In this document: positions 1 through 55,452 of the stretch, one piece after another
Layout of the letters: each line of letters opens with the position of its first letter
Position numbering within the stretch: position 1 is the first letter of the stretch
Virus record (IMG/VR): IMGVR_UViG_3300049896_000004
Location: 1 to 55,452 of that record
Length of the DNA stretch: 55,452 nt
Direction: 5' to 3' (one strand)
From: a virus
Taxonomy: Duplodnaviria > Caudoviricetes
Translations under genes and position numbers: made by a program
Notes under the pieces: generated by a model
What the model was told of the DNA's origin: nothing
What the model saw: the letters and a program-made list of their open reading frames with translations, nothing else
The model's database searches: none

Positions 1-3000
1 CGGGCTGCGGATGTCGAGGGCCTTCCTGATAGCCCGCTGCATTCCCTTCGCGATGTCGATCATCAGCTTCTCGATGGCCTTCTGCTGGCCCTTGATCCCG
101 GCGAGGAACCCCTCGCCGGCCGCCTTCCCGCTGTCGTACAGAGCGTCAGCCCCCGTCCGGCCCAGCTTGTCGGACGCGGTGACGAGCTGCTTCTGCAGGT
201 CGTTGATGCGGGCCAGGGTCGCCTTGTCCGCCTGGGACAGGGCCGTCGCGATCTCGGCACCCTTCTCCGGGCCCAGCCCTAGCACCTGCTCCAGGAGGCT
301 CTTGTTCAGGCCGCGCTGGGCGAGCGTGTCGACCTGCTTCGTGAACGCCTTGACCTGGAAGATCGCCGCCTTCAGGCCCCGGACGACGCTAGTCGTCGAC
401 GCCCCGTCGTCGCCCTGGATGAGGTTCTGCAGACTGAAGTTAGACAGCGTCGACTTGGCCAGGTCCCCGGCGAACTTCTGCGCCTCCTCCAGCCTCTTGG
501 CGATGGCGTCCCGCTGGACGGCGAGCTTCTGCAGCCGGACATTCGACGTCTGCACGAGCGCGATCAGCCGGTCGTCGACGGTCGTCTTCACACCCTTAAA
601 GGCCGCCGCGATGTCGTTGGCTAGCTTCGTCGTCGTCGACTTGATCTGTGCCGCGGTCCCGGTCAGGCTGGTGATGAAGCCGATCCCGATCTCGCGGCCG
701 ATCTTGATGACGCCCTCGGTGACCCGCCGGGCGGCGGCCTGGATCTGTGAGGCGGTGCCGCTCAGGCCGATCGCGAAGCCAGCGCCGGTGTCCTTGCCGA
801 GCTTGATGAACACCTTCGACGGTGAGCCGAAGTCTAGGACGTCGTCCGCCGCGTCGATGGCCCCGCTGATCACCTTCCTCGCCGCCGAGACGAGGTCAGC
901 GGCCCTCGACCGCACGCCGCTGATGAAGCCGCCGATCATGTCCGCGCCCGCCCGGACCAGTGCCGACCTGATCCCGGACAGAGCGGAAGCGGCCCGGCCC
1001 GGCAGGCCGCGTACGTACTCGATGGCGCGGCCGACGAACGACGTGATCTCTGCGAGGAGGGACGCGCCAGCAGCGCGCGCCCTGTCCGCGAGGCGGCTGC
1101 CCAGCGACGCCAGGGCCTCGCCCGCACGGCCGGGCAGGCCCCGCAGGTAGTTGATGACCTTGACTGCGAACTCGACGACCGCGTTGTAGGCGGTCGTCCC
1201 GCCACTCACCAGCCGCTCGTACAGAAGGCTGCCGTACGTCGCCAGGCTCTCGACGGCCCGGCCGGGCAGCCCGGTCAGGTAGTCGACGACCTGGCCCACG
1301 AACCGCACGACGGCGTCGACGCCCTGCGTGAACCCGGTCTCCAGGGTCGTGGTCAGGCTGGTGCCCAGGGTGGTGAGCTGCTCGGCGATCTTCCCGGGCA
1401 GCTCACTGAAGTACAGGACGACGCTGTCGACGAAGCCGGTCAGGGTGTCGAGCACGCGCCCGGGGAGCTGGGTGAACCAGTCGACGATCCCGTTGATGAG
1501 GTCGGGGACGATCGAGTTGCCGACGAGTTCGTTGTAGAGGTCGCGGAAGTAGTCGAGGACCGAGGTGACGAACTCGCCGATGCGCTTGCCGACGTCCTCC
1601 GCCGCGTCACCGAAGCTCTTGATCGACTCGTCCAGCTCCCGGAAGAACTGGACGACCTCGACGCCCTTCTCCAGCATCGCGGTGAAGATGTCGACGAGCT
1701 TGCTCACGTAGCTGACGAACTTCGGCAGCAGCGGAATCAACGGCTTGATGGCCTTCACGGCAAGCTGGATCAGCTTCGGGATCAGCGGGGTCAGGACGTC
1801 CGCGAGCTTCTCGAACGCGGGCAGCAACTCGTCGACCAGCTTGGGGAGTTGCTCCAGCAGCGGCGGCAGGAGTTCCTTGATCGCGTCGCCGAGGCCCTCA
1901 CCGAGCGCGGACACGACCGGCTTCAACGCCTCCGCGACCCGGGCCAGGGATGCGCTGAGTTCCGGCAGCACGGGAATCAGCGCGCCGGCAACCTGCTCGA
2001 TGATCGGCCCGAACAGCCTGGCGAGATTTTCCAGGACCGGGCCCAGCACCTCGGCGAGACTGTTGGCGACCTCACCAGCCAGCGGCAGGAGCGGCGCCAG
2101 GGCCTCCACGACCTGCCCGACCGCGGAGCCGAGCCCCGAGAAGTCGAGGCCGGCGAAGGTGTCACCCAGCGCCGCGGCGACGATCTCAAGACTCGGGGCG
2201 AACTCAGTCAGGAGCGGGCCGACGGCCGACAGCAGCTCCTGAATCGCCGGACCGATCTCGCTGAAAACAGGCGCGATGGCCGGCGCGAGCTTGCCCAGCT
2301 GGGTGACGAGTTCGGCCAGGATCGGCCCGAGCTGACTCGCGATCTCGCCGACCGTCGAAAAGATCCCGGTCAGCGCGCTCTCGCCCGCATCGGTGTTGAG
2401 GAACTCGCGCAGCGACCCCGTGAGGTTCCGCAGGTTCTGAAGCAGACCTCCGCCGGCCTCGTCCGCCACCGAGAAGACGGACTTGAGGATGGAGCCGACG
2501 TTGACGACGATGCCGCCGAGATCTTTGAACGCCGCGACTGCGGCACTCACCCAGCGCACTGCCTGTCCGGAGTCAGCCGCCTTCGTCAGGAAGGTGCCCA
2601 GCCGCTCCCCTACACCGCCGATGGCCCCGCCGAGCTTCTTCCCGAAGGCGTCGGAGACCGAGTCGACGATGGCGAGAAGGCCGTCGGTGACCCCACGAGT
2701 CGAGTCTGCGAGACCGCCCACGGCGGCCTCGGCAGCGTCGAAGACACTCGTCACGGCGGACACGCCGCGCTGTGACGCGAGGGCCTTGAGGGACTCCGAG
2801 GCGACCCGGCCCCACTGCTTCGAGACCCCCTTGAGGCCGGCCGACAGCGGCCCCTTCAAGGCCGTCGACGTCTTCGTGATCTGGCCCTCGATCTGACCGA
2901 AGAACGCGTCCTGGACGGACCGCTTCAGGTTGTCGAACGCAGGCTTGAGCGCCCTCACCTCGCGCGCCGCAGCCTGAGCCTTCGGCGAGAGCTTCTCCAG

Positions 3001-3855
3001 ACTCTTGGTGAACTCCTCGCTGGTACCGGTCAGGGCAGCGGTGAACGACTCCTTCACCCCGGACAGGGCAAGCTGGAGCGCACCGAACGCCGCACCAGCC
3101 ACGGCCACCGCGGCCGGGAGGGCGGCGAGGATGCCGACCATCGGGGCCAGGGCCGCCCCCAGCACAAGGACTCCCTGAGCGGCGGCCGCCGCCGCGATCC
3201 CGACGGCCCCGAAGGCGAGGAGCCCGCTGAGCGCGCGGCCGACCCCGCCCGCGATGCTGGCCAGCCCGGACATGGCCCGCGAGAACCGGCTGCTGTCGAC
3301 GTCCGGATTGACGTTGACCGTGACGTCCGGCGGCCGGTGCGCCCGGATAGCGTCGTCGAAGCCGGTCAGGTCAGGGATGACCCGGATCCGTACGCGCTCG
3401 CCCGCAAGGAGGGCGCGCAGCCGCGCCATGAACGTGCCGATGTCCGGGGTCAGGTCGACGTTCAGCGCCGGCAGCTTGTGCCCGCGCACGGCCCGGGAGA
3501 GCGCGTCGAGGTCGGGGACCAGGTCGACCGGGAGCTGTGGCAGCTTGTGCCCGCGAACAGTCCGGTTCAGGGCCTCCAGGTCGGGGAGCAGGTCGACGGT
3601 GAGCGGCGGCGCCCTGTGAGCGCGTACGGCGTCGTCGAAGCGGCCCAGGTCCGGCGCGACGTCGACGGATACCGTGACGGCGGCCAAGCCCCGCTCGATG
3701 TTCCGCCGGATCGCGTCGCCGACGTCCCGCGTCGCCCGGTCCAGCGCCCGTCTGATCCGCAGCCCGAGGTCTCGGGCGTCCGCGACCGCGTCGGCGTCGT
3801 CCAGATCAATCGTGATCCGGGCGGAGCCGAAGTCCTCTTCGTCGCCAGCAGCCAC
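1..3855 (-). CDS. Tape measure protein (3' end outside window)
   Basis: Not in ORF track. GTG at 3855 gives MAAGDEEDFGSARITIDLDD; Ala/Leu-rich helical sequence, N-terminal VDLxPDLxAL..VRGHKLP repeats, and ALDIRSP at the window edge in the same frame; follows the tail chaperone pair. Confidence 0.9.
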   Translation of the reverse strand, partial: MAAGDEEDFGSARITIDLDDADAVADARDLGLRIRRALDRATRDVGDAIRRNIERGLAAVTVSVDVAPDLGRFDDAVRAHRAPPLTVDLLPDLEALNRTVRGHKLPQLPVDLVPDLDALSRAVRGHKLPALNVDLTPDIGTFMARLRALLAGERVRIRVIPDLTGFDDAIRAHRPPDVTVNVNPDVDSSRFSRAMSGLASIAGGVGRALSGLLAFGAVGIAAAAAAQGVLVLGAALAPMVGILAALPAAVAVAGAAFGALQLALSGVKESFTAALTGTSEEFTKSLEKLSPKAQAAAREVRALKPAFDNLKRSVQDAFFGQIEGQITKTSTALKGPLSAGLKGVSKQWGRVASESLKALASQRGVSAVTSVFDAAEAAVGGLADSTRGVTDGLLAIVDSVSDAFGKKLGGAIGGVGERLGTFLTKAADSGQAVRWVSAAVAAFKDLGGIVVNVGSILKSVFSVADEAGGGLLQNLRNLTGSLREFLNTDAGESALTGIFSTVGEIASQLGPILAELVTQLGKLAPAIAPVFSEIGPAIQELLSAVGPLLTEFAPSLEIVAAALGDTFAGLDFSGLGSAVGQVVEALAPLLPLAGEVANSLAEVLGPVLENLARLFGPIIEQVAGALIPVLPELSASLARVAEALKPVVSALGEGLGDAIKELLPPLLEQLPKLVDELLPAFEKLADVLTPLIPKLIQLAVKAIKPLIPLLPKFVSYVSKLVDIFTAMLEKGVEVVQFFRELDESIKSFGDAAEDVGKRIGEFVTSVLDYFRDLYNELVGNSIVPDLINGIVDWFTQLPGRVLDTLTGFVDSVVLYFSELPGKIAEQLTTLGTSLTTTLETGFTQGVDAVVRFVGQVVDYLTGLPGRAVESLATYGSLLYERLVSGGTTAYNAVVEFAVKVINYLRGLPGRAGEALASLGSRLADRARAAGASLLAEITSFVGRAIEYVRGLPGRAASALSGIRSALVRAGADMIGGFISGVRSRAADLVSAARKVISGAIDAADDVLDFGSPSKVFIKLGKDTGAGFAIGLSGTASQIQAAARRVTEGVIKIGREIGIGFITSLTGTAAQIKSTTTKLANDIAAAFKGVKTTVDDRLIALVQTSNVRLQKLAVQRDAIAKRLEEAQKFAGDLAKSTLSNFSLQNLIQGDDGASTTSVVRGLKAAIFQVKAFTKQVDTLAQRGLNKSLLEQVLGLGPEKGAEIATALSQADKATLARINDLQKQLVTASDKLGRTGADALYDSGKAAGEGFLAGIKGQQKAIEKLMIDIAKGMQRAIRKALDIRSP

Positions 3856-3882
3856 CGGGCAACCTCGCGTGTGCGAAGGGTT

Positions 3883-3903
3883 GCCCGGCCCAGAACCAGC
3901 GGC
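3883..3903 (-). promoter_or_regulatory. Late-gene leader motif GCCGCTGGTTnTGGGCCGGGC, copy 1 (tape measure)
   Basis: 21-nt motif, 20/21 positions invariant across four copies; 27 nt before the start codon. Confidence 0.8.
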
Positions 3904-3912
3904 AGTGCCAGG

Positions 3913-4245
3913 TTAGCCGCCCGCGCCCCGTGCGAGCTGGGCGTCTTGTGCCGCGAGCTGCGCCATGAGGGTCTTGGCCTGGCCGGCGTTCATCGCTGCC
4001 CCTGGGTGGCGCGGCGCACCGCGGGTGCGCTTCATGCCCTTCGGCGGGGCGTACAGCCGCGCGTGGTTACGGGCCCGTTCCTTGTCGTCCTCAGCAGCCT
4101 GATCCATCGCAGCCTCAGCCGCGTTGAGCATCGTCCTCAGGCGCCACTGGCGCGGATCGACGCCCGAGAGGACGAGCGACCCTTCCCACCCGTCCCAGCC
4201 CGCGATGATGCTGGAGCAGAGCCGTTGGACGACCCAGTAGGGCGG
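3913..4245 (-). CDS. Tail assembly chaperone, frameshifted (gpT-like) portion
   Basis: The -1 frame is open from 4245 (PYWVVQRLC...WRLRTMLNAAE...LYAPP) and lies between the chaperone and tape measure genes. Confidence 0.7.
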   Translation of the reverse strand, partial: PPYWVVQRLCSSIIAGWDGWEGSLVLSGVDPRQWRLRTMLNAAEAAMDQAAEDDKERARNHARLYAPPKGMKRTRGAPRHPGAAMNAGQAKTLMAQLAAQDAQLARGAGG

Positions 4246-4676
4246 CTATCGCCGCCCCCGTACAGCTCGACGGCCGTTTCCATCAGCTCGACGAGGATGC
4301 GTCCAGGCAAGGCGATGCCCTTGTCCACGACCGCCGCACCGGTGCCGGCATCTTCTACGGCAGCTTCCGCCTCTTCGCGGGTGAGGTGGACGCTGACCGT
4401 GCCGCCGTCGACGAGGACCTCGAACCGGCTGAACTCGGCGGCAGACTCCGGGGTCATGAGGCGGGCCAGGAAGATCTTCATCTCGCCGTACAGCTCGCGG
4501 ATCCGCGTCGCGGACAGCTCAGCGGCGTCGCCCCCGCCCAGGGTCTTCTGTACGTCCTGGAGGCGGCCGTACGCGTCCAGGAACTCGTCCCCGTACATCT
4601 CGGGCTGGAACAGCAGCAGATACGGACCGACCGTGATCTCGTGCGGCTCGGTGTTGAATGCGATGGTCTTCTTCAC
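4137..4676 (-). CDS. Tail assembly chaperone (gpG-like)
   Basis: Position upstream of tape measure; acidic helical protein ending YGGGDSRPT plus a Ser-rich tail. Confidence 0.75.
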   Translation of the reverse strand: MKKTIAFNTEPHEITVGPYLLLFQPEMYGDEFLDAYGRLQDVQKTLGGGDAAELSATRIRELYGEMKIFLARLMTPESAAEFSRFEVLVDGGTVSVHLTREEAEAAVEDAGTGAAVVDKGIALPGRILVELMETAVELYGGGDSRPTGSSNGSAPASSRAGTGGKGRSSSRASIRASGA

Positions 4677-4703
4677 GGGTGTGCCCTTGTCTCCCGCACG
4701 TGC

Positions 4704-4724
4704 GCCCGGCCCATAACCAGCGGC
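4704..4724 (-). promoter_or_regulatory. Late-gene leader motif, copy 2 (tail chaperone)
   Basis: GCCGCTGGTTATGGGCCGGGC, with a TACCCT -10-like box just upstream. Confidence 0.8.
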
Positions 4725-4811
4725 GTGGCCAGAAGGGTAGCGGACCGGGATAAACCGCTGATCTAGCTCAAATGAGGGTGAAGCGGGTGCCCGCGGCGGA
4801 AGGGTAAGGGC

Positions 4812-5072
4812 ATGACCTTCTTCCGCCGCCGCCGTCCGGCGCAGCCCTCCTCGTCGTCCCCCGCCCCGGCCTCCTCGTCGTCCACGCCCTCGTCGACAGG
4901 CCGGCCCGCGACGACCTTCTACGACCCGGCCATCTACAGCACCGACTACAGCGCGCCGTCCAGCAGCGGCGGCTCGTCCTGCGACAGCAGCGGCGGGGGA
5001 AGCTCATCCTCTTCCTCGTCGTGCGACAGCGGCGGCTCGTCGTCCTGCGGCGGGGGCGGCGGCAACGACTGA
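4812..5072 (+). CDS. Small Ser/Gly/Cys-rich protein antisense to the tail operon
   Basis: Fills an intergenic gap; GGGTAA 5 nt before ATG and no RBS; SSCDS/SSCGGG repeats. Confidence 0.6.
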   Translation: MTFFRRRRPAQPSSSSPAPASSSSTPSSTGRPATTFYDPAIYSTDYSAPSSSGGSSCDSSGGGSSSSSSSCDSGGSSSCGGGGGND

Positions 5073-5134
5073 CTGAGCGGGCAGTGGGGACAGCCCCGGG
5101 CGTGACTGTCCCCACTGGTCCCGATGGCCGGCCG

Positions 5135-5512
5135 CTACCGGCCCAGCCTCAACGCCCTGGCCATGAAGTCATTGGCGCGCGTGCCCGGGTGGCGCACCAG
5201 CTTGGCGAACACCGTCGTCCCGTCGACCTCGAAGCGCAGAGCCTTCGCCCGGCGCGGCCGGATCAGGTGCGGGCGCGTCCCCTTCAACACGAAGATCACG
5301 GCAGGGTGGTCGCAGGTGATGACGCCCTGGAGCCCGCCCGGCCCTTCCTCAACCCGCCAGCGCACGAAGTCCCCCATGCTGCCCGGGGCCTCGGCCTCAG
5401 CGATGTCCGCGACGCGTTCCGTCCGCTCCTCCAGCTTCCGGTACGCGCGGCCCCCACGGCGCCGCAGGAGCCGCGCGAGCGCCCCCTGATCGATCCGTAC
5501 CTCTACGCCCAC
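5135..5512 (-). CDS. HK97 gp10-like tail-completion/neck protein
   Basis: GTRPHLIRP..AKALRF..VRHPGT..NDFMARAL motif. Confidence 0.75.
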   Translation of the reverse strand: MGVEVRIDQGALARLLRRRGGRAYRKLEERTERVADIAEAEAPGSMGDFVRWRVEEGPGGLQGVITCDHPAVIFVLKGTRPHLIRPRRAKALRFEVDGTTVFAKLVRHPGTRANDFMARALRLGR

Positions 5513-5522
5513 GGCAGCCCCC

Positions 5523-5687
5523 TCACGGCTCTACCAGCACGTACGACGGGCCCACCCTGTCCTGATGAACCGTCGGCTCAGCCACCGGCATGTTCGAGAT
5601 GTCGCCATAGCTGTACGCCTGCACCACCAGGTCCCCGTTCTCGGCCTGGATACGGAGCAGGTCCGCGATCAGTTCGCTGATCCTCAC
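5523..5687 (-). CDS. Small hypothetical protein (54 aa, MRISELIADLLRIQAENGDLVV...)
   Basis: Below the ORF-track cutoff; GTGA overlap with the upstream stop; fills the gap exactly. Confidence 0.7.
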   Translation of the reverse strand: MRISELIADLLRIQAENGDLVVQAYSYGDISNMPVAEPTVHQDRVGPSYVLVEP

Positions 5688-6286
5688 GGCGAGTCCTCCT
5701 CAGGACAACGACAGTTCACCAGGCCGACCGTCACGCGCTGCTCGACGCCGGCGCACCCGCCCTGAGGACCCACCTGGCGTTGGATCCCAACGGAGTAGAT
5801 CAGGCCCTGGCGGCGCGTGCCGAGGCCAGGCAGGCAGCAGTCCAGGGCATTCACCACGCTGGCCCCGTCGATGTTGATAACCCGGGCTGCGGCCGCCAGG
5901 TCCTCACAGCTCGGCGGACACCCATCGTCGCTCGGGACCGGGACGCAGCGTAGGACTGTAATGACCAGCTCGACCGCCGTCAGCTGGGGCAGCACACATC
6001 CCCGCTTGCCGCGGACCTGGCTGTCCCTGCTCTCTGTCGACGGGAAGGTCTCAAGCGAGGACTGCCACATCCGGGCGACGTTCACCGTGAGCTGCCCGCC
6101 GGTGCCGCCGCTCCCGTCGCACGGGTCCTCGCAGGAGTCCCAGGCTGCCTGTCCCGGGACGACACAAGCCCGGCACGGACAGCCCGGCTGCCCGGGGATC
6201 TCCACCGCCGCGGCGTCGAGGAACTGGCACACGCATCCGAGGACGCCTTCGGTGAGTTCCTGGACGGCCAGCAGACTCAGGGCCAT
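5684..6286 (-). CDS. Putative tail terminator / head-tail joining protein, Cys-rich
   Basis: Likely start MALSLLAVQEL at 6286; gene order; GPQGGCAGVE motif. Confidence 0.6.
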   Translation of the reverse strand: MALSLLAVQELTEGVLGCVCQFLDAAAVEIPGQPGCPCRACVVPGQAAWDSCEDPCDGSGGTGGQLTVNVARMWQSSLETFPSTESRDSQVRGKRGCVLPQLTAVELVITVLRCVPVPSDDGCPPSCEDLAAAARVINIDGASVVNALDCCLPGLGTRRQGLIYSVGIQRQVGPQGGCAGVEQRVTVGLVNCRCPEEDSP

Positions 6287-7083
6287 GTCGTCGTCCTCGG
6301 GTGCTTGTAGTCCGGGCTGTAGACCCGGGAGGCGGACGTCATCCGGTAGGGGTTGACCGAGGCGAGCCACAGGTCGGCGAGGGGCAGACCGGTCCGCCCC
6401 TCGCTGTAGATCAGCGTGGGATCGGCCATCGTCAGCTCGTACCCCTGCCGGACGACCCTCGTGACGTTCTTGTTCGCCTTGCAGCCGCACGTGCCCGGGG
6501 AGCAGCCGCGCAGCAGGTGACAGGTCAGCTCGGACACCGCGGCGATAGCAGCTGAGTCGAGGGGAAGGCCGGTGCGGTAGGTGACGGTGAGGGTCCCCTC
6601 CGCCCCCGCCGGCGCGGCCATGTCCTGACAGTCCGGCCAGCATTCGCCGTCGAGACGCACCAGGAGGTTCGCCGAGTCGACCCGGTAATCGACGCCGCCG
6701 CCCGCGAGGACTGTCCCGCCGTCGTTGACCTCCACGATGTCGAACACCGGACCGTCGAGGCGGATTTCGCACAGCTCGCTGCACGAGCAATCCTGCTTGC
6801 AGCCGCACACCGAGGCGTTCCGCCACTGCCCGTCGACGCCCAGGTACGGGACCCACGGACCGGACCCGCCCCAGTTCACGAACAGCGGATAGCCGTCCAT
6901 ACAACTGCGGCGGCACGGCCTCACCGTGATCGGGCAGGACGGCCCGAAGCGCCGGCCGGACAGGGCCCAGAGAATGAACGACGCGGCCGTGGCCCATCGC
7001 GTCACCTGGGCGGGGTCGACATCGTCGATGTCGCAGCACAGCTCTGTGTCCCATGGCTCACACGGGCCCATCTGGATCGGCAT
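6277..7083 (-). CDS. Putative head-tail adaptor, Cys-rich
   Basis: Start MPIQMGPCEPW via TGATG overlap; LWALSGRRFG, VVRQG and TGLPLADLWLASVNP motifs; gene order. Confidence 0.65.
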   Translation of the reverse strand: MPIQMGPCEPWDTELCCDIDDVDPAQVTRWATAASFILWALSGRRFGPSCPITVRPCRRSCMDGYPLFVNWGGSGPWVPYLGVDGQWRNASVCGCKQDCSCSELCEIRLDGPVFDIVEVNDGGTVLAGGGVDYRVDSANLLVRLDGECWPDCQDMAAPAGAEGTLTVTYRTGLPLDSAAIAAVSELTCHLLRGCSPGTCGCKANKNVTRVVRQGYELTMADPTLIYSEGRTGLPLADLWLASVNPYRMTSASRVYSPDYKHPRTTTWP

Positions 7084-7787
7084 CAGTACCTCGCCCGCTC
7101 GTACCGGCACCGCTCGGGGAAGGCGCCGCGGATGAGCTGGCCCACGTGCCCGTTCTCAAAGGCGTCCGGCATGGTCGACAGAAACCGGGTCTCCGGGCCG
7201 AAGCCGCGGGGCGCCCGGTAAGCGATCTTGCAGTCGTCGGCCCGCTCGCCCCCGATCCCGGCTAGGACCCCGTACACGGTGCGCTTGTGCGCGTCGTGCC
7301 CCGGCGCCGCGTCGAGGGCGGCGAGCATGCCGGCCTTCTCCACCGGCAGAGGGACGTGCAGGTCGTACGAAAGCGGCTCCTCATACCCGCGCCCGGTGAG
7401 CCACGCGTACGTCGCGCGCAGCTCCTCGACGTACGGGCCGGCCCGGTCGGTGCGCGCCGCGATCAGCTCCCGCATCGGGCCACGGTGCAGGACCGGCATC
7501 CCGTCCGGGAGCGGCCGCATGACATAGGTGTCGTCGTCCGCCCACACGAACCGCCCGGACACCTCGGGGTGTGAACAGGCGGCCCGCATGGCGAGAGTGG
7601 TGTTGGCGTAGCTGGTGCCCTGCTGTCCCGTCGGGATGTGTCCCACCTCGTCCGTCAGCCAGGGATGCCGGTGGCCGACTGTCCAGACCCGCCGGTGCGG
7701 GACGTTGGCCGTCCAGGAGCGCAGCGCCCATCGGAGCTGCCTGCTGGCGGCGGCCGCCCGCACCGGCACGACGAGGTCGAGGGCCAT
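7083..7787 (-). CDS. Stealth-like (hexose-1-phosphate transferase/glycosyltransferase) protein
   Basis: DLVVPV, LRWALRSW..NVPHRRVWTVG, FVWADDD and YDLHVP resemble Stealth conserved regions. Confidence 0.55.
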   Translation of the reverse strand: MALDLVVPVRAAAASRQLRWALRSWTANVPHRRVWTVGHRHPWLTDEVGHIPTGQQGTSYANTTLAMRAACSHPEVSGRFVWADDDTYVMRPLPDGMPVLHRGPMRELIAARTDRAGPYVEELRATYAWLTGRGYEEPLSYDLHVPLPVEKAGMLAALDAAPGHDAHKRTVYGVLAGIGGERADDCKIAYRAPRGFGPETRFLSTMPDAFENGHVGQLIRGAFPERCRYERARY

Positions 7788-7790
7788 GAG

Positions 7791-8495
7791 TCAGGACGAG
7801 GTCAGGCAGACGCCGCCCGAGACCGGCACGTAGTCACAGATCGCTTCGGGCGGCTCGATGTTCGTGAGGAACGTGCGCCGGTGGCAGGACTGTCCGATCG
7901 GGGTGAGCATCGTGCCCGGGGTGCCGGCCGCGTCGATCGGCATCACGTTGTACGGGCCGACGCCCCAGCCGCCGCCGGTGCGGGTCGCCCCGCTCAGCGT
8001 AAGGTTCGCCGCCTCGCTGCCGACCTCCAGGTCCCCGAGCTGACCGTTCGTCACCCACGGCAGCAGGAAGTAGATCCACTGCCCTCCCGTACCGTCCGCC
8101 TCACAGAGGTCCTCGCCCAGGACCTCCGCCCACAGCTCGATCGCGAAGCCCGTGTCGCACTGGATGGTGCAGTCGTCGTGACCGATCGGCTGTCCGTCGA
8201 AGCCGAACACGACCGGGTTGCCGGTGGTCAGTTCGATGAACTCCGGACTGACGGAGAAGAACGACAGCTCGAGGTCATAGCCCTTGAAGGTCGGGCATCC
8301 GCGCTTGAAGCCGCAGACCTTTCCGTTCGCTGCCTTGTACTCGACGTCTTCGCCCTCGTCGACGTTGGCGTTCATGGCGAGGGTGGCGAAGCAGTCGAAC
8401 ACGAAGCCGTTGTCGACGCCGCAGACAGGGCGGCCGCAGGAGTCAAGCCGGGTTACGCGGATCGTGTCCGCATTGGCGATCAGGGGACAGGCCAT
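7791..8495 (-). CDS. Major tail (tube) protein
   Basis: Start MACPLIANAD with GGAGG RBS; IRVTRLDSCG, KAANG.VC, FAIELW and YFLLPW; size and position. Confidence 0.75.
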   Translation of the reverse strand: MACPLIANADTIRVTRLDSCGRPVCGVDNGFVFDCFATLAMNANVDEGEDVEYKAANGKVCGFKRGCPTFKGYDLELSFFSVSPEFIELTTGNPVVFGFDGQPIGHDDCTIQCDTGFAIELWAEVLGEDLCEADGTGGQWIYFLLPWVTNGQLGDLEVGSEAANLTLSGATRTGGGWGVGPYNVMPIDAAGTPGTMLTPIGQSCHRRTFLTNIEPPEAICDYVPVSGGVCLTSS

Positions 8496-8525
8496 CAGGG
8501 CCTCCATCACACGAGTGTGGTGTCG

Positions 8526-8546
8526 GCCCGGCCCAGAACCAGCGGC
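8526..8546 (-). promoter_or_regulatory. Late-gene leader motif, copy 3 (major tail)
   Basis: GCCGCTGGTTCTGGGCCGGGC, with TATGCT -10 box upstream. Confidence 0.8.
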
Positions 8547-8600
8547 GTCGTGACCAGCATAGCCAGCCGACCGCCGGACAGGCCGTGGACCTGCACCGGA

Positions 8601-9980
8601 TCAGGCCGGCACCAGAGTGGCCGCGAGCACGCGGACGGCGTCCGCCCACACCGTGAGCTCCCGGCCGGTGCGCTCCGAGAGGTATCCGCTGCGCGCGAGC
8701 GCGGCCGCCGCCGCCGCGTCCCGGCCCGGCCCGTCCCCGTACAGCCGCTGTACGGCCTCACACCAGGCCCGGGTGTCCCCGCGGTCGATGAACGTCCCAG
8801 CGGCGCCCAGGGCCTCACGCAGGCCCGGCGTCGGGTGCGCCAGGACAGGGATCCCCGACGCGCACGCTTCGACCGCCCCCATGCCGTACGACTCGTACAC
8901 AGAGGGCGCGACGAGCAGCCGGGTACGGGCCCACACCTCGTCACGCATGCGGCTCGTCTGTCCGATCAGCGTCACGTTCGCCGGCATGCTCTCCCTGACC
9001 TGCTGGCCGTGTGCGCCGGCGACGCCGAGGAACGGCAGATGCGACAGCGCGCGGGCGACGTCCCGCCACAACTCGACGCCCTTGTCCCGGTTCAGGTTGA
9101 CGAGGGTCACCGCAGTCCCGCCCGCCGGCGCCCGGTGCTCCCCGGGCAGCACCGGCGGATGCACGATCAGGCCCGGCGTCCCATCGACCTCGCTGTACCG
9201 GGCGGCGAGCGAGGCCCGCACCCATTCCGTGTTGTAGACGATCAGGTCCGGGCTCGCGGCGAGGGCCTGCGCGGTGACGGCGTGATCGGAGTGCATGAGC
9301 AGCACCGACCGCGCCCCGACCCTGCGGGCGAGGGCGGTCGCCCGGGGCGCGTAGTAGTGATGCGTGACCATGACGTGCGGCCGGATACGGCCGATCAGGA
9401 GCTCAGCGGCGTACGGGCCGAGGTGCAGGTACGGCACGCCGTCGACCTCCCACGACGGCGGCGCCTCAGGCATCGACGAGCACACGACGAGCACGCCGAC
9501 CCCGGCGTCCCTCAGCGCCCGCATGAGGGTCTGCAACATGACCTCAGACCCGGCCCGCCGGTACGGCACGCCGTAGTGCACCCAGGCCACGACCCTGACC
9601 GCCTCGCCCGCGAGCGGGTCGACCGGGACCGGCGTCCGCGCGGCCGCCCGATCCCTGGCCGGCATGAGCTGAAGGCAGGACTCCAGGAACTCCCCCGTAT
9701 CGGCGTCGCCCTGACCGAGGAGCAGCCGCGGCACGCCCCTGATCTCGCGGGCGACCCGCTGCCCCCTCAGATCCCCGGCGTACGTGACCAGGACGTCAGG
9801 GCGGGCCCCCTGGAGGGCCTGCCACCAGAAGCCCAGCGGCCACACGCTCACGTCGCCCCGGACGTACGGAGCGGCGGCCTGCCTCGTCGTCGTAACGGCG
9901 TGGACCTCGTGCCCGGCGGCCGCCATCGCGACCAGGTGCTCGGGGTCCTCGTAGGCGGGCAGGAGCGCGAGGATCCTCAC
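8601..9980 (-). CDS. GT-B (GT4-like) glycosyltransferase
   Basis: AGSE, DKG and PSVYESYGMGAVEACASGIPVL motifs; GTGA overlap with the upstream gene. Confidence 0.9.
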   Translation of the reverse strand: MRILALLPAYEDPEHLVAMAAAGHEVHAVTTTRQAAAPYVRGDVSVWPLGFWWQALQGARPDVLVTYAGDLRGQRVAREIRGVPRLLLGQGDADTGEFLESCLQLMPARDRAAARTPVPVDPLAGEAVRVVAWVHYGVPYRRAGSEVMLQTLMRALRDAGVGVLVVCSSMPEAPPSWEVDGVPYLHLGPYAAELLIGRIRPHVMVTHHYYAPRATALARRVGARSVLLMHSDHAVTAQALAASPDLIVYNTEWVRASLAARYSEVDGTPGLIVHPPVLPGEHRAPAGGTAVTLVNLNRDKGVELWRDVARALSHLPFLGVAGAHGQQVRESMPANVTLIGQTSRMRDEVWARTRLLVAPSVYESYGMGAVEACASGIPVLAHPTPGLREALGAAGTFIDRGDTRAWCEAVQRLYGDGPGRDAAAAAALARSGYLSERTGRELTVWADAVRVLAATLVPA

Positions 9981-10498
9981 CGGGACCACCAGAAGCAGGC
10001 GAGGACGTCGCCGACCAGCTCGCCGCGGATCACCCCAGACCGGCTGAGTTCGGTGCGCATCTGGTCGGCGGTCCAGTGATCGACGTGCGTCTCATAGGGG
10101 TTGCCGTACACCGCGTCCTGGTCGAGGTGGAGGACGGGGACCGAAACGATCAAGTTGGCCGCGTGGGCGCGGATCTTGTCGAGGAGGCGGACGGCGTCGG
10201 CGCGCGGCATGTGCTCCAGGACATCGCCGGCGATGACGAGGTCGGCCTCGTAGAACGGCGCGGTCAGCCGGCGGGCGTCGGCGACCACCACACCGTTGTA
10301 CAGGCCCTTGAGCCCGAACCGGGTGACGTAGGGCTCCCACGCCTCGACAGCGGTCCAGCGGCCCTTCCACGTACTGCTGGCTCGCACGGCTCGTGCGTAG
10401 GTCCCCGAGCCCGCGCCGATGTCGATGACCGAGCGGGGCCGGATCTCCTCGTACCAGGCGAGGGCGGCGTCTTTGCCCTCGGTGTCGCTGTAGGGCAT
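9977..10498 (-). CDS. Class I SAM-dependent methyltransferase
   Basis: VIDIGAGSG, VEAW and GDVLEHM motifs. Confidence 0.9.
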   Translation of the reverse strand: MPYSDTEGKDAALAWYEEIRPRSVIDIGAGSGTYARAVRASSTWKGRWTAVEAWEPYVTRFGLKGLYNGVVVADARRLTAPFYEADLVIAGDVLEHMPRADAVRLLDKIRAHAANLIVSVPVLHLDQDAVYGNPYETHVDHWTADQMRTELSRSGVIRGELVGDVLACFWWSR

Positions 10499-10532
10499 CA
10501 GGCTCCCTCGCCGGCCTCGACGGCGAGGATCA

Positions 10533-11075
10533 TCACGGGGTGGATCCCGCTGGAGTGGCGACCATGTGGACGGTCACGCCCGCTGCCGGGATGGGGACCT
10601 GGAGTACCGAGATGCCCAGGATGACCACGGCCGGCGAGCGCCTCACGTTGAACGTGACCGACGTCGCGGAGCGGGCCGATACCCGGCACTCGGTCACATC
10701 GGTGATGGCGGTCTCGACCGCGTGCGTCACCACGGGCGCGACGGCGAACAGACCGGCCGGGATCGGGAAGACGACGTTCCCCGCGCCGTCGCTGACCCCA
10801 GAGGCGGCGTGGAACGCCCGCATCCCGGAGGACTTGGTGACCCACCTGGTCCCGTCCGACTGGATCTGTAGGGCCTGGCCTCGGGTGATGCTGACCGTGG
10901 CCACGTTCACGCCGCCCTGCTGGAACGGTGTCGCCCCGATCGAGGACCACACCACCGTCGCTGTGCCTGTGTTCACCAGGAGGTGCGTGCGCCCGTTCCA
11001 CAGGGTCGGATCAGGAAGGGACTCGGCTGCGGAGGCCGCTTCCACTAGGTACGCGTCTGTGTCGTGCAGTGCCAC
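10533..11075 (-). CDS. Hypothetical beta-rich virion protein
   Basis: Co-oriented in the structural operon; fibre-like C-terminus (VVFP...FAVAPVV). Confidence 0.55.
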   Translation of the reverse strand: MALHDTDAYLVEAASAAESLPDPTLWNGRTHLLVNTGTATVVWSSIGATPFQQGGVNVATVSITRGQALQIQSDGTRWVTKSSGMRAFHAASGVSDGAGNVVFPIPAGLFAVAPVVTHAVETAITDVTECRVSARSATSVTFNVRRSPAVVILGISVLQVPIPAAGVTVHMVATPAGSTP

Positions 11076-11082
11076 GGGGGCC

Positions 11083-13167
11083 TCAGATCATGTCGTCGAA
11101 CGCCTTATTCGCCAACCTGTTCGAGTTGGCGGCCGTCAGGGTCTTGGTGGCAGCGATGCTCATCTCACTGTCGAAGTGAGTGAAGGCACCGGTATTGAGG
11201 GTGGCGCCGCCCGCGACACGGAAGCGCTGCACGGAGCCGCTCGCGGCCACGTTGAGAGTTCCGCCCTGCTCCACGGTCACGTCCCGGACCGGCTGGTTGG
11301 GCACCCGCGCGCCGGTCACGGTCATCGCGGACTGGCCCCGGAGATTCACGCCGAACACGTCGGCCAGGCCGACACCAGCGCCTCCGGTAAGGCCGGTCAG
11401 GGTCAGCGTCGACAGGCCCTCGACGTCGATGTTCCGGATCTGCTTGGCCGTGGCGTCGCCGCCGGTGTACGTGAGCGTGCTCGCCGGGCCGACGCGCAGG
11501 TCATGGAACGACGTGCCTGCCGACAGGGCCCCTGAGGGCACATCGGTGAGGGTGGCTACACCCCTGACGTCCACGGAGTCCACCAGGACGAAGGCACTGA
11601 CACCGGTGATGGTCAGCACGCCGTCCACGCCGCCGCCCAGGGAAGAGCCCTTGACCGTGGACCGGTTCACGGAGCTGTTGGCCTGGCCGGCAGGAGTCGT
11701 CTCGGAGAGGATGATCCGGCCTAGGTCGATGACTCGGCAGTCAGTTACCTGGTTGCTGTTGGCCCCTGATGCGGCGTTCGCAGTGGTCTGGCGGATGATT
11801 CCGTTGATGACGTCGGTGTTCGTGACGTTCAGGCCGCGGTCCCCCGACAGCAGCTCGATCAGGCCACCGCCCTCGACCCGCCCGCCGGTCACGTCGAGGC
11901 TGTCTGTTGCGGCGGCGGCATGATTGACCGTGCCCCTCCTCACGGCCGTCTGGTTGATCGTGAGCCGTCCCCCGGCAGAGGACGCCGCGTTGATGACGGC
12001 TGACGAGTACTCCGCGCCCGTGGACTGGAAGGCACCCGCACCAGGGCCAACCGTGATCCGGGAGTTGTGGATGTCGGCGTCCTGGATCAGGGCACTGGAC
12101 GCTGCGCCGTTGACTTCGATGCTGCCTTGCCCGGCGCCCACCGAGGAGAAGCCGTCAACGGTCGAGTTGGTGATGCTCACGCCTGCACCGCCCACACCGC
12201 GGACGAGCAGCGAATCACCTGCGTTCGGCTTGCCGAAGAACGTGCCGCGAGACAGGGACGCCGTGGCCGCGCCAGAGTCCTGGGTCCGGATCGCATATGC
12301 CTGAACGTCCGAGCTGCCGATGCCGATGCCCTTGGCCGAACCGGCGTCGATGTTCAAGGTCGACGTGCCGGTCACCTCGGAGTCGGTGACGGTGATGGCG
12401 CCGGTCGCGCCGGCCCCCTGCGTGATCGTCGTGTCCGTGACCTGTGAGCCGCTGATCGACAACCCGCCCGTGGCAGTGGCGTCACGGGTCACGGTCACGC
12501 TGTTCAGGTCGGCGCGAGTCAGCGCGACCGTGCCCAGCGCGGCACCAGAGCCGAGCTGGAGATTGCCCCCCTTGACGGTCGTCATGTTCACGCCGAGGAA
12601 TGCGGCGCCGCTGACCATCGTGGTGTTGGTGAACTGCGAGTCGCCCACCGTTCCGCCGGTCTTGCCAGTGAGGTTGACCGTCGAGCCGATCACCCGGTTG
12701 TTCGTCACCGCGCCGACCTGGATGTCCCAGCCGATCAGCGTCGAGTCCTCGACGAAATTGTCCCGCATCGTCGTCGAGCCGAGGTGCCACGGGAATTGCG
12801 TATGCACCGTGGTCGCATCGGCGTCGATGTCCTTCGCCGTGTTGCCCCAGTCGTCAGTCAGCGCAGTGATCGTCCCGGCCGCGCCCAGGTCGATGTCGTA
12901 CGTCCCAGCCCACGCGGAGGCCGCGAAGGTCGTGTGCACGCGGGCCGTCGTGCCGAACTCGGTCGGGCTGACCGGGTTCAGCTCGATCTCCGTGGGCGAG
13001 GTGTTCCCGGCCGTGCCGATCGTCGGAGTGTCGGTTTGCAAGACGACGACGCAGTTCTCCCGCAGCCCCCCGGCCGCGCGTAGGGCCAGGGCAGCGGCAC
13101 GGGTCATGCGCGGCTCGTACGGACACTCCGGGACACCGGACGGCGTGAACGATCCGGACGTGGACAT
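11083..13167 (-). CDS. Putative beta-helical spike/fibre protein
   Basis: 694 aa, Gly/Thr/Ser/Val-rich with recurring (I/V)x(D/N)S strands. Confidence 0.6.
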   Translation of the reverse strand: MSTSGSFTPSGVPECPYEPRMTRAAALALRAAGGLRENCVVVLQTDTPTIGTAGNTSPTEIELNPVSPTEFGTTARVHTTFAASAWAGTYDIDLGAAGTITALTDDWGNTAKDIDADATTVHTQFPWHLGSTTMRDNFVEDSTLIGWDIQVGAVTNNRVIGSTVNLTGKTGGTVGDSQFTNTTMVSGAAFLGVNMTTVKGGNLQLGSGAALGTVALTRADLNSVTVTRDATATGGLSISGSQVTDTTITQGAGATGAITVTDSEVTGTSTLNIDAGSAKGIGIGSSDVQAYAIRTQDSGAATASLSRGTFFGKPNAGDSLLVRGVGGAGVSITNSTVDGFSSVGAGQGSIEVNGAASSALIQDADIHNSRITVGPGAGAFQSTGAEYSSAVINAASSAGGRLTINQTAVRRGTVNHAAAATDSLDVTGGRVEGGGLIELLSGDRGLNVTNTDVINGIIRQTTANAASGANSNQVTDCRVIDLGRIILSETTPAGQANSSVNRSTVKGSSLGGGVDGVLTITGVSAFVLVDSVDVRGVATLTDVPSGALSAGTSFHDLRVGPASTLTYTGGDATAKQIRNIDVEGLSTLTLTGLTGGAGVGLADVFGVNLRGQSAMTVTGARVPNQPVRDVTVEQGGTLNVAASGSVQRFRVAGGATLNTGAFTHFDSEMSIAATKTLTAANSNRLANKAFDDMI

Positions 13168-13176
13168 GCGTGGCTC

Positions 13177-14280
13177 CTAAGCGGCGATGAAGTCGAGCCG
13201 GAAACGAATCGGCGGGGTCGTGTTGTCGGTGGTGCCCAGGTGGACGCCGAGGGTGGCGCCCCCGAGCATGCGGATGGTCTGGGATGCCGCGGAGGAGGGC
13301 GGCCCGCTGATGTACGTGAGGACCGCACGCCGGCCTCCGCCGAAGACGTTGGATGTCCGCTGCTCGCCCGGCGCCATGCTCGTGCCGTTGGTCGGCCACG
13401 TGATGGACCCGAGAGTGGGCGAGGCGAAGGAGATGTTCACTCCTCCGGATGTGTTCGGCGGGTTGCCGTACTCCAGCTCAACGCTGGTCGGCAGGACCCA
13501 GTCCATCGTGGGGTTGCCCACCCCGTTCGGGTCGTAGCACACCCCCGACAGCGTGAGGTTCGTGGTCGCGCTGGGGGCGGGCACCACGCTGCACAGGTTC
13601 TCTCCCGCCGGGTCGGGCCCGTCGCCGAAGAAGAATCCAGTCATGCGCAGGTCGGGGATGGTGACGAACTGGCCGGCGCCCGTGGCGCAGTTGACCACGT
13701 CCGCATTCAGCACCTGGTTGCCGTTGACGTCGTACCACTCCATGACCCCGTTGCGGCGGCAGGGGAACACGGTCTGGAATTCGAGCAGCTGGAGTTCGCG
13801 CCACAGGGGCGCGATCGAACCGCCGATCAGCTTCGACAGGTTCCTCAGGACCACGCTGTCGACGCCCGACAGCTCGACACCCGGAGGCAGCGTGAACGTC
13901 TGCGCCACACCGCCGTTCGCGCCGCCGCAGATCAGAGAGGCGAGCAGCGTGGCACCCGCGTAGAACTCCGCCGTGAACGTCCCAAGACCGTCCGCGTCGT
14001 TCAGGTCGCTGCCGCCCTGGTTCCACAACCTCAGGCCCCGTACCCGGCCCTGTGGAGAGCTATGGGTGTAGGTGACCCGCAGCGTGGTGCTCGGGGTGTT
14101 CCCGATCGTCGTGTTGTAGCCGGAAAGAGTCGCTGTCGCGGTGACCCCGTCAGCAGTGCCCGGCAGGTTCACCTGGTTCCAGCCGGCCTGTGCTGCCGTC
14201 TCCGTGACCCCGGTGAAGGGGACGGCCACGAGGGCGCACTGCGGGTCACCGACGGGGCAACAGTTGCACGGGTACGTCAC
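13177..14280 (-). CDS. Putative virion accessory protein with a discoidin/jelly-roll-like domain
   Basis: VRGLRLWNQ...FTAEF...WRELQL pattern; Cys-rich N-terminus. Confidence 0.5.
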   Translation of the reverse strand: MTYPCNCCPVGDPQCALVAVPFTGVTETAAQAGWNQVNLPGTADGVTATATLSGYNTTIGNTPSTTLRVTYTHSSPQGRVRGLRLWNQGGSDLNDADGLGTFTAEFYAGATLLASLICGGANGGVAQTFTLPPGVELSGVDSVVLRNLSKLIGGSIAPLWRELQLLEFQTVFPCRRNGVMEWYDVNGNQVLNADVVNCATGAGQFVTIPDLRMTGFFFGDGPDPAGENLCSVVPAPSATTNLTLSGVCYDPNGVGNPTMDWVLPTSVELEYGNPPNTSGGVNISFASPTLGSITWPTNGTSMAPGEQRTSNVFGGGRRAVLTYISGPPSSAASQTIRMLGGATLGVHLGTTDNTTPPIRFRLDFIAA

Positions 14281-14341
14281 GCGGGCCTGCTTCCTGGGAG
14301 ATGGGCGGGCACTGATGCGGTGCCCGCCCCTGCCCCGATGA

Positions 14342-17300
14342 CTAGCGCTGTGTCCAGACCACGGCGGTCTGTCCGCCGATGGCGTCGATGGACGTCGGGC
14401 CGGTGAGCGTGTTCTCGTCGGCTACCGACCAGGTCGCGGTGTACCCGGCGGGAAGGCCTGTGAGCACGGTGCCGGATTGGTCGGTCAGGGTGCAGGTGCC
14501 GGAGAGGACCGTCATGGTCACGCTCGTGAGCGTCCCCACCACGTCCCCGCCCGGAGTCCACGGCGTGTCTGCATCCGCGATCAGACGGCCCTGCGCGGTG
14601 AGCGTCGCCACTGTGTCGTCGCTCGGGCACGCCACGATGTTCGCGGCCGTGATCGCGGCTCCGGACACCGAGTCGATAAGGCTGATCGTCCCGTTGGCAG
14701 CACGAATCGCGGTGTACCGGCCCGACCCCGTATTAGTGCAGCCTTCGCCCACCGGCACGGGGCAGCAGTCGGAGCAGATGCCTACCGTGCCGACGGGGGC
14801 GAACGCGGCGCCCGCGAGGGTCGTGTTCGTCGTGGAGACCAGGACGCCCGTGACCGAGTTGAACCGGAACAGCCGGATGAACGCGGTGCCGTTCTGGTCG
14901 CACAGCACCTCTTCCACGAAGTCCGTGTCGGCCTGGACCGTCTGGGCACAGACCCCGACGGCGCCGACCGGGGCGAACGGCGTCGACCCGTCCAGCGTGG
15001 TGTTCACGATCGAGACGAGCGCGCCCGTCGTCGAGTCGTAGTTGTACCGGCGCAGGAACCGCGTCGGCGTGGCGTCGCACAGGACGAGGATTTCCTCGTC
15101 GCGGCCGGCCGCCTCGACGCCACCGCACACCACTGCATCGCCGGTGACGACGTACGGGGTGGTGCCGTCGAGGCCCGTGTCGACGACGCCGGTCACAGCG
15201 CCGGTCTCGTCGAAGGTGAGGCGGCGCAGGAACGGCACCGGCACGGCAGGGCCGTCGTCGCAGAGAGTCAGGACCTCGGCGTCAGCGCTAGTCACGCCGC
15301 AGGGCACGACTGTGAACCCGTCCGCGGTGGGGTCGAGGAAGTTGCCGAGCGAGTCGAAGAACGCGATCCCGTTCGGGGTCTGCGGCGTGTTCGGGATCGT
15401 GTCCTGATGCCGCGCCCAACCCGCGTGGACGGTCGTCCCGGTCGACGTGAGGGTGTAACAGATGCCCTCGCGGTCGGCGGTGTCCGGCTCACAGACCTGC
15501 ACCGTGCCCGTGACGTCGTACGGCGTCGTGCCGTCCAGGGTGAAGTCCGCAGCCGTGGGCGTGACCGAGCCGGGCGTGTAGGTGAGCTGCCTCAGGAACT
15601 GGGTGACCGTGCCGTCGATGCCGGCGTCGCACAGGATGACGCTCTGGCTGTTGGGGCAGCACTCGCTGTCGGCGGCCGGCTGGCACTGCTCCACGGTCCC
15701 GGTGACGGTGTACGGATCGCCGTCGAGAGTCGTGTCCGTGGTGGAGACGATCTCGCCGGTCTCGCAGTCCGTGACCAGGGTCCGGAGGAACTGTACAGAG
15801 GCGGTGCTCTCGCATCCCGCCAGTTCGACCGTCGCCGAGAACTGGTCGGCGGTCCAGCCCTTGGCGGTGCCGTGGAACGTCTCCAGGACCAGGCCGAGAC
15901 GCACGTCCCCACTCGCGAGCTCGGCGGCCGTGACCGGCATGCTCGCGGTGAGGGTCTTGACGTAGCCCGGCGGGGCGTAGGTGATCACGTCCTGGAACGC
16001 GGTGAGCGTCGTGCCCTTGAACAGCCTCAGTGCACCGTCCCACGCCTGGCCCGTACCGGGGCCGTTCTGGGTGACCCGCACGGACACGGTGAGGGTGCCT
16101 GACGCGTCGTCACAGCCGGCCGGGGAAGCGGTGACCTCACCGACCGCCATGTAGTACTGCTGGGCGGGCCCGGCGGTCGCCGGGAACGCGAGCGACCCGC
16201 CGTTCCACAGGGTGGTGTACGCGCCGGGGAGGGTCGTGAACTGGGTCTGCGCGACGTCGTTGACCGTGCCGTCCGTGATGTCCGGCTCGACGTCGAGAGT
16301 TCCGTCTGTGGGTACGTCACAGACCAGCACGGTCGAGGCGTTCCGGCAGTCCTCGGGGCTACAGCTACCGACCGTGCCGACCGTGGTGTACGCGACCCCG
16401 GCGAGGGTGAAATCCCGGAAGGAGTTCACCTGCGCCTGGTTGGTCGGGTCGAGGGACTGGACGTACTTCCTCAGGAACGGCCCGTTGTCGTCGCACAGGA
16501 CTTGGTCGGCCATGAACCGGCTTCCGGTGCATGGGCCGGCCGTCCAGGACTCCGGGGCGATGGGGGCGCCGCTGGGGCCTAGGAACTGCTCCTGCAGAGT
16601 GCCGCCCGACGGGTCGGTCACGAGGACCCTGATCGCGTTCTGTGCGATGCCGCCGACCGTCGCACACACGATGTCCGACGTCAGCATGTTGGACTGGCCA
16701 GAACTGGAGCCGCCCCCGCCGCCGCTGTCGGGAAGGCAGCACGCCGGGGTCGGGACCTGCGCCCAGAACTCGGCGTTGGTCATCGTCTCGCCGGTGTCGA
16801 CCTTCTGCCAGCCGACGACCGCGCCGCCCGCACACTGGGGCTGCCAGTACGAGCAGATCGTGTTGGTGGTCGTCTCGTCGGTGGTGACCACACAGGTGTC
16901 GTCGTCGGTGGCCGCGGTCGCGCGCTGGTCCGGGCGGTCGACGTAGGCGCGCATGTCGGTGAACAGGCCGCCGCGGGCGCCGCCGGCAGGGTTGTTTGTG
17001 GACAGTGCGAGGGTGTAGGTGCTGCCGCCGTTCAGCGGGATCGTCTGGGAGAACTGGGTCCACGGGTTGGGGCCGCCCGAGGCCGTGACCGACGGCGGGT
17101 TGCTGTTGTCGTCGATCAGGTCGCCGTTTTGGGCGTCGTCCGTGTCGCCGTTGTCCAGCGTGATCCGGTGCTGCTCGCCGGGGTCACGGGCGCCGTGCAC
17201 GACGCGGATGATGAAGTTGCCCGACGCGGGCACGGTGAAAGTCTGCCAGATGGTGGACCGGCCACCGGGCGGCGCACCATCCGACGTCATTTCCTGCACG

Positions 17301-18160
17301 GGCGTGCCACGTGGCGTCGGCGTGACGTTCTCGCCGTTGACGATGTCGCTGCCCCAGATTTCGAACGTCCGGCCGACATCGTTCGTTTCCCAGCCCTGGT
17401 TCGCGACGCTCGTGCACAGCGCGTCGTTCGCAGGCTGGTTGCCGGGGAACGGTCCCGGATCGTCCTGCCGCGACAGCAGGCGGAAGCCGTAGTTCCCCTG
17501 AGACACCGGCGGGTTGAGCGCAGGGGACTCGTTGTAGGCGGGGTTCTGGATGAGGTCCTGGCCGCCGTTGTAGACGAGCTCGATCAGGTTCGGGGGGGTC
17601 TGGTCCAGCCGGAGGCACTCGATGTGCACCGTCATCGGCTGGGCCGCGCCGCACACCTGGGGGATACCGGCGTTGGGGTTCGTGATGGTGACCGTGGCCG
17701 CCGCAGGAACCCGCCCCTCGATGAAGGTGGTCAGGTTCTGCCGGAAGGCCTCGCCGTCCGGGTCGTCCACTTCCCAGGTGATCCCGGCCGGGTTGCTGAC
17801 CGCGTCGACCTGGAGCGACTGGACCGCGAAGCCCGGGTTGATCGGCAGGGTGAGGTCGTACTGCCGGCCTGGGTGCTCGACCGGGCCCGTGCTCGTCGAC
17901 GTCTGGCAGAACTGCATCGGCGGCAGACAGGCCGCGTCGGGGCACGGCTGGAGCGTGCCCTGCGGCACGTACGGGTCACCGGTCGCCGGGTCGACGAACG
18001 TCGGCGGCCCGGTGGGGTTCCCGTCGCTGTCGTACTCGTACACCGCCAGGGCAGTGCCCAGGAGGTTGCCCTCTGCGTCGAGGTCGCACAGGAGGACCTG
18101 TTCGACGTCCGCCCCGCCTTCACCGGCACCGGCCCCGCAGGGCTGTGGCTCGATCGGCAT
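14342..18160 (-). CDS. Large acidic repeat protein (LCD..FLR repeats), probable head fibre/decoration
   Basis: Multiple LCD..FLR..TTLDG..Y..G.V..C units; located between capsid and tail genes. Confidence 0.65.
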   Translation of the reverse strand: MPIEPQPCGAGAGEGGADVEQVLLCDLDAEGNLLGTALAVYEYDSDGNPTGPPTFVDPATGDPYVPQGTLQPCPDAACLPPMQFCQTSTSTGPVEHPGRQYDLTLPINPGFAVQSLQVDAVSNPAGITWEVDDPDGEAFRQNLTTFIEGRVPAAATVTITNPNAGIPQVCGAAQPMTVHIECLRLDQTPPNLIELVYNGGQDLIQNPAYNESPALNPPVSQGNYGFRLLSRQDDPGPFPGNQPANDALCTSVANQGWETNDVGRTFEIWGSDIVNGENVTPTPRGTPVQEMTSDGAPPGGRSTIWQTFTVPASGNFIIRVVHGARDPGEQHRITLDNGDTDDAQNGDLIDDNSNPPSVTASGGPNPWTQFSQTIPLNGGSTYTLALSTNNPAGGARGGLFTDMRAYVDRPDQRATAATDDDTCVVTTDETTTNTICSYWQPQCAGGAVVGWQKVDTGETMTNAEFWAQVPTPACCLPDSGGGGGSSSGQSNMLTSDIVCATVGGIAQNAIRVLVTDPSGGTLQEQFLGPSGAPIAPESWTAGPCTGSRFMADQVLCDDNGPFLRKYVQSLDPTNQAQVNSFRDFTLAGVAYTTVGTVGSCSPEDCRNASTVLVCDVPTDGTLDVEPDITDGTVNDVAQTQFTTLPGAYTTLWNGGSLAFPATAGPAQQYYMAVGEVTASPAGCDDASGTLTVSVRVTQNGPGTGQAWDGALRLFKGTTLTAFQDVITYAPPGYVKTLTASMPVTAAELASGDVRLGLVLETFHGTAKGWTADQFSATVELAGCESTASVQFLRTLVTDCETGEIVSTTDTTLDGDPYTVTGTVEQCQPAADSECCPNSQSVILCDAGIDGTVTQFLRQLTYTPGSVTPTAADFTLDGTTPYDVTGTVQVCEPDTADREGICYTLTSTGTTVHAGWARHQDTIPNTPQTPNGIAFFDSLGNFLDPTADGFTVVPCGVTSADAEVLTLCDDGPAVPVPFLRRLTFDETGAVTGVVDTGLDGTTPYVVTGDAVVCGGVEAAGRDEEILVLCDATPTRFLRRYNYDSTTGALVSIVNTTLDGSTPFAPVGAVGVCAQTVQADTDFVEEVLCDQNGTAFIRLFRFNSVTGVLVSTTNTTLAGAAFAPVGTVGICSDCCPVPVGEGCTNTGSGRYTAIRAANGTISLIDSVSGAAITAANIVACPSDDTVATLTAQGRLIADADTPWTPGGDVVGTLTSVTMTVLSGTCTLTDQSGTVLTGLPAGYTATWSVADENTLTGPTSIDAIGGQTAVVWTQR

Positions 18161-18162
18161 GG

Positions 18163-18705
18163 TCAGCTCCTGCGGTTGTGGGTCTGCCGGCGGTGCGTAC
18201 GACGGCCGCGGGCGGTGGTGAAGGTCCGGTCGCAGACGTCACAGGGGTAGCCGTCGGCCGGCGCCCGGTCCTCGCCGCTTGAGTCGCTTCGGTCGCTGTC
18301 GTCCGGGTTTGCCGGCTCTTCGGGACCTGGGTCCCTTCCGTCCCTCGCCTCGTCGTCGTCGCTCGGGGGGGCGTCGTCGAGGGGGGCGAAGCCCAGGGAT
18401 ACGGCGTCGGGGCCGTACGCGGACTCTGGGACGGGCGGGAGGGGTTGACCGGGCTCCACCCACGTGAGGCCGTCGCCGTCGCCTCCATCGGGCTGCTCGT
18501 CGTCCTGGACGGGCACGTAGGGGCGGCCGTCGACGAACGCGCCGATCAGGATGCCCTCGGGGGCCTCAGGGAACAGCGCGGCGGGGACAGCGAACGCATT
18601 GTGATCGGCGGTGCGCACCTTCGGCGTCTGGGCGACGGCCCAGCGGGCGAAGCACTCCCGGCGGTCGAGGGCCGGCTCGACCCTGATGATCTCGGGCGGC
18701 GTCAC
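18163..18705 (-). CDS. Hypothetical protein with C-terminal C2H2 zinc finger
   Basis: YPCDVCDRTFTTARGRRTHRRQTH. Confidence 0.7.
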   Translation of the reverse strand: MTPPEIIRVEPALDRRECFARWAVAQTPKVRTADHNAFAVPAALFPEAPEGILIGAFVDGRPYVPVQDDEQPDGGDGDGLTWVEPGQPLPPVPESAYGPDAVSLGFAPLDDAPPSDDDEARDGRDPGPEEPANPDDSDRSDSSGEDRAPADGYPCDVCDRTFTTARGRRTHRRQTHNRRS

Positions 18706-19526
18706 GGGCAGACCTCAATCCGTACAGCGGCCGCCATACAGCAGGCGATCTCTACGACGAACGTGCGCTCTGCGAGGACGAGCCGGTCATTCGTCGTGAT
18801 CCGAACGGACTGGGCGTCCGTCTCGGGGATGTTGAAGACGCCCTCGCGGCGGACGCGGATCGGGCCGGTGACGTACAGCCACGCCTCGCCGGCCTCCGCG
18901 GGGAGGCAGTCCGGGGGGCCGACGTTGATGCCGTAGCCGCTCCCCATGATCACGCAGTTCCCGAGGAGGGTCCGGGCGCTGACCCCGTCGAGGTGGACGA
19001 GGTTGCAGCAGCCGAGGAGCGCGGCCGCGCCGGCGGGGACGTGTAGCACGCCCTGACCGCCGTAGTTCTCGCCGAGCCAGCCTTCGAGGACGGCGACGCC
19101 CTGCGCGATGTTCAGGGCCCCGGCCGCCGGGGTCAGGTCATTCGCCGTGGCGAGGGGGCAGAGGACTTCGGACATCAGCCACTGTTCGAGGGCGCGCTGC
19201 TCGCCCATGCGCAGGGCCTCAAGCGAGGTGTCGACGGCTTCCTGATACGAACGGCCGACCGGGTTGCACTGGGTGCCCGCGTAGATCGTGACGGGGGCGG
19301 CGGTGCAGGTGGTCGGCCGGGCGAACTCCTTGGGGCCTGCCGGGGGGTCCTCCTCGCACCAGGTCCAGGGGTGAGCGTCGGCACACGAGCCGTCTTGCCA
19401 GTCCGTGCCGAGCAGCTCGTGCGGGTCGGTGACGTCGATGATCTCGGTACAGCCGCCCAGGATGCCGTGAGGCAGGGGCGTCCCCGCAATGGCCGGCACG
19501 CGCCGGCGGTTTCCAGCGGTAGGCAT
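18702..19526 (-). CDS. Capsid-associated (minor capsid/decoration) protein
   Basis: Immediately after the major capsid gene; GAGGAGG RBS; TNDRLVLAERTFVV C-terminus. Confidence 0.55.
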   Translation of the reverse strand: MPTAGNRRRVPAIAGTPLPHGILGGCTEIIDVTDPHELLGTDWQDGSCADAHPWTWCEEDPPAGPKEFARPTTCTAAPVTIYAGTQCNPVGRSYQEAVDTSLEALRMGEQRALEQWLMSEVLCPLATANDLTPAAGALNIAQGVAVLEGWLGENYGGQGVLHVPAGAAALLGCCNLVHLDGVSARTLLGNCVIMGSGYGINVGPPDCLPAEAGEAWLYVTGPIRVRREGVFNIPETDAQSVRITTNDRLVLAERTFVVEIACCMAAAVRIEVCP

Positions 19527-19554
19527 GTCGCTTCACCCCTCCTCGGGTGGGACA

Positions 19555-19588
19555 CGGCGGGCCCGGTGTCAGGTACACGGGCCCGCCG
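19555..19588 (-). terminator. Hairpin after the major capsid gene
   Basis: CGGCGGGCCC...GGGCCCGCCG inverted repeat. Confidence 0.5.
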
Positions 19589-19606
19589 CGCGTGTGAGGG
19601 GCTGGG

Positions 19607-21247
19607 TCAGGCTGCTGGGCAGGTCATCAATGTCTGTGCGCCGGTCTCGCCACTGGGGCAGACCGGGACGGTGACGTACCTCGTGTCGACGCTGCGGTCG
19701 ATGAGGGCGATGCACTCCTCGCTGAAAAGTGCGGTGTAGTCGTTGGTCACGAACTTCGTGCTGTCGTGCACGACCCCGAGGTTGACCTCCTCGCCTCGTC
19801 CGGCCTGGAGCGTTCCGGCCGGGTAGATGAGGAAGCTCACGGTCGCCGGCCAGTCGAGGGCCGGGAGCGGGCCGCCGATGTCGGTCGGGACGGCCGGGGC
19901 GAGGTTGCGCGCCCACTGGATGCGGACGCCCAGCGGCGTGAAGACGGCCTGAACGTCGGCGGTCGAGACCTCTTCGATCCCGACGCCGTTCCTGCGCGCG
20001 AGGTCGGCGAGGAACAGGTTCCTCGACCACCAGGGGAAGACGACCTCGAGGGCCGTGCTCTCGCAGAGGCTGTGACGCTCGATCATGTCGGCGGCCTGGA
20101 GCGCGACGGCCGCGAAGACCGGGGACAGGGCGCCGAAGGTCGCGCCGATGGTGACCGGCGTCGCGGAGGCGACAGCGGCCTGGAACAGGACGGTGCGCAG
20201 CCTGATCTCATGCGCGACCATGGCGTTGCGGAGGTACCAGGCGACGAGCTCGGGGAAGTGTCGCTGAGTCAGGATGCCGGCCTGGAGGCAGACACCGACC
20301 GCGTCACAGCGGACCTCGACCGGGTCGGGGCAGGGGATGACGAAGCAGGGCTTGGTGGCGCCTGCGATGTCGTCCGCCTCGGTGTGGATCCACGTGAGGG
20401 CGCCGACGTCGAGGGACAGCGGCTTGTAGTAGCGCAGGCCGCCGCGCGCGAGCTGGACTTCCGGCAGGTCCCACAGCATGTCGGGGCACGCCGTGTCGGT
20501 GAGCTCGTAGATCGTTTCGGACGGGGCACACCAGCCGCCGGACGCGATCAGGTCCCGGTTCGGGAGACGCCGCTGGTCGGCTGCACGGATCGCGACCTCT
20601 GTGCCCTCGGGGGCGCTGGACGAGTCCGTGACGATCAGGCCGTCCTGGTACGGGTGCCGGTACGAGATGACCTGGCCCACGCCGCCGCCTGCGGTCTTCA
20701 ACGCATTGGCGCGGCTGATGATCCCGGCGGTGATCTGGCCGAACTCCAGCGGGGAGCCTGGGGTGTAGCCAGGGACGTCGACCGCCGCGGTGATGTGCGT
20801 GGTCGGGGCCGGCGGGTCGGGCAGGACGCGCGGCTGGTTCGCCCGGACGCCGGCCAGGTTCAGGGCCGGGCGGCTGCCGGACGCGACGACCGCGGCCGGG
20901 GCGGCGGGGACCTCAGCGGCCGGGGTGACAGTGGTCGGCTCGATCGCGGCCGTCTCCGTCGCCGCCGGGGCCTCGTCGACGGGGGCGTTCGGGTCGTCGC
21001 CGCGGACGCGCGCGGCGAGCTGCTCGATCTCGGAGGCGGCGGCCTGGGCGGCGGTGACGCGCGAGCCCTGCTCTGTGCGGATGTCCTCGACACAGGTCGA
21101 CAGGGCGCGCAGGCGGCTCATGGACGTGTCGGTGACGGTCGGTTCGGCGGACAGGGCGGCGAAGGCGTTGCGGGCGCCGTCGAGGGCCTCAGCAAGCTGC
21201 TCGTCGTCGAGGCTGGTGATGTCCTCGGGGATTTCGTACTCGGCCAT
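19607..21247 (-). CDS. Major capsid protein with N-terminal scaffold-like region
   Basis: Coiled-coil N-terminus, Ala/Pro linker, ASGGWCAPSETIY and LPEVQLARGG motifs; gene order. Confidence 0.85.
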   Translation of the reverse strand: MAEYEIPEDITSLDDEQLAEALDGARNAFAALSAEPTVTDTSMSRLRALSTCVEDIRTEQGSRVTAAQAAASEIEQLAARVRGDDPNAPVDEAPAATETAAIEPTTVTPAAEVPAAPAAVVASGSRPALNLAGVRANQPRVLPDPPAPTTHITAAVDVPGYTPGSPLEFGQITAGIISRANALKTAGGGVGQVISYRHPYQDGLIVTDSSSAPEGTEVAIRAADQRRLPNRDLIASGGWCAPSETIYELTDTACPDMLWDLPEVQLARGGLRYYKPLSLDVGALTWIHTEADDIAGATKPCFVIPCPDPVEVRCDAVGVCLQAGILTQRHFPELVAWYLRNAMVAHEIRLRTVLFQAAVASATPVTIGATFGALSPVFAAVALQAADMIERHSLCESTALEVVFPWWSRNLFLADLARRNGVGIEEVSTADVQAVFTPLGVRIQWARNLAPAVPTDIGGPLPALDWPATVSFLIYPAGTLQAGRGEEVNLGVVHDSTKFVTNDYTALFSEECIALIDRSVDTRYVTVPVCPSGETGAQTLMTCPAA

Positions 21248-21279
21248 GGGGGGCTGCTCCAGCGATCTTCACTGAGGTA

Positions 21280-21300
21280 GCCCGGCCCAAAACCAGCGGC
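21280..21300 (-). promoter_or_regulatory. Late-gene leader motif, copy 4 (major capsid)
   Basis: GCCGCTGGTTTTGGGCCGGGC. Confidence 0.8.
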
Positions 21301-21320
21301 GCATAACGCCGCAAAACCGG

Positions 21321-21356
21321 CGGCGCTACCGCACAGCATGCCATGCGGTAGCGCCG
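21321..21356. terminator. 13-bp-stem hairpin upstream of the capsid leader
   Basis: CGGCGCTACCGCA-N10-TGCGGTAGCGCCG. Confidence 0.55.
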
Positions 21357-21378
21357 GGGCGCTGGGACCTGCACCTGG

Positions 21379-21585
21379 TCAGCCGCTGGTCTTGGCCGAC
21401 GTGGCCGCCTTCTTCGCTGTGGCGGCCTTGGGGCGCAGCACGACCTTGCTCTCCGGGTAGCGGCGGCCGACGGCCTCAGCGGTCGGCTTGCTCGGGGAGC
21501 TGTACACGACCTTGCCGCTCTTGGCGATGACGTCGAAGGTGTCCCGGGCTGCTGCGCCCTTACCTCCCTGGCACGCGCATGGCAT
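21379..21585 (-). CDS. Small basic head-region protein (MPCACQGG)
   Basis: TGATG overlap; AAGGAGG RBS. Confidence 0.7.
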   Translation of the reverse strand: MPCACQGGKGAAARDTFDVIAKSGKVVYSSPSKPTAEAVGRRYPESKVVLRPKAATAKKAATSAKTSG

Positions 21586-24500
21586 CAGCTTGCCTCCTTC
21601 GTCTCGGTCACCGCGGCGCTCGCGGTGATCTCTTCGGGGACCAGCCCGACCGACGCCTTCATGGCTTCGATCTCGGCCCGCCGCTGCGCCTCGCGGTCCT
21701 CCATGGCGCTCGCGAGGGCGTCGACGAACGGCCCTGTCACGAGGGCGGCCGCGAGGGCGTCGACGTCGATGTCCGGGAGCTGTCCGGACAGCGTGTCCGG
21801 ACTTTGTCCGGGCTGGTCAGCGGCCTGGACAGCGTGTCCGCCGGACAGGTTGTCCGGACTGTCCGGACCGTGTCCGGACACGTTGTCCGGGCTGTCCGCG
21901 GTGGGGGCGAGGATGCCGGCCGACGAAGCGGCCAGGGCGAGGTTCGAGCGCTCGGTGACCGCCGCGGCGACGAGGGGCGAGGAGTGCCCGGGGACCGGGA
22001 CGGTGAGGACGGCGCGCAGCTCCCAGCCCTTACGGCCCTGCTTCATGTGGTAGCTGGGCTGGCACGCCCTGAAGACGTTCCGGTCCCACTCGCTGAGCCA
22101 CGGCGCGGCCGCGCCGCTGAACCACATGCCGCCCTTGTTCATGCCGACCGTGACGATCCCGGCGACGGTGCGGGAGTCGTCGAACTGGCAGACCTCGTTC
22201 TGGCACTCGGCGCCGTCCCGGTTGTGCGGGACGTTCATCGTGAAGGACCCGGCCCGAACCGTGCCGCCGTCGTCCGTCGCGAACTTGGCCCGGAGGAAGT
22301 GGCTGAGGTCGATCTTGCCGAGCGACTCGATCGTCAGCTTCTTGCCGGGGAAGCCCGCGTGCGGGACACCGGCCTGTGCGACCCAGCCGTAGACGCGGCC
22401 GTTCTTGTAGTGCACGCCGCCGGACCCGGGCGGGAGCTCCTCCGCTGTCGGCTCGCGGAACCACTCCGCCGGCATCGGGTCGGTGTCCTGCATCGCGCGC
22501 CAGGCGGACGCTGACAGCTCGTCGAGGGCGGCGGTGACCCGGTCGCCCCCGTCGGTGCTGGGCGGCCCTTCAGGGGACGTGCAGGGCCCGGCGTACATCC
22601 CGGGGGCGAGGCGCACCAGGCGGCCCGCCTCTACCGCCTGGTTCAGGTACGTGCGGGCGGTCGTCATGCTGATGCCGAGGGTCTTGGCGACCTGGCGCGG
22701 GCCGACAGCGGCCGGGGACGTCCGTACGTACGTGACGATCTTGTCCAGCGTGGTCCCGGCGGCCGCGACGACCGGCCCGGGGATGGCGGCCGCCGTCTCG
22801 TCGAGCGGGTCCAGGACGATCCTGGCCCCGGCGTAGGCCGGCATGGCGACGAGGGTCGCGCCGCGCAGCCGGGCCCTGGTGATGCGCATCAGGAAGTCGC
22901 CGGCGTTCTCGGAGTGGACGACGATCCCGGCCTCTGGGTCGTCGCTGTCCCCGGCGGCCGCGGTCAGGACACCGCGCCCGGCGAGGGCCGTACGGATCGC
23001 GTCCGCCGTGACGGTGCCGGACGGGCCGGTCATGAGCTGTACGTCGTAGCGGCCGCGGGTGAAGGTGCCGCCGCTCGCGGTCCAGGCCGGTGCGGTCTGC
23101 GCCGAGATCATCAGCGAGCCGTCCGCCATGCGCAACACCGACGCCGCCGGCAGGGTCGCGCTGGCGAACATCCAGCCGTCCTCTTCCGGGTCCAGCGTGC
23201 GGTCGACGAATTCCACGTCGACGTCGTCTAGGTCGACGCTCACGCCGAGGGGCGCTTCCTGCTCCAGGAGCGTGACCGCGTCCAGGCCGGCCGGGCGGGT
23301 CAGGTACAGGACGCCGCTGCCGGTGATCCGCTGTCCCTCGCGGGCGGCCTTGTCGATCGCACCGGCGAGCTCTGCGCCCTGATGTCCCATCAGCATTTCG
23401 TCCGCGTACTGGAGCGGCCAGGGGCCCGTGTCCCAGGAGATGGCCCCCGCGGTGAAGAGCCGGCCGTCACCGGTCTCCATGTCCTCGAACGCCAGGGCCG
23501 TATCGTCCGGGTTCGACCAGCTGCGTGTTTCCGGTGGCGCCTCAGCCTCGACCTCGGTCGCGGCCGCTGCTGCTGTGTTGTCGGGCATGCTCTGCTCCTC
23601 GTTGCCGGTGCCGAGTTGGATGTCTGTGCGCTCGCCCGCGAAGGCGATGCGGATGCGGTCGAACGTCACGGGGCCGACGCGGTCGGTCATCGGGTCCAGG
23701 GGCCACGGGTCGGCGTCGTACGCGCCGCAGATGTGCGGCACCCATGGCGAGTGCTGTACGGGCAGCTCAGGGTTGTTGTGGCCGTCCTCCAGGGCTCGGG
23801 TGGCGAGGTTCTGCACGTCGTGCAGCGACGGGGCGCCGTCGGGGGCGTCCCGGTCGTCACCGACAGCCCAGACCCATGAGGGGCTGTCGGAGCCGGGGTT
23901 CCAGTGGTTGACGCCGAAGGCGTACGCGGTGAGGGTCGGCAGGTCCGCGGCCGTCGCGGTGACGTTCGCGACGAGCTCGCGCCGCTGCTCCTCGCCCCAG
24001 TCGGCGCCCTCGCCCAGGAACCAGAGGGTCAGGTGCAGCTCGTCGGCGAGCTCGCCGTCGTCCAGGGCCAGGCGCTCCGCGTCCTCCTCGGTCGGGATGA
24101 GCGCGATCATCGCGCCGGTGTGCTCGACCGCCGCGGCGGTGACGTCGTCGGCGAGGACGGGCAGGGGGCTGTCGTCCCAGGCGAGCCGGTAGCTGCCCGG
24201 GTCTGTGACCCCTGCGGCCGCGAGCCTGCGCTGAAGCTCAGCGTCCATGTCTCTCAGCCACTGCGGCCTTGGATCTGAAGATGCCGCCGCGAGGGCCTCC
24301 TGAGATTCAGCGGGCGCCGGTGGCTGGTAGTCGGGGTGTTCCCAGGCGGCGAGGCGGGCGGCGGTCTCCTCGTCGACGTTCAGGCGGGCCGCTGTCGCCG
24401 AGACGACGGCCGCGCGGCGGGTGTCCTGTGCGACGGCGAGCAGGCAGCGGCAGTTCACGACCTGCTTGGCCGGCGCTGTCGGGTCGTGAGGGGCGCTCAT

Positions 24501-25187
24501 CTCGACCCCGCCCACAGTGAACGGCTCGTCGAGTAGGCGCAGCTGCCCGTTCACGTCGGCGTGGTCGTGGCGTACACGGTCGTCCCGGCGGGTCAGCCAC
24601 TGCTTGACCAGCGGCCGGGACGGGCCGGTCATCTCCTGCGCCGCGCCGAGCGTGGCGGTGTTCCAGGCGCGGCCGCTCTCGGTGCGCGCCACGCGTTCCT
24701 CGCGGCCCTCGCCGAGCTGTGACCCCTCGCGGGCGAAGCGGTCCCGCAGGCGGGCGCGCAGGGCCTCCATGTCGTCCCCGGCGTCGACGCCGGCAGCGAG
24801 CTCGTCACGGGCCGCTTCCGCGAGACGGTCACCGACGGCGCGCAGCAGGTGCTCGGTCACGTCGACGTACTCGGACATGGCCGGGGGGAGGGTGCCGTCG
24901 TCGTACCGGCCGGGCAGGTCCTCCCACTCGTCGGGCAGCTCGCCGCCGGTGTCGTCCGCCGCGGTGTTCGCCGCCTGCTCGCTCACGCCGAGGAGCCGGC
25001 GCACGATGCGGGGCATCCGGCTGGTGAACATCTCGGCGATACGGGAGACGGAGAAGCGGGCGGCGACGAGTTCGGTCGCCCCGGCGAGGGCGGCGGCGAA
25101 CTCGTCGGCGACCTCGTCGAGGACCTCCGCCACGGTGACCGCGACGGCCTCTTCCTGCTCGTCGACGACCTCGTGTACGTCAGCCAT
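21585..25187 (-). CDS. MuF-like minor head protein fused to a 2H phosphoesterase, a putative prohead-protease-like region and a winged HTH
   Basis: RVARTE..KQWLTRRDDRVRHDH..NCRC (MuF); LHLTL and WVPHIC (2H); ETGDGR..GVSVDLD; VAKTLGIS..LVRLAPGMY (wHTH). Confidence 0.8.
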   Translation of the reverse strand: MADVHEVVDEQEEAVAVTVAEVLDEVADEFAAALAGATELVAARFSVSRIAEMFTSRMPRIVRRLLGVSEQAANTAADDTGGELPDEWEDLPGRYDDGTLPPAMSEYVDVTEHLLRAVGDRLAEAARDELAAGVDAGDDMEALRARLRDRFAREGSQLGEGREERVARTESGRAWNTATLGAAQEMTGPSRPLVKQWLTRRDDRVRHDHADVNGQLRLLDEPFTVGGVEMSAPHDPTAPAKQVVNCRCLLAVAQDTRRAAVVSATAARLNVDEETAARLAAWEHPDYQPPAPAESQEALAAASSDPRPQWLRDMDAELQRRLAAAGVTDPGSYRLAWDDSPLPVLADDVTAAAVEHTGAMIALIPTEEDAERLALDDGELADELHLTLWFLGEGADWGEEQRRELVANVTATAADLPTLTAYAFGVNHWNPGSDSPSWVWAVGDDRDAPDGAPSLHDVQNLATRALEDGHNNPELPVQHSPWVPHICGAYDADPWPLDPMTDRVGPVTFDRIRIAFAGERTDIQLGTGNEEQSMPDNTAAAAATEVEAEAPPETRSWSNPDDTALAFEDMETGDGRLFTAGAISWDTGPWPLQYADEMLMGHQGAELAGAIDKAAREGQRITGSGVLYLTRPAGLDAVTLLEQEAPLGVSVDLDDVDVEFVDRTLDPEEDGWMFASATLPAASVLRMADGSLMISAQTAPAWTASGGTFTRGRYDVQLMTGPSGTVTADAIRTALAGRGVLTAAAGDSDDPEAGIVVHSENAGDFLMRITRARLRGATLVAMPAYAGARIVLDPLDETAAAIPGPVVAAAGTTLDKIVTYVRTSPAAVGPRQVAKTLGISMTTARTYLNQAVEAGRLVRLAPGMYAGPCTSPEGPPSTDGGDRVTAALDELSASAWRAMQDTDPMPAEWFREPTAEELPPGSGGVHYKNGRVYGWVAQAGVPHAGFPGKKLTIESLGKIDLSHFLRAKFATDDGGTVRAGSFTMNVPHNRDGAECQNEVCQFDDSRTVAGIVTVGMNKGGMWFSGAAAPWLSEWDRNVFRACQPSYHMKQGRKGWELRAVLTVPVPGHSSPLVAAAVTERSNLALAASSAGILAPTADSPDNVSGHGPDSPDNLSGGHAVQAADQPGQSPDTLSGQLPDIDVDALAAALVTGPFVDALASAMEDREAQRRAEIEAMKASVGLVPEEITASAAVTETKEAS
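21770..21900. repeat. Array of about 10 TGTCCG(GACA) units
   Basis: TGTCCG at 21770, 21781, 21794, 21805, 21835, 21851, 21860, 21871, 21884, 21893. Confidence 0.85.
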
Positions 25188-25518
25188 CTCCGGCCTCCTG
25201 TGTGCGGGTGAACACGTACGTCCCGAGGAGCCGGGCCTCGTGCGCTCCGTCGGAGCTGAGCCTGATCTCCAGCTCGATGCCAGGCGGGGCGTTGGCGAGG
25301 ACGCGGGCGGCGTATTCGTACATGTCGCGGATGGTCTGGGTGATCAGATCGGTGATCGGCAGGTCCGGTACGGGGTCGGGGGCGGGCACGGCACGGCCGT
25401 GCTGGACCAGGTAGGTGCCGTCGGCGGGGACGGCGATGGTCTCCGCCGGGCCGGGCTGGCAGAAGCAGGGCGGCATCTCGCGCAGAAGCTCGGCGAGGAC
25501 CGGCAGCGTGTCAGCCAT
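25180..25518 (-). CDS. Hypothetical protein
   Basis: Overlap-coupled with neighbours; RBS present. Confidence 0.65.
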   Translation of the reverse strand: MADTLPVLAELLREMPPCFCQPGPAETIAVPADGTYLVQHGRAVPAPDPVPDLPITDLITQTIRDMYEYAARVLANAPPGIELEIRLSSDGAHEARLLGTYVFTRTQEAGDG

Positions 25519-25732
25519 GCTCGACTTCCTTACTCGGCGGTAGGGCCCGGTCCGGGATGCCGCTGCTGTCGTCGACGCTGTTGTTATCGCGGGCGCGCCA
25601 GGCGAGGAGCTCTTCCCAGACTTCGCGGCCGGGACAGCGGGAGCACCAGCCGTGTCGGCGGTGTCCGGCGCGCGAGTGGCCGGACGGGGCCGTGTGGATC
25701 AAGGGCGGGCCCTCGGTCTCGGTGTCAGCCAC
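25511..25732 (-). CDS. Small hypothetical protein (His-rich, CxxC)
   Basis: Coupled; HRRHGWCSRC. Confidence 0.6.
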   Translation of the reverse strand: MADTETEGPPLIHTAPSGHSRAGHRRHGWCSRCPGREVWEELLAWRARDNNSVDDSSGIPDRALPPSKEVEHG

Positions 25733-25928
25733 GGCCGGCCTCCTCGCTGCCGTTGGGACAGGGCGGCAGGTCCAGCGGCATGAGCGTGATCACGGCCGGG
25801 CAGCCCATGGTGAGCGGCCCCGCCGGGCCGCTCACCGTGACGTCGCTGACCACGAAGCGGGTCCCCTCTGTGATGCGCAGGCCGTCACAGTCGGTGCACA
25901 GGTCGAGGCGGTGTACGGGCTCAGCCAC
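25725..25928 (-). CDS. Small CxxC protein
   Basis: Coupled; GGAGG RBS. Confidence 0.55.
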   Translation of the reverse strand: MAEPVHRLDLCTDCDGLRITEGTRFVVSDVTVSGPAGPLTMGCPAVITLMPLDLPPCPNGSEEAGRG

Positions 25929-26118
25929 GGGTCGCCTCCGGGTCGTCGGGGTCGTCGTGGATCTCGCAGAACTCGGCCGTGGCCACGAGGCTGGGGCCGG
26001 CCGGGAAGAGCGCGAGGACGTCGACGGCGACCGCGGTCAGGGCCTTGCACGTCGGGCACCACTTCGTGCGCGGTACGCCCGTAATGGTGGGGGTGAGCAG
26101 CTGTACGCGGCCGTTCAC
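25921..26118 (-). CDS. Small zinc-ribbon-like protein
   Basis: GTGA overlap with the portal stop; WCPTC...CEIH. Confidence 0.6.
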   Translation of the reverse strand: MNGRVQLLTPTITGVPRTKWCPTCKALTAVAVDVLALFPAGPSLVATAEFCEIHDDPDDPEATRG

Positions 26119-27887
26119 GCGACCACCGTCATGTCGCTGGCACTGCACGAGCCGACGACGACGAGCACCCGCTCGTACTCGTGCACCACCCCGGCGGCGA
26201 TGAGCTCGCGGGTGTACAGGTCGAGTGAGGCGGTCAGACACTCCGGGTCACAGCCGTAGCGGCCCGCGATCTCCGGTACGCGTGACCACGCGCCATCGAG
26301 GAGGCGGAAGTCCTCGACGCCCTCGCGGTCGACCGCGACCTGTGTGTGCACGGCGGCGAGGTCGACTTCCTGGACCTTGCCGCGCTCGCTGCGGGGGCAC
26401 AGGCGTGAGCTCTTCATCCGGCGGCCGGCGTTGGTGAGGGCGGACCAGATCAGGACGTCCGCGGCCGCGAGTAGGCCGTCGGCGGGGCCCGCGGCCGCTG
26501 CGATGGCGACCGGCCCGTCCGCCGTCTCCTCGTCCGCCGGTTCGGTCACCTGGTTCACCGGCTCGCCCTCGCCTGCGTCGTCGTCTTCCTCGGGGGCCGG
26601 GTCCTCGGTGTCGCGGGCGGCTTCCTCTTCCGGGGTCGGCGCGTCGCTCTCCTCGAAGCCCGTCTCGCGGCGCAGCGCGGCGTCGCTGATGACGCCGGCC
26701 TCGTGTGCCTTGAGCGCGGTCTCGGCCCTATTCGTGCGGACGCGGAGGGGGGCGGTGTCGTACCAGACGAGCCACCGGTGCCAGTCCTTTACGCGCTCCG
26801 CCTGCAGCAGGGGGCGCAGCCACTGTTGTGTCAGGGCGTAGGACACCGTGGCGAGCTTCGGCTCGATGCCCATCCTGATGGCTTCAGACGTTAGTGCCCA
26901 TGCAGACCAATGATTGCTGTCACCTAGCCCGAGGAGGATCTCGGCGGGGATGTCGAGGCCGATGGCGAAGCGGCGTACGGCCTCCTCGCGGAGCTTGAGG
27001 GCTAGCTCGTCGAAGTTGCTCTCGAAGGTCAGGTGCTTGAAGTCCGGGATGCTGTCGGCCGGCACTTCCAGGACGATGGGCACGGTCGCGGCCGCGGACT
27101 CGGGATCCCGGATCGCGGTCTCGGCGACCTGCATGAAGATCTCGATCACGTCGTCTTCGGCGTCTGACGTCGCGTTGTTACTGGTGGGGAACCTTGTTCC
27201 CTTCGGGATCAGCAGGACGCCGCGCCCGATCAGCCGTGAGCGGGCGATGGCCTTCACCGCGGCGTTGAGCAGCTGGAGTTCTTCGAGCAGGTCGAGGGCG
27301 GAGCGTACGGGGCTGTCGGCCTCGATGGCGCGCTCGGGGTCGGGCTCCCATACCCGGATGGCGACTGGGCTGTCCGGGTCCATGCCGTCGGCGTCCCCGG
27401 CCGGGATCTCGATGTCCTCGCCGTCGATCTCGGCCTGGAGCTTGCCCGACTGCTGCCGTACCTCGCGGGTGCTGAGGACGCGCCAGTCGTGGCCGTCCTC
27501 GGGGGCGTCGGGGCTGAGTACCTCGCTGTTGGGGCGGACGACGATCCAGCCCTCTCCGGGTACGGAGAGGTGCCGGCCGAAGGCGCCGAGGAGCTTGCTC
27601 TGTCCGTCGGGGCCGCCCGCGATCTGGGAGACGATCTCGGCGGCGCGGTGGTTGAGCGGGGCGGGCTCGATCGTGCCGTCGTCCGCGCGGCGCCCGGCGT
27701 ACAGGGTGGCTCCGCTCATGGCGTTGCCGGTGTAGTTGGCGGCGAAGCGCACCTCGGGGACGCTCTTGTACATGCGCCAGGCGACGGCCTGCCAGCCCTG
27801 GTCGAAGGTGGGGGCCTTGCCCCGGGTCTTGCGGTCGACGTAGCGGGAGGCGGCGGCCGTGAGGGTGGCGCGCGGGCGGGCGCTCAC
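26115..27887 (-). CDS. Portal protein
   Basis: Start VSARPRATLTAAAS via GTGA overlap; AW..Y..VPEVRF, ADSPVR and EILLGLGDSNHWSAW motifs; between terminase and MuF. Confidence 0.85.
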   Translation of the reverse strand: MSARPRATLTAAASRYVDRKTRGKAPTFDQGWQAVAWRMYKSVPEVRFAANYTGNAMSGATLYAGRRADDGTIEPAPLNHRAAEIVSQIAGGPDGQSKLLGAFGRHLSVPGEGWIVVRPNSEVLSPDAPEDGHDWRVLSTREVRQQSGKLQAEIDGEDIEIPAGDADGMDPDSPVAIRVWEPDPERAIEADSPVRSALDLLEELQLLNAAVKAIARSRLIGRGVLLIPKGTRFPTSNNATSDAEDDVIEIFMQVAETAIRDPESAAATVPIVLEVPADSIPDFKHLTFESNFDELALKLREEAVRRFAIGLDIPAEILLGLGDSNHWSAWALTSEAIRMGIEPKLATVSYALTQQWLRPLLQAERVKDWHRWLVWYDTAPLRVRTNRAETALKAHEAGVISDAALRRETGFEESDAPTPEEEAARDTEDPAPEEDDDAGEGEPVNQVTEPADEETADGPVAIAAAAGPADGLLAAADVLIWSALTNAGRRMKSSRLCPRSERGKVQEVDLAAVHTQVAVDREGVEDFRLLDGAWSRVPEIAGRYGCDPECLTASLDLYTRELIAAGVVHEYERVLVVVGSCSASDMTVVA

Positions 27888-28237
27888 GCGTCGTCCTTCT
27901 TGCGGCTGTTGTCCCAGAGGCTGAGCAGGGCCTGTCCGCCGGCGACGGCGAACCACTCGATGCCGTGGCTGATGAGGGGGACGCCGTGCCACTGGTGGGC
28001 GGCGAGGAGGTACGCGGCGAGGAAGGCCCCCGAGACCCACCAGCCCATGCAGTAGATGCAGCTGATCAGGGTGACGAGTGCGCTGGAGAGGGCCGTGCCT
28101 CGGTTCTGGTCGGCGCGGCGTAGGTGCCAGTCGATGATCAGGTTCCGGGGTCGGTCGAGCACGGTGTCGTACACGGCGAGTTGCGTTCCCCGGTACCCGG
28201 CGAGGGCGAGGAGGGCGAGCTCCGGAAGGCCAATCAT
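27884..28237 (-). CDS. DUF1360-like membrane protein
   Basis: YRGTQLAVYD...LISCIYCMGWW with hydrophobic helices. Confidence 0.8.
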   Translation of the reverse strand: MIGLPELALLALAGYRGTQLAVYDTVLDRPRNLIIDWHLRRADQNRGTALSSALVTLISCIYCMGWWVSGAFLAAYLLAAHQWHGVPLISHGIEWFAVAGGQALLSLWDNSRKKDDA

Positions 28238-28706
28238 GGGCGCCCCTTGCGAAGATCTTGCGGATACGACGGCGCATCATAGGGCAAGGCCGGACATTCT
28301 CTCCTGAAACTGATCTTCTGCCGAAGTTTTTTGATCTCTGATCGGTGGGCGGCCGCAGGACTTCCCGGGCGTGCGCCGGTCTGGGCGGGTCTGCTACCTT
28401 TCGCCGCTCACCGTGACGTGGGCCACGACGCGGTGCGGGTCCGTCGTCCTGAGCGAGCGGCGGGCCTTCCGGGAGGGCGCCGGCGGTAATGCCGACAGCA
28501 GCGGTCCGGACGGCACGGGAGTTACGCCCCGCACGCCGCCGGCGCCCAACGGACCTATGGCGGGGACGCCGCCGGCAGGTGAGGGGCTTCTCACCCGTGC
28601 TGGCCAGCACCGGTTCAACTCCGGAACGGCGGTTGTCCTTGGCAGGTCGACGCGACAGCCCGGCCCGGTCATGCTGAGGTGCCCGGCGTGAGACGCGGAG
28701 GGGACC

Positions 28707-28919
28707 ATGCAAGAGCTCTATCCCGAGATGACGAGCGCGGACTGGGACGCCTACTGTCGCGACCCTCATGGCCTGCCGTGCTTGGTCAGTGGCTGTGGGC
28801 GCCCCTCACGCACCGAACTGAACCCCCACGGCGAGACGGTCGTGTGGACCGGGTGCGGTCATCGCGCGTACTGGCCGGAGGAAGGGCCCACCAAGTGGCC
28901 TGATGGCATGCGCCCCTGA
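28707..28919 (+). CDS. Small Cys/His protein
   Basis: GGAGGGG RBS; C..C...CGH. Confidence 0.6.
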   Translation: MQELYPEMTSADWDAYCRDPHGLPCLVSGCGRPSRTELNPHGETVVWTGCGHRAYWPEEGPTKWPDGMRP

Positions 28920-28984
28920 TCAAGCCCCCCGGGCTCCTGTACGCCCCTGTGCCGCCCGGCGTGGCTGCTTCTACCGTCGCCTGT

Positions 28985-29176
28985 ATGGCCGACCCCTCAT
29001 ACGCCCCCGACACGGACGCCGAGCCCGCGCTGAACGTCGTCGAGCTGTTCGTCGAGGGCGAGGGCCTGGCGCTCCTGATCTACGGGCCCGCCCCGTGCTT
29101 CTGCGTGCACGACGTGGCCTTCATCCCGCTGGCTGAGCTCGACCCCGACGAGGTCGACAAGCTCAGCGGCCGGTGA
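28985..29176 (+). CDS. Small hypothetical protein, probably leaderless
   Basis: TACCGT 7 nt before ATG, no RBS. Confidence 0.55.
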   Translation: MADPSYAPDTDAEPALNVVELFVEGEGLALLIYGPAPCFCVHDVAFIPLAELDPDEVDKLSGR

Positions 29177-29198
29177 GGGACGCCGCTACCCTCGCCGC

Positions 29199-29432
29199 AT
29201 GGAGAACGATTCCCTCGCCGACGAACTGGACACTCTGGACGTCGGCGGCGATGACGACGTGCTCGCTGCGGAGGAAGCCATCTGGGAGGCGCTGGATATC
29301 AAGGGCCCGCAGCCGGAGTTCCTGAAGGCGCTCAGGGGCTATCGCCGCGCCGTCCTGGTGGCGTGCGCCCGGCATCACGAGGTACACCCAAAGCGCTGGC
29401 ACGACAAGGGGGGGCCGGTCAGCGCAGAGTGA
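29199..29432 (+). CDS. Small hypothetical protein, probably leaderless
   Basis: TACCCT 6 nt before ATG, no RBS. Confidence 0.55.
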   Translation: MENDSLADELDTLDVGGDDDVLAAEEAIWEALDIKGPQPEFLKALRGYRRAVLVACARHHEVHPKRWHDKGGPVSAE

Positions 29433-29853
29433 GGGTCAGGCCGTGCCACGGGGCGTCAACAGGGCGCAGCAGCTGCATGCGGGCCACCGTCCAGCCGGCC
29501 AGGACGGTGACGCCGCCCTCGCCCCGTTCCGTCCTCGCCTGGGTGAGTGCAGGGACGCCGACGAGCCGGGCCCCGTCGATCATGTCCGGCACGGTCGGCT
29601 CAGGCACGGGTACCGCGATCGATGGTTCCGGGTCCTCGACCCACTCCAGGGGCGGCGGCGGGTCGAGGTAGCCGATCCAGTGGAGCAGGTCCGCCTCTAC
29701 CCACACGGCGAGGACCTGGCCGACCCGGGCGCCCTGGTAGACGATCAGGGCGCCTTCCGGGTAGGGGGACGGGCCGGGCGCACCGAACTGGATCGGTCGG
29801 CCCTGCATGGGCGTGTGGAGCCTCGCGGCGATGCCGTGGACCGTACGTCTCAC
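29419..29853 (-). CDS. Hypothetical protein
   Basis: AGGAGG RBS, downstream of terminase. Confidence 0.6.
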   Translation of the reverse strand: MRRTVHGIAARLHTPMQGRPIQFGAPGPSPYPEGALIVYQGARVGQVLAVWVEADLLHWIGYLDPPPPLEWVEDPEPSIAVPVPEPTVPDMIDGARLVGVPALTQARTERGEGGVTVLAGWTVARMQLLRPVDAPWHGLTLTLR

Positions 29854-29892
29854 GCTGTTCCTCCTGGCGGTCGGGGCGGCGAGGGTAGCCGG

Positions 29893-31569
29893 TCACCGGG
29901 CCGGTCCGCGGCCGCCGCCCGCCGTCCCGCCGGTGCCGTTCGGGCTGCCGACGCTGCGCCCGTACCTGCTCGCCGCCTTACTGTTTGGCACGCGGTCGAT
30001 AGGGGCCTGTACGGCGGACGCGGCGAGCTGCTCCGCCCACAGGGACATGACCACCGCGTCCCCGCGGTCGGGGCTGCGGCCGAGGCGGGCGACAACGTCG
30101 TCCTTGTTCTCGACCTTGATCTTCGGCGGGACGCCGGTGGTCACGTCCCATGTCGGGGTCGTGAGGTCGGCGATCAGGAGGTCATCAGGGGGCAGTATGA
30201 GTTCCGCGCCGAAGGCCGGGTCGAGCAGTTCCCGGACGTGCCAGTACGCCGCCCCCCGGGTGTTCGTGAAGCTCCACTCGCCGCTGCGGTCCCTGGCGCC
30301 CGTCTTGGCGGCGCCCGTGTAGGCGAGGACGGGCACGTGCAGCTCGCGCAGCCGGTCGACGACGCCGCCGCCCACGCCCATGCTGTCGACGACCGGCACG
30401 GCCTTCACCGTCTCCTCGTCCTCACCGGCGCCGGTCGCTGCCTGGACCCGGGCGGTGGTCTGCATCGTGTCCTCACGGCTGTGGATCTCCAGCCGGGTCA
30501 CGGCGAGGCCGACCCGGTGCGCGAAGACCGTGTCGTCGGTGCCGGCCCTGGCGACGTCGACGCCGGTGTAGTGCCGGCCGGGCAGCTCGGGCCGCCCGGC
30601 GTCGTTCCACTCGTGCCAGCGCTCGATAGCGGCCTCGACCCAGGCGAGCGGGATGACGCTGTCCTCGTCGCTCGCGTAGAACTCACCAAGTACGCGGTTG
30701 TGGAACATCGCGCTGTCGCGGCCCCACTGGCGCGCGCGCTGCTCTGCCCAGGTCTCGCTGATCCGGCCGGCCGCGACCGCTTCCGCGAGAGTGACGTGCC
30801 GGACGTGCCAGTCCTCCAGGCCGGGCTTGCGGGTGTGGATGTCGTAGAAGCGGCCGACCGGTGGCCCGGGGGTGCTGATCGCGAGAGCGAACGCTTCCGG
30901 GAGTCCCTCGTGCCGGCCACCGGAGAAGGCGCCTTCGATCGCGTCCCAGGTCGCCTCGGGGACGATCTTCGCCTCGTCGATCAGGTAGAACAGGCTGTCG
31001 GCGTGGGCGCCCTCGATCAGCTCTGCCTTGGTCGAGGCGACCGGGGTTGCCGCGCCATGGATGAGCTTGAGGTTCAGCGCCAGCAGCTCACGCAGTTCGC
31101 TGTACGGGGCCCGCCCCATCAGCTCCCACTTGATACGCCGCGACCATTTATGAATCTCCGGCCATAGGTAGACCTGGAGGGCGCGCCAGGCGGACGCGGT
31201 CGTGATGACCTTCCAGTCGATCCCGGCGGCCTCCCGCGTCGACGCGAACCACAGGACGGTGATCGAGGCCATACCGGTCTTGCCGAGGCCGTGAGGGCCC
31301 CGTACAGCCACGCGCTTGTGCACCGGCACCGCGCCGATCGCGTCGTTCTGATAGGCGGTCAGGCCCTCGCCGGGGCCCCAGTCGATGACGTCCCGCGCCC
31401 AGCCGACCGGGTCGTACATGTACTTGACGACCCGTCGCGTGGCCCGTCGGCCCTGCTTCGCCGCGACCCTGTCCCGCAGCCCCCGGAGCGCGCGGACGTC
31501 GCCGGCGAGGACGAGCTGTCGAACCTGCTCCTCGATGGCAGCGCGCTCCAGCTCATCCGCCGGCGTCAT
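29893..31569 (-). CDS. terL: Terminase large subunit
   Basis: Walker A GPHGLGKT, Walker B YLIDEA, nuclease GVDVAR and SPDRGDA. Confidence 0.92.
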   Translation of the reverse strand: MTPADELERAAIEEQVRQLVLAGDVRALRGLRDRVAAKQGRRATRRVVKYMYDPVGWARDVIDWGPGEGLTAYQNDAIGAVPVHKRVAVRGPHGLGKTGMASITVLWFASTREAAGIDWKVITTASAWRALQVYLWPEIHKWSRRIKWELMGRAPYSELRELLALNLKLIHGAATPVASTKAELIEGAHADSLFYLIDEAKIVPEATWDAIEGAFSGGRHEGLPEAFALAISTPGPPVGRFYDIHTRKPGLEDWHVRHVTLAEAVAAGRISETWAEQRARQWGRDSAMFHNRVLGEFYASDEDSVIPLAWVEAAIERWHEWNDAGRPELPGRHYTGVDVARAGTDDTVFAHRVGLAVTRLEIHSREDTMQTTARVQAATGAGEDEETVKAVPVVDSMGVGGGVVDRLRELHVPVLAYTGAAKTGARDRSGEWSFTNTRGAAYWHVRELLDPAFGAELILPPDDLLIADLTTPTWDVTTGVPPKIKVENKDDVVARLGRSPDRGDAVVMSLWAEQLAASAVQAPIDRVPNSKAASRYGRSVGSPNGTGGTAGGGRGPAR

Positions 31570-31978
31570 CTCCTGCCTCCCCCTGGTCGAGCAGCGCAAT
31601 GATCTGGTCGCCCAGGCGCTGGGCGTCGATGTTGACCCGGGTCGGGGCCGCTGTCCCCTGGAGTCGCTCGCGGCCCTGCATGCACTTCAGGACGACGTTC
31701 GCCGCCTTGACGTCCTTGTCCTTGACGGCCTTGGTCCAGAACGTGGCCTGTAGCCGGTCGTAGCGCATGACCTCTACCTGGCGGATGGCGTCGAGGTCGG
31801 CCTTCTCGCGGGCGATGCTCTCGGTGACGGCGCGGTCGATGGCCTTCTTCGCTGCGCTCGCGTCTGCGTAGCCGACCTGTTCGGCGATCGTGCGGAGGTC
31901 GACGCCGGCGAGCTGGAGCTGTAGGGCCTGCTTACGGCGTGCCGCTGCTGAGAGTCGCTGTCGGTCGGAGGCTCCCAT
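31553..31978 (-). CDS. terS: Terminase small subunit
   Basis: N-terminal HTH (ALQLQLAG..LRTIAEQVGY); overlaps terL. Confidence 0.75.
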   Translation of the reverse strand: MGASDRQRLSAAARRKQALQLQLAGVDLRTIAEQVGYADASAAKKAIDRAVTESIAREKADLDAIRQVEVMRYDRLQATFWTKAVKDKDVKAANVVLKCMQGRERLQGTAAPTRVNIDAQRLGDQIIALLDQGEAGDDAGG

Positions 31979-32149
31979 GGGTCTCCTCAGGGGGTCTGGT
32001 GGGACTGCACGTGTCCACGTTTCGGTTTCAACTAGCGGGCGATACGTGTGTGGCCAGGGGTTTTACCGGTGGGGGTGGGGTGAGGGGGCGCGTCTCGTCG
32101 CGGTTGGGCGAGGGACGGACAGGGGTGGACGCACCCCCCGGAGGGTGTC

Positions 32150-32875
32150 CTAGGTGAGCTGACAGGTGTGTGCGGGGGGTCGTTCGTCGGCGAGGAAGAT
32201 GGTCTGTGCGGTCATGCGGTAGCCGGTCATCTGCTCGCGGAACGTCTCGATGGACTCCTCGGGGTGGACGGAGTCGATGACGGCGTGGGGGCCGTGGGCG
32301 TTGAACTGGTGGGAGACGCCGCGGGGGACCTGCATGTCGGCCCAGCTGTTCTCTGGGATGACGAGGTTGTAGCGGTCGCGGTGGTGGCCGTCGGGGACGT
32401 CGGGGTGGGCGTCGGTGAAGGTCTCGGGGATGTAGCTGGTGACGCCGGCGACGTGGGTGATCCGCAGGGGGGTGAGGCTGCTGACTCTGATGTACGTGCC
32501 GGGTCCGGTCATCATGCGGACGAAGCGGAGGCCGGTGTGCAGGTGCATGCGTGAGCAGATGCCGCGGTCGGTGACGTCGTAGAAGTCCATCAGGTAGCGG
32601 TCTGCTTCGAAGCCGCTGTAGGGGGCGGCGAGCATGTAGACGTCGCCCTCTTCGAAGGTCTGGGCGCGGGTGATGCCGTCGCGGTCGGGTGTGGTCGCTC
32701 CGGGGGCGCGGTGGGCTGCCTGTACTAGGCCGCGGAGGGTGTCGGTGATAGTGAGGGCGACGGCGGGTTCGAAGCGTGCGACGGGGGTGACGGTGCACTG
32801 TCCGGGGTCGCGGAAGCCGATGATGTCGTGGACCTCGTTCTCGTCGTCCGGGGTGCGCTTCATCGTGGTCGGCAT
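32150..32875 (-). CDS. Cupin-fold protein (RmlC/epimerase-like)
   Basis: MHLH and VPRGVSHQF cupin motifs. Confidence 0.7.
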   Translation of the reverse strand: MPTTMKRTPDDENEVHDIIGFRDPGQCTVTPVARFEPAVALTITDTLRGLVQAAHRAPGATTPDRDGITRAQTFEEGDVYMLAAPYSGFEADRYLMDFYDVTDRGICSRMHLHTGLRFVRMMTGPGTYIRVSSLTPLRITHVAGVTSYIPETFTDAHPDVPDGHHRDRYNLVIPENSWADMQVPRGVSHQFNAHGPHAVIDSVHPEESIETFREQMTGYRMTAQTIFLADERPPAHTCQLT

Positions 32876-32919
32876 GGGTGGGGCTCCTTACATGACGTGC
32901 AGGGCGGGGGGTGGGGCGG

Positions 32920-33468
32920 TCAGCCGACGGTCCAGCCCTGGTTGAAGGTGTCCGGGGCGAAGCGGGTGAGCATGTTGCCGCGGTCGGCGAGGCGGTCGAC
33001 CTCCTCGGGGTCCATCTCCAGCCGGCGGGCGATCTCCTCCGGGCTGACGCCGAGCTTCAGCAGGTCGGCGACGATGTCGGCCATGCCGAGGACGTGGTGC
33101 GTGCCGCGGGCCCGGTTGTGGCGGACGGTCGCCATACGGGCCGTTGCGGGGTCGGTCGGGGGGAGGACGACGACGGGGACCAGGCCGTCGGTGAGGGCGG
33201 CGACCTGCGGGTCCGAGCCGATCTTCCAGCGGTGGTATCCGTCGACGACCTCGTACGTGCCGTCGTCCTGGTCGCGGACGACGATCGGCTGCGTCCACCC
33301 GTTCTCCAGGATGCTGACCTTCAACAGGCGGAACTCCGGGGGCGCCTGGGTATTGGGATTCCATTGGTTCGCGGTGACGACGTCGCGGGTCAGCCAGCGG
33401 ACGGCGGACACCGGCTGTGCGTCGACGCCGGCCCCTGCTCGCATCGGGGTGGGGAGATCGTCGGTCAC
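32920..33468 (-). CDS. IbrB-like ParB N-terminal domain protein
   Basis: NQWNPN, GWTQPIVV, VDGYHR and TVRHNRARGTH. Confidence 0.85.
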   Translation of the reverse strand: MTDDLPTPMRAGAGVDAQPVSAVRWLTRDVVTANQWNPNTQAPPEFRLLKVSILENGWTQPIVVRDQDDGTYEVVDGYHRWKIGSDPQVAALTDGLVPVVVLPPTDPATARMATVRHNRARGTHHVLGMADIVADLLKLGVSPEEIARRLEMDPEEVDRLADRGNMLTRFAPDTFNQGWTVG

Positions 33469-34859
33469 GGGGTCGGCTCCTTGTGCTCGTCGGGGATCAG
33501 GGCGTACGGGTCCGTGGGGAGGGGGCGGGGGTGATTCAGCTCGCCGCCGGTGCCGGCCGCGATGATCGTGGCCAGCTCGTCGGCGTAGCGGGCCCAGAGC
33601 TGGCCGCGCGGGTTGTGCATGAGGTGCGCGGACTCCTGCCGGCGCTCCTTGAAATCACCGCGCATGGCGAGGGTGAGGAGGAACGTCCAGTTGAGGCCGG
33701 TCACCGGGTTCGGGGTCTGGGGGAGGATCGGGAGGGTGGTCTTCGTGTAGTGGCGGGTGATGACCTGCGCGATACGGGCGGCGACCTTGGCCTGCTTGTC
33801 GCCGTGCTTGAGGATGTAGTGGCGGATGAAGTCGGGCCAGGTCACGCCGGCGGGCTTCGGGGGCTTGCTGCCGTAGCCGTACAGCTCGGTGCGGGCGTAC
33901 CGGTAGGCGGCGCCGATCCCGGGGACCCGCTCTGCCATGCGGGCCCAGACGTCGGGGAAGCACTGGGCGTAGGTGTGGATCTTCTGTAGCGGTTCCTCGC
34001 CGAAGGCCGGGCTGCAGCGCTGCCCGGACGCCCCGACGCCGGCCATCTCCATCAGGTCGTACGCCCGGTTGTAGTCCCAGCCGTGGAGGCGTGCGGCGGC
34101 CCAGACGTCCTCTGTCCGCCAGTCGTAGATCGGGTACGCCTTCCACAGGTTGCCGTGGTCGAGCGCGGCGGCCTGCCGGTCCTTGCTCTTGATCTTGTAC
34201 TTGACGATGTAGTTGTCGATGCTGCGCAGGCGGACGGCGTGCGCCCGGATCAGGGACTCCTGTGCGCGGATGCCCATCAGGGTCACGGTGGTGTGCGGGG
34301 GCGGGGCGAAGAGGCCGTTCGCGTTGGGGATGCTGAGGCGTTCCGCGGCGGGCCAGATCGGGAAGCCGGGCAGGGTCTGCTGGGCCTCGGGGGGCAGCGG
34401 CCGGCACCACTTCGCCTCGTCCTCAGGGGCCCATGGCCACCAGTAGGGGGAGCGGCGGGAGCAGGCGTTGCGGTGCTGTACGGGGAGGCACATCCATTCA
34501 AGGGCGACGTCGTCGCGCTCGCCGACCCGGCGGACGTATTCCTCCGTCTCGTACGGGATCGCCTCCTCGTCGAAGAAGACGACCCGCAGCGGCAGGTGCC
34601 GGTGAAGGTGCTTCTCCCGGGCTAGGACGTCGAGGGTGACGTTCAGGACGGCCGTGCTGTCCTTGCCCCCGGAGAACGCGACGAAGGCCCGGTCGTGGTT
34701 GTCGAGGACGTACGCGGTCCGCTCGCAGGCGAGGGCGTACACGTCCTGTCCGGCGGCGACGCGGGGCCGATTCTGCTTCGGGATGTACTCGGTCTGCCAG
34801 ACGTCGACGTAGGCGCCTTCCGGCAGCCAGCCGTCGGGCAGGGGCGGGGGCAGGGTCAT
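33465..34859 (-). CDS. PAPS-reductase-family PP-loop protein (IbrA/DUF3440-like), paralog 1
   Basis: FSGGKDS, FFDEE, GIRAQES..R and YPIYDW..EDVW. Confidence 0.88.
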   Translation of the reverse strand: MTLPPPLPDGWLPEGAYVDVWQTEYIPKQNRPRVAAGQDVYALACERTAYVLDNHDRAFVAFSGGKDSTAVLNVTLDVLAREKHLHRHLPLRVVFFDEEAIPYETEEYVRRVGERDDVALEWMCLPVQHRNACSRRSPYWWPWAPEDEAKWCRPLPPEAQQTLPGFPIWPAAERLSIPNANGLFAPPPHTTVTLMGIRAQESLIRAHAVRLRSIDNYIVKYKIKSKDRQAAALDHGNLWKAYPIYDWRTEDVWAAARLHGWDYNRAYDLMEMAGVGASGQRCSPAFGEEPLQKIHTYAQCFPDVWARMAERVPGIGAAYRYARTELYGYGSKPPKPAGVTWPDFIRHYILKHGDKQAKVAARIAQVITRHYTKTTLPILPQTPNPVTGLNWTFLLTLAMRGDFKERRQESAHLMHNPRGQLWARYADELATIIAAGTGGELNHPRPLPTDPYALIPDEHKEPTP

Positions 34860-36253
34860 CGCCGGTCCAGGTGCTTGAAGTCGTCGGGCAGGAGTGTGTA
34901 CGGGTCGGCGGGAAGCGGCCGGGGGTGGCCCAGCTCGCCGGCGGTCACCTCGTCGGCGAGCAGCTCGACGAACTCAGCGACGTAGCGGCGCCAGTACGAG
35001 GCGGCGTCGCCGTCCATGAGCTGCTTGACCTCCTGGCGGCGGTTCTTGAAGTCGCCCCGCATGGCCAGGACGAGGAGGTACTTCCAGTTCAGGCCGGTGA
35101 TCGGGTGCGGTGTCCGCGGGAGGACCGGGTGAGTGGTCATGCGGTAGTGGCGGGTGAGGGCCTCGTGGATACGGCGGGCGATGACGGTCCGCTCCTTCGG
35201 GCCGTGCTTGGTGAGGTAGTGGCGGACGAAGTCCGGCCATGGGGTCCCCGGGGGCTTGGCCGGCTTCTGCGCTCCGAAGCCGTACAGCTCGGTGGAGGCG
35301 TAGCGGGCGGCGGCGCCGACCCCGGGGACGCGCTCGGACATGCGGGCCCAGACGTCGGGGAAGCACTGGGCGTACACGTGGATCTTCTGTAGCGGCTCCT
35401 CGCCGAAGGCGGGGCTGCAGCGCTGCATGGCCGGGGTGACGCCGGCCATGGCCATGAGGTCGTACGCCTGGTTGTAGTCCCAGCCGTGGACGCGCGCGGC
35501 CGCCCAGACGTCCTCTGTCCGCCAGTCGTAGACCGGGTATGCCTTCCAGACGTTGCCGTGGTCGACGGCGGCGGCCTGACGGTCCCGGCCGAACGAGTAC
35601 CTCACGATGTAGTTGTCCACGGCCCGCCGCCGGACGGCGAGGGCCCTGATCCGGGACTCCTGCGCGCGGATGCCCATGAGGGTCGCCGCGGTGTGCGGGG
35701 GCGGGGCGAGGAGGCCGTTGACGTTGGGGATGGTCAGCCGCTCCTGTGCGGGCCAGAGGGGAAAGCCGGGCAGGGTCTGCCGGGCCTCGGGGGGCAGTGG
35801 CCGGCACCACTTCGCCTCATCCTCCGGGGCCCACGGCCACCAGTAGGGGTGATGACGCGAGCAGGCGTTGCGGTGCTGTACGGGCAGGCACAGCCACTCC
35901 CCGGCGACGTCGGGCCGGGAGAAGACGCGCCGGACGTACGCCTCGGTCTCGGCGGGGATCGCCTCCTCGTCGAAGAAGACGACGCGCAGCGGCAGGTGCC
36001 GGTGAAAGCGCGGCTCGCGGTTGGCGACGTCGAGCGCGATGTTCAGGACGGCGGTGCTGTCCTTGCCACCGGAGAAGGCGACGAACACCCGGTCGTGGGT
36101 GTCCATGACGTACGCCGTCCGCTCACAGGCGAGGGTGTACACGTCCGCCGCGGCGGCGAGGCGGGGCCTGCTGAACTTGGCCACGTAGCCGCGGACGTGC
36201 TCCTTGTCCATGGACGTGCCCTCTGGCAGCCATCCGTCCCGCCCGTCGCTCAC
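34856..36253 (-). CDS. PAPS-reductase-family PP-loop protein (IbrA/DUF3440-like), paralog 2
   Basis: Same motifs as paralog 1; start VSDGRDGW via GTGA overlap. Confidence 0.88.
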   Translation of the reverse strand: MSDGRDGWLPEGTSMDKEHVRGYVAKFSRPRLAAAADVYTLACERTAYVMDTHDRVFVAFSGGKDSTAVLNIALDVANREPRFHRHLPLRVVFFDEEAIPAETEAYVRRVFSRPDVAGEWLCLPVQHRNACSRHHPYWWPWAPEDEAKWCRPLPPEARQTLPGFPLWPAQERLTIPNVNGLLAPPPHTAATLMGIRAQESRIRALAVRRRAVDNYIVRYSFGRDRQAAAVDHGNVWKAYPVYDWRTEDVWAAARVHGWDYNQAYDLMAMAGVTPAMQRCSPAFGEEPLQKIHVYAQCFPDVWARMSERVPGVGAAARYASTELYGFGAQKPAKPPGTPWPDFVRHYLTKHGPKERTVIARRIHEALTRHYRMTTHPVLPRTPHPITGLNWKYLLVLAMRGDFKNRRQEVKQLMDGDAASYWRRYVAEFVELLADEVTAGELGHPRPLPADPYTLLPDDFKHLDRR

Positions 36254-37059
36254 ACGGCACCCCCGTGCCGGCTCAGCCAGTCGGCGGCCGCGGGCAGATG
36301 CTCCGCGGCGTCGACGATCCGGGCCGGCTCGATCGCGTACGTCTCCGCGAAGGAGCTGTCGCGGTCGCCGACCCGGCGGCCGGGCCATGACCCGGTGCCG
36401 GTCTTCCAGCCGTTCGGCCAGCCGTAGACGGGTGGGAGCGGGCGCCGGTTGTAGTGGATGACGGCCAGGACTAGTTCGTGCGACCAGTGCCGGATCGGGG
36501 AGTACGTGGTCAGGAGGCGGCTGCTCTGGATGCCGTAGGGGGTCGCTGGGATGCTGTTGCCGTCCATCGTGCGGCGGCCGTAGATCTGCATCCGGGGGTG
36601 GTGCTCTGCCTGGTAGAGGTGCTGGGCGCGGCGGGTGCCGAGCATGGTCCAGCGGTAGCCGTCGGTGCTGTTCGTCGGGAAGAGATAGCGGTCGTTGCGG
36701 GGCTCAGCGAGCCAGGCCGGGGTGATCGCCTGGTTCTGGATGTGGGTGAGGCCGTCGGGCTGGTGCTCCTCGCACCACAGGAGGTAGGCGGTGAACTCCA
36801 GGTGCGGGATCGTGCCGAGGAGGGAGCGGCGGACGCCGGCGCGTTCCATGACGACCTGGAGCGCGATGCTGTCCTTCCCGCCGGACCAGCCGTATACGGC
36901 GTCGTCGGGGCGGCCGTCGAGGACTGTGCGGGTCTCGGCGGCCGCCTCGTTGACAGCGCGGTCCGCCTCGTCCTCGCTGACGTACTCGGTGATGTGGTCG
37001 TGGACGTGCTGGACGTCGTCGTTGCTGTACGCCGTCTTGGACTTCAGGACCTGGCGCAT
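36250..37059 (-). CDS. Short PAPS-reductase-family PP-loop protein
   Basis: WSGGKDS, GRRTMDGN and SPIRHWSHE; start MRQVLKSK. Confidence 0.8.
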   Translation of the reverse strand: MRQVLKSKTAYSNDDVQHVHDHITEYVSEDEADRAVNEAAAETRTVLDGRPDDAVYGWSGGKDSIALQVVMERAGVRRSLLGTIPHLEFTAYLLWCEEHQPDGLTHIQNQAITPAWLAEPRNDRYLFPTNSTDGYRWTMLGTRRAQHLYQAEHHPRMQIYGRRTMDGNSIPATPYGIQSSRLLTTYSPIRHWSHELVLAVIHYNRRPLPPVYGWPNGWKTGTGSWPGRRVGDRDSSFAETYAIEPARIVDAAEHLPAAADWLSRHGGAV

Positions 37060-38168
37060 CAGCCCTCGCTCAGCCAGTCGTCGAGGTGGCGGCGGGCCTC
37101 GGTGTCGGAGTCGCGGGCGACGACGCGCGGCGGGGCCTTGAACAGCCAGGCGGATGCCCACTGGTCGACGTCCGGGGTGCCGCGGTCGAGGGCGGTCTTC
37201 GCGATGCGTACGGCGTCGATGACGATGCCGGCGCTGTTCGGTGAGTCCGGGACGGTGAGCTGCATCTCGATCTCGATCGGGGCGCCGGCGAAGCCGCGGC
37301 CCTCGCAGCGGATGAAGGCCTTCTTCGTGTCGCCGAGGAACTGCACGTAGTCAGACGGGCCGATGTGGACGCTGTCCGGGTTGAGGATCCCGTCGTACGC
37401 GTCGGTGACGGCGCCGCTCTTCGACTCGCGCTTCGTGGCGAGGCGGTCGGCCTCGAGCATGTTGTAGAAGTCCATGTTGCCGCCGACGTTGAGCTGGTAC
37501 GTGCGGTCAAGGCGGATGCCGCGGTCGGAGAAGGCGCGGGCGAGGACGCGGTGGACGTAGGTGGCGCCGAGCTGGCTCTTGATGTCGTCGCCGATCAGGG
37601 GCAGGCGGGCCGCGCGGAAGCGGGCGCGCCACTCCTCGTTGCGGGCGATGAAGACCGGGATGTTGTTGACGAAGGCGCATCCGGTGTCGAGGGCGACGTC
37701 TGCCCACCATTCCGTGGCCGACTGCGAGCCGACGGGCAGGTAGTTCACGAGGACCTGCACGCCGGCCTCGCGGATCTCCCGGTGGATCCGCTCGGTCTCT
37801 GCGGCCCAGCTCCATCCGGTCTGGTCGGCGAGGGTGATGCGCTCGCGGTACTTGCTGCCGGCGCCGTCGAGGGCCGGGCCGCGGGACACGGTGACGTCCT
37901 GTGCGTACGGCTTGAGCTCATCCTGTGGGATACCGACGTCGAGGTTCTGGCCGGCCTTGCGGGCGTCCCAGAGGTTCCGGCCGACCTTGTCGGCGTCGAT
38001 GTCCCAGGCGGCGACGGGCTCGACGTCCGCGGCGAGGTATCCGCCGATGCTCGGGTGGCACAGGCCCATGGTGTCCTCGGGGCGGGCCTTGTAGTAGGCG
38101 ACGCCTTCGATGAGGGCGCGGGCGCAGTTGCCGACGCCGATGATTCCGATACGTACGGTCTCGGTCAC
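37059..38168 (-). CDS. ino1: Myo-inositol-1(3)-phosphate synthase
   Basis: IGVGNCA, NYLPVGS, GDDIKSQLGAT, QLNVGGNMDF, HIGPSDYV, DSPNSAG and FKAPP. Confidence 0.95.
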   Translation of the reverse strand: MTETVRIGIIGVGNCARALIEGVAYYKARPEDTMGLCHPSIGGYLAADVEPVAAWDIDADKVGRNLWDARKAGQNLDVGIPQDELKPYAQDVTVSRGPALDGAGSKYRERITLADQTGWSWAAETERIHREIREAGVQVLVNYLPVGSQSATEWWADVALDTGCAFVNNIPVFIARNEEWRARFRAARLPLIGDDIKSQLGATYVHRVLARAFSDRGIRLDRTYQLNVGGNMDFYNMLEADRLATKRESKSGAVTDAYDGILNPDSVHIGPSDYVQFLGDTKKAFIRCEGRGFAGAPIEIEMQLTVPDSPNSAGIVIDAVRIAKTALDRGTPDVDQWASAWLFKAPPRVVARDSDTEARRHLDDWLSEG

Positions 38169-39262
38169 AGTCGCTCCATGATCAACTCGATGGTGTGGCA
38201 GACCAGCGACGTCTCGTAGCTGGTCCAGGTCCAGGGCGGACAGGTCTCTGTGCCCAGGCAGAAGGTCTCGGCGGCCAGGCGCTGGGCGTGGATGGGCCGG
38301 AAGCTGCTCGACCCGCTGTCGGCCGCGAACATCGGGTGCGCGGGGAGCGGGTGCTGTCCCCAGTCGTGGGTGGGGATCCCTGCGTTCGCGAGGGCGAGGC
38401 GGAGGGGGCCGGCGGGTCGGTCGCGCAGGCCGGTGCGGAGCTTGTGGAAGGCCGGGGCGGCGCCGTCGGGGATCTGCTGGTGCCAGAGGCCGCAGTCGGC
38501 GAGGGTCTGGTGCACGCGGCCGGTGGTCTCCCTCGCCTGTTCGGCGAGGCGGGGGAAGGTGTGGAGCTGCTCGGCCACGAGGGCCATGGACAGTTCCGAG
38601 GGCCGCCAGTTGTGGCCGGGGAGCGTGACGAGGGCGTTCGCCCGTGCAGCGTCCCTCTGGGCCCCGTAGTCCCGTAGCTGGCGTAGTTCGTCGGCGAGTG
38701 CCTCGTCATCGGTGGTGACCGCTCCCCCGTCGGGGGCGCTGATCAGCTTGGTCGCCGAGAAGGACCAGCAGTGTGTACCGCGGGCGCCGACGTGCTCGCC
38801 GTCGACGAGGGTGCCGAGAGACTGGCACGCGTCTGTGATGACGTCCTCGCGGGGCAGGTTGTGCGGGACGCCGTGCAGGTCGGGGGTGAGGACGAGGTGT
38901 CCGGATGTGGGGAGCCCGCTGATGCTGTTGCCGGTGTCCGGCTCGACGTCGTGATAGTCCAGCGCGGCACCGATGTGCGAGGCGCCGGTGAGGGTGCCGG
39001 CGAAGCCGAAGGCGGGGGTGTGCAGCGGGGTCCCCCGGCGGACGCCGTGCGCGAGGAGCGCGGCGTGGATCGCGGCGGTACAGGACTGGAATGCCACGGT
39101 GAAGCGGGCGCCGGTCAGCTCGGACATGCCGGTCTCGACGGCTTGCGTGTACCGGCCGCCGGTCCAGACGCGGGAGGCGATGGCGCCACTCACGGCGTGG
39201 TGCGAGCCTGGGCCGGGGTCGGCCGGCCAGCGGTGTGCGGTAAGGCGGTCGAGGCCACTCAC
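38165..39262 (-). CDS. DegT/DnrJ/EryC1/StrS PLP aminotransferase
   Basis: SCTAAIH, DACQSLG, SFSATK..DGG (PLP lysine) and HNWRPSE. Confidence 0.88.
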   Translation of the reverse strand: MSGLDRLTAHRWPADPGPGSHHAVSGAIASRVWTGGRYTQAVETGMSELTGARFTVAFQSCTAAIHAALLAHGVRRGTPLHTPAFGFAGTLTGASHIGAALDYHDVEPDTGNSISGLPTSGHLVLTPDLHGVPHNLPREDVITDACQSLGTLVDGEHVGARGTHCWSFSATKLISAPDGGAVTTDDEALADELRQLRDYGAQRDAARANALVTLPGHNWRPSELSMALVAEQLHTFPRLAEQARETTGRVHQTLADCGLWHQQIPDGAAPAFHKLRTGLRDRPAGPLRLALANAGIPTHDWGQHPLPAHPMFAADSGSSSFRPIHAQRLAAETFCLGTETCPPWTWTSYETSLVCHTIELIMERL

Positions 39263-40191
39263 GCGTCCACGCTCACGGGCAGGTAGGCGGCGCAGATCGC
39301 GGTCAGGGCTTCCGCCGCGGTGTCGTATCCGCCGGCGGCCTGCGCCTGCTTGATCGCGGCGCGCACGGTGTCCCGCTGCGGCACGGTGAACACCCATTGC
39401 AGAGGGACGGTCGTGACTGGCGGTGGAAGCTCGATGCCGACACCGGCGGACGAGCGGGCACCCGGGCCGCTGTACGCCTCGGGGCCGGTGTGGACGCCGG
39501 GCGACATGGGCGGCGGTGCCGGTCGGTCCTCTCCCGCAGCCGCGGGTTCCTCGAGGTCGGCGGACGCCGCGGTGGGCGATGCGACCTGTTGCCCGGGGAC
39601 GGGCGGCGCGGTGTCCGAGAACGGATGCAGGGCGGGCGCCGTGGGCGCCGGGGCCGGGCCGGTCAGGTCAGAGAGGAACGCCGTCGTCGACTCGGCGAGC
39701 GCGCCGGTGACCTTCAGCAGCTCGTCGTAGTCCTCGCCGCTGTACGCGGTGCCGTCGAGGTCGTCGTCCAGGCCGGCGAGCAGCTCGGCGAGGGCCTCGG
39801 TGTCCCAGGTCCCCAGCTCGGCCGTCTTGTTGTCGGCCAGGTTGGCCCGTCTGGCCGTGTCGTCGTCGCACGAGACGACCTCAGCGCGCAGGAACGGGAT
39901 GTATCCGGCCCTGTTGCTACACACGCCGCAGGGCAGCTTGCGGCGGCGGCGGGTGAACGTGGTGCCGCAGTCGCCGGGGCCGTGCTCGCGCATCGCGGCG
40001 AGGGTGTTGTTGCCGGCGAGGACGATCAGGCTGCCGTCGGGTAGCTCCCGGGCGACGACGGCGCGGTACTGCGCGTTGCGGCGCAGGCTGTCGAGGATCG
40101 CCCGGGTGTCGCCCTTCTTCGCGTTGCCGGGGTACGGGGTGAGGTCGTCGATCGGGACGTCCGCTGTGCGCAGATAGGTCGCCTGTGTCAT
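39259..40191 (-). CDS. ParB N-terminal domain protein with Zn-ribbon insert
   Basis: LTPYPGNAK, VLAGNNT, H..DC..CGVC and LADNKTAE..WD. Confidence 0.8.
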   Translation of the reverse strand: MTQATYLRTADVPIDDLTPYPGNAKKGDTRAILDSLRRNAQYRAVVARELPDGSLIVLAGNNTLAAMREHGPGDCGTTFTRRRRKLPCGVCSNRAGYIPFLRAEVVSCDDDTARRANLADNKTAELGTWDTEALAELLAGLDDDLDGTAYSGEDYDELLKVTGALAESTTAFLSDLTGPAPAPTAPALHPFSDTAPPVPGQQVASPTAASADLEEPAAAGEDRPAPPPMSPGVHTGPEAYSGPGARSSAGVGIELPPPVTTVPLQWVFTVPQRDTVRAAIKQAQAAGGYDTAAEALTAICAAYLPVSVDA

Positions 40192-40267
40192 GGCTTCGCT
40201 CCTGGTCGGGGCTTGGGCAGCCAGGCAGGATAAGCCCATACCGGGGCATTGCGGCCGTATGGGTGAG

Positions 40268-40465
40268 CTAGCTGAGGGGACAGACCTCGTCGGAGCCGCA
40301 GACCGGACGGGGATCGTTCGCCGTGGCGGCCGCGATGCTCCTCGCGACCTCGCCGGCCAGGTCCCGCTCGTCGGGGCCGAAGGGGACGCCGAGGAACGCG
40401 AGCGAGGGCGAGGCGATCCAGCCGCGACGGTGGAGGAGCAGGCTCAGCCACATGGGACGGATCAC
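40268..40465 (-). CDS. Small hypothetical protein
   Basis: GTGA overlap with the GP88 stop; GGAGG upstream. Confidence 0.4.
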   Translation of the reverse strand: MIRPMWLSLLLHRRGWIASPSLAFLGVPFGPDERDLAGEVARSIAAATANDPRPVCGSDEVCPLS

Positions 40466-41241
40466 GTAGAGGCCGCCTTCCGGGCTGCTCGCCTCGTGGC
40501 GCGGCGGGCGTCCTCGTCGGCCTGCCACTGCCGGAAGGTCCGGCCGGCCATGCGCTTGCGGAACTGCGGGATGTTGTTCGAGGGGATCCCGACGGGGGTC
40601 GGGCCGAGGACTGCGAGGAGGTCGCTGGCGTCCTGGCTGTGCCAGCCCGCGGCGATGATGTCGGCCTCGCTCAGGTAGACGTCCGCGACACGGTCACGGG
40701 TCTCGTCGAGGAGGCCGTCCTCGGTGCCGCCGTAGCTGTAGATCCAGTGGAAGTTTCGGGGCGGCGCCGGTTCGACAGCGGCTTTGAAGAGGGCGACTTC
40801 CTTGGTGTAGCAGTAGAAGTTCACCCAGGGCCGGAAGGCCATGATGCGCAGCCAGGCGGCGAGGTAGCGGGGGCTGTAGAAGTCGCCGGCGTCATGGATG
40901 CGGACCCAGCCGCCGCGGTGGCGTTCATTGGCGAGTTCAGAGGCCATGTGCCGGGTCCAGCCGGGGAGGTCGTCCTCGACGTACATCAGGTTGGCCTGAT
41001 GCCGCTCGACGACGGAGGGGAAGTTGTACGTCCCATTTCGGGCGTAACAGGCGAGGGCGCAGACGCCGGCAGCAGGACACGTCTTGATCGTCCGGCCGTC
41101 GGGGAGGCGGCTCGCGAGGGCCGGTAGCGTCCAGTTCCATACGCCGTCGCTGCGCATCTCGGAGTTCTGGCCGAGGAGTCTCTCGGGGCGGCGCGGACGG
41201 CGCGGACGGGCCTGCGGGGCGGCGATGTCGACGGCGCTCAC
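40462..41241 (-). CDS. GP88-family protein (radical-SAM-like Cys cluster)
   Basis: TCPAAGVCALACYA, RIHDAGDFYS and YCYTK. Confidence 0.8.
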   Translation of the reverse strand: MSAVDIAAPQARPRRPRRPERLLGQNSEMRSDGVWNWTLPALASRLPDGRTIKTCPAAGVCALACYARNGTYNFPSVVERHQANLMYVEDDLPGWTRHMASELANERHRGGWVRIHDAGDFYSPRYLAAWLRIMAFRPWVNFYCYTKEVALFKAAVEPAPPRNFHWIYSYGGTEDGLLDETRDRVADVYLSEADIIAAGWHSQDASDLLAVLGPTPVGIPSNNIPQFRKRMAGRTFRQWQADEDARRATRRAARKAAST

Positions 41242-42059
41242 ACTGCACGCCCTGCTGCGGCGTCCATGAGGACGGCGAGGGGTACGCGCTCGTCCGGTCG
41301 GCCGCGGTACTCCAGGGCGGCGGCGAAGGCTCTCAGGGCGGACAGGACGACAGTCGACGGGTCGGCGCCGGGGAAGGCGCGCTCTGTCACCGCTGCAATC
41401 AGGCGGGCCGCCTCGTCGCGGGCGGCCGGGGCGTACGTGAGGGTGATGTGCCCGTTCCCGTCCTCGCCGCTTCCGTCACCCTCGCCGCCACCCTCGCCGC
41501 CGCTCAGGCCGCTGCCCGTCGGGGCTGCCGGTGGGGGGCTGTCGTCCTCGGGTTCGGCGTCGTCCTGGGCGGCCTCATCGATCGCGGCGAGCAGGTCTTC
41601 GAGGTCGGTGTCGCCGTAGCCGGTGCCGGTGTAATCGTCGCCGAGGTTGCCGAGGAGGGCCGCGAGCGCTTCCTGGTCGTAGGAGCCGTCATCCGAGGAT
41701 TTGTTGTCCACCAGGTTCAGCCGGCGGGCCGTGTCGTCGTCGCAGGTGACAATCTCGCAGCGGACGACCGGCGCCCACTCGCTGTTCCCGCACAGGGCGC
41801 ACGGTTCCTCTTCGCCGCCGCGCTTGATCGTCAGGCCGCAGTCGCCGGGGCCGTGGGCAGCGATGGCCTGGGTGGTGTGGTTGCCGGCGAGGATGGTGAG
41901 CTGGCCGTCGTGCTCACGGACGATGACGCTGCGGTACTGACCGTTGGCGCACAGGCTTTCCAGGATGACGGGCACGTTGCCGCGCTTGGCGTTGCCGGGG
42001 AACGGCGTGAGGTCGGCGAGCGGCACGGTGTCGGTGCGCAGGTAGGTGGCCTCGGGCAT
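41238..42059 (-). CDS. ParB N-terminal domain protein with Zn-ribbon insert (paralog of 39259-40191)
   Basis: LTPFPGNAK, ILAGNHT, HGPGDC..CALC and NLVDNK. Confidence 0.8.
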   Translation of the reverse strand: MPEATYLRTDTVPLADLTPFPGNAKRGNVPVILESLCANGQYRSVIVREHDGQLTILAGNHTTQAIAAHGPGDCGLTIKRGGEEEPCALCGNSEWAPVVRCEIVTCDDDTARRLNLVDNKSSDDGSYDQEALAALLGNLGDDYTGTGYGDTDLEDLLAAIDEAAQDDAEPEDDSPPPAAPTGSGLSGGEGGGEGDGSGEDGNGHITLTYAPAARDEAARLIAAVTERAFPGADPSTVVLSALRAFAAALEYRGRPDERVPLAVLMDAAAGRAV

Positions 42060-42169
42060 GGGTGGCTGCTCCTGTGACGGACGAATACGACGGAGCAGGA
42101 TAGACGGGACACGACTCGGCCCCCGCGCGGCTGGTGGACCGTGCGAGGGCCGGGCGGTCGCGGAGGGTC

Positions 42170-43348
42170 TTACTCGGCGGCGGGCTGGCTGTCCCAGAGA
42201 CTGACGCGGGCGCGGGTGCGGAGGGGGGCGTCCTCGGGACCCTTGATGTGGCCGGGGACGATCCGGTCTTCGTGGGTGCATCCGCCGTCGGCGTGGGCGT
42301 GGGTGTTGAGGCAGGTGTTCCGGCGGTAGGGGTCGACGGGGAAGCGGCAGGAGTAGTACGGCTGCCGGCGGCCGGTGCTGTGCGTCGCGTCCTCAGCGGC
42401 GGCGCGCCGGCTGGGGCGCTTGTTGGTGTGGACGTGGACGATCTCGACGTCGGACGAGGTCGTGATGCCGGTCCGGGCGTCGCGCTTCACCCCGGTCTTG
42501 GAGCGAGGCAGGGTCTCTGTCTCGGTCCACTCGCCGCCCTTCTGCGCCATCAGCTGCCAGGCGGTGTAGAGGACGATGGCCCAGGCGGCGTTGGTGTCGG
42601 GCTGCGGCTCGTCGAACTTGCCGCCGTCCTTCATCAACATCTCGTTGTCCCAGGCGAGGACGGGGCCGCTGATCCGGCGGCGGGTCTCGATCTGTCCGGC
42701 TGTCATGGCGGAGCCGTCGGCCTGCCGTCCGACGATCGTGCCGGGGGCGAGGGCGGAGAAGGAACCGCGGGGGCTGTAGAAGGTGACCCAGAGGCCGGTG
42801 AAGGTGTCGGGGATGAAGCCGCTGCGACCGCCGCTCTTGTACAGCCAGCGGACGCGGCGGCCGCCGTCGATGGAGATGGCGCCTGGGTGCCAGGGGGACC
42901 AGGAGGCGGCGACGATCGGGGTCGTCACCATGGCGGTCGCGGCGGGGTCGTGGGCGCGGGTGCCGGCCAGGACACTGCTCGCGCTGGACTCGTATCCGCC
43001 GATCGGCTCGCCGAAGACGATCAGGCCGGACGGGGCGGGCGGCCTGGTGACGCTCACGGGCTCGGTGGGCGGGGTCTTCGCCGCGGAGAGGGCGAGGGCC
43101 GTCATGTCGGGGGTGGCGTAGAAGAGTCGTGCCTGTTGCAGGCGGGCGGCCTCGCTGCGGTGGAGCAGCTCCGCGCCGATCGCGCCGACAGACGCGTCCA
43201 GACCCGGGACCATCGGGAGGAGGGTGCTGTGGCCGGCGTGGATGGCCTCGCGCATGACGCGCTTCGCCATCAGGGTGTCGAGGTACTCGATCATGCTCGC
43301 GCGCCAGTCGGGGAGCTGTCGGGGCTCGGGCGGGGTCCAGCGGTACAT
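42170..43348 (-). CDS. Conserved phage hypothetical protein
   Basis: Start MYRWTPP with GGAG RBS; C-terminal FPV..YRR...IVPGHIKGP motif. Confidence 0.7.
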   Translation of the reverse strand: MYRWTPPEPRQLPDWRASMIEYLDTLMAKRVMREAIHAGHSTLLPMVPGLDASVGAIGAELLHRSEAARLQQARLFYATPDMTALALSAAKTPPTEPVSVTRPPAPSGLIVFGEPIGGYESSASSVLAGTRAHDPAATAMVTTPIVAASWSPWHPGAISIDGGRRVRWLYKSGGRSGFIPDTFTGLWVTFYSPRGSFSALAPGTIVGRQADGSAMTAGQIETRRRISGPVLAWDNEMLMKDGGKFDEPQPDTNAAWAIVLYTAWQLMAQKGGEWTETETLPRSKTGVKRDARTGITTSSDVEIVHVHTNKRPSRRAAAEDATHSTGRRQPYYSCRFPVDPYRRNTCLNTHAHADGGCTHEDRIVPGHIKGPEDAPLRTRARVSLWDSQPAAE

Positions 43349-43409
43349 GAGCGTCTCCGGGGTGGGTGGCGGGCCGTTGGGAGGCCAACGAGCGGGCGAG
43401 ATGAGAGGG

Positions 43410-43566
43410 CCGGACAGGTTGTCCGGGGTTGTCCGGGCAGTGTCCGGACAACCTGTCCGGGGCGTGTCCGGAAGGCTGTCCGGACACGGGTCCGGACAAC
43501 GTGTCCGGACGTTGTCCGCGCTGGTCGGGACGGGTACGGACACGGTGGCCGGACAGCGTCCGGACG
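43410..43566. repeat. Intergenic array of about 9-10 TGTCCG(GACA) units
   Basis: TGTCCG at 43420, 43430, 43441, 43454, 43465, 43477, 43502, 43513, plus degenerate copies. Confidence 0.85.
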
Positions 43567-43630
43567 GCGCTCCTGACGGGGTGAGGGGTGGGGGCGCCGA
43601 CCGGGTCGACGCCCCCAGGGACTGGGTCGG

Positions 43631-44563
43631 TCAGCTCTTGTCGGTGTCGCTGGTGTGGCCGCAGGCCAGGCCCCGGATCTCCTCGTATCCGTACTTGTCG
43701 GCCCAGCTGTAGCCGGTGGCCACGGACACGGTCTTGGCGTTCGCGCGGACGACCTGGCGCCACTCGCCGCGGATCATCACGCGGTCGTCCTTGTGGACGT
43801 TGCCCTTGCTGTACTGGCCGAAGAGGCCGTCGGCCTTGGCCTGCTCCAGGGCCTTCTTGTCGCCGTCGATGCGCTCGACGAGTACGGCGCGCTCCCCCTC
43901 GTACTGCTCCCGCAGGAGGGGGCCGTGCGCGGTGGGGTGCAGCTCCAGGCCGGCCATGCGACGGTCGAGGCTGCGCAGCTCGGCCTCCAGTCGGGCGACG
44001 CGGCGGGCGACGACGTCGGGGCGCTCGCGGCGGGCTTCCTGCCGGCGGGACCCCTCGACCTGCGAGGGGATACGGCGGGCCTCCTCGCCTGCCTGCCCGG
44101 CCCGGATCATCGTGTCGACGCTGCGCTCCAGGAGGTTGCGGTGGGCGCGGCCGCGGGCGCCGGGGAAGACGGGCTGTCCCATCGGGATGTGCTCGACCAT
44201 CGCGTCGCTCGCGCGGTGCAGGGCGGCCGACTGGGCGGCGAGCTTCTCGCCCTTCGCGGCGAGGGCCGTACGGTGGTCCTCAAGGCGCTCGTGCTGGGCG
44301 GCCTTGACCGTCTCGGTGTCTCGCACGGTGCCGTCGATCTCCACGGTCACGGTGTGGCCGGCGGTGCGCAGTTCGTCCGCCGCGGTGTTGATGGCGACGA
44401 CGCGGGGGGCGCGGTCGCGGCTGCTCTGGATGTAGAAGCAGCCGATCGAGCGGCCCCAGCGGAAGCCGTACCGCTTGAGGATCGGTCCGGCGCCGTCGCC
44501 CTTGTCGGTGCCGTCCGCGAGGGTACCTTCGGCCGGGGTGTGGGTGATGCGGATGTCGCTCAT
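43631..44563 (-). CDS. DUF3560-like protein
   Basis: IPMGQPV..G...HR, RRVARLEAELR and VVRANAKTVSV. Confidence 0.75.
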   Translation of the reverse strand: MSDIRITHTPAEGTLADGTDKGDGAGPILKRYGFRWGRSIGCFYIQSSRDRAPRVVAINTAADELRTAGHTVTVEIDGTVRDTETVKAAQHERLEDHRTALAAKGEKLAAQSAALHRASDAMVEHIPMGQPVFPGARGRAHRNLLERSVDTMIRAGQAGEEARRIPSQVEGSRRQEARRERPDVVARRVARLEAELRSLDRRMAGLELHPTAHGPLLREQYEGERAVLVERIDGDKKALEQAKADGLFGQYSKGNVHKDDRVMIRGEWRQVVRANAKTVSVATGYSWADKYGYEEIRGLACGHTSDTDKS

Positions 44564-44659
44564 GGGTGGCGCCTTTCCTTGGTGTGGTCTGGGAGGGGCT
44601 GGGCGGCGGCCTGGGCTCGTCCGATGGACGGGCCGGGGCCGCCGCCCGGTGAGGGGGTG

Positions 44660-45169
44660 TCAGGCGGCGGGGGCGGCCTTGCCGGCCGCCTGGAGCCTGT
44701 CCAGGGCGACGGCCTCTTCGAGCACGAGGAACGCGCGGTGCATGTGCAGGAGGTGGCTGAACATCAGGGCGAGCTTCTGCGGGTCGCTGGTCGCGAGCTG
44801 GTCGTACACCGCGGCGATCCGGGCCGTCAGGTGGGCTTCGAGGCGGGCGTGCTGCTCGCTGAGGGGGGAGAGCGCCGGCAGTACCGGGCCCAGTCCGGTG
44901 ACGGGCTCGATCACGTAGGTGAGGACGGGGCCCGGGACGCCGCTCTCCTCGCCGAACGGGGCGAGTGCGGCGGCCAGCTCGGGGCGGACCAGGGTGAAGA
45001 CGCCGGGGCCGCCTGCCGGCACGGGCGTGGTCTCGACGGCGACGGCGAGGGCGACCAGCGCGACGGCGAGCTTCGTCCGTGCCGGCTTCTGGTCGGCGCG
45101 GACTCCGAAGAGGCTGAGGGCCTGGGAGAGGGCGCGGGCGCGGCGGGCGGTGATGGCGGCAGCGTTCAT
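44660..45169 (-). CDS. Hypothetical protein
   Basis: AAGGAG RBS; downstream of a repeated promoter. Confidence 0.65.
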   Translation of the reverse strand: MNAAAITARRARALSQALSLFGVRADQKPARTKLAVALVALAVAVETTPVPAGGPGVFTLVRPELAAALAPFGEESGVPGPVLTYVIEPVTGLGPVLPALSPLSEQHARLEAHLTARIAAVYDQLATSDPQKLALMFSHLLHMHRAFLVLEEAVALDRLQAAGKAAPAA

Positions 45170-45218
45170 GGGGTGAGGCTCCTTCGGGGCAAGCGAGGGG
45201 CGGGGTGGGGCCGGTTCC

Positions 45219-45322
45219 GGTGAGCGGTGCGCTCCCCGACATCTGAATCATTGCAACATGACTTTGCAATGTCAAGTTGCATTGCGAGGTTGCGGACATG
45301 TCGTCGCCGGTCAGGGCTTCGG
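45219..45322 (-). promoter_or_regulatory. Promoter/operator cassette (direct repeat of 46269-46372)
   Basis: TTGACA-N17-AATGAT overlapped by TTGCAA-like boxes at 45251, 45264, 45277, 45290. Confidence 0.85.
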
Positions 45323-45376
45323 AGTGCCATTGCGGGGCGCCCGCGGCGTGCCGGTCAGGACCTCGCCCGAGGCAGG

Positions 45377-45403
45377 GCCGGGCGCCCCGGTCGGGCGCCC
45401 GGC
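45377..45403. repeat. GCCGGGCGCC hairpin, copy 1
   Basis: 11-bp perfect stem; related copies at 45733, 50058, 50361, 50811. Confidence 0.75.
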
Positions 45404-45413
45404 GAGGGGGACG

Positions 45414-45704
45414 TCAGGGGCGGCCGGAGTGGCGGCGCTTCTCCCGCAGGATGGTGACCTCGCTGCCGAGGCGGATGAAGCCGGCGCGGACGTCGCGCAT
45501 GCATCCGGGCTCACCGAGGCCGTGCGAGAAACGGACGACCTCCCCGTCCTTGCGGACGTTGGCGACCACGCGGCCGAAGCACGGGGTATTGAAGGGACGC
45601 TCGCCCCTGGAGAAGATGCGGTCGCCGTCCTGGAGTTCCAGGGCCTCGACGCGCAGCTCGGTGTGACGGAGGGCGAAAGCGCTGTACGCGGCGGTCATGT
45701 CCAT
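45414..45704 (-). CDS. Hypothetical protein (MDMTAAYSAF...)
   Basis: Own GAGGAG RBS; flanked by two hairpin repeats. Confidence 0.6.
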   Translation of the reverse strand: MDMTAAYSAFALRHTELRVEALELQDGDRIFSRGERPFNTPCFGRVVANVRKDGEVVRFSHGLGEPGCMRDVRAGFIRLGSEVTILREKRRHSGRP

Positions 45705-45732
45705 GAGCGGGGCTCCTCGCTTGCACTGGGGG

Positions 45733-45758
45733 GCCGGGCGCCCGGTCGGGCGCCCGGC
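45733..45758. repeat. GCCGGGCGCC hairpin, copy 2
   Basis: 11-bp perfect stem. Confidence 0.75.
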
Positions 45759-45769
45759 AGGGAGAGGGG

Positions 45770-46249
45770 TCAGGCGGCCTTCGCCCAGACCGGGCCGTGG
45801 TCGATGCACTCGGCGTCGAAGCAGTAGCCGAAGGGGCATGCCACGTTCCGGCGTACCGGGACCGGCTCGGGGGCGAAGTCCTCGCCGGCCGGGATCTCGG
45901 CGACGTTGCGCCGGTAGCCCTCCAGGACGCGGGCGACGCCCTGGGTCGTCACCTGCCGGCACTCCCCTGCCGCGTAGAAGTCGTCGGCGGCCGGGTCGTA
46001 CCACTCGGCGTGGATGAAGCCGTCGAGCCAGCCGACGGACAGGACGACACCGAGCAGGGCGCCGGTCGTGTCGCGGACCTCGTAGCCGGTCATCGGGTGC
46101 CGGCCGTCCTCGTCCTCCAGCCAGTTCCAGGACCGGACCTGGGCCGTGCCCATCCGGACCAGCAGGACCGTGACCGCGGTGAAGAGCATCGCGGCGCCCT
46201 TCGTGCCGGTGAAGACCTGCATGGTGCGGGTGGTGACGACCTTGTTCAT
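45770..46249 (-). CDS. Hypothetical protein
   Basis: GAAGGG RBS; follows a promoter cassette; C-terminal Cys/His. Confidence 0.65.
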   Translation of the reverse strand: MNKVVTTRTMQVFTGTKGAAMLFTAVTVLLVRMGTAQVRSWNWLEDEDGRHPMTGYEVRDTTGALLGVVLSVGWLDGFIHAEWYDPAADDFYAAGECRQVTTQGVARVLEGYRRNVAEIPAGEDFAPEPVPVRRNVACPFGYCFDAECIDHGPVWAKAA

Positions 46250-46268
46250 GACGGTCCCTTCGGTTTGT

Positions 46269-46372
46269 GGTGAGCGGTGCGCTCCCCGACACCTGAATCA
46301 TTGCGACATCGCTTTGCAATGTCAAGTTGCATTCCAGGGTTGCGGACGTGTCGCCGCTGGTCAGAGCTTCGG
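46269..46372 (-). promoter_or_regulatory. Promoter/operator cassette
   Basis: TTGACA-N17-AATGAT; boxes at 46301, 46314, 46327, 46340. Confidence 0.85.
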
Positions 46373-46379
46373 GGCGGCG

Positions 46380-48746
46380 AGGCGAGGGGGCACGCGGCGT
46401 GGCGTCGGGGGTGGCGGCGAGGGCCGCGAGTCGCTGGAGCTGGTACCCCATCCCGCCCAGGCCGGCGAGCGGGGCGGCCGCGTCCGGCCAGACCTGGCGG
46501 GCCGCCGCGGTGTAGGCGGCGCCGGCCAGGACGATGACCTCCCGGGCCTGGTCGACGCCGAGGGCGCGGGCCTGCTCGACGAGCTGTGCGCCGGTGACGC
46601 TCCCCAGGTCACCCATCTTCAGGTCGTACGGCTCGATGACCCGGTCAAGGGGCGTGAGGCCGTAGAGCGCGGACAGGACCAGGACGGTCCCCCCACGGAT
46701 GGTGAGGGCGGCCGCGGCGCGGGCGCAGGCCCGGTGATAGCTGCCGGTGTAGAGGTCTGCTGCGGGGGCGGCATGGGTCAGCTTGGCTGCGCCGCAGGGG
46801 ACGACGACGAGGGGGCCGGGCTCAAGGGACGGGGCCGGGCTGGCCGGCGGCTGGGCGGCCGTCTGAGCCTGCGCCTGTGTGGCGGCGTGCTCGACGTGGC
46901 GGGCGAGGGACCAGGTGCACCAGTCGGGCGAGTCGGGCAGCTTCCTGCCGGCGTCGAGGGCGGCGATCCGGCGGGCGACATGGACACGGTTGTTGATGTG
47001 CGAGCAGGGGTCGACCCGCATGTGGTCGAGCGGGGTGCGCACGTCCTTGTCGGCCTTGTACGGGCGCCACCGGACACAGGTGGTGCCGACGGACACGACG
47101 ACGCCGCCGTGGCAGTGGCGGGCGCGGGGGCCGGGCCGGTGCTGGGGCAGGTACTCGACGTGCACGCCCGGCTCGACGACCCCGGGGCCGACGACGATGC
47201 CGGGGACGCCGTCGTACAGCTCAGGGTCTTCAGCGACCTCAGCGGCGGCGAGGGCGGCGGCCTCGTCACGGAGGCCCTCGACGACGTCGGCGCGCAGGCC
47301 GTGCAGGGCGGCCTCCTCCTCGGTCGGCGCCCACCCGGCGGGCCGGGAGCGCCCGAGGCGGTAGCGGATGCCCTGGACGGCCGCCCAGGCGTCCCAGCAC
47401 CGGTCTTCGAACTCTTCCTCTGCGTGCCGCTGGTCCAGCTCGACATAGAACACCTCGCGGGCGGCGGCGCGGCGGGCCTGGTCGGCTTCGAATTCGGCGG
47501 AGCGGCGGGCGGCCTCGTGTCCGCCCCGGAGCGGGCGGAGGGGAAGGTGTTCCTGCCGGCGCTCCCGCTCGACGGGCACAGGGCGCTTGCGGTCCCAGAC
47601 CAGCAGGGCGCGACGGCCGTCGGCGGTGACAGCGACGCGGCGGCCGCCGGTCGGACCGGGCTCCCCGGTGATCAGGAACGCGGCCTTCTCCAGCGGGGCG
47701 AGGCGGGCGGCGGCGACGCGGCGGCCGGTGCCGCCGCCGCTGTACCGGCTGCGGCGCAGGATGCCGGCGGGGTCGACGTGGAGCTGATCGGCGGCCGCCG
47801 CCCGTACGAGGTCGGCGTGTGCGGTCGACCAGCCCAGGGCGTCCGCCTGCTGCTCCTGGCGGTACTCGTCCCGGGTGTCGACGGCGGCGGGCTCGACGGG
47901 TGCCGGGGCGGCGGGTGCGGGTGCCGGGGCGGGGGCGGCGGGCGCCTCCTCGACGGGCGCAGCGGCCGGGGCGGGGGTCTGGCGGATGCGGGGGCCGCCG
48001 CCGTTGCGGACAGAGCAGATCGGGCGGGTGCCGCCGCCGGGGTACGAGACGTCGACACGGAAGGGGAAGGGGCCCTCGTCGAGCCAACGCTCGATCAGGT
48101 CGGCGTTCGCCGCGATCGTCTCGTCCGCGTGCCTCGTGAGCGTGATCACGTAGGTGTGCTGTCGCTCGTTGCGGACGTAGTGCCCGACGACGCGAAAGTC
48201 TCCGCCGCGGCCCTGCTTGAGGCCCAGACGGCGCAGCTCGCGGGCGACAGCGTGTACCGGGGTGGCCGGCGCCTTCGTCATGACCATGGGGGTGACTCCT
48301 TCGGTGCTGGGGGTGTCGGCCGGGGCCGGGGCCTCGTCGACGAGGGGCAGCGCGGTCTGTCCGTTGCGGGCGAGCGACTCGGCTTCGGGCTCGTCGCTCG
48401 CGACGGCCGGGGCGATGACGTCGCCGCAGACGGCGCGCATGTCGCCGCGGTGGTCGAGGTAGTAGGCGGCGGCGACGACGCGGTACAGGTACTCGTCCTC
48501 GCCGCGGGCGAGCCGCTCGTCACGCATGCGGCGGGCGCAGCTGCCGGTGTTGGGCAGGCGGTGCAGGAGGAGCGTCTCCAGGCGGTCATCCGCGGTGAGG
48601 CTGGTCAGCCACCAGAGGCCGGCTTCCGGGCCCTGGTCGATGATCTGGCCGTAGCAGGTGGCGCCGTCGGCGTCGGTCCAGGCGATCCAGGAGCCGGGCT
48701 CGTACGCCTGCGGAGCGAAGGGCTTGAACGGGATACGGCGCCCCAT
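46380..48746 (-). CDS. Large mosaic protein ending in a DUF6884/YaaA-like domain; 3' end uncertain because there is no stop before the next promoter
   Basis: AGGAGGAG RBS at MGRRIPF; VPCGAAK..AADLYTGSY..LSALYGL..IEPYD; frame stays open to 45414. Confidence 0.6.
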
Positions 48747-48790
48747 GGTGCTCCTCCTGGTTTGTGCTGCTCTGTTCTGGACCCCCATAC

Positions 48791-48835
48791 AAGCAACCTC
48801 GCTATGCAAAGTCAAGTTGCACAGTGAGGTTGCTT
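48791..48835 (-). promoter_or_regulatory. Promoter/operator array
   Basis: TTGACT -35; boxes at 48791, 48804, 48817, 48830. Confidence 0.8.
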
Positions 48836-48857
48836 GAATGGGGGTCGGGGCGGTGGG

Positions 48858-49385
48858 TCAGTCCTCGGGGGTGAAGGTGTCGACGAGAGACTCGGCGATG
48901 ACGCCGCCCCACTCGTCGGCGGGGACGTCGCCGCTCGTCTTCAGGTACCGCCAGGTCAGGGCGAAGACCCCGGCGAGAGAGACCGACACGATCCCGTCGA
49001 GGCTGCACAGGTAGCCGTGCCGCACCAGGCGGTTCGTCGCGGCCGGCGGGATGCGGACCCCCGAGGTGCAGGCGGCGAGGCCTGCAGCCTCCTCGACGTA
49101 CCGGGCGGGGTCTGTCGCGTGGGCGAGGGCGGTGAGCTGGTCGGCCTGCGCCGCCGTGAGGTACTTCGGCATGGCATTCCGCCAGGGCTCCAGGCGGACG
49201 CTGCGGGCGCCCTGGTGGAGGATGACGGCGCCGTACGGGGCGGCCTCGGTGCTGCGGTTGCGGGGGTCGCGGGCGACGTGGGCGCGGATCTCGGCAGTCG
49301 CCTGCGCCGCGGTGAGGCGGGTCAGGCCGTGGTGGTCGTGCCGGTAGTAGCTGGCGCGGGCGGCGAGGACGTCGATCGTCGGCAT
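48858..49385 (-). CDS. Hypothetical protein
   Basis: GAAGG RBS; co-oriented with neighbours. Confidence 0.65.
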   Translation of the reverse strand: MPTIDVLAARASYYRHDHHGLTRLTAAQATAEIRAHVARDPRNRSTEAAPYGAVILHQGARSVRLEPWRNAMPKYLTAAQADQLTALAHATDPARYVEEAAGLAACTSGVRIPPAATNRLVRHGYLCSLDGIVSVSLAGVFALTWRYLKTSGDVPADEWGGVIAESLVDTFTPED

Positions 49386-49405
49386 GGTGCAGGCCTTCCG
49401 GGTTG

Positions 49406-49597
49406 TCAGGCGGTGGGGGTGGTGTCCAGCTCGACGCGGATGTCCGCGGCCTCGCCGTAGGCGATGGCGTACTCCTCCATGAAGGGGGCGAGTTCGACGA
49501 GGTTGAAGGCGGAGTCGCAGCGGACGAGTTCTGCGCTCTCCTCACCGTCGACGACGGTGATGCGGCGGGCGACGATTCCGTACAGGGCGGGCTTCAT
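49406..49597 (-). CDS. Small hypothetical protein (MKPALYG...)
   Basis: GAAGGG RBS. Confidence 0.6.
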   Translation of the reverse strand: MKPALYGIVARRITVVDGEESAELVRCDSAFNLVELAPFMEEYAIAYGEAADIRVELDTTPTA

Positions 49598-49626
49598 GGC
49601 GGGTCCCTTCGGGGCGGGTGTGCGGG

Positions 49627-50034
49627 TCAGCGGGCGGCGCGGGCGCTGCGGATGCCCAGGCGCCAGCCGTCGGCGAGCGGCTCGGCCCAGGCGGCGCGGA
49701 CGAGGGCCGGGACGGTGATGCCGAGGTAGGTCTTCGGGACGCCGTCCGGGGAGCGGGGGGCCTTGGGGAGTGCCGGCAGGGGGATGCTGTGGCTGACGAT
49801 GTGGTCGGCGGCGTCCTCGGGGTTCACGCCGATGCCGTGCTCGACGCCGGGGCCTGCAAGGCCCCAGCCCATCGGGCCGAGGTAGGTCATCCGCCAGGCG
49901 ACGCCTGCGAAGGTCACGGCGTGCGTGACGCGCTTGCCGGGCAGCAGGTCGCCGACAGTGATGCCAGCGGCGGACAGGACCGCGACGAGCTGTGCGAGGC
50001 GGGCGGCGGGGACTGAGCGGGGCAGGATCGGCAT
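49627..50034 (-). CDS. Hypothetical protein
   Basis: Purine-rich RBS after a hairpin repeat. Confidence 0.6.
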   Translation of the reverse strand: MPILPRSVPAARLAQLVAVLSAAGITVGDLLPGKRVTHAVTFAGVAWRMTYLGPMGWGLAGPGVEHGIGVNPEDAADHIVSHSIPLPALPKAPRSPDGVPKTYLGITVPALVRAAWAEPLADGWRLGIRSARAAR

Positions 50035-50093
50035 GGGGAGGCTCTCTTTTCTTCCGGGCCGGGCGCCGACGGGGCGCCCGGCCGGGCGGGGGG

Positions 50094-50333
50094 TCAGCGG
50101 GTGTGGAGGGTGAGGGCGCCGACACCCTCGAAGACCAGGGCGGCGAAGCCCTCGACGTCGGCCTTGTCGCGGGCGGCGCCGGCCTGGTACATGAGGTCGG
50201 AGTGGTGCTCGTCCTTGATCTCGACGCCGCGGGAGCGGAGGAGGTCCCAGACCGCGGTGCGGATCTCGCCGCCGGTGGTGGCGGTCCGGCGTTCGGTGGG
50301 CTGGTCGGGGGTGATGAGGGCGAGGGCGTACAT
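50094..50333 (-). CDS. Small hypothetical protein (MYALALIT...)
   Basis: GGAG RBS after a hairpin repeat. Confidence 0.6.
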   Translation of the reverse strand: MYALALITPDQPTERRTATTGGEIRTAVWDLLRSRGVEIKDEHHSDLMYQAGAARDKADVEGFAALVFEGVGALTLHTR

Positions 50334-50398
50334 GGGGGGCTCCGTTCCTGGGGAGTGGGGGCCGGGCACCGTACGGCGCCCGGCGGGCGGAGCGGGTG

Positions 50399-50782
50399 TC
50401 AGGCGATGAACTGCTCGTCGCTGTAGATCGCGACCGCGGCGTCCGACGCGGCGTGCGCGTCGGCGTAGTCGCCGCGCGTCCAGCGGGTGAGGACGAGTCG
50501 CTGGTTCGCCGCGCTCAGTCGGGCGATGTACCAGGCGAGGCCGACCGGGATGGTGCCGTTCTCCAGGGCGGCCCGTCCGGCGTCACCCAGCTCCAGGAGC
50601 GACAGGCGGATGGTGACCTTCAGGGTCGTCTTGCCGGCCATCTCGGCGACCTCGGCGGCGGAGTATCCGGCCTCGGTGAGGACGCGGTAGATCCGGGCCT
50701 CACGGAGCGGGCGGGTACCGGCCTCGGTGACCTGCTGGGCGATGACGCGGGCGGCGGGGGCGGGGATCAGGATGGCGTTCAT
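50399..50782 (-). CDS. Stand-alone ParB/Spo0J-type HTH domain protein
   Basis: EARIY..L...GYSAAEVAEMAGKT...RLSLLEL...GTIPVG.A..IARL. Confidence 0.7.
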   Translation of the reverse strand: MNAILIPAPAARVIAQQVTEAGTRPLREARIYRVLTEAGYSAAEVAEMAGKTTLKVTIRLSLLELGDAGRAALENGTIPVGLAWYIARLSAANQRLVLTRWTRGDYADAHAASDAAVAIYSDEQFIA

Positions 50783-51614
50783 GGGGTGGCTCTCTTCTCA
50801 GGGGTGGGGGGCCGGGCCCCGTGCGGTGCCCGGCGGGGTGTGCGGGGTGTGCGGCGGCGGTGGGGAGTGCGGTGACGTCGACGACGGCCGGGGTCAGAGC
50901 GGCGGCGACGAGGACCTTGAAGGTGTCCTTGCGGCCCTTGCGGGGCGGGGCGCCCAGGCCGGCGTCGAGGTAGTCGATGGCGACCTGGTCGCCGTCAATG
51001 ACCGTGCCGCCCGGGGTGCGGGCGATCGTGACCCGGCCGTAGGCGCCGACCGGGAGCTGGCGCAGCCACTTCTTGAGGGCGTCGGCCTGCTTGGCCTTGG
51101 CCTTGGCGTCGGCGTCCAGGGCGGCGAACTCGTCGGCGCGCTGCTCGATCTCGTCGACGGCCGGCAGCTCCTCGGCGGAGAGGGTGATGTCCGCGGCCGG
51201 GGTCTTGGCGAGGGACGTCTTGCCGAGACGCTCCGCGATCCGGCCGACGGTGCGGGCCCCGGCGGTCGCGGCGCGCAGGCTGATCCGGTTCAGGCGACGC
51301 TCGGCGGTGCGGACGGCGCGGCGGGCGTCGCGGGCGGCGGCCTTGGCGTCGCGGGCCTCCTCGATCCGGGTGGCGACCTGGCGGTCCTGGATCTCGACCC
51401 GTCGGGCGGCGGCGTTGACGCCCTTGCCGGCGCGCTGAGCGGCACGCAGGGCCTTGACGGCGTCGTTCCGGCGACCGCGCTGGACGGCGACCTTCAGTGC
51501 AGCGCGGTCGGCCTTGCGGTCGGCCTTGCCTTGCTCGCGCTGGGCGCCGGCGAGGGCGGCCTCGGCCTCGACCGTGAGGTTCAGCAGCTCGGCGGTCTTC
51601 GCGGTGCTGTTCAT
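50700..51614 (-). CDS. Coiled-coil, Ala/Arg-rich protein; 3' end may be extended
   Basis: AAAGGGG RBS, follows a promoter array. Confidence 0.6.
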   Translation of the reverse strand: MNSTAKTAELLNLTVEAEAALAGAQREQGKADRKADRAALKVAVQRGRRNDAVKALRAAQRAGKGVNAAARRVEIQDRQVATRIEEARDAKAAARDARRAVRTAERRLNRISLRAATAGARTVGRIAERLGKTSLAKTPAADITLSAEELPAVDEIEQRADEFAALDADAKAKAKQADALKKWLRQLPVGAYGRVTIARTPGGTVIDGDQVAIDYLDAGLGAPPRKGRKDTFKVLVAAALTPAVVDVTALPTAAAHPAHPAGHRTGPGPPPLRREPPHERHPDPRPRRPRHRPAGHRGRYPPAP

Positions 51615-51670
51615 GGCGGCGCCCCTTTCGTTGTGGTCCGGGCCCCTCGCCCGTTCCGACACCCGTACTC

Positions 51671-51728
51671 TCGCAACATTGGTTTGCAATGTCAAGTTGC
51701 ATCGACGTGTTGCTGTGTCGTGTTGCGG
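51671..51728 (-). promoter_or_regulatory. Promoter/operator array
   Basis: TTGACA -35; boxes at 51671, 51684, 51697, 51710, 51723. Confidence 0.8.
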
Positions 51729-51805
51729 TCTGGGGCGGGATGGGCCCCGGAATCGCCGGCGCCCCGGTCTCGCATCGCGAGGGCCGGGGCGTCCGGGGCG
51801 GCAGG

Positions 51806-54511
51806 TCAGCGGCGGGCGGCCTGCTCGTCCCTGATGGCCATCGGGAGCAGCGCGACAGCCTGCGAGCGGTACGGCTCCAGGGCCTGCGCGAACGTGCCGC
51901 CCGTCGTGATCCAGCCGTAGCAGGCGCCGTGCAGGGTGCCGACCTGGAAGGTGTAGCCGATCAGCCGGCCGTCCTCGTCGCGCTCCGCTTCGAATCCCTT
52001 GGCGGCCGGGTAGGTGCCGGTCACTCGCCGCTTGGCCTCGTGCTCGTCGAGTTCGTCGGCCTGGTCGGCGGCGGGCTCGTCGGCCTGCGGGGCGGCCGCC
52101 CGTGCCGCCTCTTCCGCCTGGTAGAAGGCGCGCTCGGCGGTCGTCGCGTACTCGTACAGGCCGACCGGGGCGACGCCCTCAGGGGTCGCGACACCGTACC
52201 GGGCGCCCGCACCGAAGCCGACACGGAAGGTCCAGCCCGCGGGCTGCTGCTCGCCGGGGCGGCAGAACGGGCGGAAGTGGTGCGCGCCCTCGTGCGTGGC
52301 CAGGGCGGCGGCCTTCGACCGGCTCAGGTTGTCGACCTGCACGCGGGTGTCGGCGGCCCGCTCCTGCTGCCGGGTGAGGCGGGCCCTCAGGGTGGCGGCC
52401 GGGCCGCGGTAGAACTTCTGGTCGGCGCCGGTCGCCGTGGCGATCTGCAGGTGGACCTTGACGCCCTCCTCACCGGCGAGGAGGTTCGCGGCGGCGAGGA
52501 CGTCGGTCACGGACGCCCCGGTCTCTTCAGCGAGCTCCCAGGCCGCGACGGGCCAGGCTTCGGCGATCGCGTCGACGGCCCCTTCCACCGTGGCGTGGAA
52601 GCCCGCCGAGTTGTTCCGGGTCCCGGCGTACGGGGCCCATGCCTCGTACCGGCCGCGTCGGCTGTTCGCCCCGCCGTCGAAGATCGTGCCGAGGAAGTCG
52701 GGGCCGCGGGTGACGATCAGCCGGCCGGGGCCCTCGGGCTTGGCCTTCACGGCGTCGACGTCGAAGGCTTGCAGGCACTCGGCGAGCTGCTGCGTGCTGC
52801 GGTGGGCGAGCACTGCCGCGCGGTACGTGGCGACTGGGGCGAGGAGCTCGGCGCTGTCCGTGCCGGCCTGGTGGTGTCCGACGAGTTCGCGGCGGGCGTC
52901 CTCGCGGTGCCTGAGTTCGTTGTAGCCCTCCAGGATCAGGCCGCGGGTGGCGACGTACGCGTACCGGACTTCCGATCCGGACCGGGTGCGGAACGTCCAG
53001 CCGATGACCGGGCCGTCCTCGCCGTCCTGGACGGGCTGGAAGGCGGCTGCGGTCGACCAGACCAGGCCGGCGCACAGGCGGGCGCTGATCTCGTCGACCA
53101 GGGCCGTGCGGGCGTCCTGGTCGGCCGGGGCGAGGGCCGGGGCCTCGTCGCCGACCGGCGGGGTCAGGATGAGGGACGAGCCGTGATAGCCGGTCGTCGA
53201 GCAGTCGACGTGCCAGCCGTGCGCCTCCAGGGTCTCCCTGAGGACGTCGAAGGCGTCGTCGAGCGGATACCCGGTGAGGTGAAGGCCCTCAGCGTCGACG
53301 GCGTACAGCTGGACGGAGAGCCAGTTCGTGCGGAACAGGAAGCCGGCGCGGCCCTGAGCCTCCTCGGGGTGTCCGGCGTGGAGCAGGACGGCGCGGGCGG
53401 CCTCGGTCACCTGCTGATTACGGGTCAGGGCGGCGGCCTCACGGGCCTGTGCCGCGCGGTACGTGTCGCTAGCTGCGGGGGCCTCGTCGACCGCAGGGGC
53501 CTCGCTCTGCTCGACGCGCTGGCAGTTCGCCGCGATCCACAGGGCGCCGCATTCCATCACGACGTACAGCGGCTCGTCCGCGACGTAGCGCTTCATGTGG
53601 CTGACGGTCCGGGTCATGCCGTCCGCGCACACGACCCGCTCGCCCTTGACGAACACCGGGGCCTCGTCGACCGCGGGCGCCTCGTCGACGACCGGGGCGG
53701 CCGCCTCAGCGGCGCGGCGGGCCTGGGCGGCGCGGCGACGGTCGCGGTTGCCGATGCAGTTCTTGCACGTGAGCGGCGCCTTGACCTTGCGGTACCGGGT
53801 GCCCTGGTTGGTCATCGACCCCGTGCGGCACAGGGGGAAGATGTAGACCGGACCGCCGTCGCTTCCGTCCATGCCCGACGTCACCTCGTGCACGGCGCCG
53901 CCCATCAGCGGAGTGCAGTGACCGGGCTCCCACTCGTCCTCGACGGCCGCAGGCGCCTCGTCGAGGGCGGGGGCGGCCGGGGCGCAGTGCTGGGGCAGCA
54001 GGGTCAGGCCCAGGCCGGCGGCGATGCGCTCGGCGACGTCGGCGCTCGCAGCGAACCGTCCGTCGTTCATCTCGCGGATCTTGTAGCGGTCGGCGGCGTG
54101 GTGGAACTGGCCGTGCGCCTCGGTTAGGGCCAGGGGCCAGTTGTTCGCAAAGACACCGACGACGCCCTCGGACTCGACGACCAGCACGTCACCGTCGCGC
54201 AGGCCCAGCTCGACGCCCGCCTCGGACTGGGTGATGTCGTACGCGGTGTCACTGTCGTCGAAGCGGTGGACCTTCGGGCCCTCCTCGACCGCCGGCGTCT
54301 CGACGATCAGGACGGCGACCGGGCGGCGCAGCAGTTCCTCAGTGGTGGTGCAGTTCTTGCAGGCCCCGGTCAGCTTGGCGGCCTCGCGGTCGGTGAGCTG
54401 GCGGCCGACCACACGGCCGCAGAGGGTCTTGAGGTGGAAGCCGTCGGTGCGGACGCGGTGGGTGGTGCGGCCGTTTCCGACCTGAGCGGCGGCGGTGGTG
54501 ATGGTCTGCAT
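51806..54511 (-). CDS. Large mosaic multi-domain early protein
   Basis: Two H..LC..CKNC zinc modules, three G(W/Y)TF(R/Q) modules, DEAPA linkers. Confidence 0.7.
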   Translation of the reverse strand: MQTITTAAAQVGNGRTTHRVRTDGFHLKTLCGRVVGRQLTDREAAKLTGACKNCTTTEELLRRPVAVLIVETPAVEEGPKVHRFDDSDTAYDITQSEAGVELGLRDGDVLVVESEGVVGVFANNWPLALTEAHGQFHHAADRYKIREMNDGRFAASADVAERIAAGLGLTLLPQHCAPAAPALDEAPAAVEDEWEPGHCTPLMGGAVHEVTSGMDGSDGGPVYIFPLCRTGSMTNQGTRYRKVKAPLTCKNCIGNRDRRRAAQARRAAEAAAPVVDEAPAVDEAPVFVKGERVVCADGMTRTVSHMKRYVADEPLYVVMECGALWIAANCQRVEQSEAPAVDEAPAASDTYRAAQAREAAALTRNQQVTEAARAVLLHAGHPEEAQGRAGFLFRTNWLSVQLYAVDAEGLHLTGYPLDDAFDVLRETLEAHGWHVDCSTTGYHGSSLILTPPVGDEAPALAPADQDARTALVDEISARLCAGLVWSTAAAFQPVQDGEDGPVIGWTFRTRSGSEVRYAYVATRGLILEGYNELRHREDARRELVGHHQAGTDSAELLAPVATYRAAVLAHRSTQQLAECLQAFDVDAVKAKPEGPGRLIVTRGPDFLGTIFDGGANSRRGRYEAWAPYAGTRNNSAGFHATVEGAVDAIAEAWPVAAWELAEETGASVTDVLAAANLLAGEEGVKVHLQIATATGADQKFYRGPAATLRARLTRQQERAADTRVQVDNLSRSKAAALATHEGAHHFRPFCRPGEQQPAGWTFRVGFGAGARYGVATPEGVAPVGLYEYATTAERAFYQAEEAARAAAPQADEPAADQADELDEHEAKRRVTGTYPAAKGFEAERDEDGRLIGYTFQVGTLHGACYGWITTGGTFAQALEPYRSQAVALLPMAIRDEQAARR

Positions 54512-54568
54512 GTCGTGGTCCCTGTCCTCGTGGTCCGGGCCGTCCATCCGCCCCGGGGAGACATAGCT

Positions 54569-54693
54569 TTGCAAACCGATGTTGCACTGTCAAGTCGCAT
54601 CACTCTCTTGAGATGTCGTCGCAGGTCAATGAACACTCGGCCGCTTTCACCCGCCACGCTGCACTGTCGGATTGCAATGCCGTGTGGCATGCT
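54569..54693. promoter_or_regulatory. Divergent promoter region with two operator arrays
   Basis: Boxes at 54569, 54582, 54595 (with leftward TTGACA) and at 54659, 54672, 54685. Confidence 0.75.
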
Positions 54694-54699
54694 GCTTCC

Positions 54700-55185
54700 A
54701 TGACCAACGCCCCCGCCCCCGAACAGACCGCGGCGATCGGCGAGCTACGGAAGCTCGACGGACACTTCACCGAGGCCACGGCCGGCCGCGACGCGGCCCG
54801 TGAAGCCCTGCACGTCGCGATCATCAAGCACCTGCGCGCCCGCAGCGCGCGCCCCGGGGACATCGCGGACCACACCCCGTATGACCGGAACTGGATCGGG
54901 GCACTCGGCAGGACGCACGGGGTGCCGCCGCTGCGCGGCCCGGACGCACCCCCGAAGCCGACATACAACCCTGAGACCGTGGACGCGGCCCTCGCCGAAC
55001 TGGACGGACTGTCGACCGCGCTCGCCGCCGCCGAGGGGCGCGTCAACGAGGCTCGTAAGCCACTGCACGACGCGATCCGCCGGCACTACCCGATGCTGAG
55101 TTCCCCGGAGATGGCCAAGCACATCAAGTACGACCGGAACCACATCCTGAGGATCGCCACGGCGGAAGACGCCAGCACCGAGTAG
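54700..55185 (+). CDS. Tandem double-HTH regulator (candidate repressor), probably leaderless
   Basis: Internal duplication IADHTPYDRNWI / MAKHIKYDRNHI; divergent from the early genes. Confidence 0.7.
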   Translation: MTNAPAPEQTAAIGELRKLDGHFTEATAGRDAAREALHVAIIKHLRARSARPGDIADHTPYDRNWIGALGRTHGVPPLRGPDAPPKPTYNPETVDAALAELDGLSTALAAAEGRVNEARKPLHDAIRRHYPMLSSPEMAKHIKYDRNHILRIATAEDASTE

Positions 55186-55206
55186 CGCGGACCTCGAGGT
55201 CGCGGC

Positions 55207-55359
55207 TCAGCCGCGGTGGGGCTTGTCCTGGCCGGCCTGGATGCGGGCGATCTCGACGCGGCCGCGGGTGACGACAGCGAGGCCGCCGACGACGACTAGG
55301 CCGAGGCCGACGACGCACCCGCCGAGGAGTACCCAGACCAGCGCTGCTGTACCCGACAT
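55207..55359 (-). CDS. 50-aa single-TM membrane peptide
   Basis: GAGGAGG RBS; MSGTAALVWVLLGGCVVGLGLVVVGGLAVVTRGR... Confidence 0.65.
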   Translation of the reverse strand: MSGTAALVWVLLGGCVVGLGLVVVGGLAVVTRGRVEIARIQAGQDKPHRG

Positions 55360-55407
55360 GAGGACCTCCTCAGAGATGTCGGGGTGAGCGTATCGCCGCA
55401 GCCATAA

Positions 55408-55443
55408 CGAAGGGCCGCACGCCGCTTGGCGTGCGGCCCTTCG
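55408..55443. terminator. 16-bp perfect hairpin
   Basis: CGAAGGGCCGCACGCC-GCTT-GGCGTGCGGCCCTTCG. Confidence 0.75.
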
Positions 55444-55452
55444 CTGCGTTCG

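Follow-up and report, generated by a model that had tools for sequence, protein, structure and literature searches.

A 21-nt RNA hairpin motif in the leaders of Streptomyces phage virion genes, possibly a translational switch

We identified a 21-nt motif, GCCGCTGGTTnTGGGCCGGGC, that occurs four times without mismatches in a 55,452-nt phage DNA stretch (IMG/VR record IMGVR_UViG_3300049896_000004; this whole stretch is hereafter the window), each time shortly upstream of a virion gene. We propose, with a probability of roughly one half, that the motif acts in cis as an RNA element, located at the 5′ end of late mRNAs or close to it, and is most likely a translational switch, in which the conserved hairpin probably controls whether virion genes are translated. 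This reading builds on four findings set out below: a sequence family, a regular cassette layout, covarying outer-stem pairs and a complementarity to the start region that exceeds controls. Literature searches did not find a description of the 21-nt element.

Results

The window comes from a Streptomyces phage, a relative of phage TurkishDelight, and covers part of its genome. All four copies lie on the coding strand, here the minus strand (Table 1). The original prediction had located them correctly at 27-32 nt before start codons, leaving the strand unstated; the distance from motif end to start codon is 27 nt for both the tape measure and chaperone genes, 30 nt for the major tail gene and 32 nt for the capsid gene. 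The chance expectation for GCCGCTGGTTnTGGGCCGGGC is 0.04 (100 shuffles), four or more matches were reached in 0/100 shuffles, and a scan of the window allowing up to three mismatches found no further copies. In copy 1, position 1 of the motif corresponds to 3903 and position 21 to 3883. The start assigned to the major tail gene agrees with the N-terminus of its orthologues (MACPLIAN), and GTG 8510, the start in the ORF list, is probably not the real one.

Table 1. Coordinates of the motif copies and associated features in the window.
Feature	Position	Strand	Details
Motif copy 1, tape measure leader	3883-3903	-	Exact match; covariance model R1 37.9 bits, E 2.4e-9
Motif copy 2, tail assembly chaperone leader	4704-4724	-	Exact match; R1 38.9 bits
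Motif copy 3, major tail leader	8526-8546	-	Exact match; R1 40 bits
Motif copy 4, major capsid leader	21280-21300	-	Exact match; R1 37.9 bits
-10-like box TAACCT	3910-3915	-	Gap of 6 nt to copy 1; sequence and family-wide association
-10-like box TACCCT	4734-4739	-	Gap of 9 nt to copy 2; sequence
-10-like box TATGCT	8556-8561	-	Gap of 9 nt to copy 3; sequence
GGTTGCCCGG, SD end through first base of GTG	3855-3864	-	Pairs with motif positions 16-21 plus AACC (3888-3879)
Upstream capsid leader region	21308-21356	-	11-bp-stem hairpin with CATGCT (21340-21335) in its loop, then a small hairpin
Tape measure gene	1-3855	-	GTG start 3855, runs off window end; phrog_305, E 5e-107
Tail assembly chaperone gene	4137-4676	-	GTG start 4676; identity assigned solely by similarity to TurkishDelight gp26 (45% identity)
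Major tail gene	start 8495	-	ATG start; SD GGAGG 8504-8500; phrog_792
Major capsid gene	19607-21247	-	ATG start 21247; SD GGAG 21260-21257; phrog_777, E 1e-166
Candidate trans factor, 180-aa protein (hypothesis only)	18163-18705	-	Two genes after the capsid gene

The TurkishDelight genome carries nine copies, all on the plus strand and all within 12.9-30.6 kb, which precede capsid, major tail (two copies), chaperone, tape measure (two copies) and three tail-fibre-region genes; a motif search of the remaining ~60 kb of that genome returned no copy. The motif core was found in at least 119 viral-contig stretches. Copies were gathered by exact core match and kept if they had a -10 box or if their locus contained at least two copies, giving a pool of 204 unique copies (168 from 54 IMG/VR viral contigs) that are not phylogenetically independent. 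No locus in this pool (n=204) has copies on both strands, and the genes 3′ of the motif, judged by their N-termini, are virion genes. The motif is common to phages whose capsids are merely ~50-67% identical, with at least 15 loop, bulge and stem bases invariant, and cluster BG phages carry two loop variants, GCYGCTGGCGKTAGGCCGRGY and ACYGCTGCGCGYTAGGCCGGGT, that retain the same stems. A comparison with Rfam, suggested alongside the original prediction, matched no family: Rfam 15 gave no match at gathering score across the whole window, and at E<=1 the three loci around the copies gave five weak, unrelated miRNA/sRNA hits, none at the motif.

The motif folds into a hairpin with a 3-bp outer stem (positions 1-3/19-21), a G4-C5 bulge, a 5-bp inner stem (U6-U10/G14-G18) and a loop of 3-5 nt. 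Among the pooled copies, pair 1-21 is GC in 166, AU in 10 and GU in 9; pair 2-20 is CG in 191, UG in 6 and UA in 5; and pair 3-19 is CG in 136, UG in 42 and UA in 12. A19 is accompanied by U3 in 12/12 copies, A20 by U2 in 5/5 and A1 by U21 in 10/12, in several gene contexts, and covariation at 1-3/19-21 can also be seen within single genomes. The ten A1-U21 cases all fall in capsid leaders, and may for that reason represent one event. When stems were counted in 150/195 unique 29-mers, 97.6% of cells were paired; doubly changed cells numbered 21 vs 3.4±1.6 in shuffles, a value reached in 0/500 shuffles. Across the pooled copies, outer-stem cells included 57 U·G vs 2 A·C. These compensatory changes, in which G·U is accepted while A·C hardly occurs, point to a hairpin in sense-strand RNA and indicate, at the level of sequence comparison, that the motif acts as RNA. 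The covariance model from related phages that had been recommended as a check scores all four copies of the window.

Several variants are consistent with this fold. Tape-measure copies show a register shift (G0C1C2, with a GAC/GUC bulge) that keeps the pairing, cluster BG variants keep both stems, including A1-U, A2-U20 and one paired deletion, and RNAalifold applied to 22 tail leaders returned the hairpin that covaries. Core positions 5-18 are invariant in the main type, and only two variant classes therefore bear on the inner stem. That the bulge, loop and inner stem hardly vary suggests that a conserved factor recognises them. By itself, the hairpin is weak (-5.3 kcal/mol, z +0.97). The original prediction had drawn it as CUGGUU/GGCCGG, in competition with pairing of the ribosome-binding site (RBS). 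The competition stands and the pairing needs correction, since covariation gives G19 the partner C3 and not C5; a rival C5-G19 hairpin lacks covariation, its pair being broken in nine sequences and never compensated.

The motif is embedded in a cassette of regular geometry. A TAnnnT box ends 6-14 nt upstream of it in 139/190 copies, most commonly with a gap of 6 nt, and in 0/190 with a gap of 0-5 nt; as a control, a TAnnnT ends within 15 nt of 57/2000 random positions. The consensus is TAnnCT, with C at position 5 in 120/139. Upstream of the pooled copies, no -35 conservation was found, and sigma-70-type promoters (-35 and -10 with 16-18 nt spacing) numbered 0 in window positions 3700-22000. 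A start codon lies 21-34 nt downstream of the motif in 175/204 copies. Box and start codon are both present in 146/204, a figure inflated by the pool filter, which selects for a -10 box or multiple copies, and a further 22 copies lie in tandem pairs that share them. Because the boxes end 6-14 nt upstream and never at 0-5, the motif probably marks the 5′ end of transcripts; box positions and sense-strand covariation with tolerated G·U both agree with the earlier suggestion that the motif is transcribed. That suggestion had relied on TAnnnT boxes at copies 2 and 3, which are present, although not at those two only, as copy 1 has one too.

At copy 4 we found just a CATGCT, farther upstream than the boxes of copies 1-3. 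The upstream capsid leader region gives a 94-nt fold of -47.6 (z -2.43), and a terminator-like call at 21312-21296 overlaps it. Its small hairpin (21324-21308; arms GCCGC and GCGGC around CGGTTTT), 3′ of the 11-bp-stem hairpin, holds GCCGCCGGTTTTGCGGC, which had been described as a degenerate motif copy. The sequence exists as described, and the family model R1 does not score it (no hit at E<=5). More generally, the 60 nt upstream of cassettes have a mean folding z of -0.85, with 19% below -2, which identifies a subset with strong hairpins.

The 3′ side of the motif is complementary to the start region of its own gene. The duplex energy of motif positions 12-21 plus up to 7 nt with that region averaged -17.2 (n=176), vs -12.7 for the same segments with 95 control-gene start regions (p 1.5e-21) and -15.2±0.17 after permuting start regions among motif leaders, where 0/200 permutations reached the observed mean. 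In full-leader ensembles, the start region forms on average 4.2 bp with the 3′ half of the motif and 5.4 bp with the bases that follow it; the outer stem has a probability of 0.013; SD pairing probability is 0.69 in motif leaders vs 0.59 in controls. The mean leader folding z is -0.77, with 22.7% below -2 (n=176), vs +0.10 and 1% in controls, and 36% of motif leaders have z>=0, so that RBS occlusion is heterogeneous. The variable RBS-covering stems of the original prediction are therefore borne out as an overall excess of complementarity, and as a statistical trend that not every leader follows, with only about a quarter of leaders strongly structured.

The perfect 10-bp stem anticipated in the tape-measure leader, CCGGGCAACC (3888-3879) with GGTTGCCCGG, is part of the predicted fold (MFE -30.3 kcal/mol, z -2.97), and a long anti-start helix is common to 24 orthologous tape-measure leaders, in which pair 23-45 is AU in 17, CG in 5 and UA in 2, amounting to seven compensatory changes. 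Complementarity beyond controls and this covariation together uphold the picture of competing structures. In the moderately structured capsid leader (MFE -26.4, z -1.66), GGGCU (21283-21279) can pair as proposed with AGCCC (21255-21251), between the SD and the ATG. The chaperone leader of the window, for which weaker pairing had been foreseen, is not structured and folds worse than its shuffles (z +1.5).

Discussion

We propose that the cassette comprises, in order, a -10-only box (GC-TAnnCT), 6-14 nt, the motif, ~12-18 nt, the SD and the start codon. The motif RNA would fold into a small hairpin whose near-invariant parts would be recognised by a conserved factor. The 3′ strand of this hairpin (~16-21) and the next bases could also pair with the SD-to-start region, the thermodynamically favoured alternative, and in a cell where the factor is absent the ribosome-binding region would be locked in a long helix. 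A protein that binds and stabilises the 5′ hairpin would withdraw positions 19-21 and free the start region, comparable to Com on Mu mom mRNA, and the closed 5′-terminal hairpin may additionally shield the mRNA. We infer in this scheme where transcription starts, that a factor exists and which one it is, and that its effect is activation. The cis-RNA switch originally envisaged is thus partly supported, through the RNA hairpin and its competition with the start region. An intrinsically closed start region is an odd fit for virion genes, which need very high expression.

In phage Mu, the small zinc-finger protein Com binds a hairpin by a "translation inhibition structure" and opens the start region of mom (PMC6483171). 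Com/mom appears to be the best functional analogue of the proposed switch, as both have a sequence-specific short hairpin beside a structure that hides start signals; for the motif, a hairpin adjacent to or overlapping a start-occluding structure was found by computation alone. Unlike the single mom gene in Mu, 4-9 virion genes per genome are preceded by the motif, directly after a promoter. The SAS/ESAS repeats of cluster K mycobacteriophages are, like the motif, short, asymmetric actinobacteriophage repeats found in one orientation just upstream of many start codons, and they are suspected to act in translation initiation via a host or phage factor (PMC3203893). The same paper gives SAS as a 13-bp sequence, GGGATAGGAGCCC, with the SD core inside, 3-7 bp from the start codon and confined to non-structural right-arm genes, and reports that its authors did not find RNA-pairing support for the ESAS inverted repeats (PMC3203893). 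Compared with SAS as described there, the motif is 21 nt long, lacks an SD, has a -10 box upstream and covaries as RNA. We rejected an identification with SAS/ESAS, as the sequence differs, the motif ends 27-32 nt (window) or 21-34 nt (175/204) before the start, and all copies in the window and in TurkishDelight precede virion structural genes.

The hairpin could instead be mainly a 5′-terminal mRNA stabiliser or processing signal, its paired 5′ end shielding abundant late mRNAs from 5′-end-dependent nucleases of the RNase J/RNase E type, with start pairing that merely tunes translation and no switch factor. 5′-terminal stem-loops stabilise bacterial mRNAs, and the motif begins 0-8 nt from the inferred transcription start, with the commonest 6-nt gap placing G1 at +1, so that a hairpin closed from the first nucleotide would fit the 5′-stem-loop rule; the many leaders without strong occlusion fit as well. 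A stabiliser, however, needs a stem only, which leaves the 15 or more invariant bases across divergent phages and the tight 21-34 nt spacing unaccounted for, and this weak hairpin is predicted to be outcompeted. We consider this explanation unlikely.

A slightly smaller chance attaches to a nascent-RNA antitermination site that would recruit a factor to RNA polymerase soon after initiation and so allow read-through of inter-gene hairpin terminators. In lambda nut boxB/N and HK022 put, a factor recognises a small promoter-proximal RNA hairpin of invariant loop while transcription is under way, and the motif shares the promoter-proximal position and a small boxB-like hairpin with invariant loop and bulge; the subset of cassettes preceded by strong hairpins would also suit this reading. 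Yet nut and put sites act on termination, have no fixed relation or complementarity to a start codon and occur once per operon, whereas the motif reaches nine copies per genome, and nearly every copy has its own -10 box and sits at a fixed 21-34 nt from a start codon, and the excess RBS complementarity would be left unexplained.

Factor-free folding kinetics appear improbable. The hairpin forms first because it is 5′ of its competitor, and could thereby briefly delay closure of the start region, so that the mRNA is translated mainly when fresh, as freshly made MS2 RNA is at the maturation gene through delayed folding; the equilibrium strongly favouring the closed form agrees with this. Such a device leaves the strict invariance of loop and bulge unexplained and suits badly those genes whose products are required most abundantly.

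A DNA site spanning +1 to +21 of late promoters, either a repressor operator or a late-activator loading site, is very improbable: the asymmetric sequence, its single orientation to transcription, its overlap with the inferred start site and the conserved GCTGG and GCCGG blocks 11 bp apart would suit it, but complementary covariation at 1-3/19-21 with its U·G over A·C excess is not expected from protein-DNA recognition, the motif never starts <6 nt from the -10 box, and start-codon spacing and anti-start complementarity have no DNA-level rationale. Stoperators are immunity-repressor DNA sites spread over the genome. Those of cluster A mycobacteriophages, mentioned in PMC3203893, are likewise short and asymmetric, with several copies in fixed orientation between the genes of an actinophage genome, whereas the motif is limited to virion-gene leaders and shows RNA-type covariation; a stoperator-like operator was rejected on the compensatory pairs 1-21, 2-20 and 3-19 and the U·G/A·C asymmetry.

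For the proposed switch, we put forward a candidate trans factor encoded two genes after the capsid gene (Table 1). Its N-domain is conserved, an acidic linker leads to one C2H2-type zinc finger at the C-terminal side, and the chain ends in a basic tail; homologues occur in TurkishDelight and cluster BG phages only, which makes the protein clade-specific. The match to Pfam zf-C2H2 (E 0.0013, 19.5 bits) is under the 25.2 cutoff; both domains of the predicted structure have a pLDDT of about 95, and the finger superimposes on classical fingers at rmsd 0.4-1.3 A with E not significant. In contrast to Com, the candidate carries a predicted classical C2H2 finger. Lambda N is a peptide rich in arginine; cluster BG homologues of the candidate similarly bear Arg/Lys-rich tails. 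We suggest, as a long shot, that this C2H2 protein, a product of the capsid operon, reads the 5′ hairpin and turns on translation of the whole virion-gene set, with an arginine-rich tail on the homologous protein doing so in cluster BG. If true, it would activate translation across an entire regulon in the manner of Com, with positive feedback. No late-gene control circuit would have been defined in Streptomyces phages before it, and it would also show a classical C2H2 finger that reads RNA in a virus of bacteria.

Conclusion

To our knowledge, late-gene control in actinobacteriophages is largely unmapped, and we know of no explanation since 2011 for the SAS of cluster K or similar conserved repeats tied to start codons. 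The cassette described here, ~80 nt long and modular (promoter box, hairpin and ribosome-binding region), offers a concrete, testable case: over 200 variants of it exist in nature, its covariation is clear and the helix that competes with it is defined. The element would merit a new RNA family entry. If the switch model is true, the motif would flag virion genes in unannotated prophages, provide a compact regulated expression part for Streptomyces engineering, and explain the co-ordinated synthesis of capsid, tail and tape-measure proteins in a large group of Streptomyces phages and prophages.

Distribution of the motif

All four copies of the 21-nt leader sequence GCCGCTGGTTnTGGGCCGGGC lie in the window where the original prediction placed them, with 0 mismatches and all on the minus (coding) strand, against 0.04 copies expected from shuffled sequences. 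The TAnnnT boxes claimed for copies 2 and 3 were recovered, and a further box precedes copy 1. According to its IMG/VR record, the window has 55,452 bp, about 70% G+C and an estimated completeness of 75%; nearly all of its genes are on the minus strand, and their identities were assigned by PHROG and Pfam searches. An ATG at 8495 in the major tail gene has GGAGG 5 nt upstream and yields the N-terminus MACPLIAN common to orthologues; it is probably the true start, and the mechanically called GTG at 8510 is probably wrong.

Motif copies and genes located in the window
Feature	Position	Strand	Remarks
Motif copy 1	3883-3903	minus	27 nt to tape measure start codon; TAnnnT box ends 6 nt upstream
Motif copy 2	4704-4724	minus	27 nt to tail chaperone start codon; box ends 9 nt upstream
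Motif copy 3	8526-8546	minus	30 nt to major tail start codon; box ends 9 nt upstream
Motif copy 4	21280-21300	minus	32 nt to capsid start codon
Tape measure protein	GTG 3855, continues past window end	minus	PHROG/Pfam
Major tail protein	7791-8510 as listed	minus	PHROG/Pfam
Candidate factor, 180 aa	18163-18705	minus	two genes after capsid gene
Major capsid protein	19607-21247	minus	PHROG/Pfam
Portal/MuF-protease fusion	21585-25187		PHROG/Pfam
Head-tail adaptor			PHROG/Pfam

Sugar or modification genes were also seen in the window (8601-10498 and 33465-39397, minus strand). A GT4 glycosyltransferase and a methyltransferase are situated between the head and tail genes, while other regions encode two PAPS-reductase/DUF3440 proteins, a myo-inositol-1-phosphate synthase and a DegT-family aminotransferase.

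Of the named phages, TurkishDelight, a temperate phage of Streptomyces, is the closest relative (67% capsid identity), followed by the lytic cluster BG phages TP1604, YDN12, Xkcd426, Mischief19 and phiSAJS1 (about 49-54%); cluster BG comprises the Woodruffvirus phages and takes its name from PMC5511901. A 5.3-kb piece of the window had no near-identical counterpart among phage records. TurkishDelight is the sole carrier of the exact main loop type among 50,697 phage records. Its nine core copies, all on the coding strand and inside the virion module, precede the genes for capsid, major tail (a tandem pair), chaperone, tape measure (a tandem pair) and three genes of the tail-fibre region; the remainder of the 93.6-kb genome holds no core copy.

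Scanning IMG/VR yielded at least 119 stretches with the motif core. Copies were gathered by exact core match, kept if accompanied by a -10 box or by another copy in the locus, and then deduplicated; 134 of the 347 core matches had neither and were left out. Among the matches listed, 204 unique copies, related by descent, were kept; 168 of these lie in 54 viral contigs, of which 31 stem from isolate genomes and 23 from metagenomes. A viral contig in this set carries at most eight copies, and no locus has copies on both strands. The matches listed from the bacterial genome collection were mostly single chance occurrences, and complete cassettes (-10 box, motif, Shine-Dalgarno sequence and start codon) were confined to Streptomyces contigs.

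Cluster BG phages carry loop variants of the motif: GCYGCTGGCGKTAGGCCGRGY precedes the capsid and major tail genes, and ACYGCTGCGCGYTAGGCCGGGT the tape measure gene. Matches in a scan for this type were mostly chance occurrences, and a -10 box accompanied 25 of the 122. A covariance model of the family detects the cluster BG copies and found no match in one Microbacterium phage and one Mycobacterium phage with homologous capsids. It also returned an intermediate match (20.9 bits) at 42123-42159 on the plus strand, in a gap between two minus-strand genes; this sequence (CTGG, 12 nt, GGGCCGGGC) looks more like a GC-rich hairpin or terminator than a family member. In Mycobacterium phage Pipefish, the capsid leader (about 11810-11892 of locus L254) has the core-like CTGG-CTGCG-GGCCGGG some 38 nt ahead of its start, but this sequence is without the outer stem and receives no score from the model; another promoter-like block of about 50 nt is repeated before the Pipefish capsid and adaptor genes.

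A probable RNA hairpin

Among main-type copies, which were collected by exact core match, positions 5-18 are invariant and the ends vary jointly. Pair 1-21 is G-C in 166 copies, A-U in 10 and G·U in 9; pair 2-20 is C-G in 191, U·G in 6 and U-A in 5; and pair 3-19 is C-G in 136, U·G in 42 and U-A in 12. Every copy with A19 has U3 (12/12) and every copy with A20 has U2 (5/5), in both cases spread over different genes and contigs, while 10 of 12 copies with A1 have U21. The A1-U21 cases occur in capsid leaders only and may represent one event.

We aligned 150 sequences, namely 149 of the 195 unique 29-mers and the fourth window copy, earlier removed as a duplicate; six likely chance genome matches and the tail of the 29-mer list were left out. 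With the structure (((..(((((...)))))))), 97.6% of cells in this alignment of copies related by descent are paired, and 21 cells are doubly changed, compared with 3.4±1.6 in shuffles (0 of 500 reached the observed value). Support collapses when the structure is slid to other registers. In tape-measure copies with CCGA or CCGT in place of GCCG, shifting the register by one base restores a stem of 3 bp. The fold also accommodates the changes seen in cluster BG variants, which are A2-U20 pairs, an A1-U pair, a bulged C and one paired deletion. The hairpin originally proposed, closed by C5-G19, shows no covariation and is broken in nine A19 sequences.

With U·G combinations common and A·C combinations very rare, the pairing is that of sense-strand RNA and not of a cruciform or a protein-read DNA palindrome. 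On this comparative sequence evidence, the motif is very probably an RNA hairpin. The isolated 21-mer is predicted to be weak: the covariation-supported fold is the ensemble centroid at -5.1 kcal/mol, against a minimum free energy of -5.3. Readings as a sigma-54-like site, a SARP-like direct repeat or a T-loop were weighed on the sequence and rejected for misfit spacing or a variable base at an obligatory position.

Probable position of the hairpin in the transcript

Of 190 copies, 139 have a TAnnnT box whose end lies 6-14 nt upstream of motif position 1; of 2000 random positions, 57 have a box ending within 15 nt. The gap is never 0-5 nt and its mode is exactly 6 nt. Alignment on the box gives the consensus (G)(C)TAnnCT, and no -35 signal was found in the box-aligned upstream sequences. 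The box-to-motif gap corresponds to the distance that usually separates an actinobacterial -10 element from the transcription start, which would put the motif at about +1 to +9 of the transcript. That shorter gaps are never seen suggests a need for the motif to be transcribed in full.

In 175 of 204 copies the motif is separated by 21-34 nt, most often 27-28 nt, from a downstream start codon that is preceded by a Shine-Dalgarno-like sequence. Both the -10 box and the start codon accompany 146 of the 204 copies, a set pre-filtered for either the box or a second copy in the locus, and a further 22 belong to tandem pairs, where the box goes with the first copy and the start codon with the second. 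Judged by their N-termini, the genes that follow code for capsid, major tail, chaperone and tape measure proteins and for several probable minor tail families. The motif is probably a 5'-leader element of the transcript.

Many of the motif-led genes for probable minor tail proteins have Cys-rich N-termini, such as MARCGCGG, MASVCVCSDYF and MANCCGAPRCTC. A terminator scan also picked out 21296-21312 on the minus strand (GCGGCG-TTA-TGCGCCGC followed by TGGTTTTGGG), so that the 5' part of the capsid copy could form the descending arm and U-tract of a terminator-like hairpin in read-through RNA.

Predicted pairing with the start region

We calculated duplex energies between motif positions 12-21 plus up to seven following bases and the leader's own start region (-17 to +6). 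The mean predicted energy over 176 leaders was -17.2 kcal/mol, compared with -13.1 for a shuffled motif segment and -12.7 for 95 annotated non-motif start regions from TurkishDelight, Mischief19 and Xkcd426 (p 1.5e-21). Permuting start regions among the motif leaders gave -15.2±0.17, and none of 200 permutations matched the real value. The start region of a leader is therefore complementary to the invariant 3' part of the motif and, more particularly, to the variable extension of that same leader. In ensembles of whole leaders, the start region forms on average 4.2 bp with the 3' half of the motif and 5.4 bp with the bases next after it, and the outer stem has a predicted probability of 0.013.

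A helix between positions 18-24 and the spacer from Shine-Dalgarno sequence to start codon is common to the 24 tape-measure leaders, and one of its pairs shows seven compensatory changes; the 10-bp tape-measure stem described for the window is present and dominates the predicted fold. Leader z values averaged -0.77, with 22.7% below -2 (1% of controls) and 36% at or above 0. The proposed stems over the ribosome-binding site hold as a tendency across leaders but not as a universal feature, and the window's chaperone leader is weakly structured.

Pairing of upstream sequence with the motif 5' half was only marginally in excess (-10.86, against -10.67±0.08 permuted and -9.8 shuffled). An antisense or sRNA-like regulator was dropped because the only complements in the window, two 3-mismatch matches, both lie within coding sequence. 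Pairing with Streptomyces 16S rRNA was unconvincing (-34.4, against -29.9±2.3 for shuffles, 3.7% of them as good), and the 3' end gave a similar value (4.7%).

A putative translational switch

These leaders could take up two mutually exclusive states, one in which G19-C21 would close the 5' hairpin and one in which the same bases would lie within the longer helix over the ribosome-binding region. A putative factor would recognise the invariant bulge and loop and keep the hairpin closed; since the longer-helix state is predicted to be the more stable, such a factor would open the start region. We give this reading, a putative translational switch, a probability of about 0.5.

Among its rivals, a pure 5' stabiliser would account for a hairpin at the start of the RNA and would need a stem only, not an invariant loop and bulge. 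A nut-like loading site would suit the boxB-like form of the element and leaves the complementarity to the start region unexplained, and a kinetic device free of any factor would take in both states and leaves the invariance of bulge and loop unexplained. A DNA operator fits poorly with the U·G-rich pairing and the limit on the box-to-motif gap.

For the factor that the putative switch would require, we considered the 180-aa protein. Its conserved N-domain of 65 residues is followed by an acidic linker, a C-terminal C-x2-C-x12-H-x4-H finger and then a basic tail. Its match to Pfam zf-C2H2 (E 0.0013) falls below the family cutoff. The predicted model has a pLDDT of about 95 in both domains; its C-terminal end superposes on classical fingers at 0.4-1.3 Å with non-significant E-values, and a fold search gave no match at E<=0.001. 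Homologues occur in 16 of 50,697 phage records, namely TurkishDelight (two records) and cluster BG phages. The finger is kept in TurkishDelight gp19 and 13 IMG/VR relatives (…RGRDTHRRQAH), and cluster BG homologues have an Arg/Lys-rich tail in its place, a change that parallels the change of loop type in a co-occurrence confounded by common descent. That this protein reads the motif is speculative and rather unlikely; it could equally be a DNA-binding head component. One viral contig (L103:8709-8775) carries a BG-type and a main-type copy in tandem in one leader, which bears on the question of whether one factor reads both.

Two other proteins were set aside. A 68-aa protein between protease and capsid (21379-21585, minus strand) begins MPCACQGG, and an M-x-C-x-C start is shared by all of its homologues in TurkishDelight, cluster BG phages, Pipefish (gp13) and Jayden (gp27); the protein was rejected because Pipefish and Jayden are both without the motif. 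The protein directly upstream of the large terminase (31553-31978, minus strand) matches phrog_645 'RNase E', a label also given to TP1604 gp02 (668-1183 of locus L251). By sequence, these proteins resemble small terminase subunits of the helix-turn-helix kind; the label probably misleads, and the protein was dropped as a factor. Outside the virion module, TurkishDelight and TP1604 have in common WhiB, an HNH endonuclease and TurkishDelight gp89 and gp112.

Relation to known systems

No Rfam family matches the motif, and our literature searches found no description of it under Streptomyces-phage intergenic motifs, TurkishDelight or TP1604/YDN12/phiSAJS1/Woodruffvirus. The cluster BG announcement (PMC5511901) does not mention it, and in the Geonosis paper (PMC11536984) the words 'promoter', 'motif' and 'intergenic' are absent. 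The closest actinophage precedent is the SAS/ESAS of cluster K, which, as described in PMC3203893, differ from the motif in sequence, position and gene class and are without RNA pairing. A factor that opens the start region would follow the same logic as Com on the mom mRNA of phage Mu (PMC6483171). The element may be Com/mom-like in its working and is boxB-like in its form, a likeness that falls short of established membership in either system. A leader hairpin read by a protein, coupled to occlusion of the start site, would be of a known kind; what would be new is a putative promoter-linked cassette extending over a whole virion regulon.

What the first reader, a model, noticed from the sequence alone, without database searches (positions are those of the whole stretch)
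32150..40191. Terminase-adjacent ParB / aminotransferase / inositol-phosphate synthase / triple PP-loop / IbrB / cupin operon: candidate amino-inositol DNA modification system
Seen: seven genes joined by six stop/start overlaps (39259/62, 38165/68, 37059, 36250/53, 34856/59, 33465/68), then a cupin, behind a TATCCT box at 40227-32 and directly upstream of terS/terL. Established: Ino1 makes inositol phosphate from glucose-6-phosphate through an inosose-phosphate intermediate; DegT/StrS-family enzymes aminate keto-sugars and inososes in aminocyclitol pathways; SGGKDS PP-loop proteins such as DndC are the ATP-using activators in DNA backbone modification; phage ParB-domain genes next to terminases often travel with DNA-modifying enzymes. 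Inference: the phage makes an (amino)cyclitol and PP-loop enzymes activate DNA (backbone phosphate or base) to attach it, guided by ParB proteins and possibly coupled to packaging. I know of no described pathway with this combination. No dehydrogenase or cysteine desulfurase is visible, so the keto substrate must come from Ino1, the cupin or the host. An alternative is a small-molecule aminocyclitol, or a donor for virion decoration.
Basis: partly seen in the sequence, partly recalled or inferred. Interest (0 to 1): 0.93.

Follow-up and report, generated by a model that had tools for sequence, protein, structure and literature searches.

The report
Inositol-synthase/aminotransferase operon with PP-loop–ParB enzymes
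A soil actinomycete phage carries a tightly coupled operon that joins an inositol-phosphate synthase and a sugar aminotransferase to a widespread but uncharacterised set of ATP-using and ParB-like phage enzymes beside the DNA-packaging genes, which may attach a small molecule to phage DNA, although nothing here shows the target.

Summary
On the minus strand, seven genes are joined by six start/stop overlaps: ParB1, DegT aminotransferase, Ino1-like MIPS, PP1, two IbrA-like PP-loop paralogs and IbrB. A 3-His cupin-like gene, a terS-position gene and terL follow.

The whole operon recurs in 4 other viral contigs, including prophages of Streptomyces sp. NRRL B-1347 and Actinomadura sp. K4S16.

New here: the core is PP1 + ParB + IbrA + IbrB. 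It occurs in 27 of 28 viral loci with a PP1 relative (GC 37-72%), usually just upstream of terS/terL. Ino1+DegT occurs in only 4 of those 28. Elsewhere the neighbouring genes include an SSF symporter, an ABC importer, Cupin_2 or Ldh_2. Two relatives add GT25 glycosyltransferases, and one GT25-PP1 fusion exists.

IbrA and PP1 lack invariant cysteines and fail DndC cut-offs. Their folds resemble FAD synthase, CysD and CysH. A complex model supports IbrA-IbrB binding (0.72 against 0.00).

No methyltransferase, TET/JBP, TGT or thymidylate synthase is in the window.

DNA as the target remains inference. My best reading (0.35) is ATP-dependent attachment of an Ino1/DegT-derived amine to phage DNA. 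I found no published description. Cultured lysogens make it testable.

The parts
41238..42059 (-). ParB2, a ParB-like paralog. It is 54% identical to ParB1 over 159 aa. It may belong to a separate ParB2-GP88 unit.
   Evidence: phrog_723 4.2e-48; paralogy; GTGA overlap with GP88; TATCCT 38 nt upstream at 42097-42102.
40462..41241 (-). GP88-family protein of unknown function, lying between the two ParB paralogs.
   Evidence: PF17338 1.2e-51; conserved in L004 and L005 at 74-77% identity; homolog in Streptomyces phage Gilgamesh gp56 at 53%; no PDB sequence relative.
40227..40232 (-). TATCCT, a -10-like hexamer 36 nt upstream of the ParB1 start. Candidate operon promoter element.
   Evidence: the conserved extended motif in L004; not picked up by the sigma-70 consensus scan.
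39259..40191 (-). ParB1, a ParB-like protein and the first gene of the coupled operon. It is the counterpart of the ParB (phrog_620/723) gene found in the core module of other phages.
   Evidence: phrog_723 3.9e-39, phrog_620 1.8e-22, and phrog_498 (the ParB-type N-terminus of phage DNA methyltransferases) 5.4e-19; ParB cluster c1 is present in 22 of 28 loci, and 10 of 10 low-GC members tested hit phrog_620.
38165..39262 (-). DegT/DnrJ/EryC1/StrS-family PLP aminotransferase.
   Evidence: PF01041 5.4e-44. The best solved relative is ArnB 1mdo at 2.3e-23, and the Lys of the query's SATK aligns with the Lys of ArnB's HAIK. Glutamine--scyllo-inositol transaminase 7b0d matches at 1.3e-14. All NCBIfam equivalogs score far below their cut-offs.
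37059..38168 (-). Divergent myo-inositol-phosphate-synthase (MIPS/Ino1) paralog.
   Evidence: PF01658 8.7e-32; 1gr0 3e-98 and Ari2 6k96 1.3e-49; TIGR03450 374 bits, below the 638-bit cut-off. Both lysogen genomes also hold a canonical ino1 scoring 737 and 695 bits.
36250..37059 (-). PP1, a small stand-alone PP-loop (SGGKDS) protein of the PAPS-reductase superfamily. It forms a distinct family.
   Evidence: phrog_424 3.5e-11; invariant YGWSGGKD, GRRxxDGN and HE, with no conserved Cys, in 26 sequences; AF2 pLDDT 95.4; Foldseek top matches are TtuA, CysH and Fad1 at TM 0.4-0.6, depending on normalisation; 301 representative clusters at E<=1e-30 among 1.84 billion.
34856..36253 (-). PP2, an IbrA-like PAPS-reductase domain + DUF3440.
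   Evidence: PF01507 4.3e-9 and PF11922 7.2e-8; phrog_2302 1.3e-74; 72% identical to PP3.
33465..34859 (-). PP3, the second IbrA-like paralog.
   Evidence: PF01507 6.1e-10 and PF11922 1.2e-6; phrog_2302 3.5e-74; AF2 pLDDT 80.1. The best fold match is the PAPS domain of human FAD synthase, 8rom, with target-normalised TM 0.72, followed by APS/PAPS reductases and CysD 1zun.
32920..33468 (-). IbrB-like ParB/Srx-fold protein, the predicted partner of IbrA.
   Evidence: PF02195 8.4e-9; phrog_2159 1.7e-57; invariant DGxHRW and NRARGxH in 21 sequences. Complex model with PP3: 0.72 against a best control of 0.00.
32150..32875 (-). Cupin-like protein (3-His motif) of unknown function. It is probably an independent cargo gene rather than part of the coupled operon.
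   Evidence: phrog_28683 2.4e-113; no Pfam or PDB match; invariant H111, H113, H189 and PxGxxHxxN; 471 homologs, the 120 listed being 64-89% identical, across Actinomycetota and Deinococcus; lies after the portal gene in phage PJN03.
31553..31978 (-). Small gene in the terS position, overlapping the terL ORF as listed.
   Evidence: Assigned by position; phrog_645 5.4e-25, labelled 'RNase E'; conserved before terL in L004 and L005.
29893..31599 (-). Terminase large subunit.
   Evidence: phrog_2 8.2e-38.

Best explanation
The operon is an IbrA/IbrB-type phage module consisting of PP1, a ParB-like protein, IbrA (here duplicated) and IbrB. A two-enzyme small-molecule branch has been inserted into it.

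Shown:
- The genes are translationally coupled.
- The four-part core is conserved in very different phages, usually just before the packaging genes.
- The genes next to the core vary between phages: a symporter, an ABC importer, Cupin_2, Ldh_2, or here Ino1+DegT, with GT25 and a nucleotidyltransferase-like gene added in relatives.
- IbrA and PP1 are cysteine-poor members of the PAPS-reductase fold. Their nearest solved structures make or use AMP-phosphate or AMP-sulfate anhydrides.
- A complex model supports an IbrA-IbrB pair.

Inferred:
- The Ino1 paralog makes a cyclitol phosphate from a hexose phosphate.
- With the help of a host phosphatase and dehydrogenase, DegT turns it, or a host keto-sugar, into an amine.
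- A PP-loop enzyme adenylylates a phosphate or carbonyl group.
- The amine or cyclitol is then joined to phage DNA after replication and before or during packaging.
- The ParB-like proteins load or activate the enzymes on DNA, as the ParB partner of phage thymine dioxygenases does.
For: - Coupling: six overlaps were read in the sequence.
- Conservation of the full set: 4 of 4 contigs found with Ino1 carry it, with Ino1 the best-conserved gene at 67-81% identity. Two of these are prophages of named cultured actinomycetes.
- Core: IbrA and IbrB lie beside PP1 in 27 of 28 loci, across GC 37-72%. The ParB cluster is in 22 of 28 loci, and 10 of 10 members tested hit phrog_620.
- Packaging genes: terS/terL of three different PHROG terminase families follow IbrB in 4 of 6 distant loci tested.
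- Variable partner genes: SSF symporter cluster in 16 of 28 loci, with 3 of 4 members tested matching PF00474; an SsuA-like binding protein plus ABC permease; Cupin_2; Ldh_2 at 1.1e-83; GT25; one GT25-PP1 fusion, P0121.
- ParB1, ParB2 and the c1 proteins match the ParB-type N-terminus of phage DNA methyltransferases, phrog_498.
- Published precedent: a phage ParB activates a DNA thymine dioxygenase on double-stranded DNA (PMC13229309; abstract and section 12 read).
- IbrA-IbrB complex model: 0.72 against a best control of 0.00. That mark was reached by 58 of 80 solved complexes and 2 of 110 mismatched pairs. The runs share at least 87% of their contacts, and the partner pLDDT is at least 76.
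- No other DNA-modification enzyme competes for the ParB proteins in the window: no Tet_JBP, N6/N4 or C5 methyltransferase, TGT or thymidylate synthase.
Against: - No result here shows DNA, or any nucleic acid, as the acceptor.
- ParB/Srx-fold proteins also include small-molecule kinases and sulfiredoxin (recalled). PAPS-reductase-fold enzymes include purely metabolic ones, namely FAD synthase, CysD and CysH.
- Transporter genes next to PP1 fit a small-molecule pathway as well as they fit a DNA adduct.
- The window encodes no transferase for the cyclitol, and the operon holds no dehydrogenase or phosphatase to provide a keto substrate for DegT.
- Ino1+DegT are absent from 24 of 28 PP1 loci, so they may be cargo.
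- The position before terminase genes is common for many phage accessory genes.
- The record is about 75% complete, so other partners may lie outside it.
Confidence: 0.35

Rival explanations
1. The pathway ends in a small molecule. PP1 and IbrA act like FMN adenylyltransferase or CysD and adenylylate a phosphate (for example the cyclitol phosphate) or another imported or synthesised metabolite. The product is a nucleotide-linked or amidated metabolite used for host takeover or counter-defence, not a DNA adduct. ParB/Srx-fold partners act as NTP-using enzymes or regulators.
For: - The best fold matches are the PAPS domain of FAD synthase (8rom, target-normalised TM 0.72), APS/PAPS reductases and CysD.
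- Importer genes recur next to PP1: the SSF cluster in 16 of 28 loci, and an ABC binding protein plus permease in L033.
- Ldh_2 and Cupin_2 enzymes lie in the same neighbourhood.
- The hosts already possess a canonical ino1, so the phage paralog may feed a new metabolite.
Against: - Two to four ParB-like genes per module, of the kind fused to phage DNA methyltransferases, are hard to explain for a purely metabolic route.
- The module keeps its place beside packaging genes across unrelated terminase families.
Confidence: 0.25
2. Ino1 and DegT are auxiliary cargo unrelated to the PP-loop/ParB core. They boost or divert host inositol-phosphate and amino-sugar metabolism (phosphatidylinositol, mycothiol, cell-wall sugars) during infection or lysogeny and merely sit inside the IbrAB-type operon.
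For: - They are present in only 4 of 28 PP1 loci.
- Ino1 homologs occur in unrelated large phages of Stenotrophomonas, Caulobacter and Ralstonia without PP1 or IbrA nearby.
- Inositol phosphate is a central metabolite of actinomycetes (recalled).
Against: - There are 4-nt overlaps on both sides, ParB1/DegT and Ino1/PP1.
- The pair sits at the same place, between ParB and PP1, in all 5 phages.
- In two relatives, GT25 genes lie between Ino1 and PP1, and a GT25-PP1 fusion exists.
- The phage Ino1 scores well below the equivalog cut-off, while both hosts keep a canonical copy.
Confidence: 0.12
3. The operon makes a glycoconjugate for the virion or the host envelope. The Ino1/DegT product is activated and transferred to capsid or tail proteins or to cell-wall polymers, as in glycosylated mycobacteriophage virions (recalled, not checked).
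For: - Relatives L006 and L007 add two GT25-like genes. L007 also adds a gene that I read as nucleotidyltransferase-like from its motif only; it has no Pfam or NCBIfam hit.
- The operon lies next to the structural gene block.
Against: - The window itself has no glycosyltransferase or nucleotidyltransferase homolog.
- The conserved partners are ParB-like and PP-loop proteins, which have no known role in protein or cell-wall glycosylation.
Confidence: 0.1
4. The IbrA/IbrB/PP1 enzymes act on RNA (tRNA), or act as regulators of late gene expression. In E. coli, ibrAB was reported to activate prophage eib genes (title seen only in a reference list).
For: - The top PP1 fold matches include the tRNA thiolases TtuA and NcsA.
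- The only published phenotype for IbrAB that I could find a trace of is activation of gene expression (reference list only).
Against: - PP1 and IbrA lack the cysteines and Fe-S ligands of tRNA thiolases.
- No tRNA gene is in the window.
- A regulator role does not explain Ino1, DegT, GT25 or the importers.
Confidence: 0.1

Closest known systems
IbrA/IbrB gene pair (PAPS-reductase+DUF3440 with a ParB-like partner), first named in E. coli ECOR-9 and annotated in many phages
   Same: PP2 and PP3 carry PF01507+PF11922, and IbrB carries ParB_N. They match phrog_2302 and phrog_2159. IbrA-like genes occur in 218 phage records, often near the genome start or the terminase genes.
   Different: Here the pair is extended by PP1, an extra ParB, a duplicated IbrA, and Ino1+DegT. 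The biochemical function of IbrAB is, as far as my searches show, unknown. Phage papers treat the gene as a sulfur-metabolism AMG (passages of PMC10434257). That does not fit a family with no invariant cysteine.
DndBCDE / Ssp DNA phosphorothioation (DndC PP-loop ATP pyrophosphatase with ParB-like DndB)
   Same: A PP-loop enzyme of the PAPS-reductase superfamily is paired with a ParB/Srx-fold protein that has a DGxHR-type motif. Weak DndC hits were found.
   Different: Scores are 24-25.5 bits against a 290-bit cut-off. There is no conserved cysteine pair or cluster. No DndA, DndD or DndE family was matched among the ten proteins scanned. The element is a phage module, not a host restriction-modification island.
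ParB-dependent thymine dioxygenases (5mYOX) of phages (PMC13229309)
   Same: [quoted passage not shown] The genes co-occur with terminases and glycosyltransferases (abstract and section 12).
   Different: No Tet_JBP domain is in the window. The partner enzymes here are PP-loop ATP pyrophosphatases. The paper does not mention PAPS, aminotransferase or inositol in its main text. Its supplements could not be seen.
Aminocyclitol biosynthesis (MIPS, then inosose, then a DegT-family Gln:inosose aminotransferase such as StsC or BtrR)
   Same: MIPS and a DegT-family aminotransferase are adjacent and coupled. Solved inosose aminotransferases are among the DegT matches: 7b0d at 1.3e-14 and 5w70 at 6.1e-9.
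   Different: No inositol-phosphate phosphatase or inositol dehydrogenase is in the operon. The best DegT relatives are the UDP-keto-sugar enzymes ArnB and PseC. There is no glycosyltransferase in the window. The context is a phage, not an antibiotic gene cluster.
FMN adenylyltransferase (FAD synthase PAPS domain), ATP sulfurylase CysD, and APS/PAPS reductase CysH
   Same: These are the nearest solved folds of PP3 and PP1. The PP-loop and the GxRxxES..R-type motif are conserved.
   Different: Sequence identity is 11-18% across the matches listed. There are extra DUF3440 helical domains and an obligate-looking ParB partner. The catalytic cysteine of CysH is not conserved (the CysH motif itself is recalled).

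Membership tests
IbrA/IbrB-type module | PAPS_reduct (PF01507) followed by DUF3440 (PF11922) in one protein | tested here: met
   PP2 and PP3 both pass the Pfam cut-offs for both domains.
IbrA/IbrB-type module | Adjacent ParB/Srx-fold partner gene | tested here: met
   IbrB matches PF02195 at 35.8 bits against a 26.3-bit cut-off, and phrog_2159 at 1.7e-57. IbrB lies beside IbrA in 26 of the 28 PP1 loci; L022 has IbrA only and L030 neither. The complex model gives 0.72 against 0.00.
DndC (DNA phosphorothioation) | Score above the TIGR03183 equivalog cut-off (290.4 bits) | tested here: not met
   24.0 bits (PP2) and 25.5 bits (PP3); PP1 gives no hit.
DndC (DNA phosphorothioation) | Conserved cysteines for sulfur transfer or an Fe-S cluster | tested here: not met
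   In 29 IbrA-family sequences only one Cys column reaches 86%, and none is invariant. PP1 has no conserved Cys.
DndABCDE system | Cysteine desulfurase (DndA/IscS), DndD ATPase and DndE in the cluster | tested here: not met
   No such family was matched among the ten proteins from 32150 to 42059. The rest of the window was not scanned for these families.
Myo-inositol-phosphate synthase (Ino1) | MIPS catalytic domain and close similarity to a solved MIPS | tested here: met
   PF01658 at 109.9 bits against a cut-off of 27. 1gr0 matches at 3e-98 over residues 4-362, with the blocks GDDIKSQ, LNVGGNMDF and DSPNSAG identical in the printed alignment.
Myo-inositol-phosphate synthase (Ino1) | Equivalog score for actinobacterial Ino1 (TIGR03450, 638 bits) | tested here: not met
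   374 bits. The lysogens' own ino1 genes score 737 and 695 bits, and the prophage copies 355 and 385 bits.
DegT/DnrJ/EryC1/StrS aminotransferase | Family domain plus the PLP-binding lysine | tested here: met
   PF01041 at 151 bits. The Lys of the query's SATK aligns with the Lys of ArnB's HAIK in the 1mdo alignment. That this Lys is the Schiff-base residue is recalled, not tested.
Aminocyclitol pathway | Phosphatase and inositol dehydrogenase that supply the inosose | tested here: not met
   Absent from the operon's proteins. Host enzymes could supply them; this was not tested.
Cupin superfamily | Match to a cupin model or a cupin fold | tested here: inconclusive
   There is no Pfam, NCBIfam or PDB sequence match. 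The invariant HxH and PxGxxHxxN motifs fit cupin motifs 1 and 2 (the motif definitions are recalled). Atlas leads show Cupin_1/2 on 25% of one cluster.
7-deazaguanine (Dpd/DpdA) DNA modification | TGT-family DpdA transglycosylase | tested here: not met
   No PF01702 match in the window.
ParB-dependent 5mYOX system | TET/JBP dioxygenase next to ParB | tested here: not met
   No PF12851 match in the window.

The most novel reading that the evidence does not exclude
The PP1-ParB-IbrA-IbrB module is a widespread, so far unrecognised phage machine for ATP-dependent covalent attachment of small molecules to DNA. In these actinomycete phages it would attach an Ino1/DegT-derived aminocyclitol. Candidate linkages are a phosphoramidate on a backbone or terminal phosphate, or an amidine-type adduct on a base. 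In relatives, GT25 enzymes would glycosylate the adduct further. This would be the first cyclitol modification of DNA and the first biochemical function for the IbrAB family.
Probability: 0.2. Interest if true: 0.95.

Novelty: new variant of a known kind. Interest (0 to 1): 0.72.

Why it matters
IbrA/IbrB-like 'PAPS reductase' and ParB genes beside terminases are annotated in hundreds of phages: 218 records for IbrA alone. They are usually written off as sulfur-metabolism AMGs or partition proteins. This operon shows them as part of a larger conserved module (PP1-ParB-IbrA-IbrB) that recruits different substrate-supply genes in different lineages. That pattern is what one expects of a conjugation or modification machine.

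If the target is DNA, this would be a new chemistry of phage genome modification, with consequences for restriction evasion, sequencing artefacts and enzyme tools. If the target is a metabolite, it would be a new phage-encoded pathway built on an inositol-phosphate synthase.

Two cultured lysogens carry the operon: Streptomyces sp. NRRL B-1347 and Actinomadura sp. K4S16. The question can therefore be tested directly.

Tried and rejected
- Near-identical DNA in cultured phages: none for 32150-40191.
- PP1 in cultured phages: only one unannotated fecal-metagenome record.
- Ino1 context in other phages. In Stenotrophomonas phage Moby the homolog lies between FolE and QueC, a TGT-like gene and QueE. 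In Caulobacter phage Cr30 and Ralstonia phage RP13 it lies among hypothetical genes. The window has no TGT. I therefore dropped the 7-deazaguanine link as an explanation and keep it only as a note.
- DndC-type sulfur chemistry: rejected on scores and the lack of cysteines.
- Sequence searches of the PDB gave nothing useful for PP1 (0 hits), PP3 (only the PP-loop of LarE, E 0.024), GP88 and the cupin.
- Fused forms. The IbrA profile found no long relatives, which the tool itself calls weak evidence. The PP1 profile found one, the GT25-PP1 fusion.
- A 'sulfonate theme' crossed my mind: an SsuA-like binding protein, an Ldh_2 family that includes sulfolactate dehydrogenases, a 3-His cupin, the PAPS-reductase fold, and sulfiredoxin-like ParB. 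I could not test it, and I do not rely on it.
- Sequencing runs: 21 holders are listed, all kept as contigs, and no RNA holder is listed. Contigs cannot show modification or expression. In one search the depth peak at 37164-37871 is the conserved part of ino1 from other organisms.
- Promoter scan: no sigma-70-type site in 31400-42400.
- Literature. Searches found no description of this gene combination or of a biochemical function for IbrAB. Two papers I wanted were not held: Pyle et al. 2024 in Cell Reports, and Sandt et al. 2002. Dataset S10 of PMC13229309, which lists domains co-occurring with phage 5mYOX, might list PAPS-reductase neighbours, and I could not see it.
- The clustering of neighbouring ORFs used only plus-strand ORFs of at least 70 aa and a greedy longest-first choice. 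This picks spurious ORFs in the high-GC loci, so cluster counts there are rough. Loci L011-L014, L018/L019, L020/L022, L026/L027 and L033/L034 gave nearly the same hit tables. The 28 loci therefore stand for about 21 lineages.

Full report
WHAT THE WINDOW IS

The window is a 55,452-bp IMG/VR virus record. It is linear, estimated at about 75% complete and about 70% G+C. Almost all genes lie on the minus strand. Going down in coordinates, the operon under study is followed by a terS-position gene, terL (phrog_2, 8.2e-38), a portal/MuF-like 1200-aa ORF and the major head protein (phrog_777). Close relatives of the operon lie in the genomes of Streptomyces sp. NRRL B-1347 and Actinomadura sp. K4S16. 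The phage is therefore a temperate phage, or a relative of temperate phages, of soil actinomycetes. The same sequence, in identical contig pieces, is present in a second soil metagenome from another study.

THE OBSERVATION

- ParB1, 39259-40191: phrog_723, 3.9e-39.
- DegT aminotransferase, 38165-39262: PF01041, 5.4e-44.
- Ino1-like synthase, 37059-38168: PF01658, 8.7e-32.
- PP1, 36250-37059: no Pfam hit; phrog_424, 3.5e-11; SGGKDS motif.
- PP2, 34856-36253, and PP3, 33465-34859: PF01507 + DUF3440/PF11922; phrog_2302, about 1e-74.
- IbrB-like ParB_N protein, 32920-33468: PF02195; phrog_2159, 1.7e-57.

All six junctions are overlaps of start and stop codons: four GTGA, one ATGA and one TGATG. 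PP2 and PP3 are 72% identical tandem paralogs. PP1 is not detectably similar to them by BLASTP. ParB1 and the upstream ParB2 (41238-42059) are 54% identical over 159 residues. A GP88-family gene (PF17338) lies between the two ParB genes and overlaps ParB2 by GTGA.

The TATCCT hexamer at 40227-40232 occurs only twice in the window, so its number is not above chance (expected 3.85). Both copies, however, sit in intergenic DNA 36 and 38 nt upstream of the two ParB paralog starts. In relative L004 the extended motif CTTATCCTTCTGCGCC precedes both ParB paralogs, and a further TATCCT lies between the cupin gene and terS. I take this as a real, conserved promoter-like element, although the sigma-70 consensus scan found nothing.

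- The 'cupin' (32150-32875) has no model or PDB match. The name rests on invariant HxH and PxGxxHxxN motifs and on weak Atlas leads.
- 'terS' is positional.

THE INDIVIDUAL ENZYMES

Ino1. The protein is a close relative of solved M. tuberculosis Ino1 (1gr0, 3e-98) and a more distant one of the five-membered cyclitol-phosphate synthase Ari2 (6k96, 1.3e-49). It scores 374 bits against the actinobacterial Ino1 equivalog model, whose cut-off is 638. In both lysogen genomes a canonical ino1 (737 and 695 bits) coexists with the prophage copy (355 and 385 bits). The phage gene is therefore a separate, divergent paralog and not a recent copy of the host gene.

DegT. It keeps the lysine that aligns with the PLP lysine of ArnB. 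It is nearest to UDP-keto-sugar aminotransferases (ArnB, PseC) but far below every equivalog cut-off. Inosose aminotransferases (7b0d, 5w70) are among the weaker matches. Its substrate cannot be named.

IbrA and PP1.
- The IbrA-like proteins give only 24-25.5 bits against DndC, whose cut-off is 290 bits.
- An alignment of 29 family members has no invariant cysteine. It does have an invariant PP-loop, a DEE motif, a GxRxxES..R motif and a PxYDW motif.
- PP1 likewise has no conserved cysteine.
- The AF2 model of PP1 (pLDDT 95.4) matches TtuA, CysH and Fad1 only at TM 0.4-0.6, depending on normalisation.
- The AF2 model of PP3 (pLDDT 80.1) matches best the PAPS-reductase-like domain of human FAD synthase (8rom, target-normalised TM 0.72, rmsd 3.2 Å), then APS/PAPS reductases and CysD.

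These proteins therefore belong to the branch of the PP-loop superfamily whose characterised members form or use AMP-phosphate or AMP-sulfate anhydrides. They lack the residues needed for sulfur transfer or for PAPS reduction. PP1 defines a small, compact family: 301 representative clusters at E<=1e-30 among 1.84 billion, nearly all 255-290 aa.

CONSERVATION AND ARCHITECTURE

A scan of IMG/VR with Ino1 found 4 contigs, and all 4 carry DegT-Ino1-PP1-IbrA-IbrB in this order. Identities to the window are Ino1 67-81%, DegT 39-69%, PP1 51-79% and IbrB 51-78%. The four relatives differ as follows.
- L004 has two IbrA copies.
- L005 has one IbrA copy.
- L006 has two GT25-like ORFs between Ino1 and PP1.
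- L007 has a nucleotidyltransferase-like ORF and two GT25 genes there (PF01755 above cut-off), plus a sodium:solute symporter upstream of DegT. The nucleotidyltransferase reading rests on my reading of its motif only; the ORF has no family hit.

A scan with a PP1 profile found 28 loci. IbrA-like genes lie beside PP1 in 27 of them, and IbrB in 26, with GC from 37% to 72%. Ino1+DegT are in only 4. After merging near-identical loci, the 28 stand for about 21 lineages.

In the low-GC loci the usual order is symporter - PP1 - ParB - IbrA - IbrB - terS - terL.
- The symporter cluster is in 16 of 28 loci. Three of 4 members tested match PF00474; the short L015 form does not.
- The ParB cluster is in 22 of 28 loci. 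Ten of 10 members tested match phrog_620, and also phrog_498, the ParB-type N-terminus of phage DNA methyltransferases.
- terS/terL follow IbrB in 4 of 6 distant loci tested, with terminases of three different PHROG families: phrog_38, phrog_2/3717 and phrog_15.

Other genes found in the neighbourhood are:
- an SsuA-like binding protein with an ABC permease (L033, L035);
- Cupin_2 proteins next to PP1 (L021, L025);
- an Ldh_2-family dehydrogenase between PP1 and ParB (L032, 1.1e-83);
- an HNH protein (L023).

One protein in the large collection, P0121, is a GT25-PP1 fusion. It is a single sequence, so a gene-calling artefact cannot be excluded.

The picture is a conserved four-part core with variable neighbouring genes. 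Those genes either import or make a small molecule. In the actinomycete clade they are Ino1+DegT, lying between ParB and PP1.

THE CUPIN

It is absent from L006 and L007. In phage vB_RanS_PJN03 its 58%-identical homolog lies after the portal gene, while ParB-ParB-PAPS reductase lie before the terminase. Its family is unusually conserved: the 120 listed hits are 64-89% identical across Streptomyces, Nocardia, Rhodococcus, Mycobacterium and Deinococcus, and two are N-terminal acyl-carrier-protein fusions. I treat it as a separate cargo gene.

WHAT IT MOST LIKELY DOES

Shown:
- one coupled transcription and translation unit;
- a conserved PP1-ParB-IbrA-IbrB core next to the packaging genes;
- variable substrate-supply partners;
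- adenylyl-transfer-type folds without sulfur-chemistry residues;
- a complex model that supports IbrA-IbrB binding.

The complex score is 0.72 against a best control of 0.00. That mark was reached by 58 of 80 solved complexes and 2 of 110 mismatched pairs. The runs agree in at least 87% of their contacts, and the partner pLDDT is at least 76. In the model the C-terminal tail of IbrB (155-182) sits on IbrA residues 31-43 and 246-258, next to the invariant PxYDW motif.

Inferred: the small-molecule branch produces a cyclitol phosphate and, with host enzymes, an amine. A PP-loop enzyme adenylylates a phosphate or carbonyl. The activated group is joined to the small molecule on a nucleic-acid target. 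ParB-like proteins bring the enzymes to DNA.

The DNA reading rests on four points:
- the number and kind of ParB proteins;
- the published precedent of a phage ParB that activates a DNA dioxygenase on double-stranded DNA (PMC13229309; abstract and section 12 read);
- the persistent position beside packaging genes;
- the absence from the window of any other DNA-modifying enzyme that the ParB proteins could serve. The window also has no family A polymerase or thymidylate-synthase-like enzyme that would point to pre-replicative chemistry.

I give this 0.35. The main rival is a purely small-molecule product (0.25). It is favoured by the fold matches and the transporter genes, and it is not excluded by anything computed here. 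The remaining rivals are:
- Ino1/DegT as unrelated cargo (0.12), which the overlaps and the fixed position argue against;
- a virion or envelope glycoconjugate (0.10);
- RNA modification or a regulatory role (0.10).

COMPARISON WITH WHAT IS KNOWN

The module is a member of the IbrA/IbrB kind by domain content and partner gene. It fails the defining tests for Dnd (scores, cysteines, companion genes), for Dpd (no TGT) and for ParB-5mYOX (no TET/JBP). It works, at most, 'like' Dnd in pairing a PP-loop enzyme with a ParB-fold protein.

The Ino1+DegT pair resembles the start of aminocyclitol pathways but lacks the phosphatase and the dehydrogenase.

I found no paper that describes this combination, or a biochemical function of IbrAB. 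Phage papers call the gene a PAPS-reductase AMG (passages of PMC10434257). The Sandt et al. 2002 paper on ibrAB was seen only as a title in a reference list and is not held.

VERDICT

- The interpretation as a DNA-modification system is plausible but unproven.
- The claim that the PP-loop proteins are DndC-like is not supported.
- The new finding is the wider PP1-ParB-IbrA-IbrB module with exchangeable supply genes.

I rate it a new variant of a known but uncharacterised kind, with interest 0.72. Cultured lysogens make the decisive experiments straightforward.

Noticed in passing
window 40227-40232 and 42097-42102 (minus strand); L004 4200, 5911, 14168: TATCCT occurs only twice in 55 kb. Both copies are 36-38 nt upstream of the two ParB paralog starts and are followed by a CAGGAGC ribosome-binding site. 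L004 has CTTATCCTTCTGCGCC before both ParB paralogs and a TATCCT between the cupin gene and terS. L005 has the variants TATCAT and TACCCT. This is probably a phage-specific promoter motif.
   Followed up: partly
window 32150-32875; L001 12013-12729: The cupin-like family is extremely conserved. The 120 listed hits are 64-89% identical across Actinomycetota and Deinococcus, out of 471 hits in total. It has an invariant 3-His motif and two N-terminal acyl-carrier-protein fusions (P0037, P0042). One UniRef label reads 'Phytanoyl-CoA dioxygenase'. In phage PJN03 the gene sits after the portal gene.
   Followed up: partly
window 40462-41241: A GP88-family protein (PF17338) with a Cys-rich stretch lies between the two ParB paralogs and overlaps ParB2 by GTGA. 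It may be a second ParB-enzyme pair. The homolog gp56 of Streptomyces phage Gilgamesh is 53% identical. The function is unknown.
   Followed up: partly
L011 6478-8196, L024 7495-8988, L010 3172-4722; L033 7015-8724: Phage contigs encode solute importers directly upstream of PP1. These are sodium:solute symporters (PF00474) or, in L033, an ABC permease plus an SsuA-like binding protein. Importer genes are unusual in phages.
   Followed up: partly
L002 (Stenotrophomonas phage Moby) 7198-12612: The phage Ino1 homolog, 40% identical, lies between GTP cyclohydrolase I and the QueC-like, TGT-like and QueE-like genes of a 7-deazaguanine cluster. In Cr30 and RP13 the homolog lies among hypothetical genes.
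   Followed up: partly
P0121 (506 aa, from the protein collection): A fusion of a GT25-like glycosyltransferase with PP1, whose PP-loop reads SAGKDS. It is a single sequence on one contig.
   Followed up: no
L032 9699-10703: An Ldh_2-family dehydrogenase (PF02615, 1.1e-83) lies between PP1 and the ParB gene of another high-GC phage contig.
   Followed up: no
window 39259-40191 and 41238-42059: Both ParB paralogs carry a Cys-containing insert (GPGDCG...PC..C) inside the ParB domain. ParB1 has a long Pro/Ala-rich linker before a short C-terminal segment. This is read from the translations only.
   Followed up: no
window 21585-25187 and 26115-28769: The first is a 1200-aa ORF that combines portal-like (phrog_859) and MuF-like (PF04233) matches with an AbiEi_4-like stretch. 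The second is an 884-aa minus-strand ORF between it and terL, which I did not analyse.
   Followed up: no
window 46300-48815 and 43631-44563: The large ORF ends in a DUF6884 domain (4.9e-20). A DUF3560 protein (3.9e-12) lies upstream of the ParB genes. Both are of unknown function.
   Followed up: no
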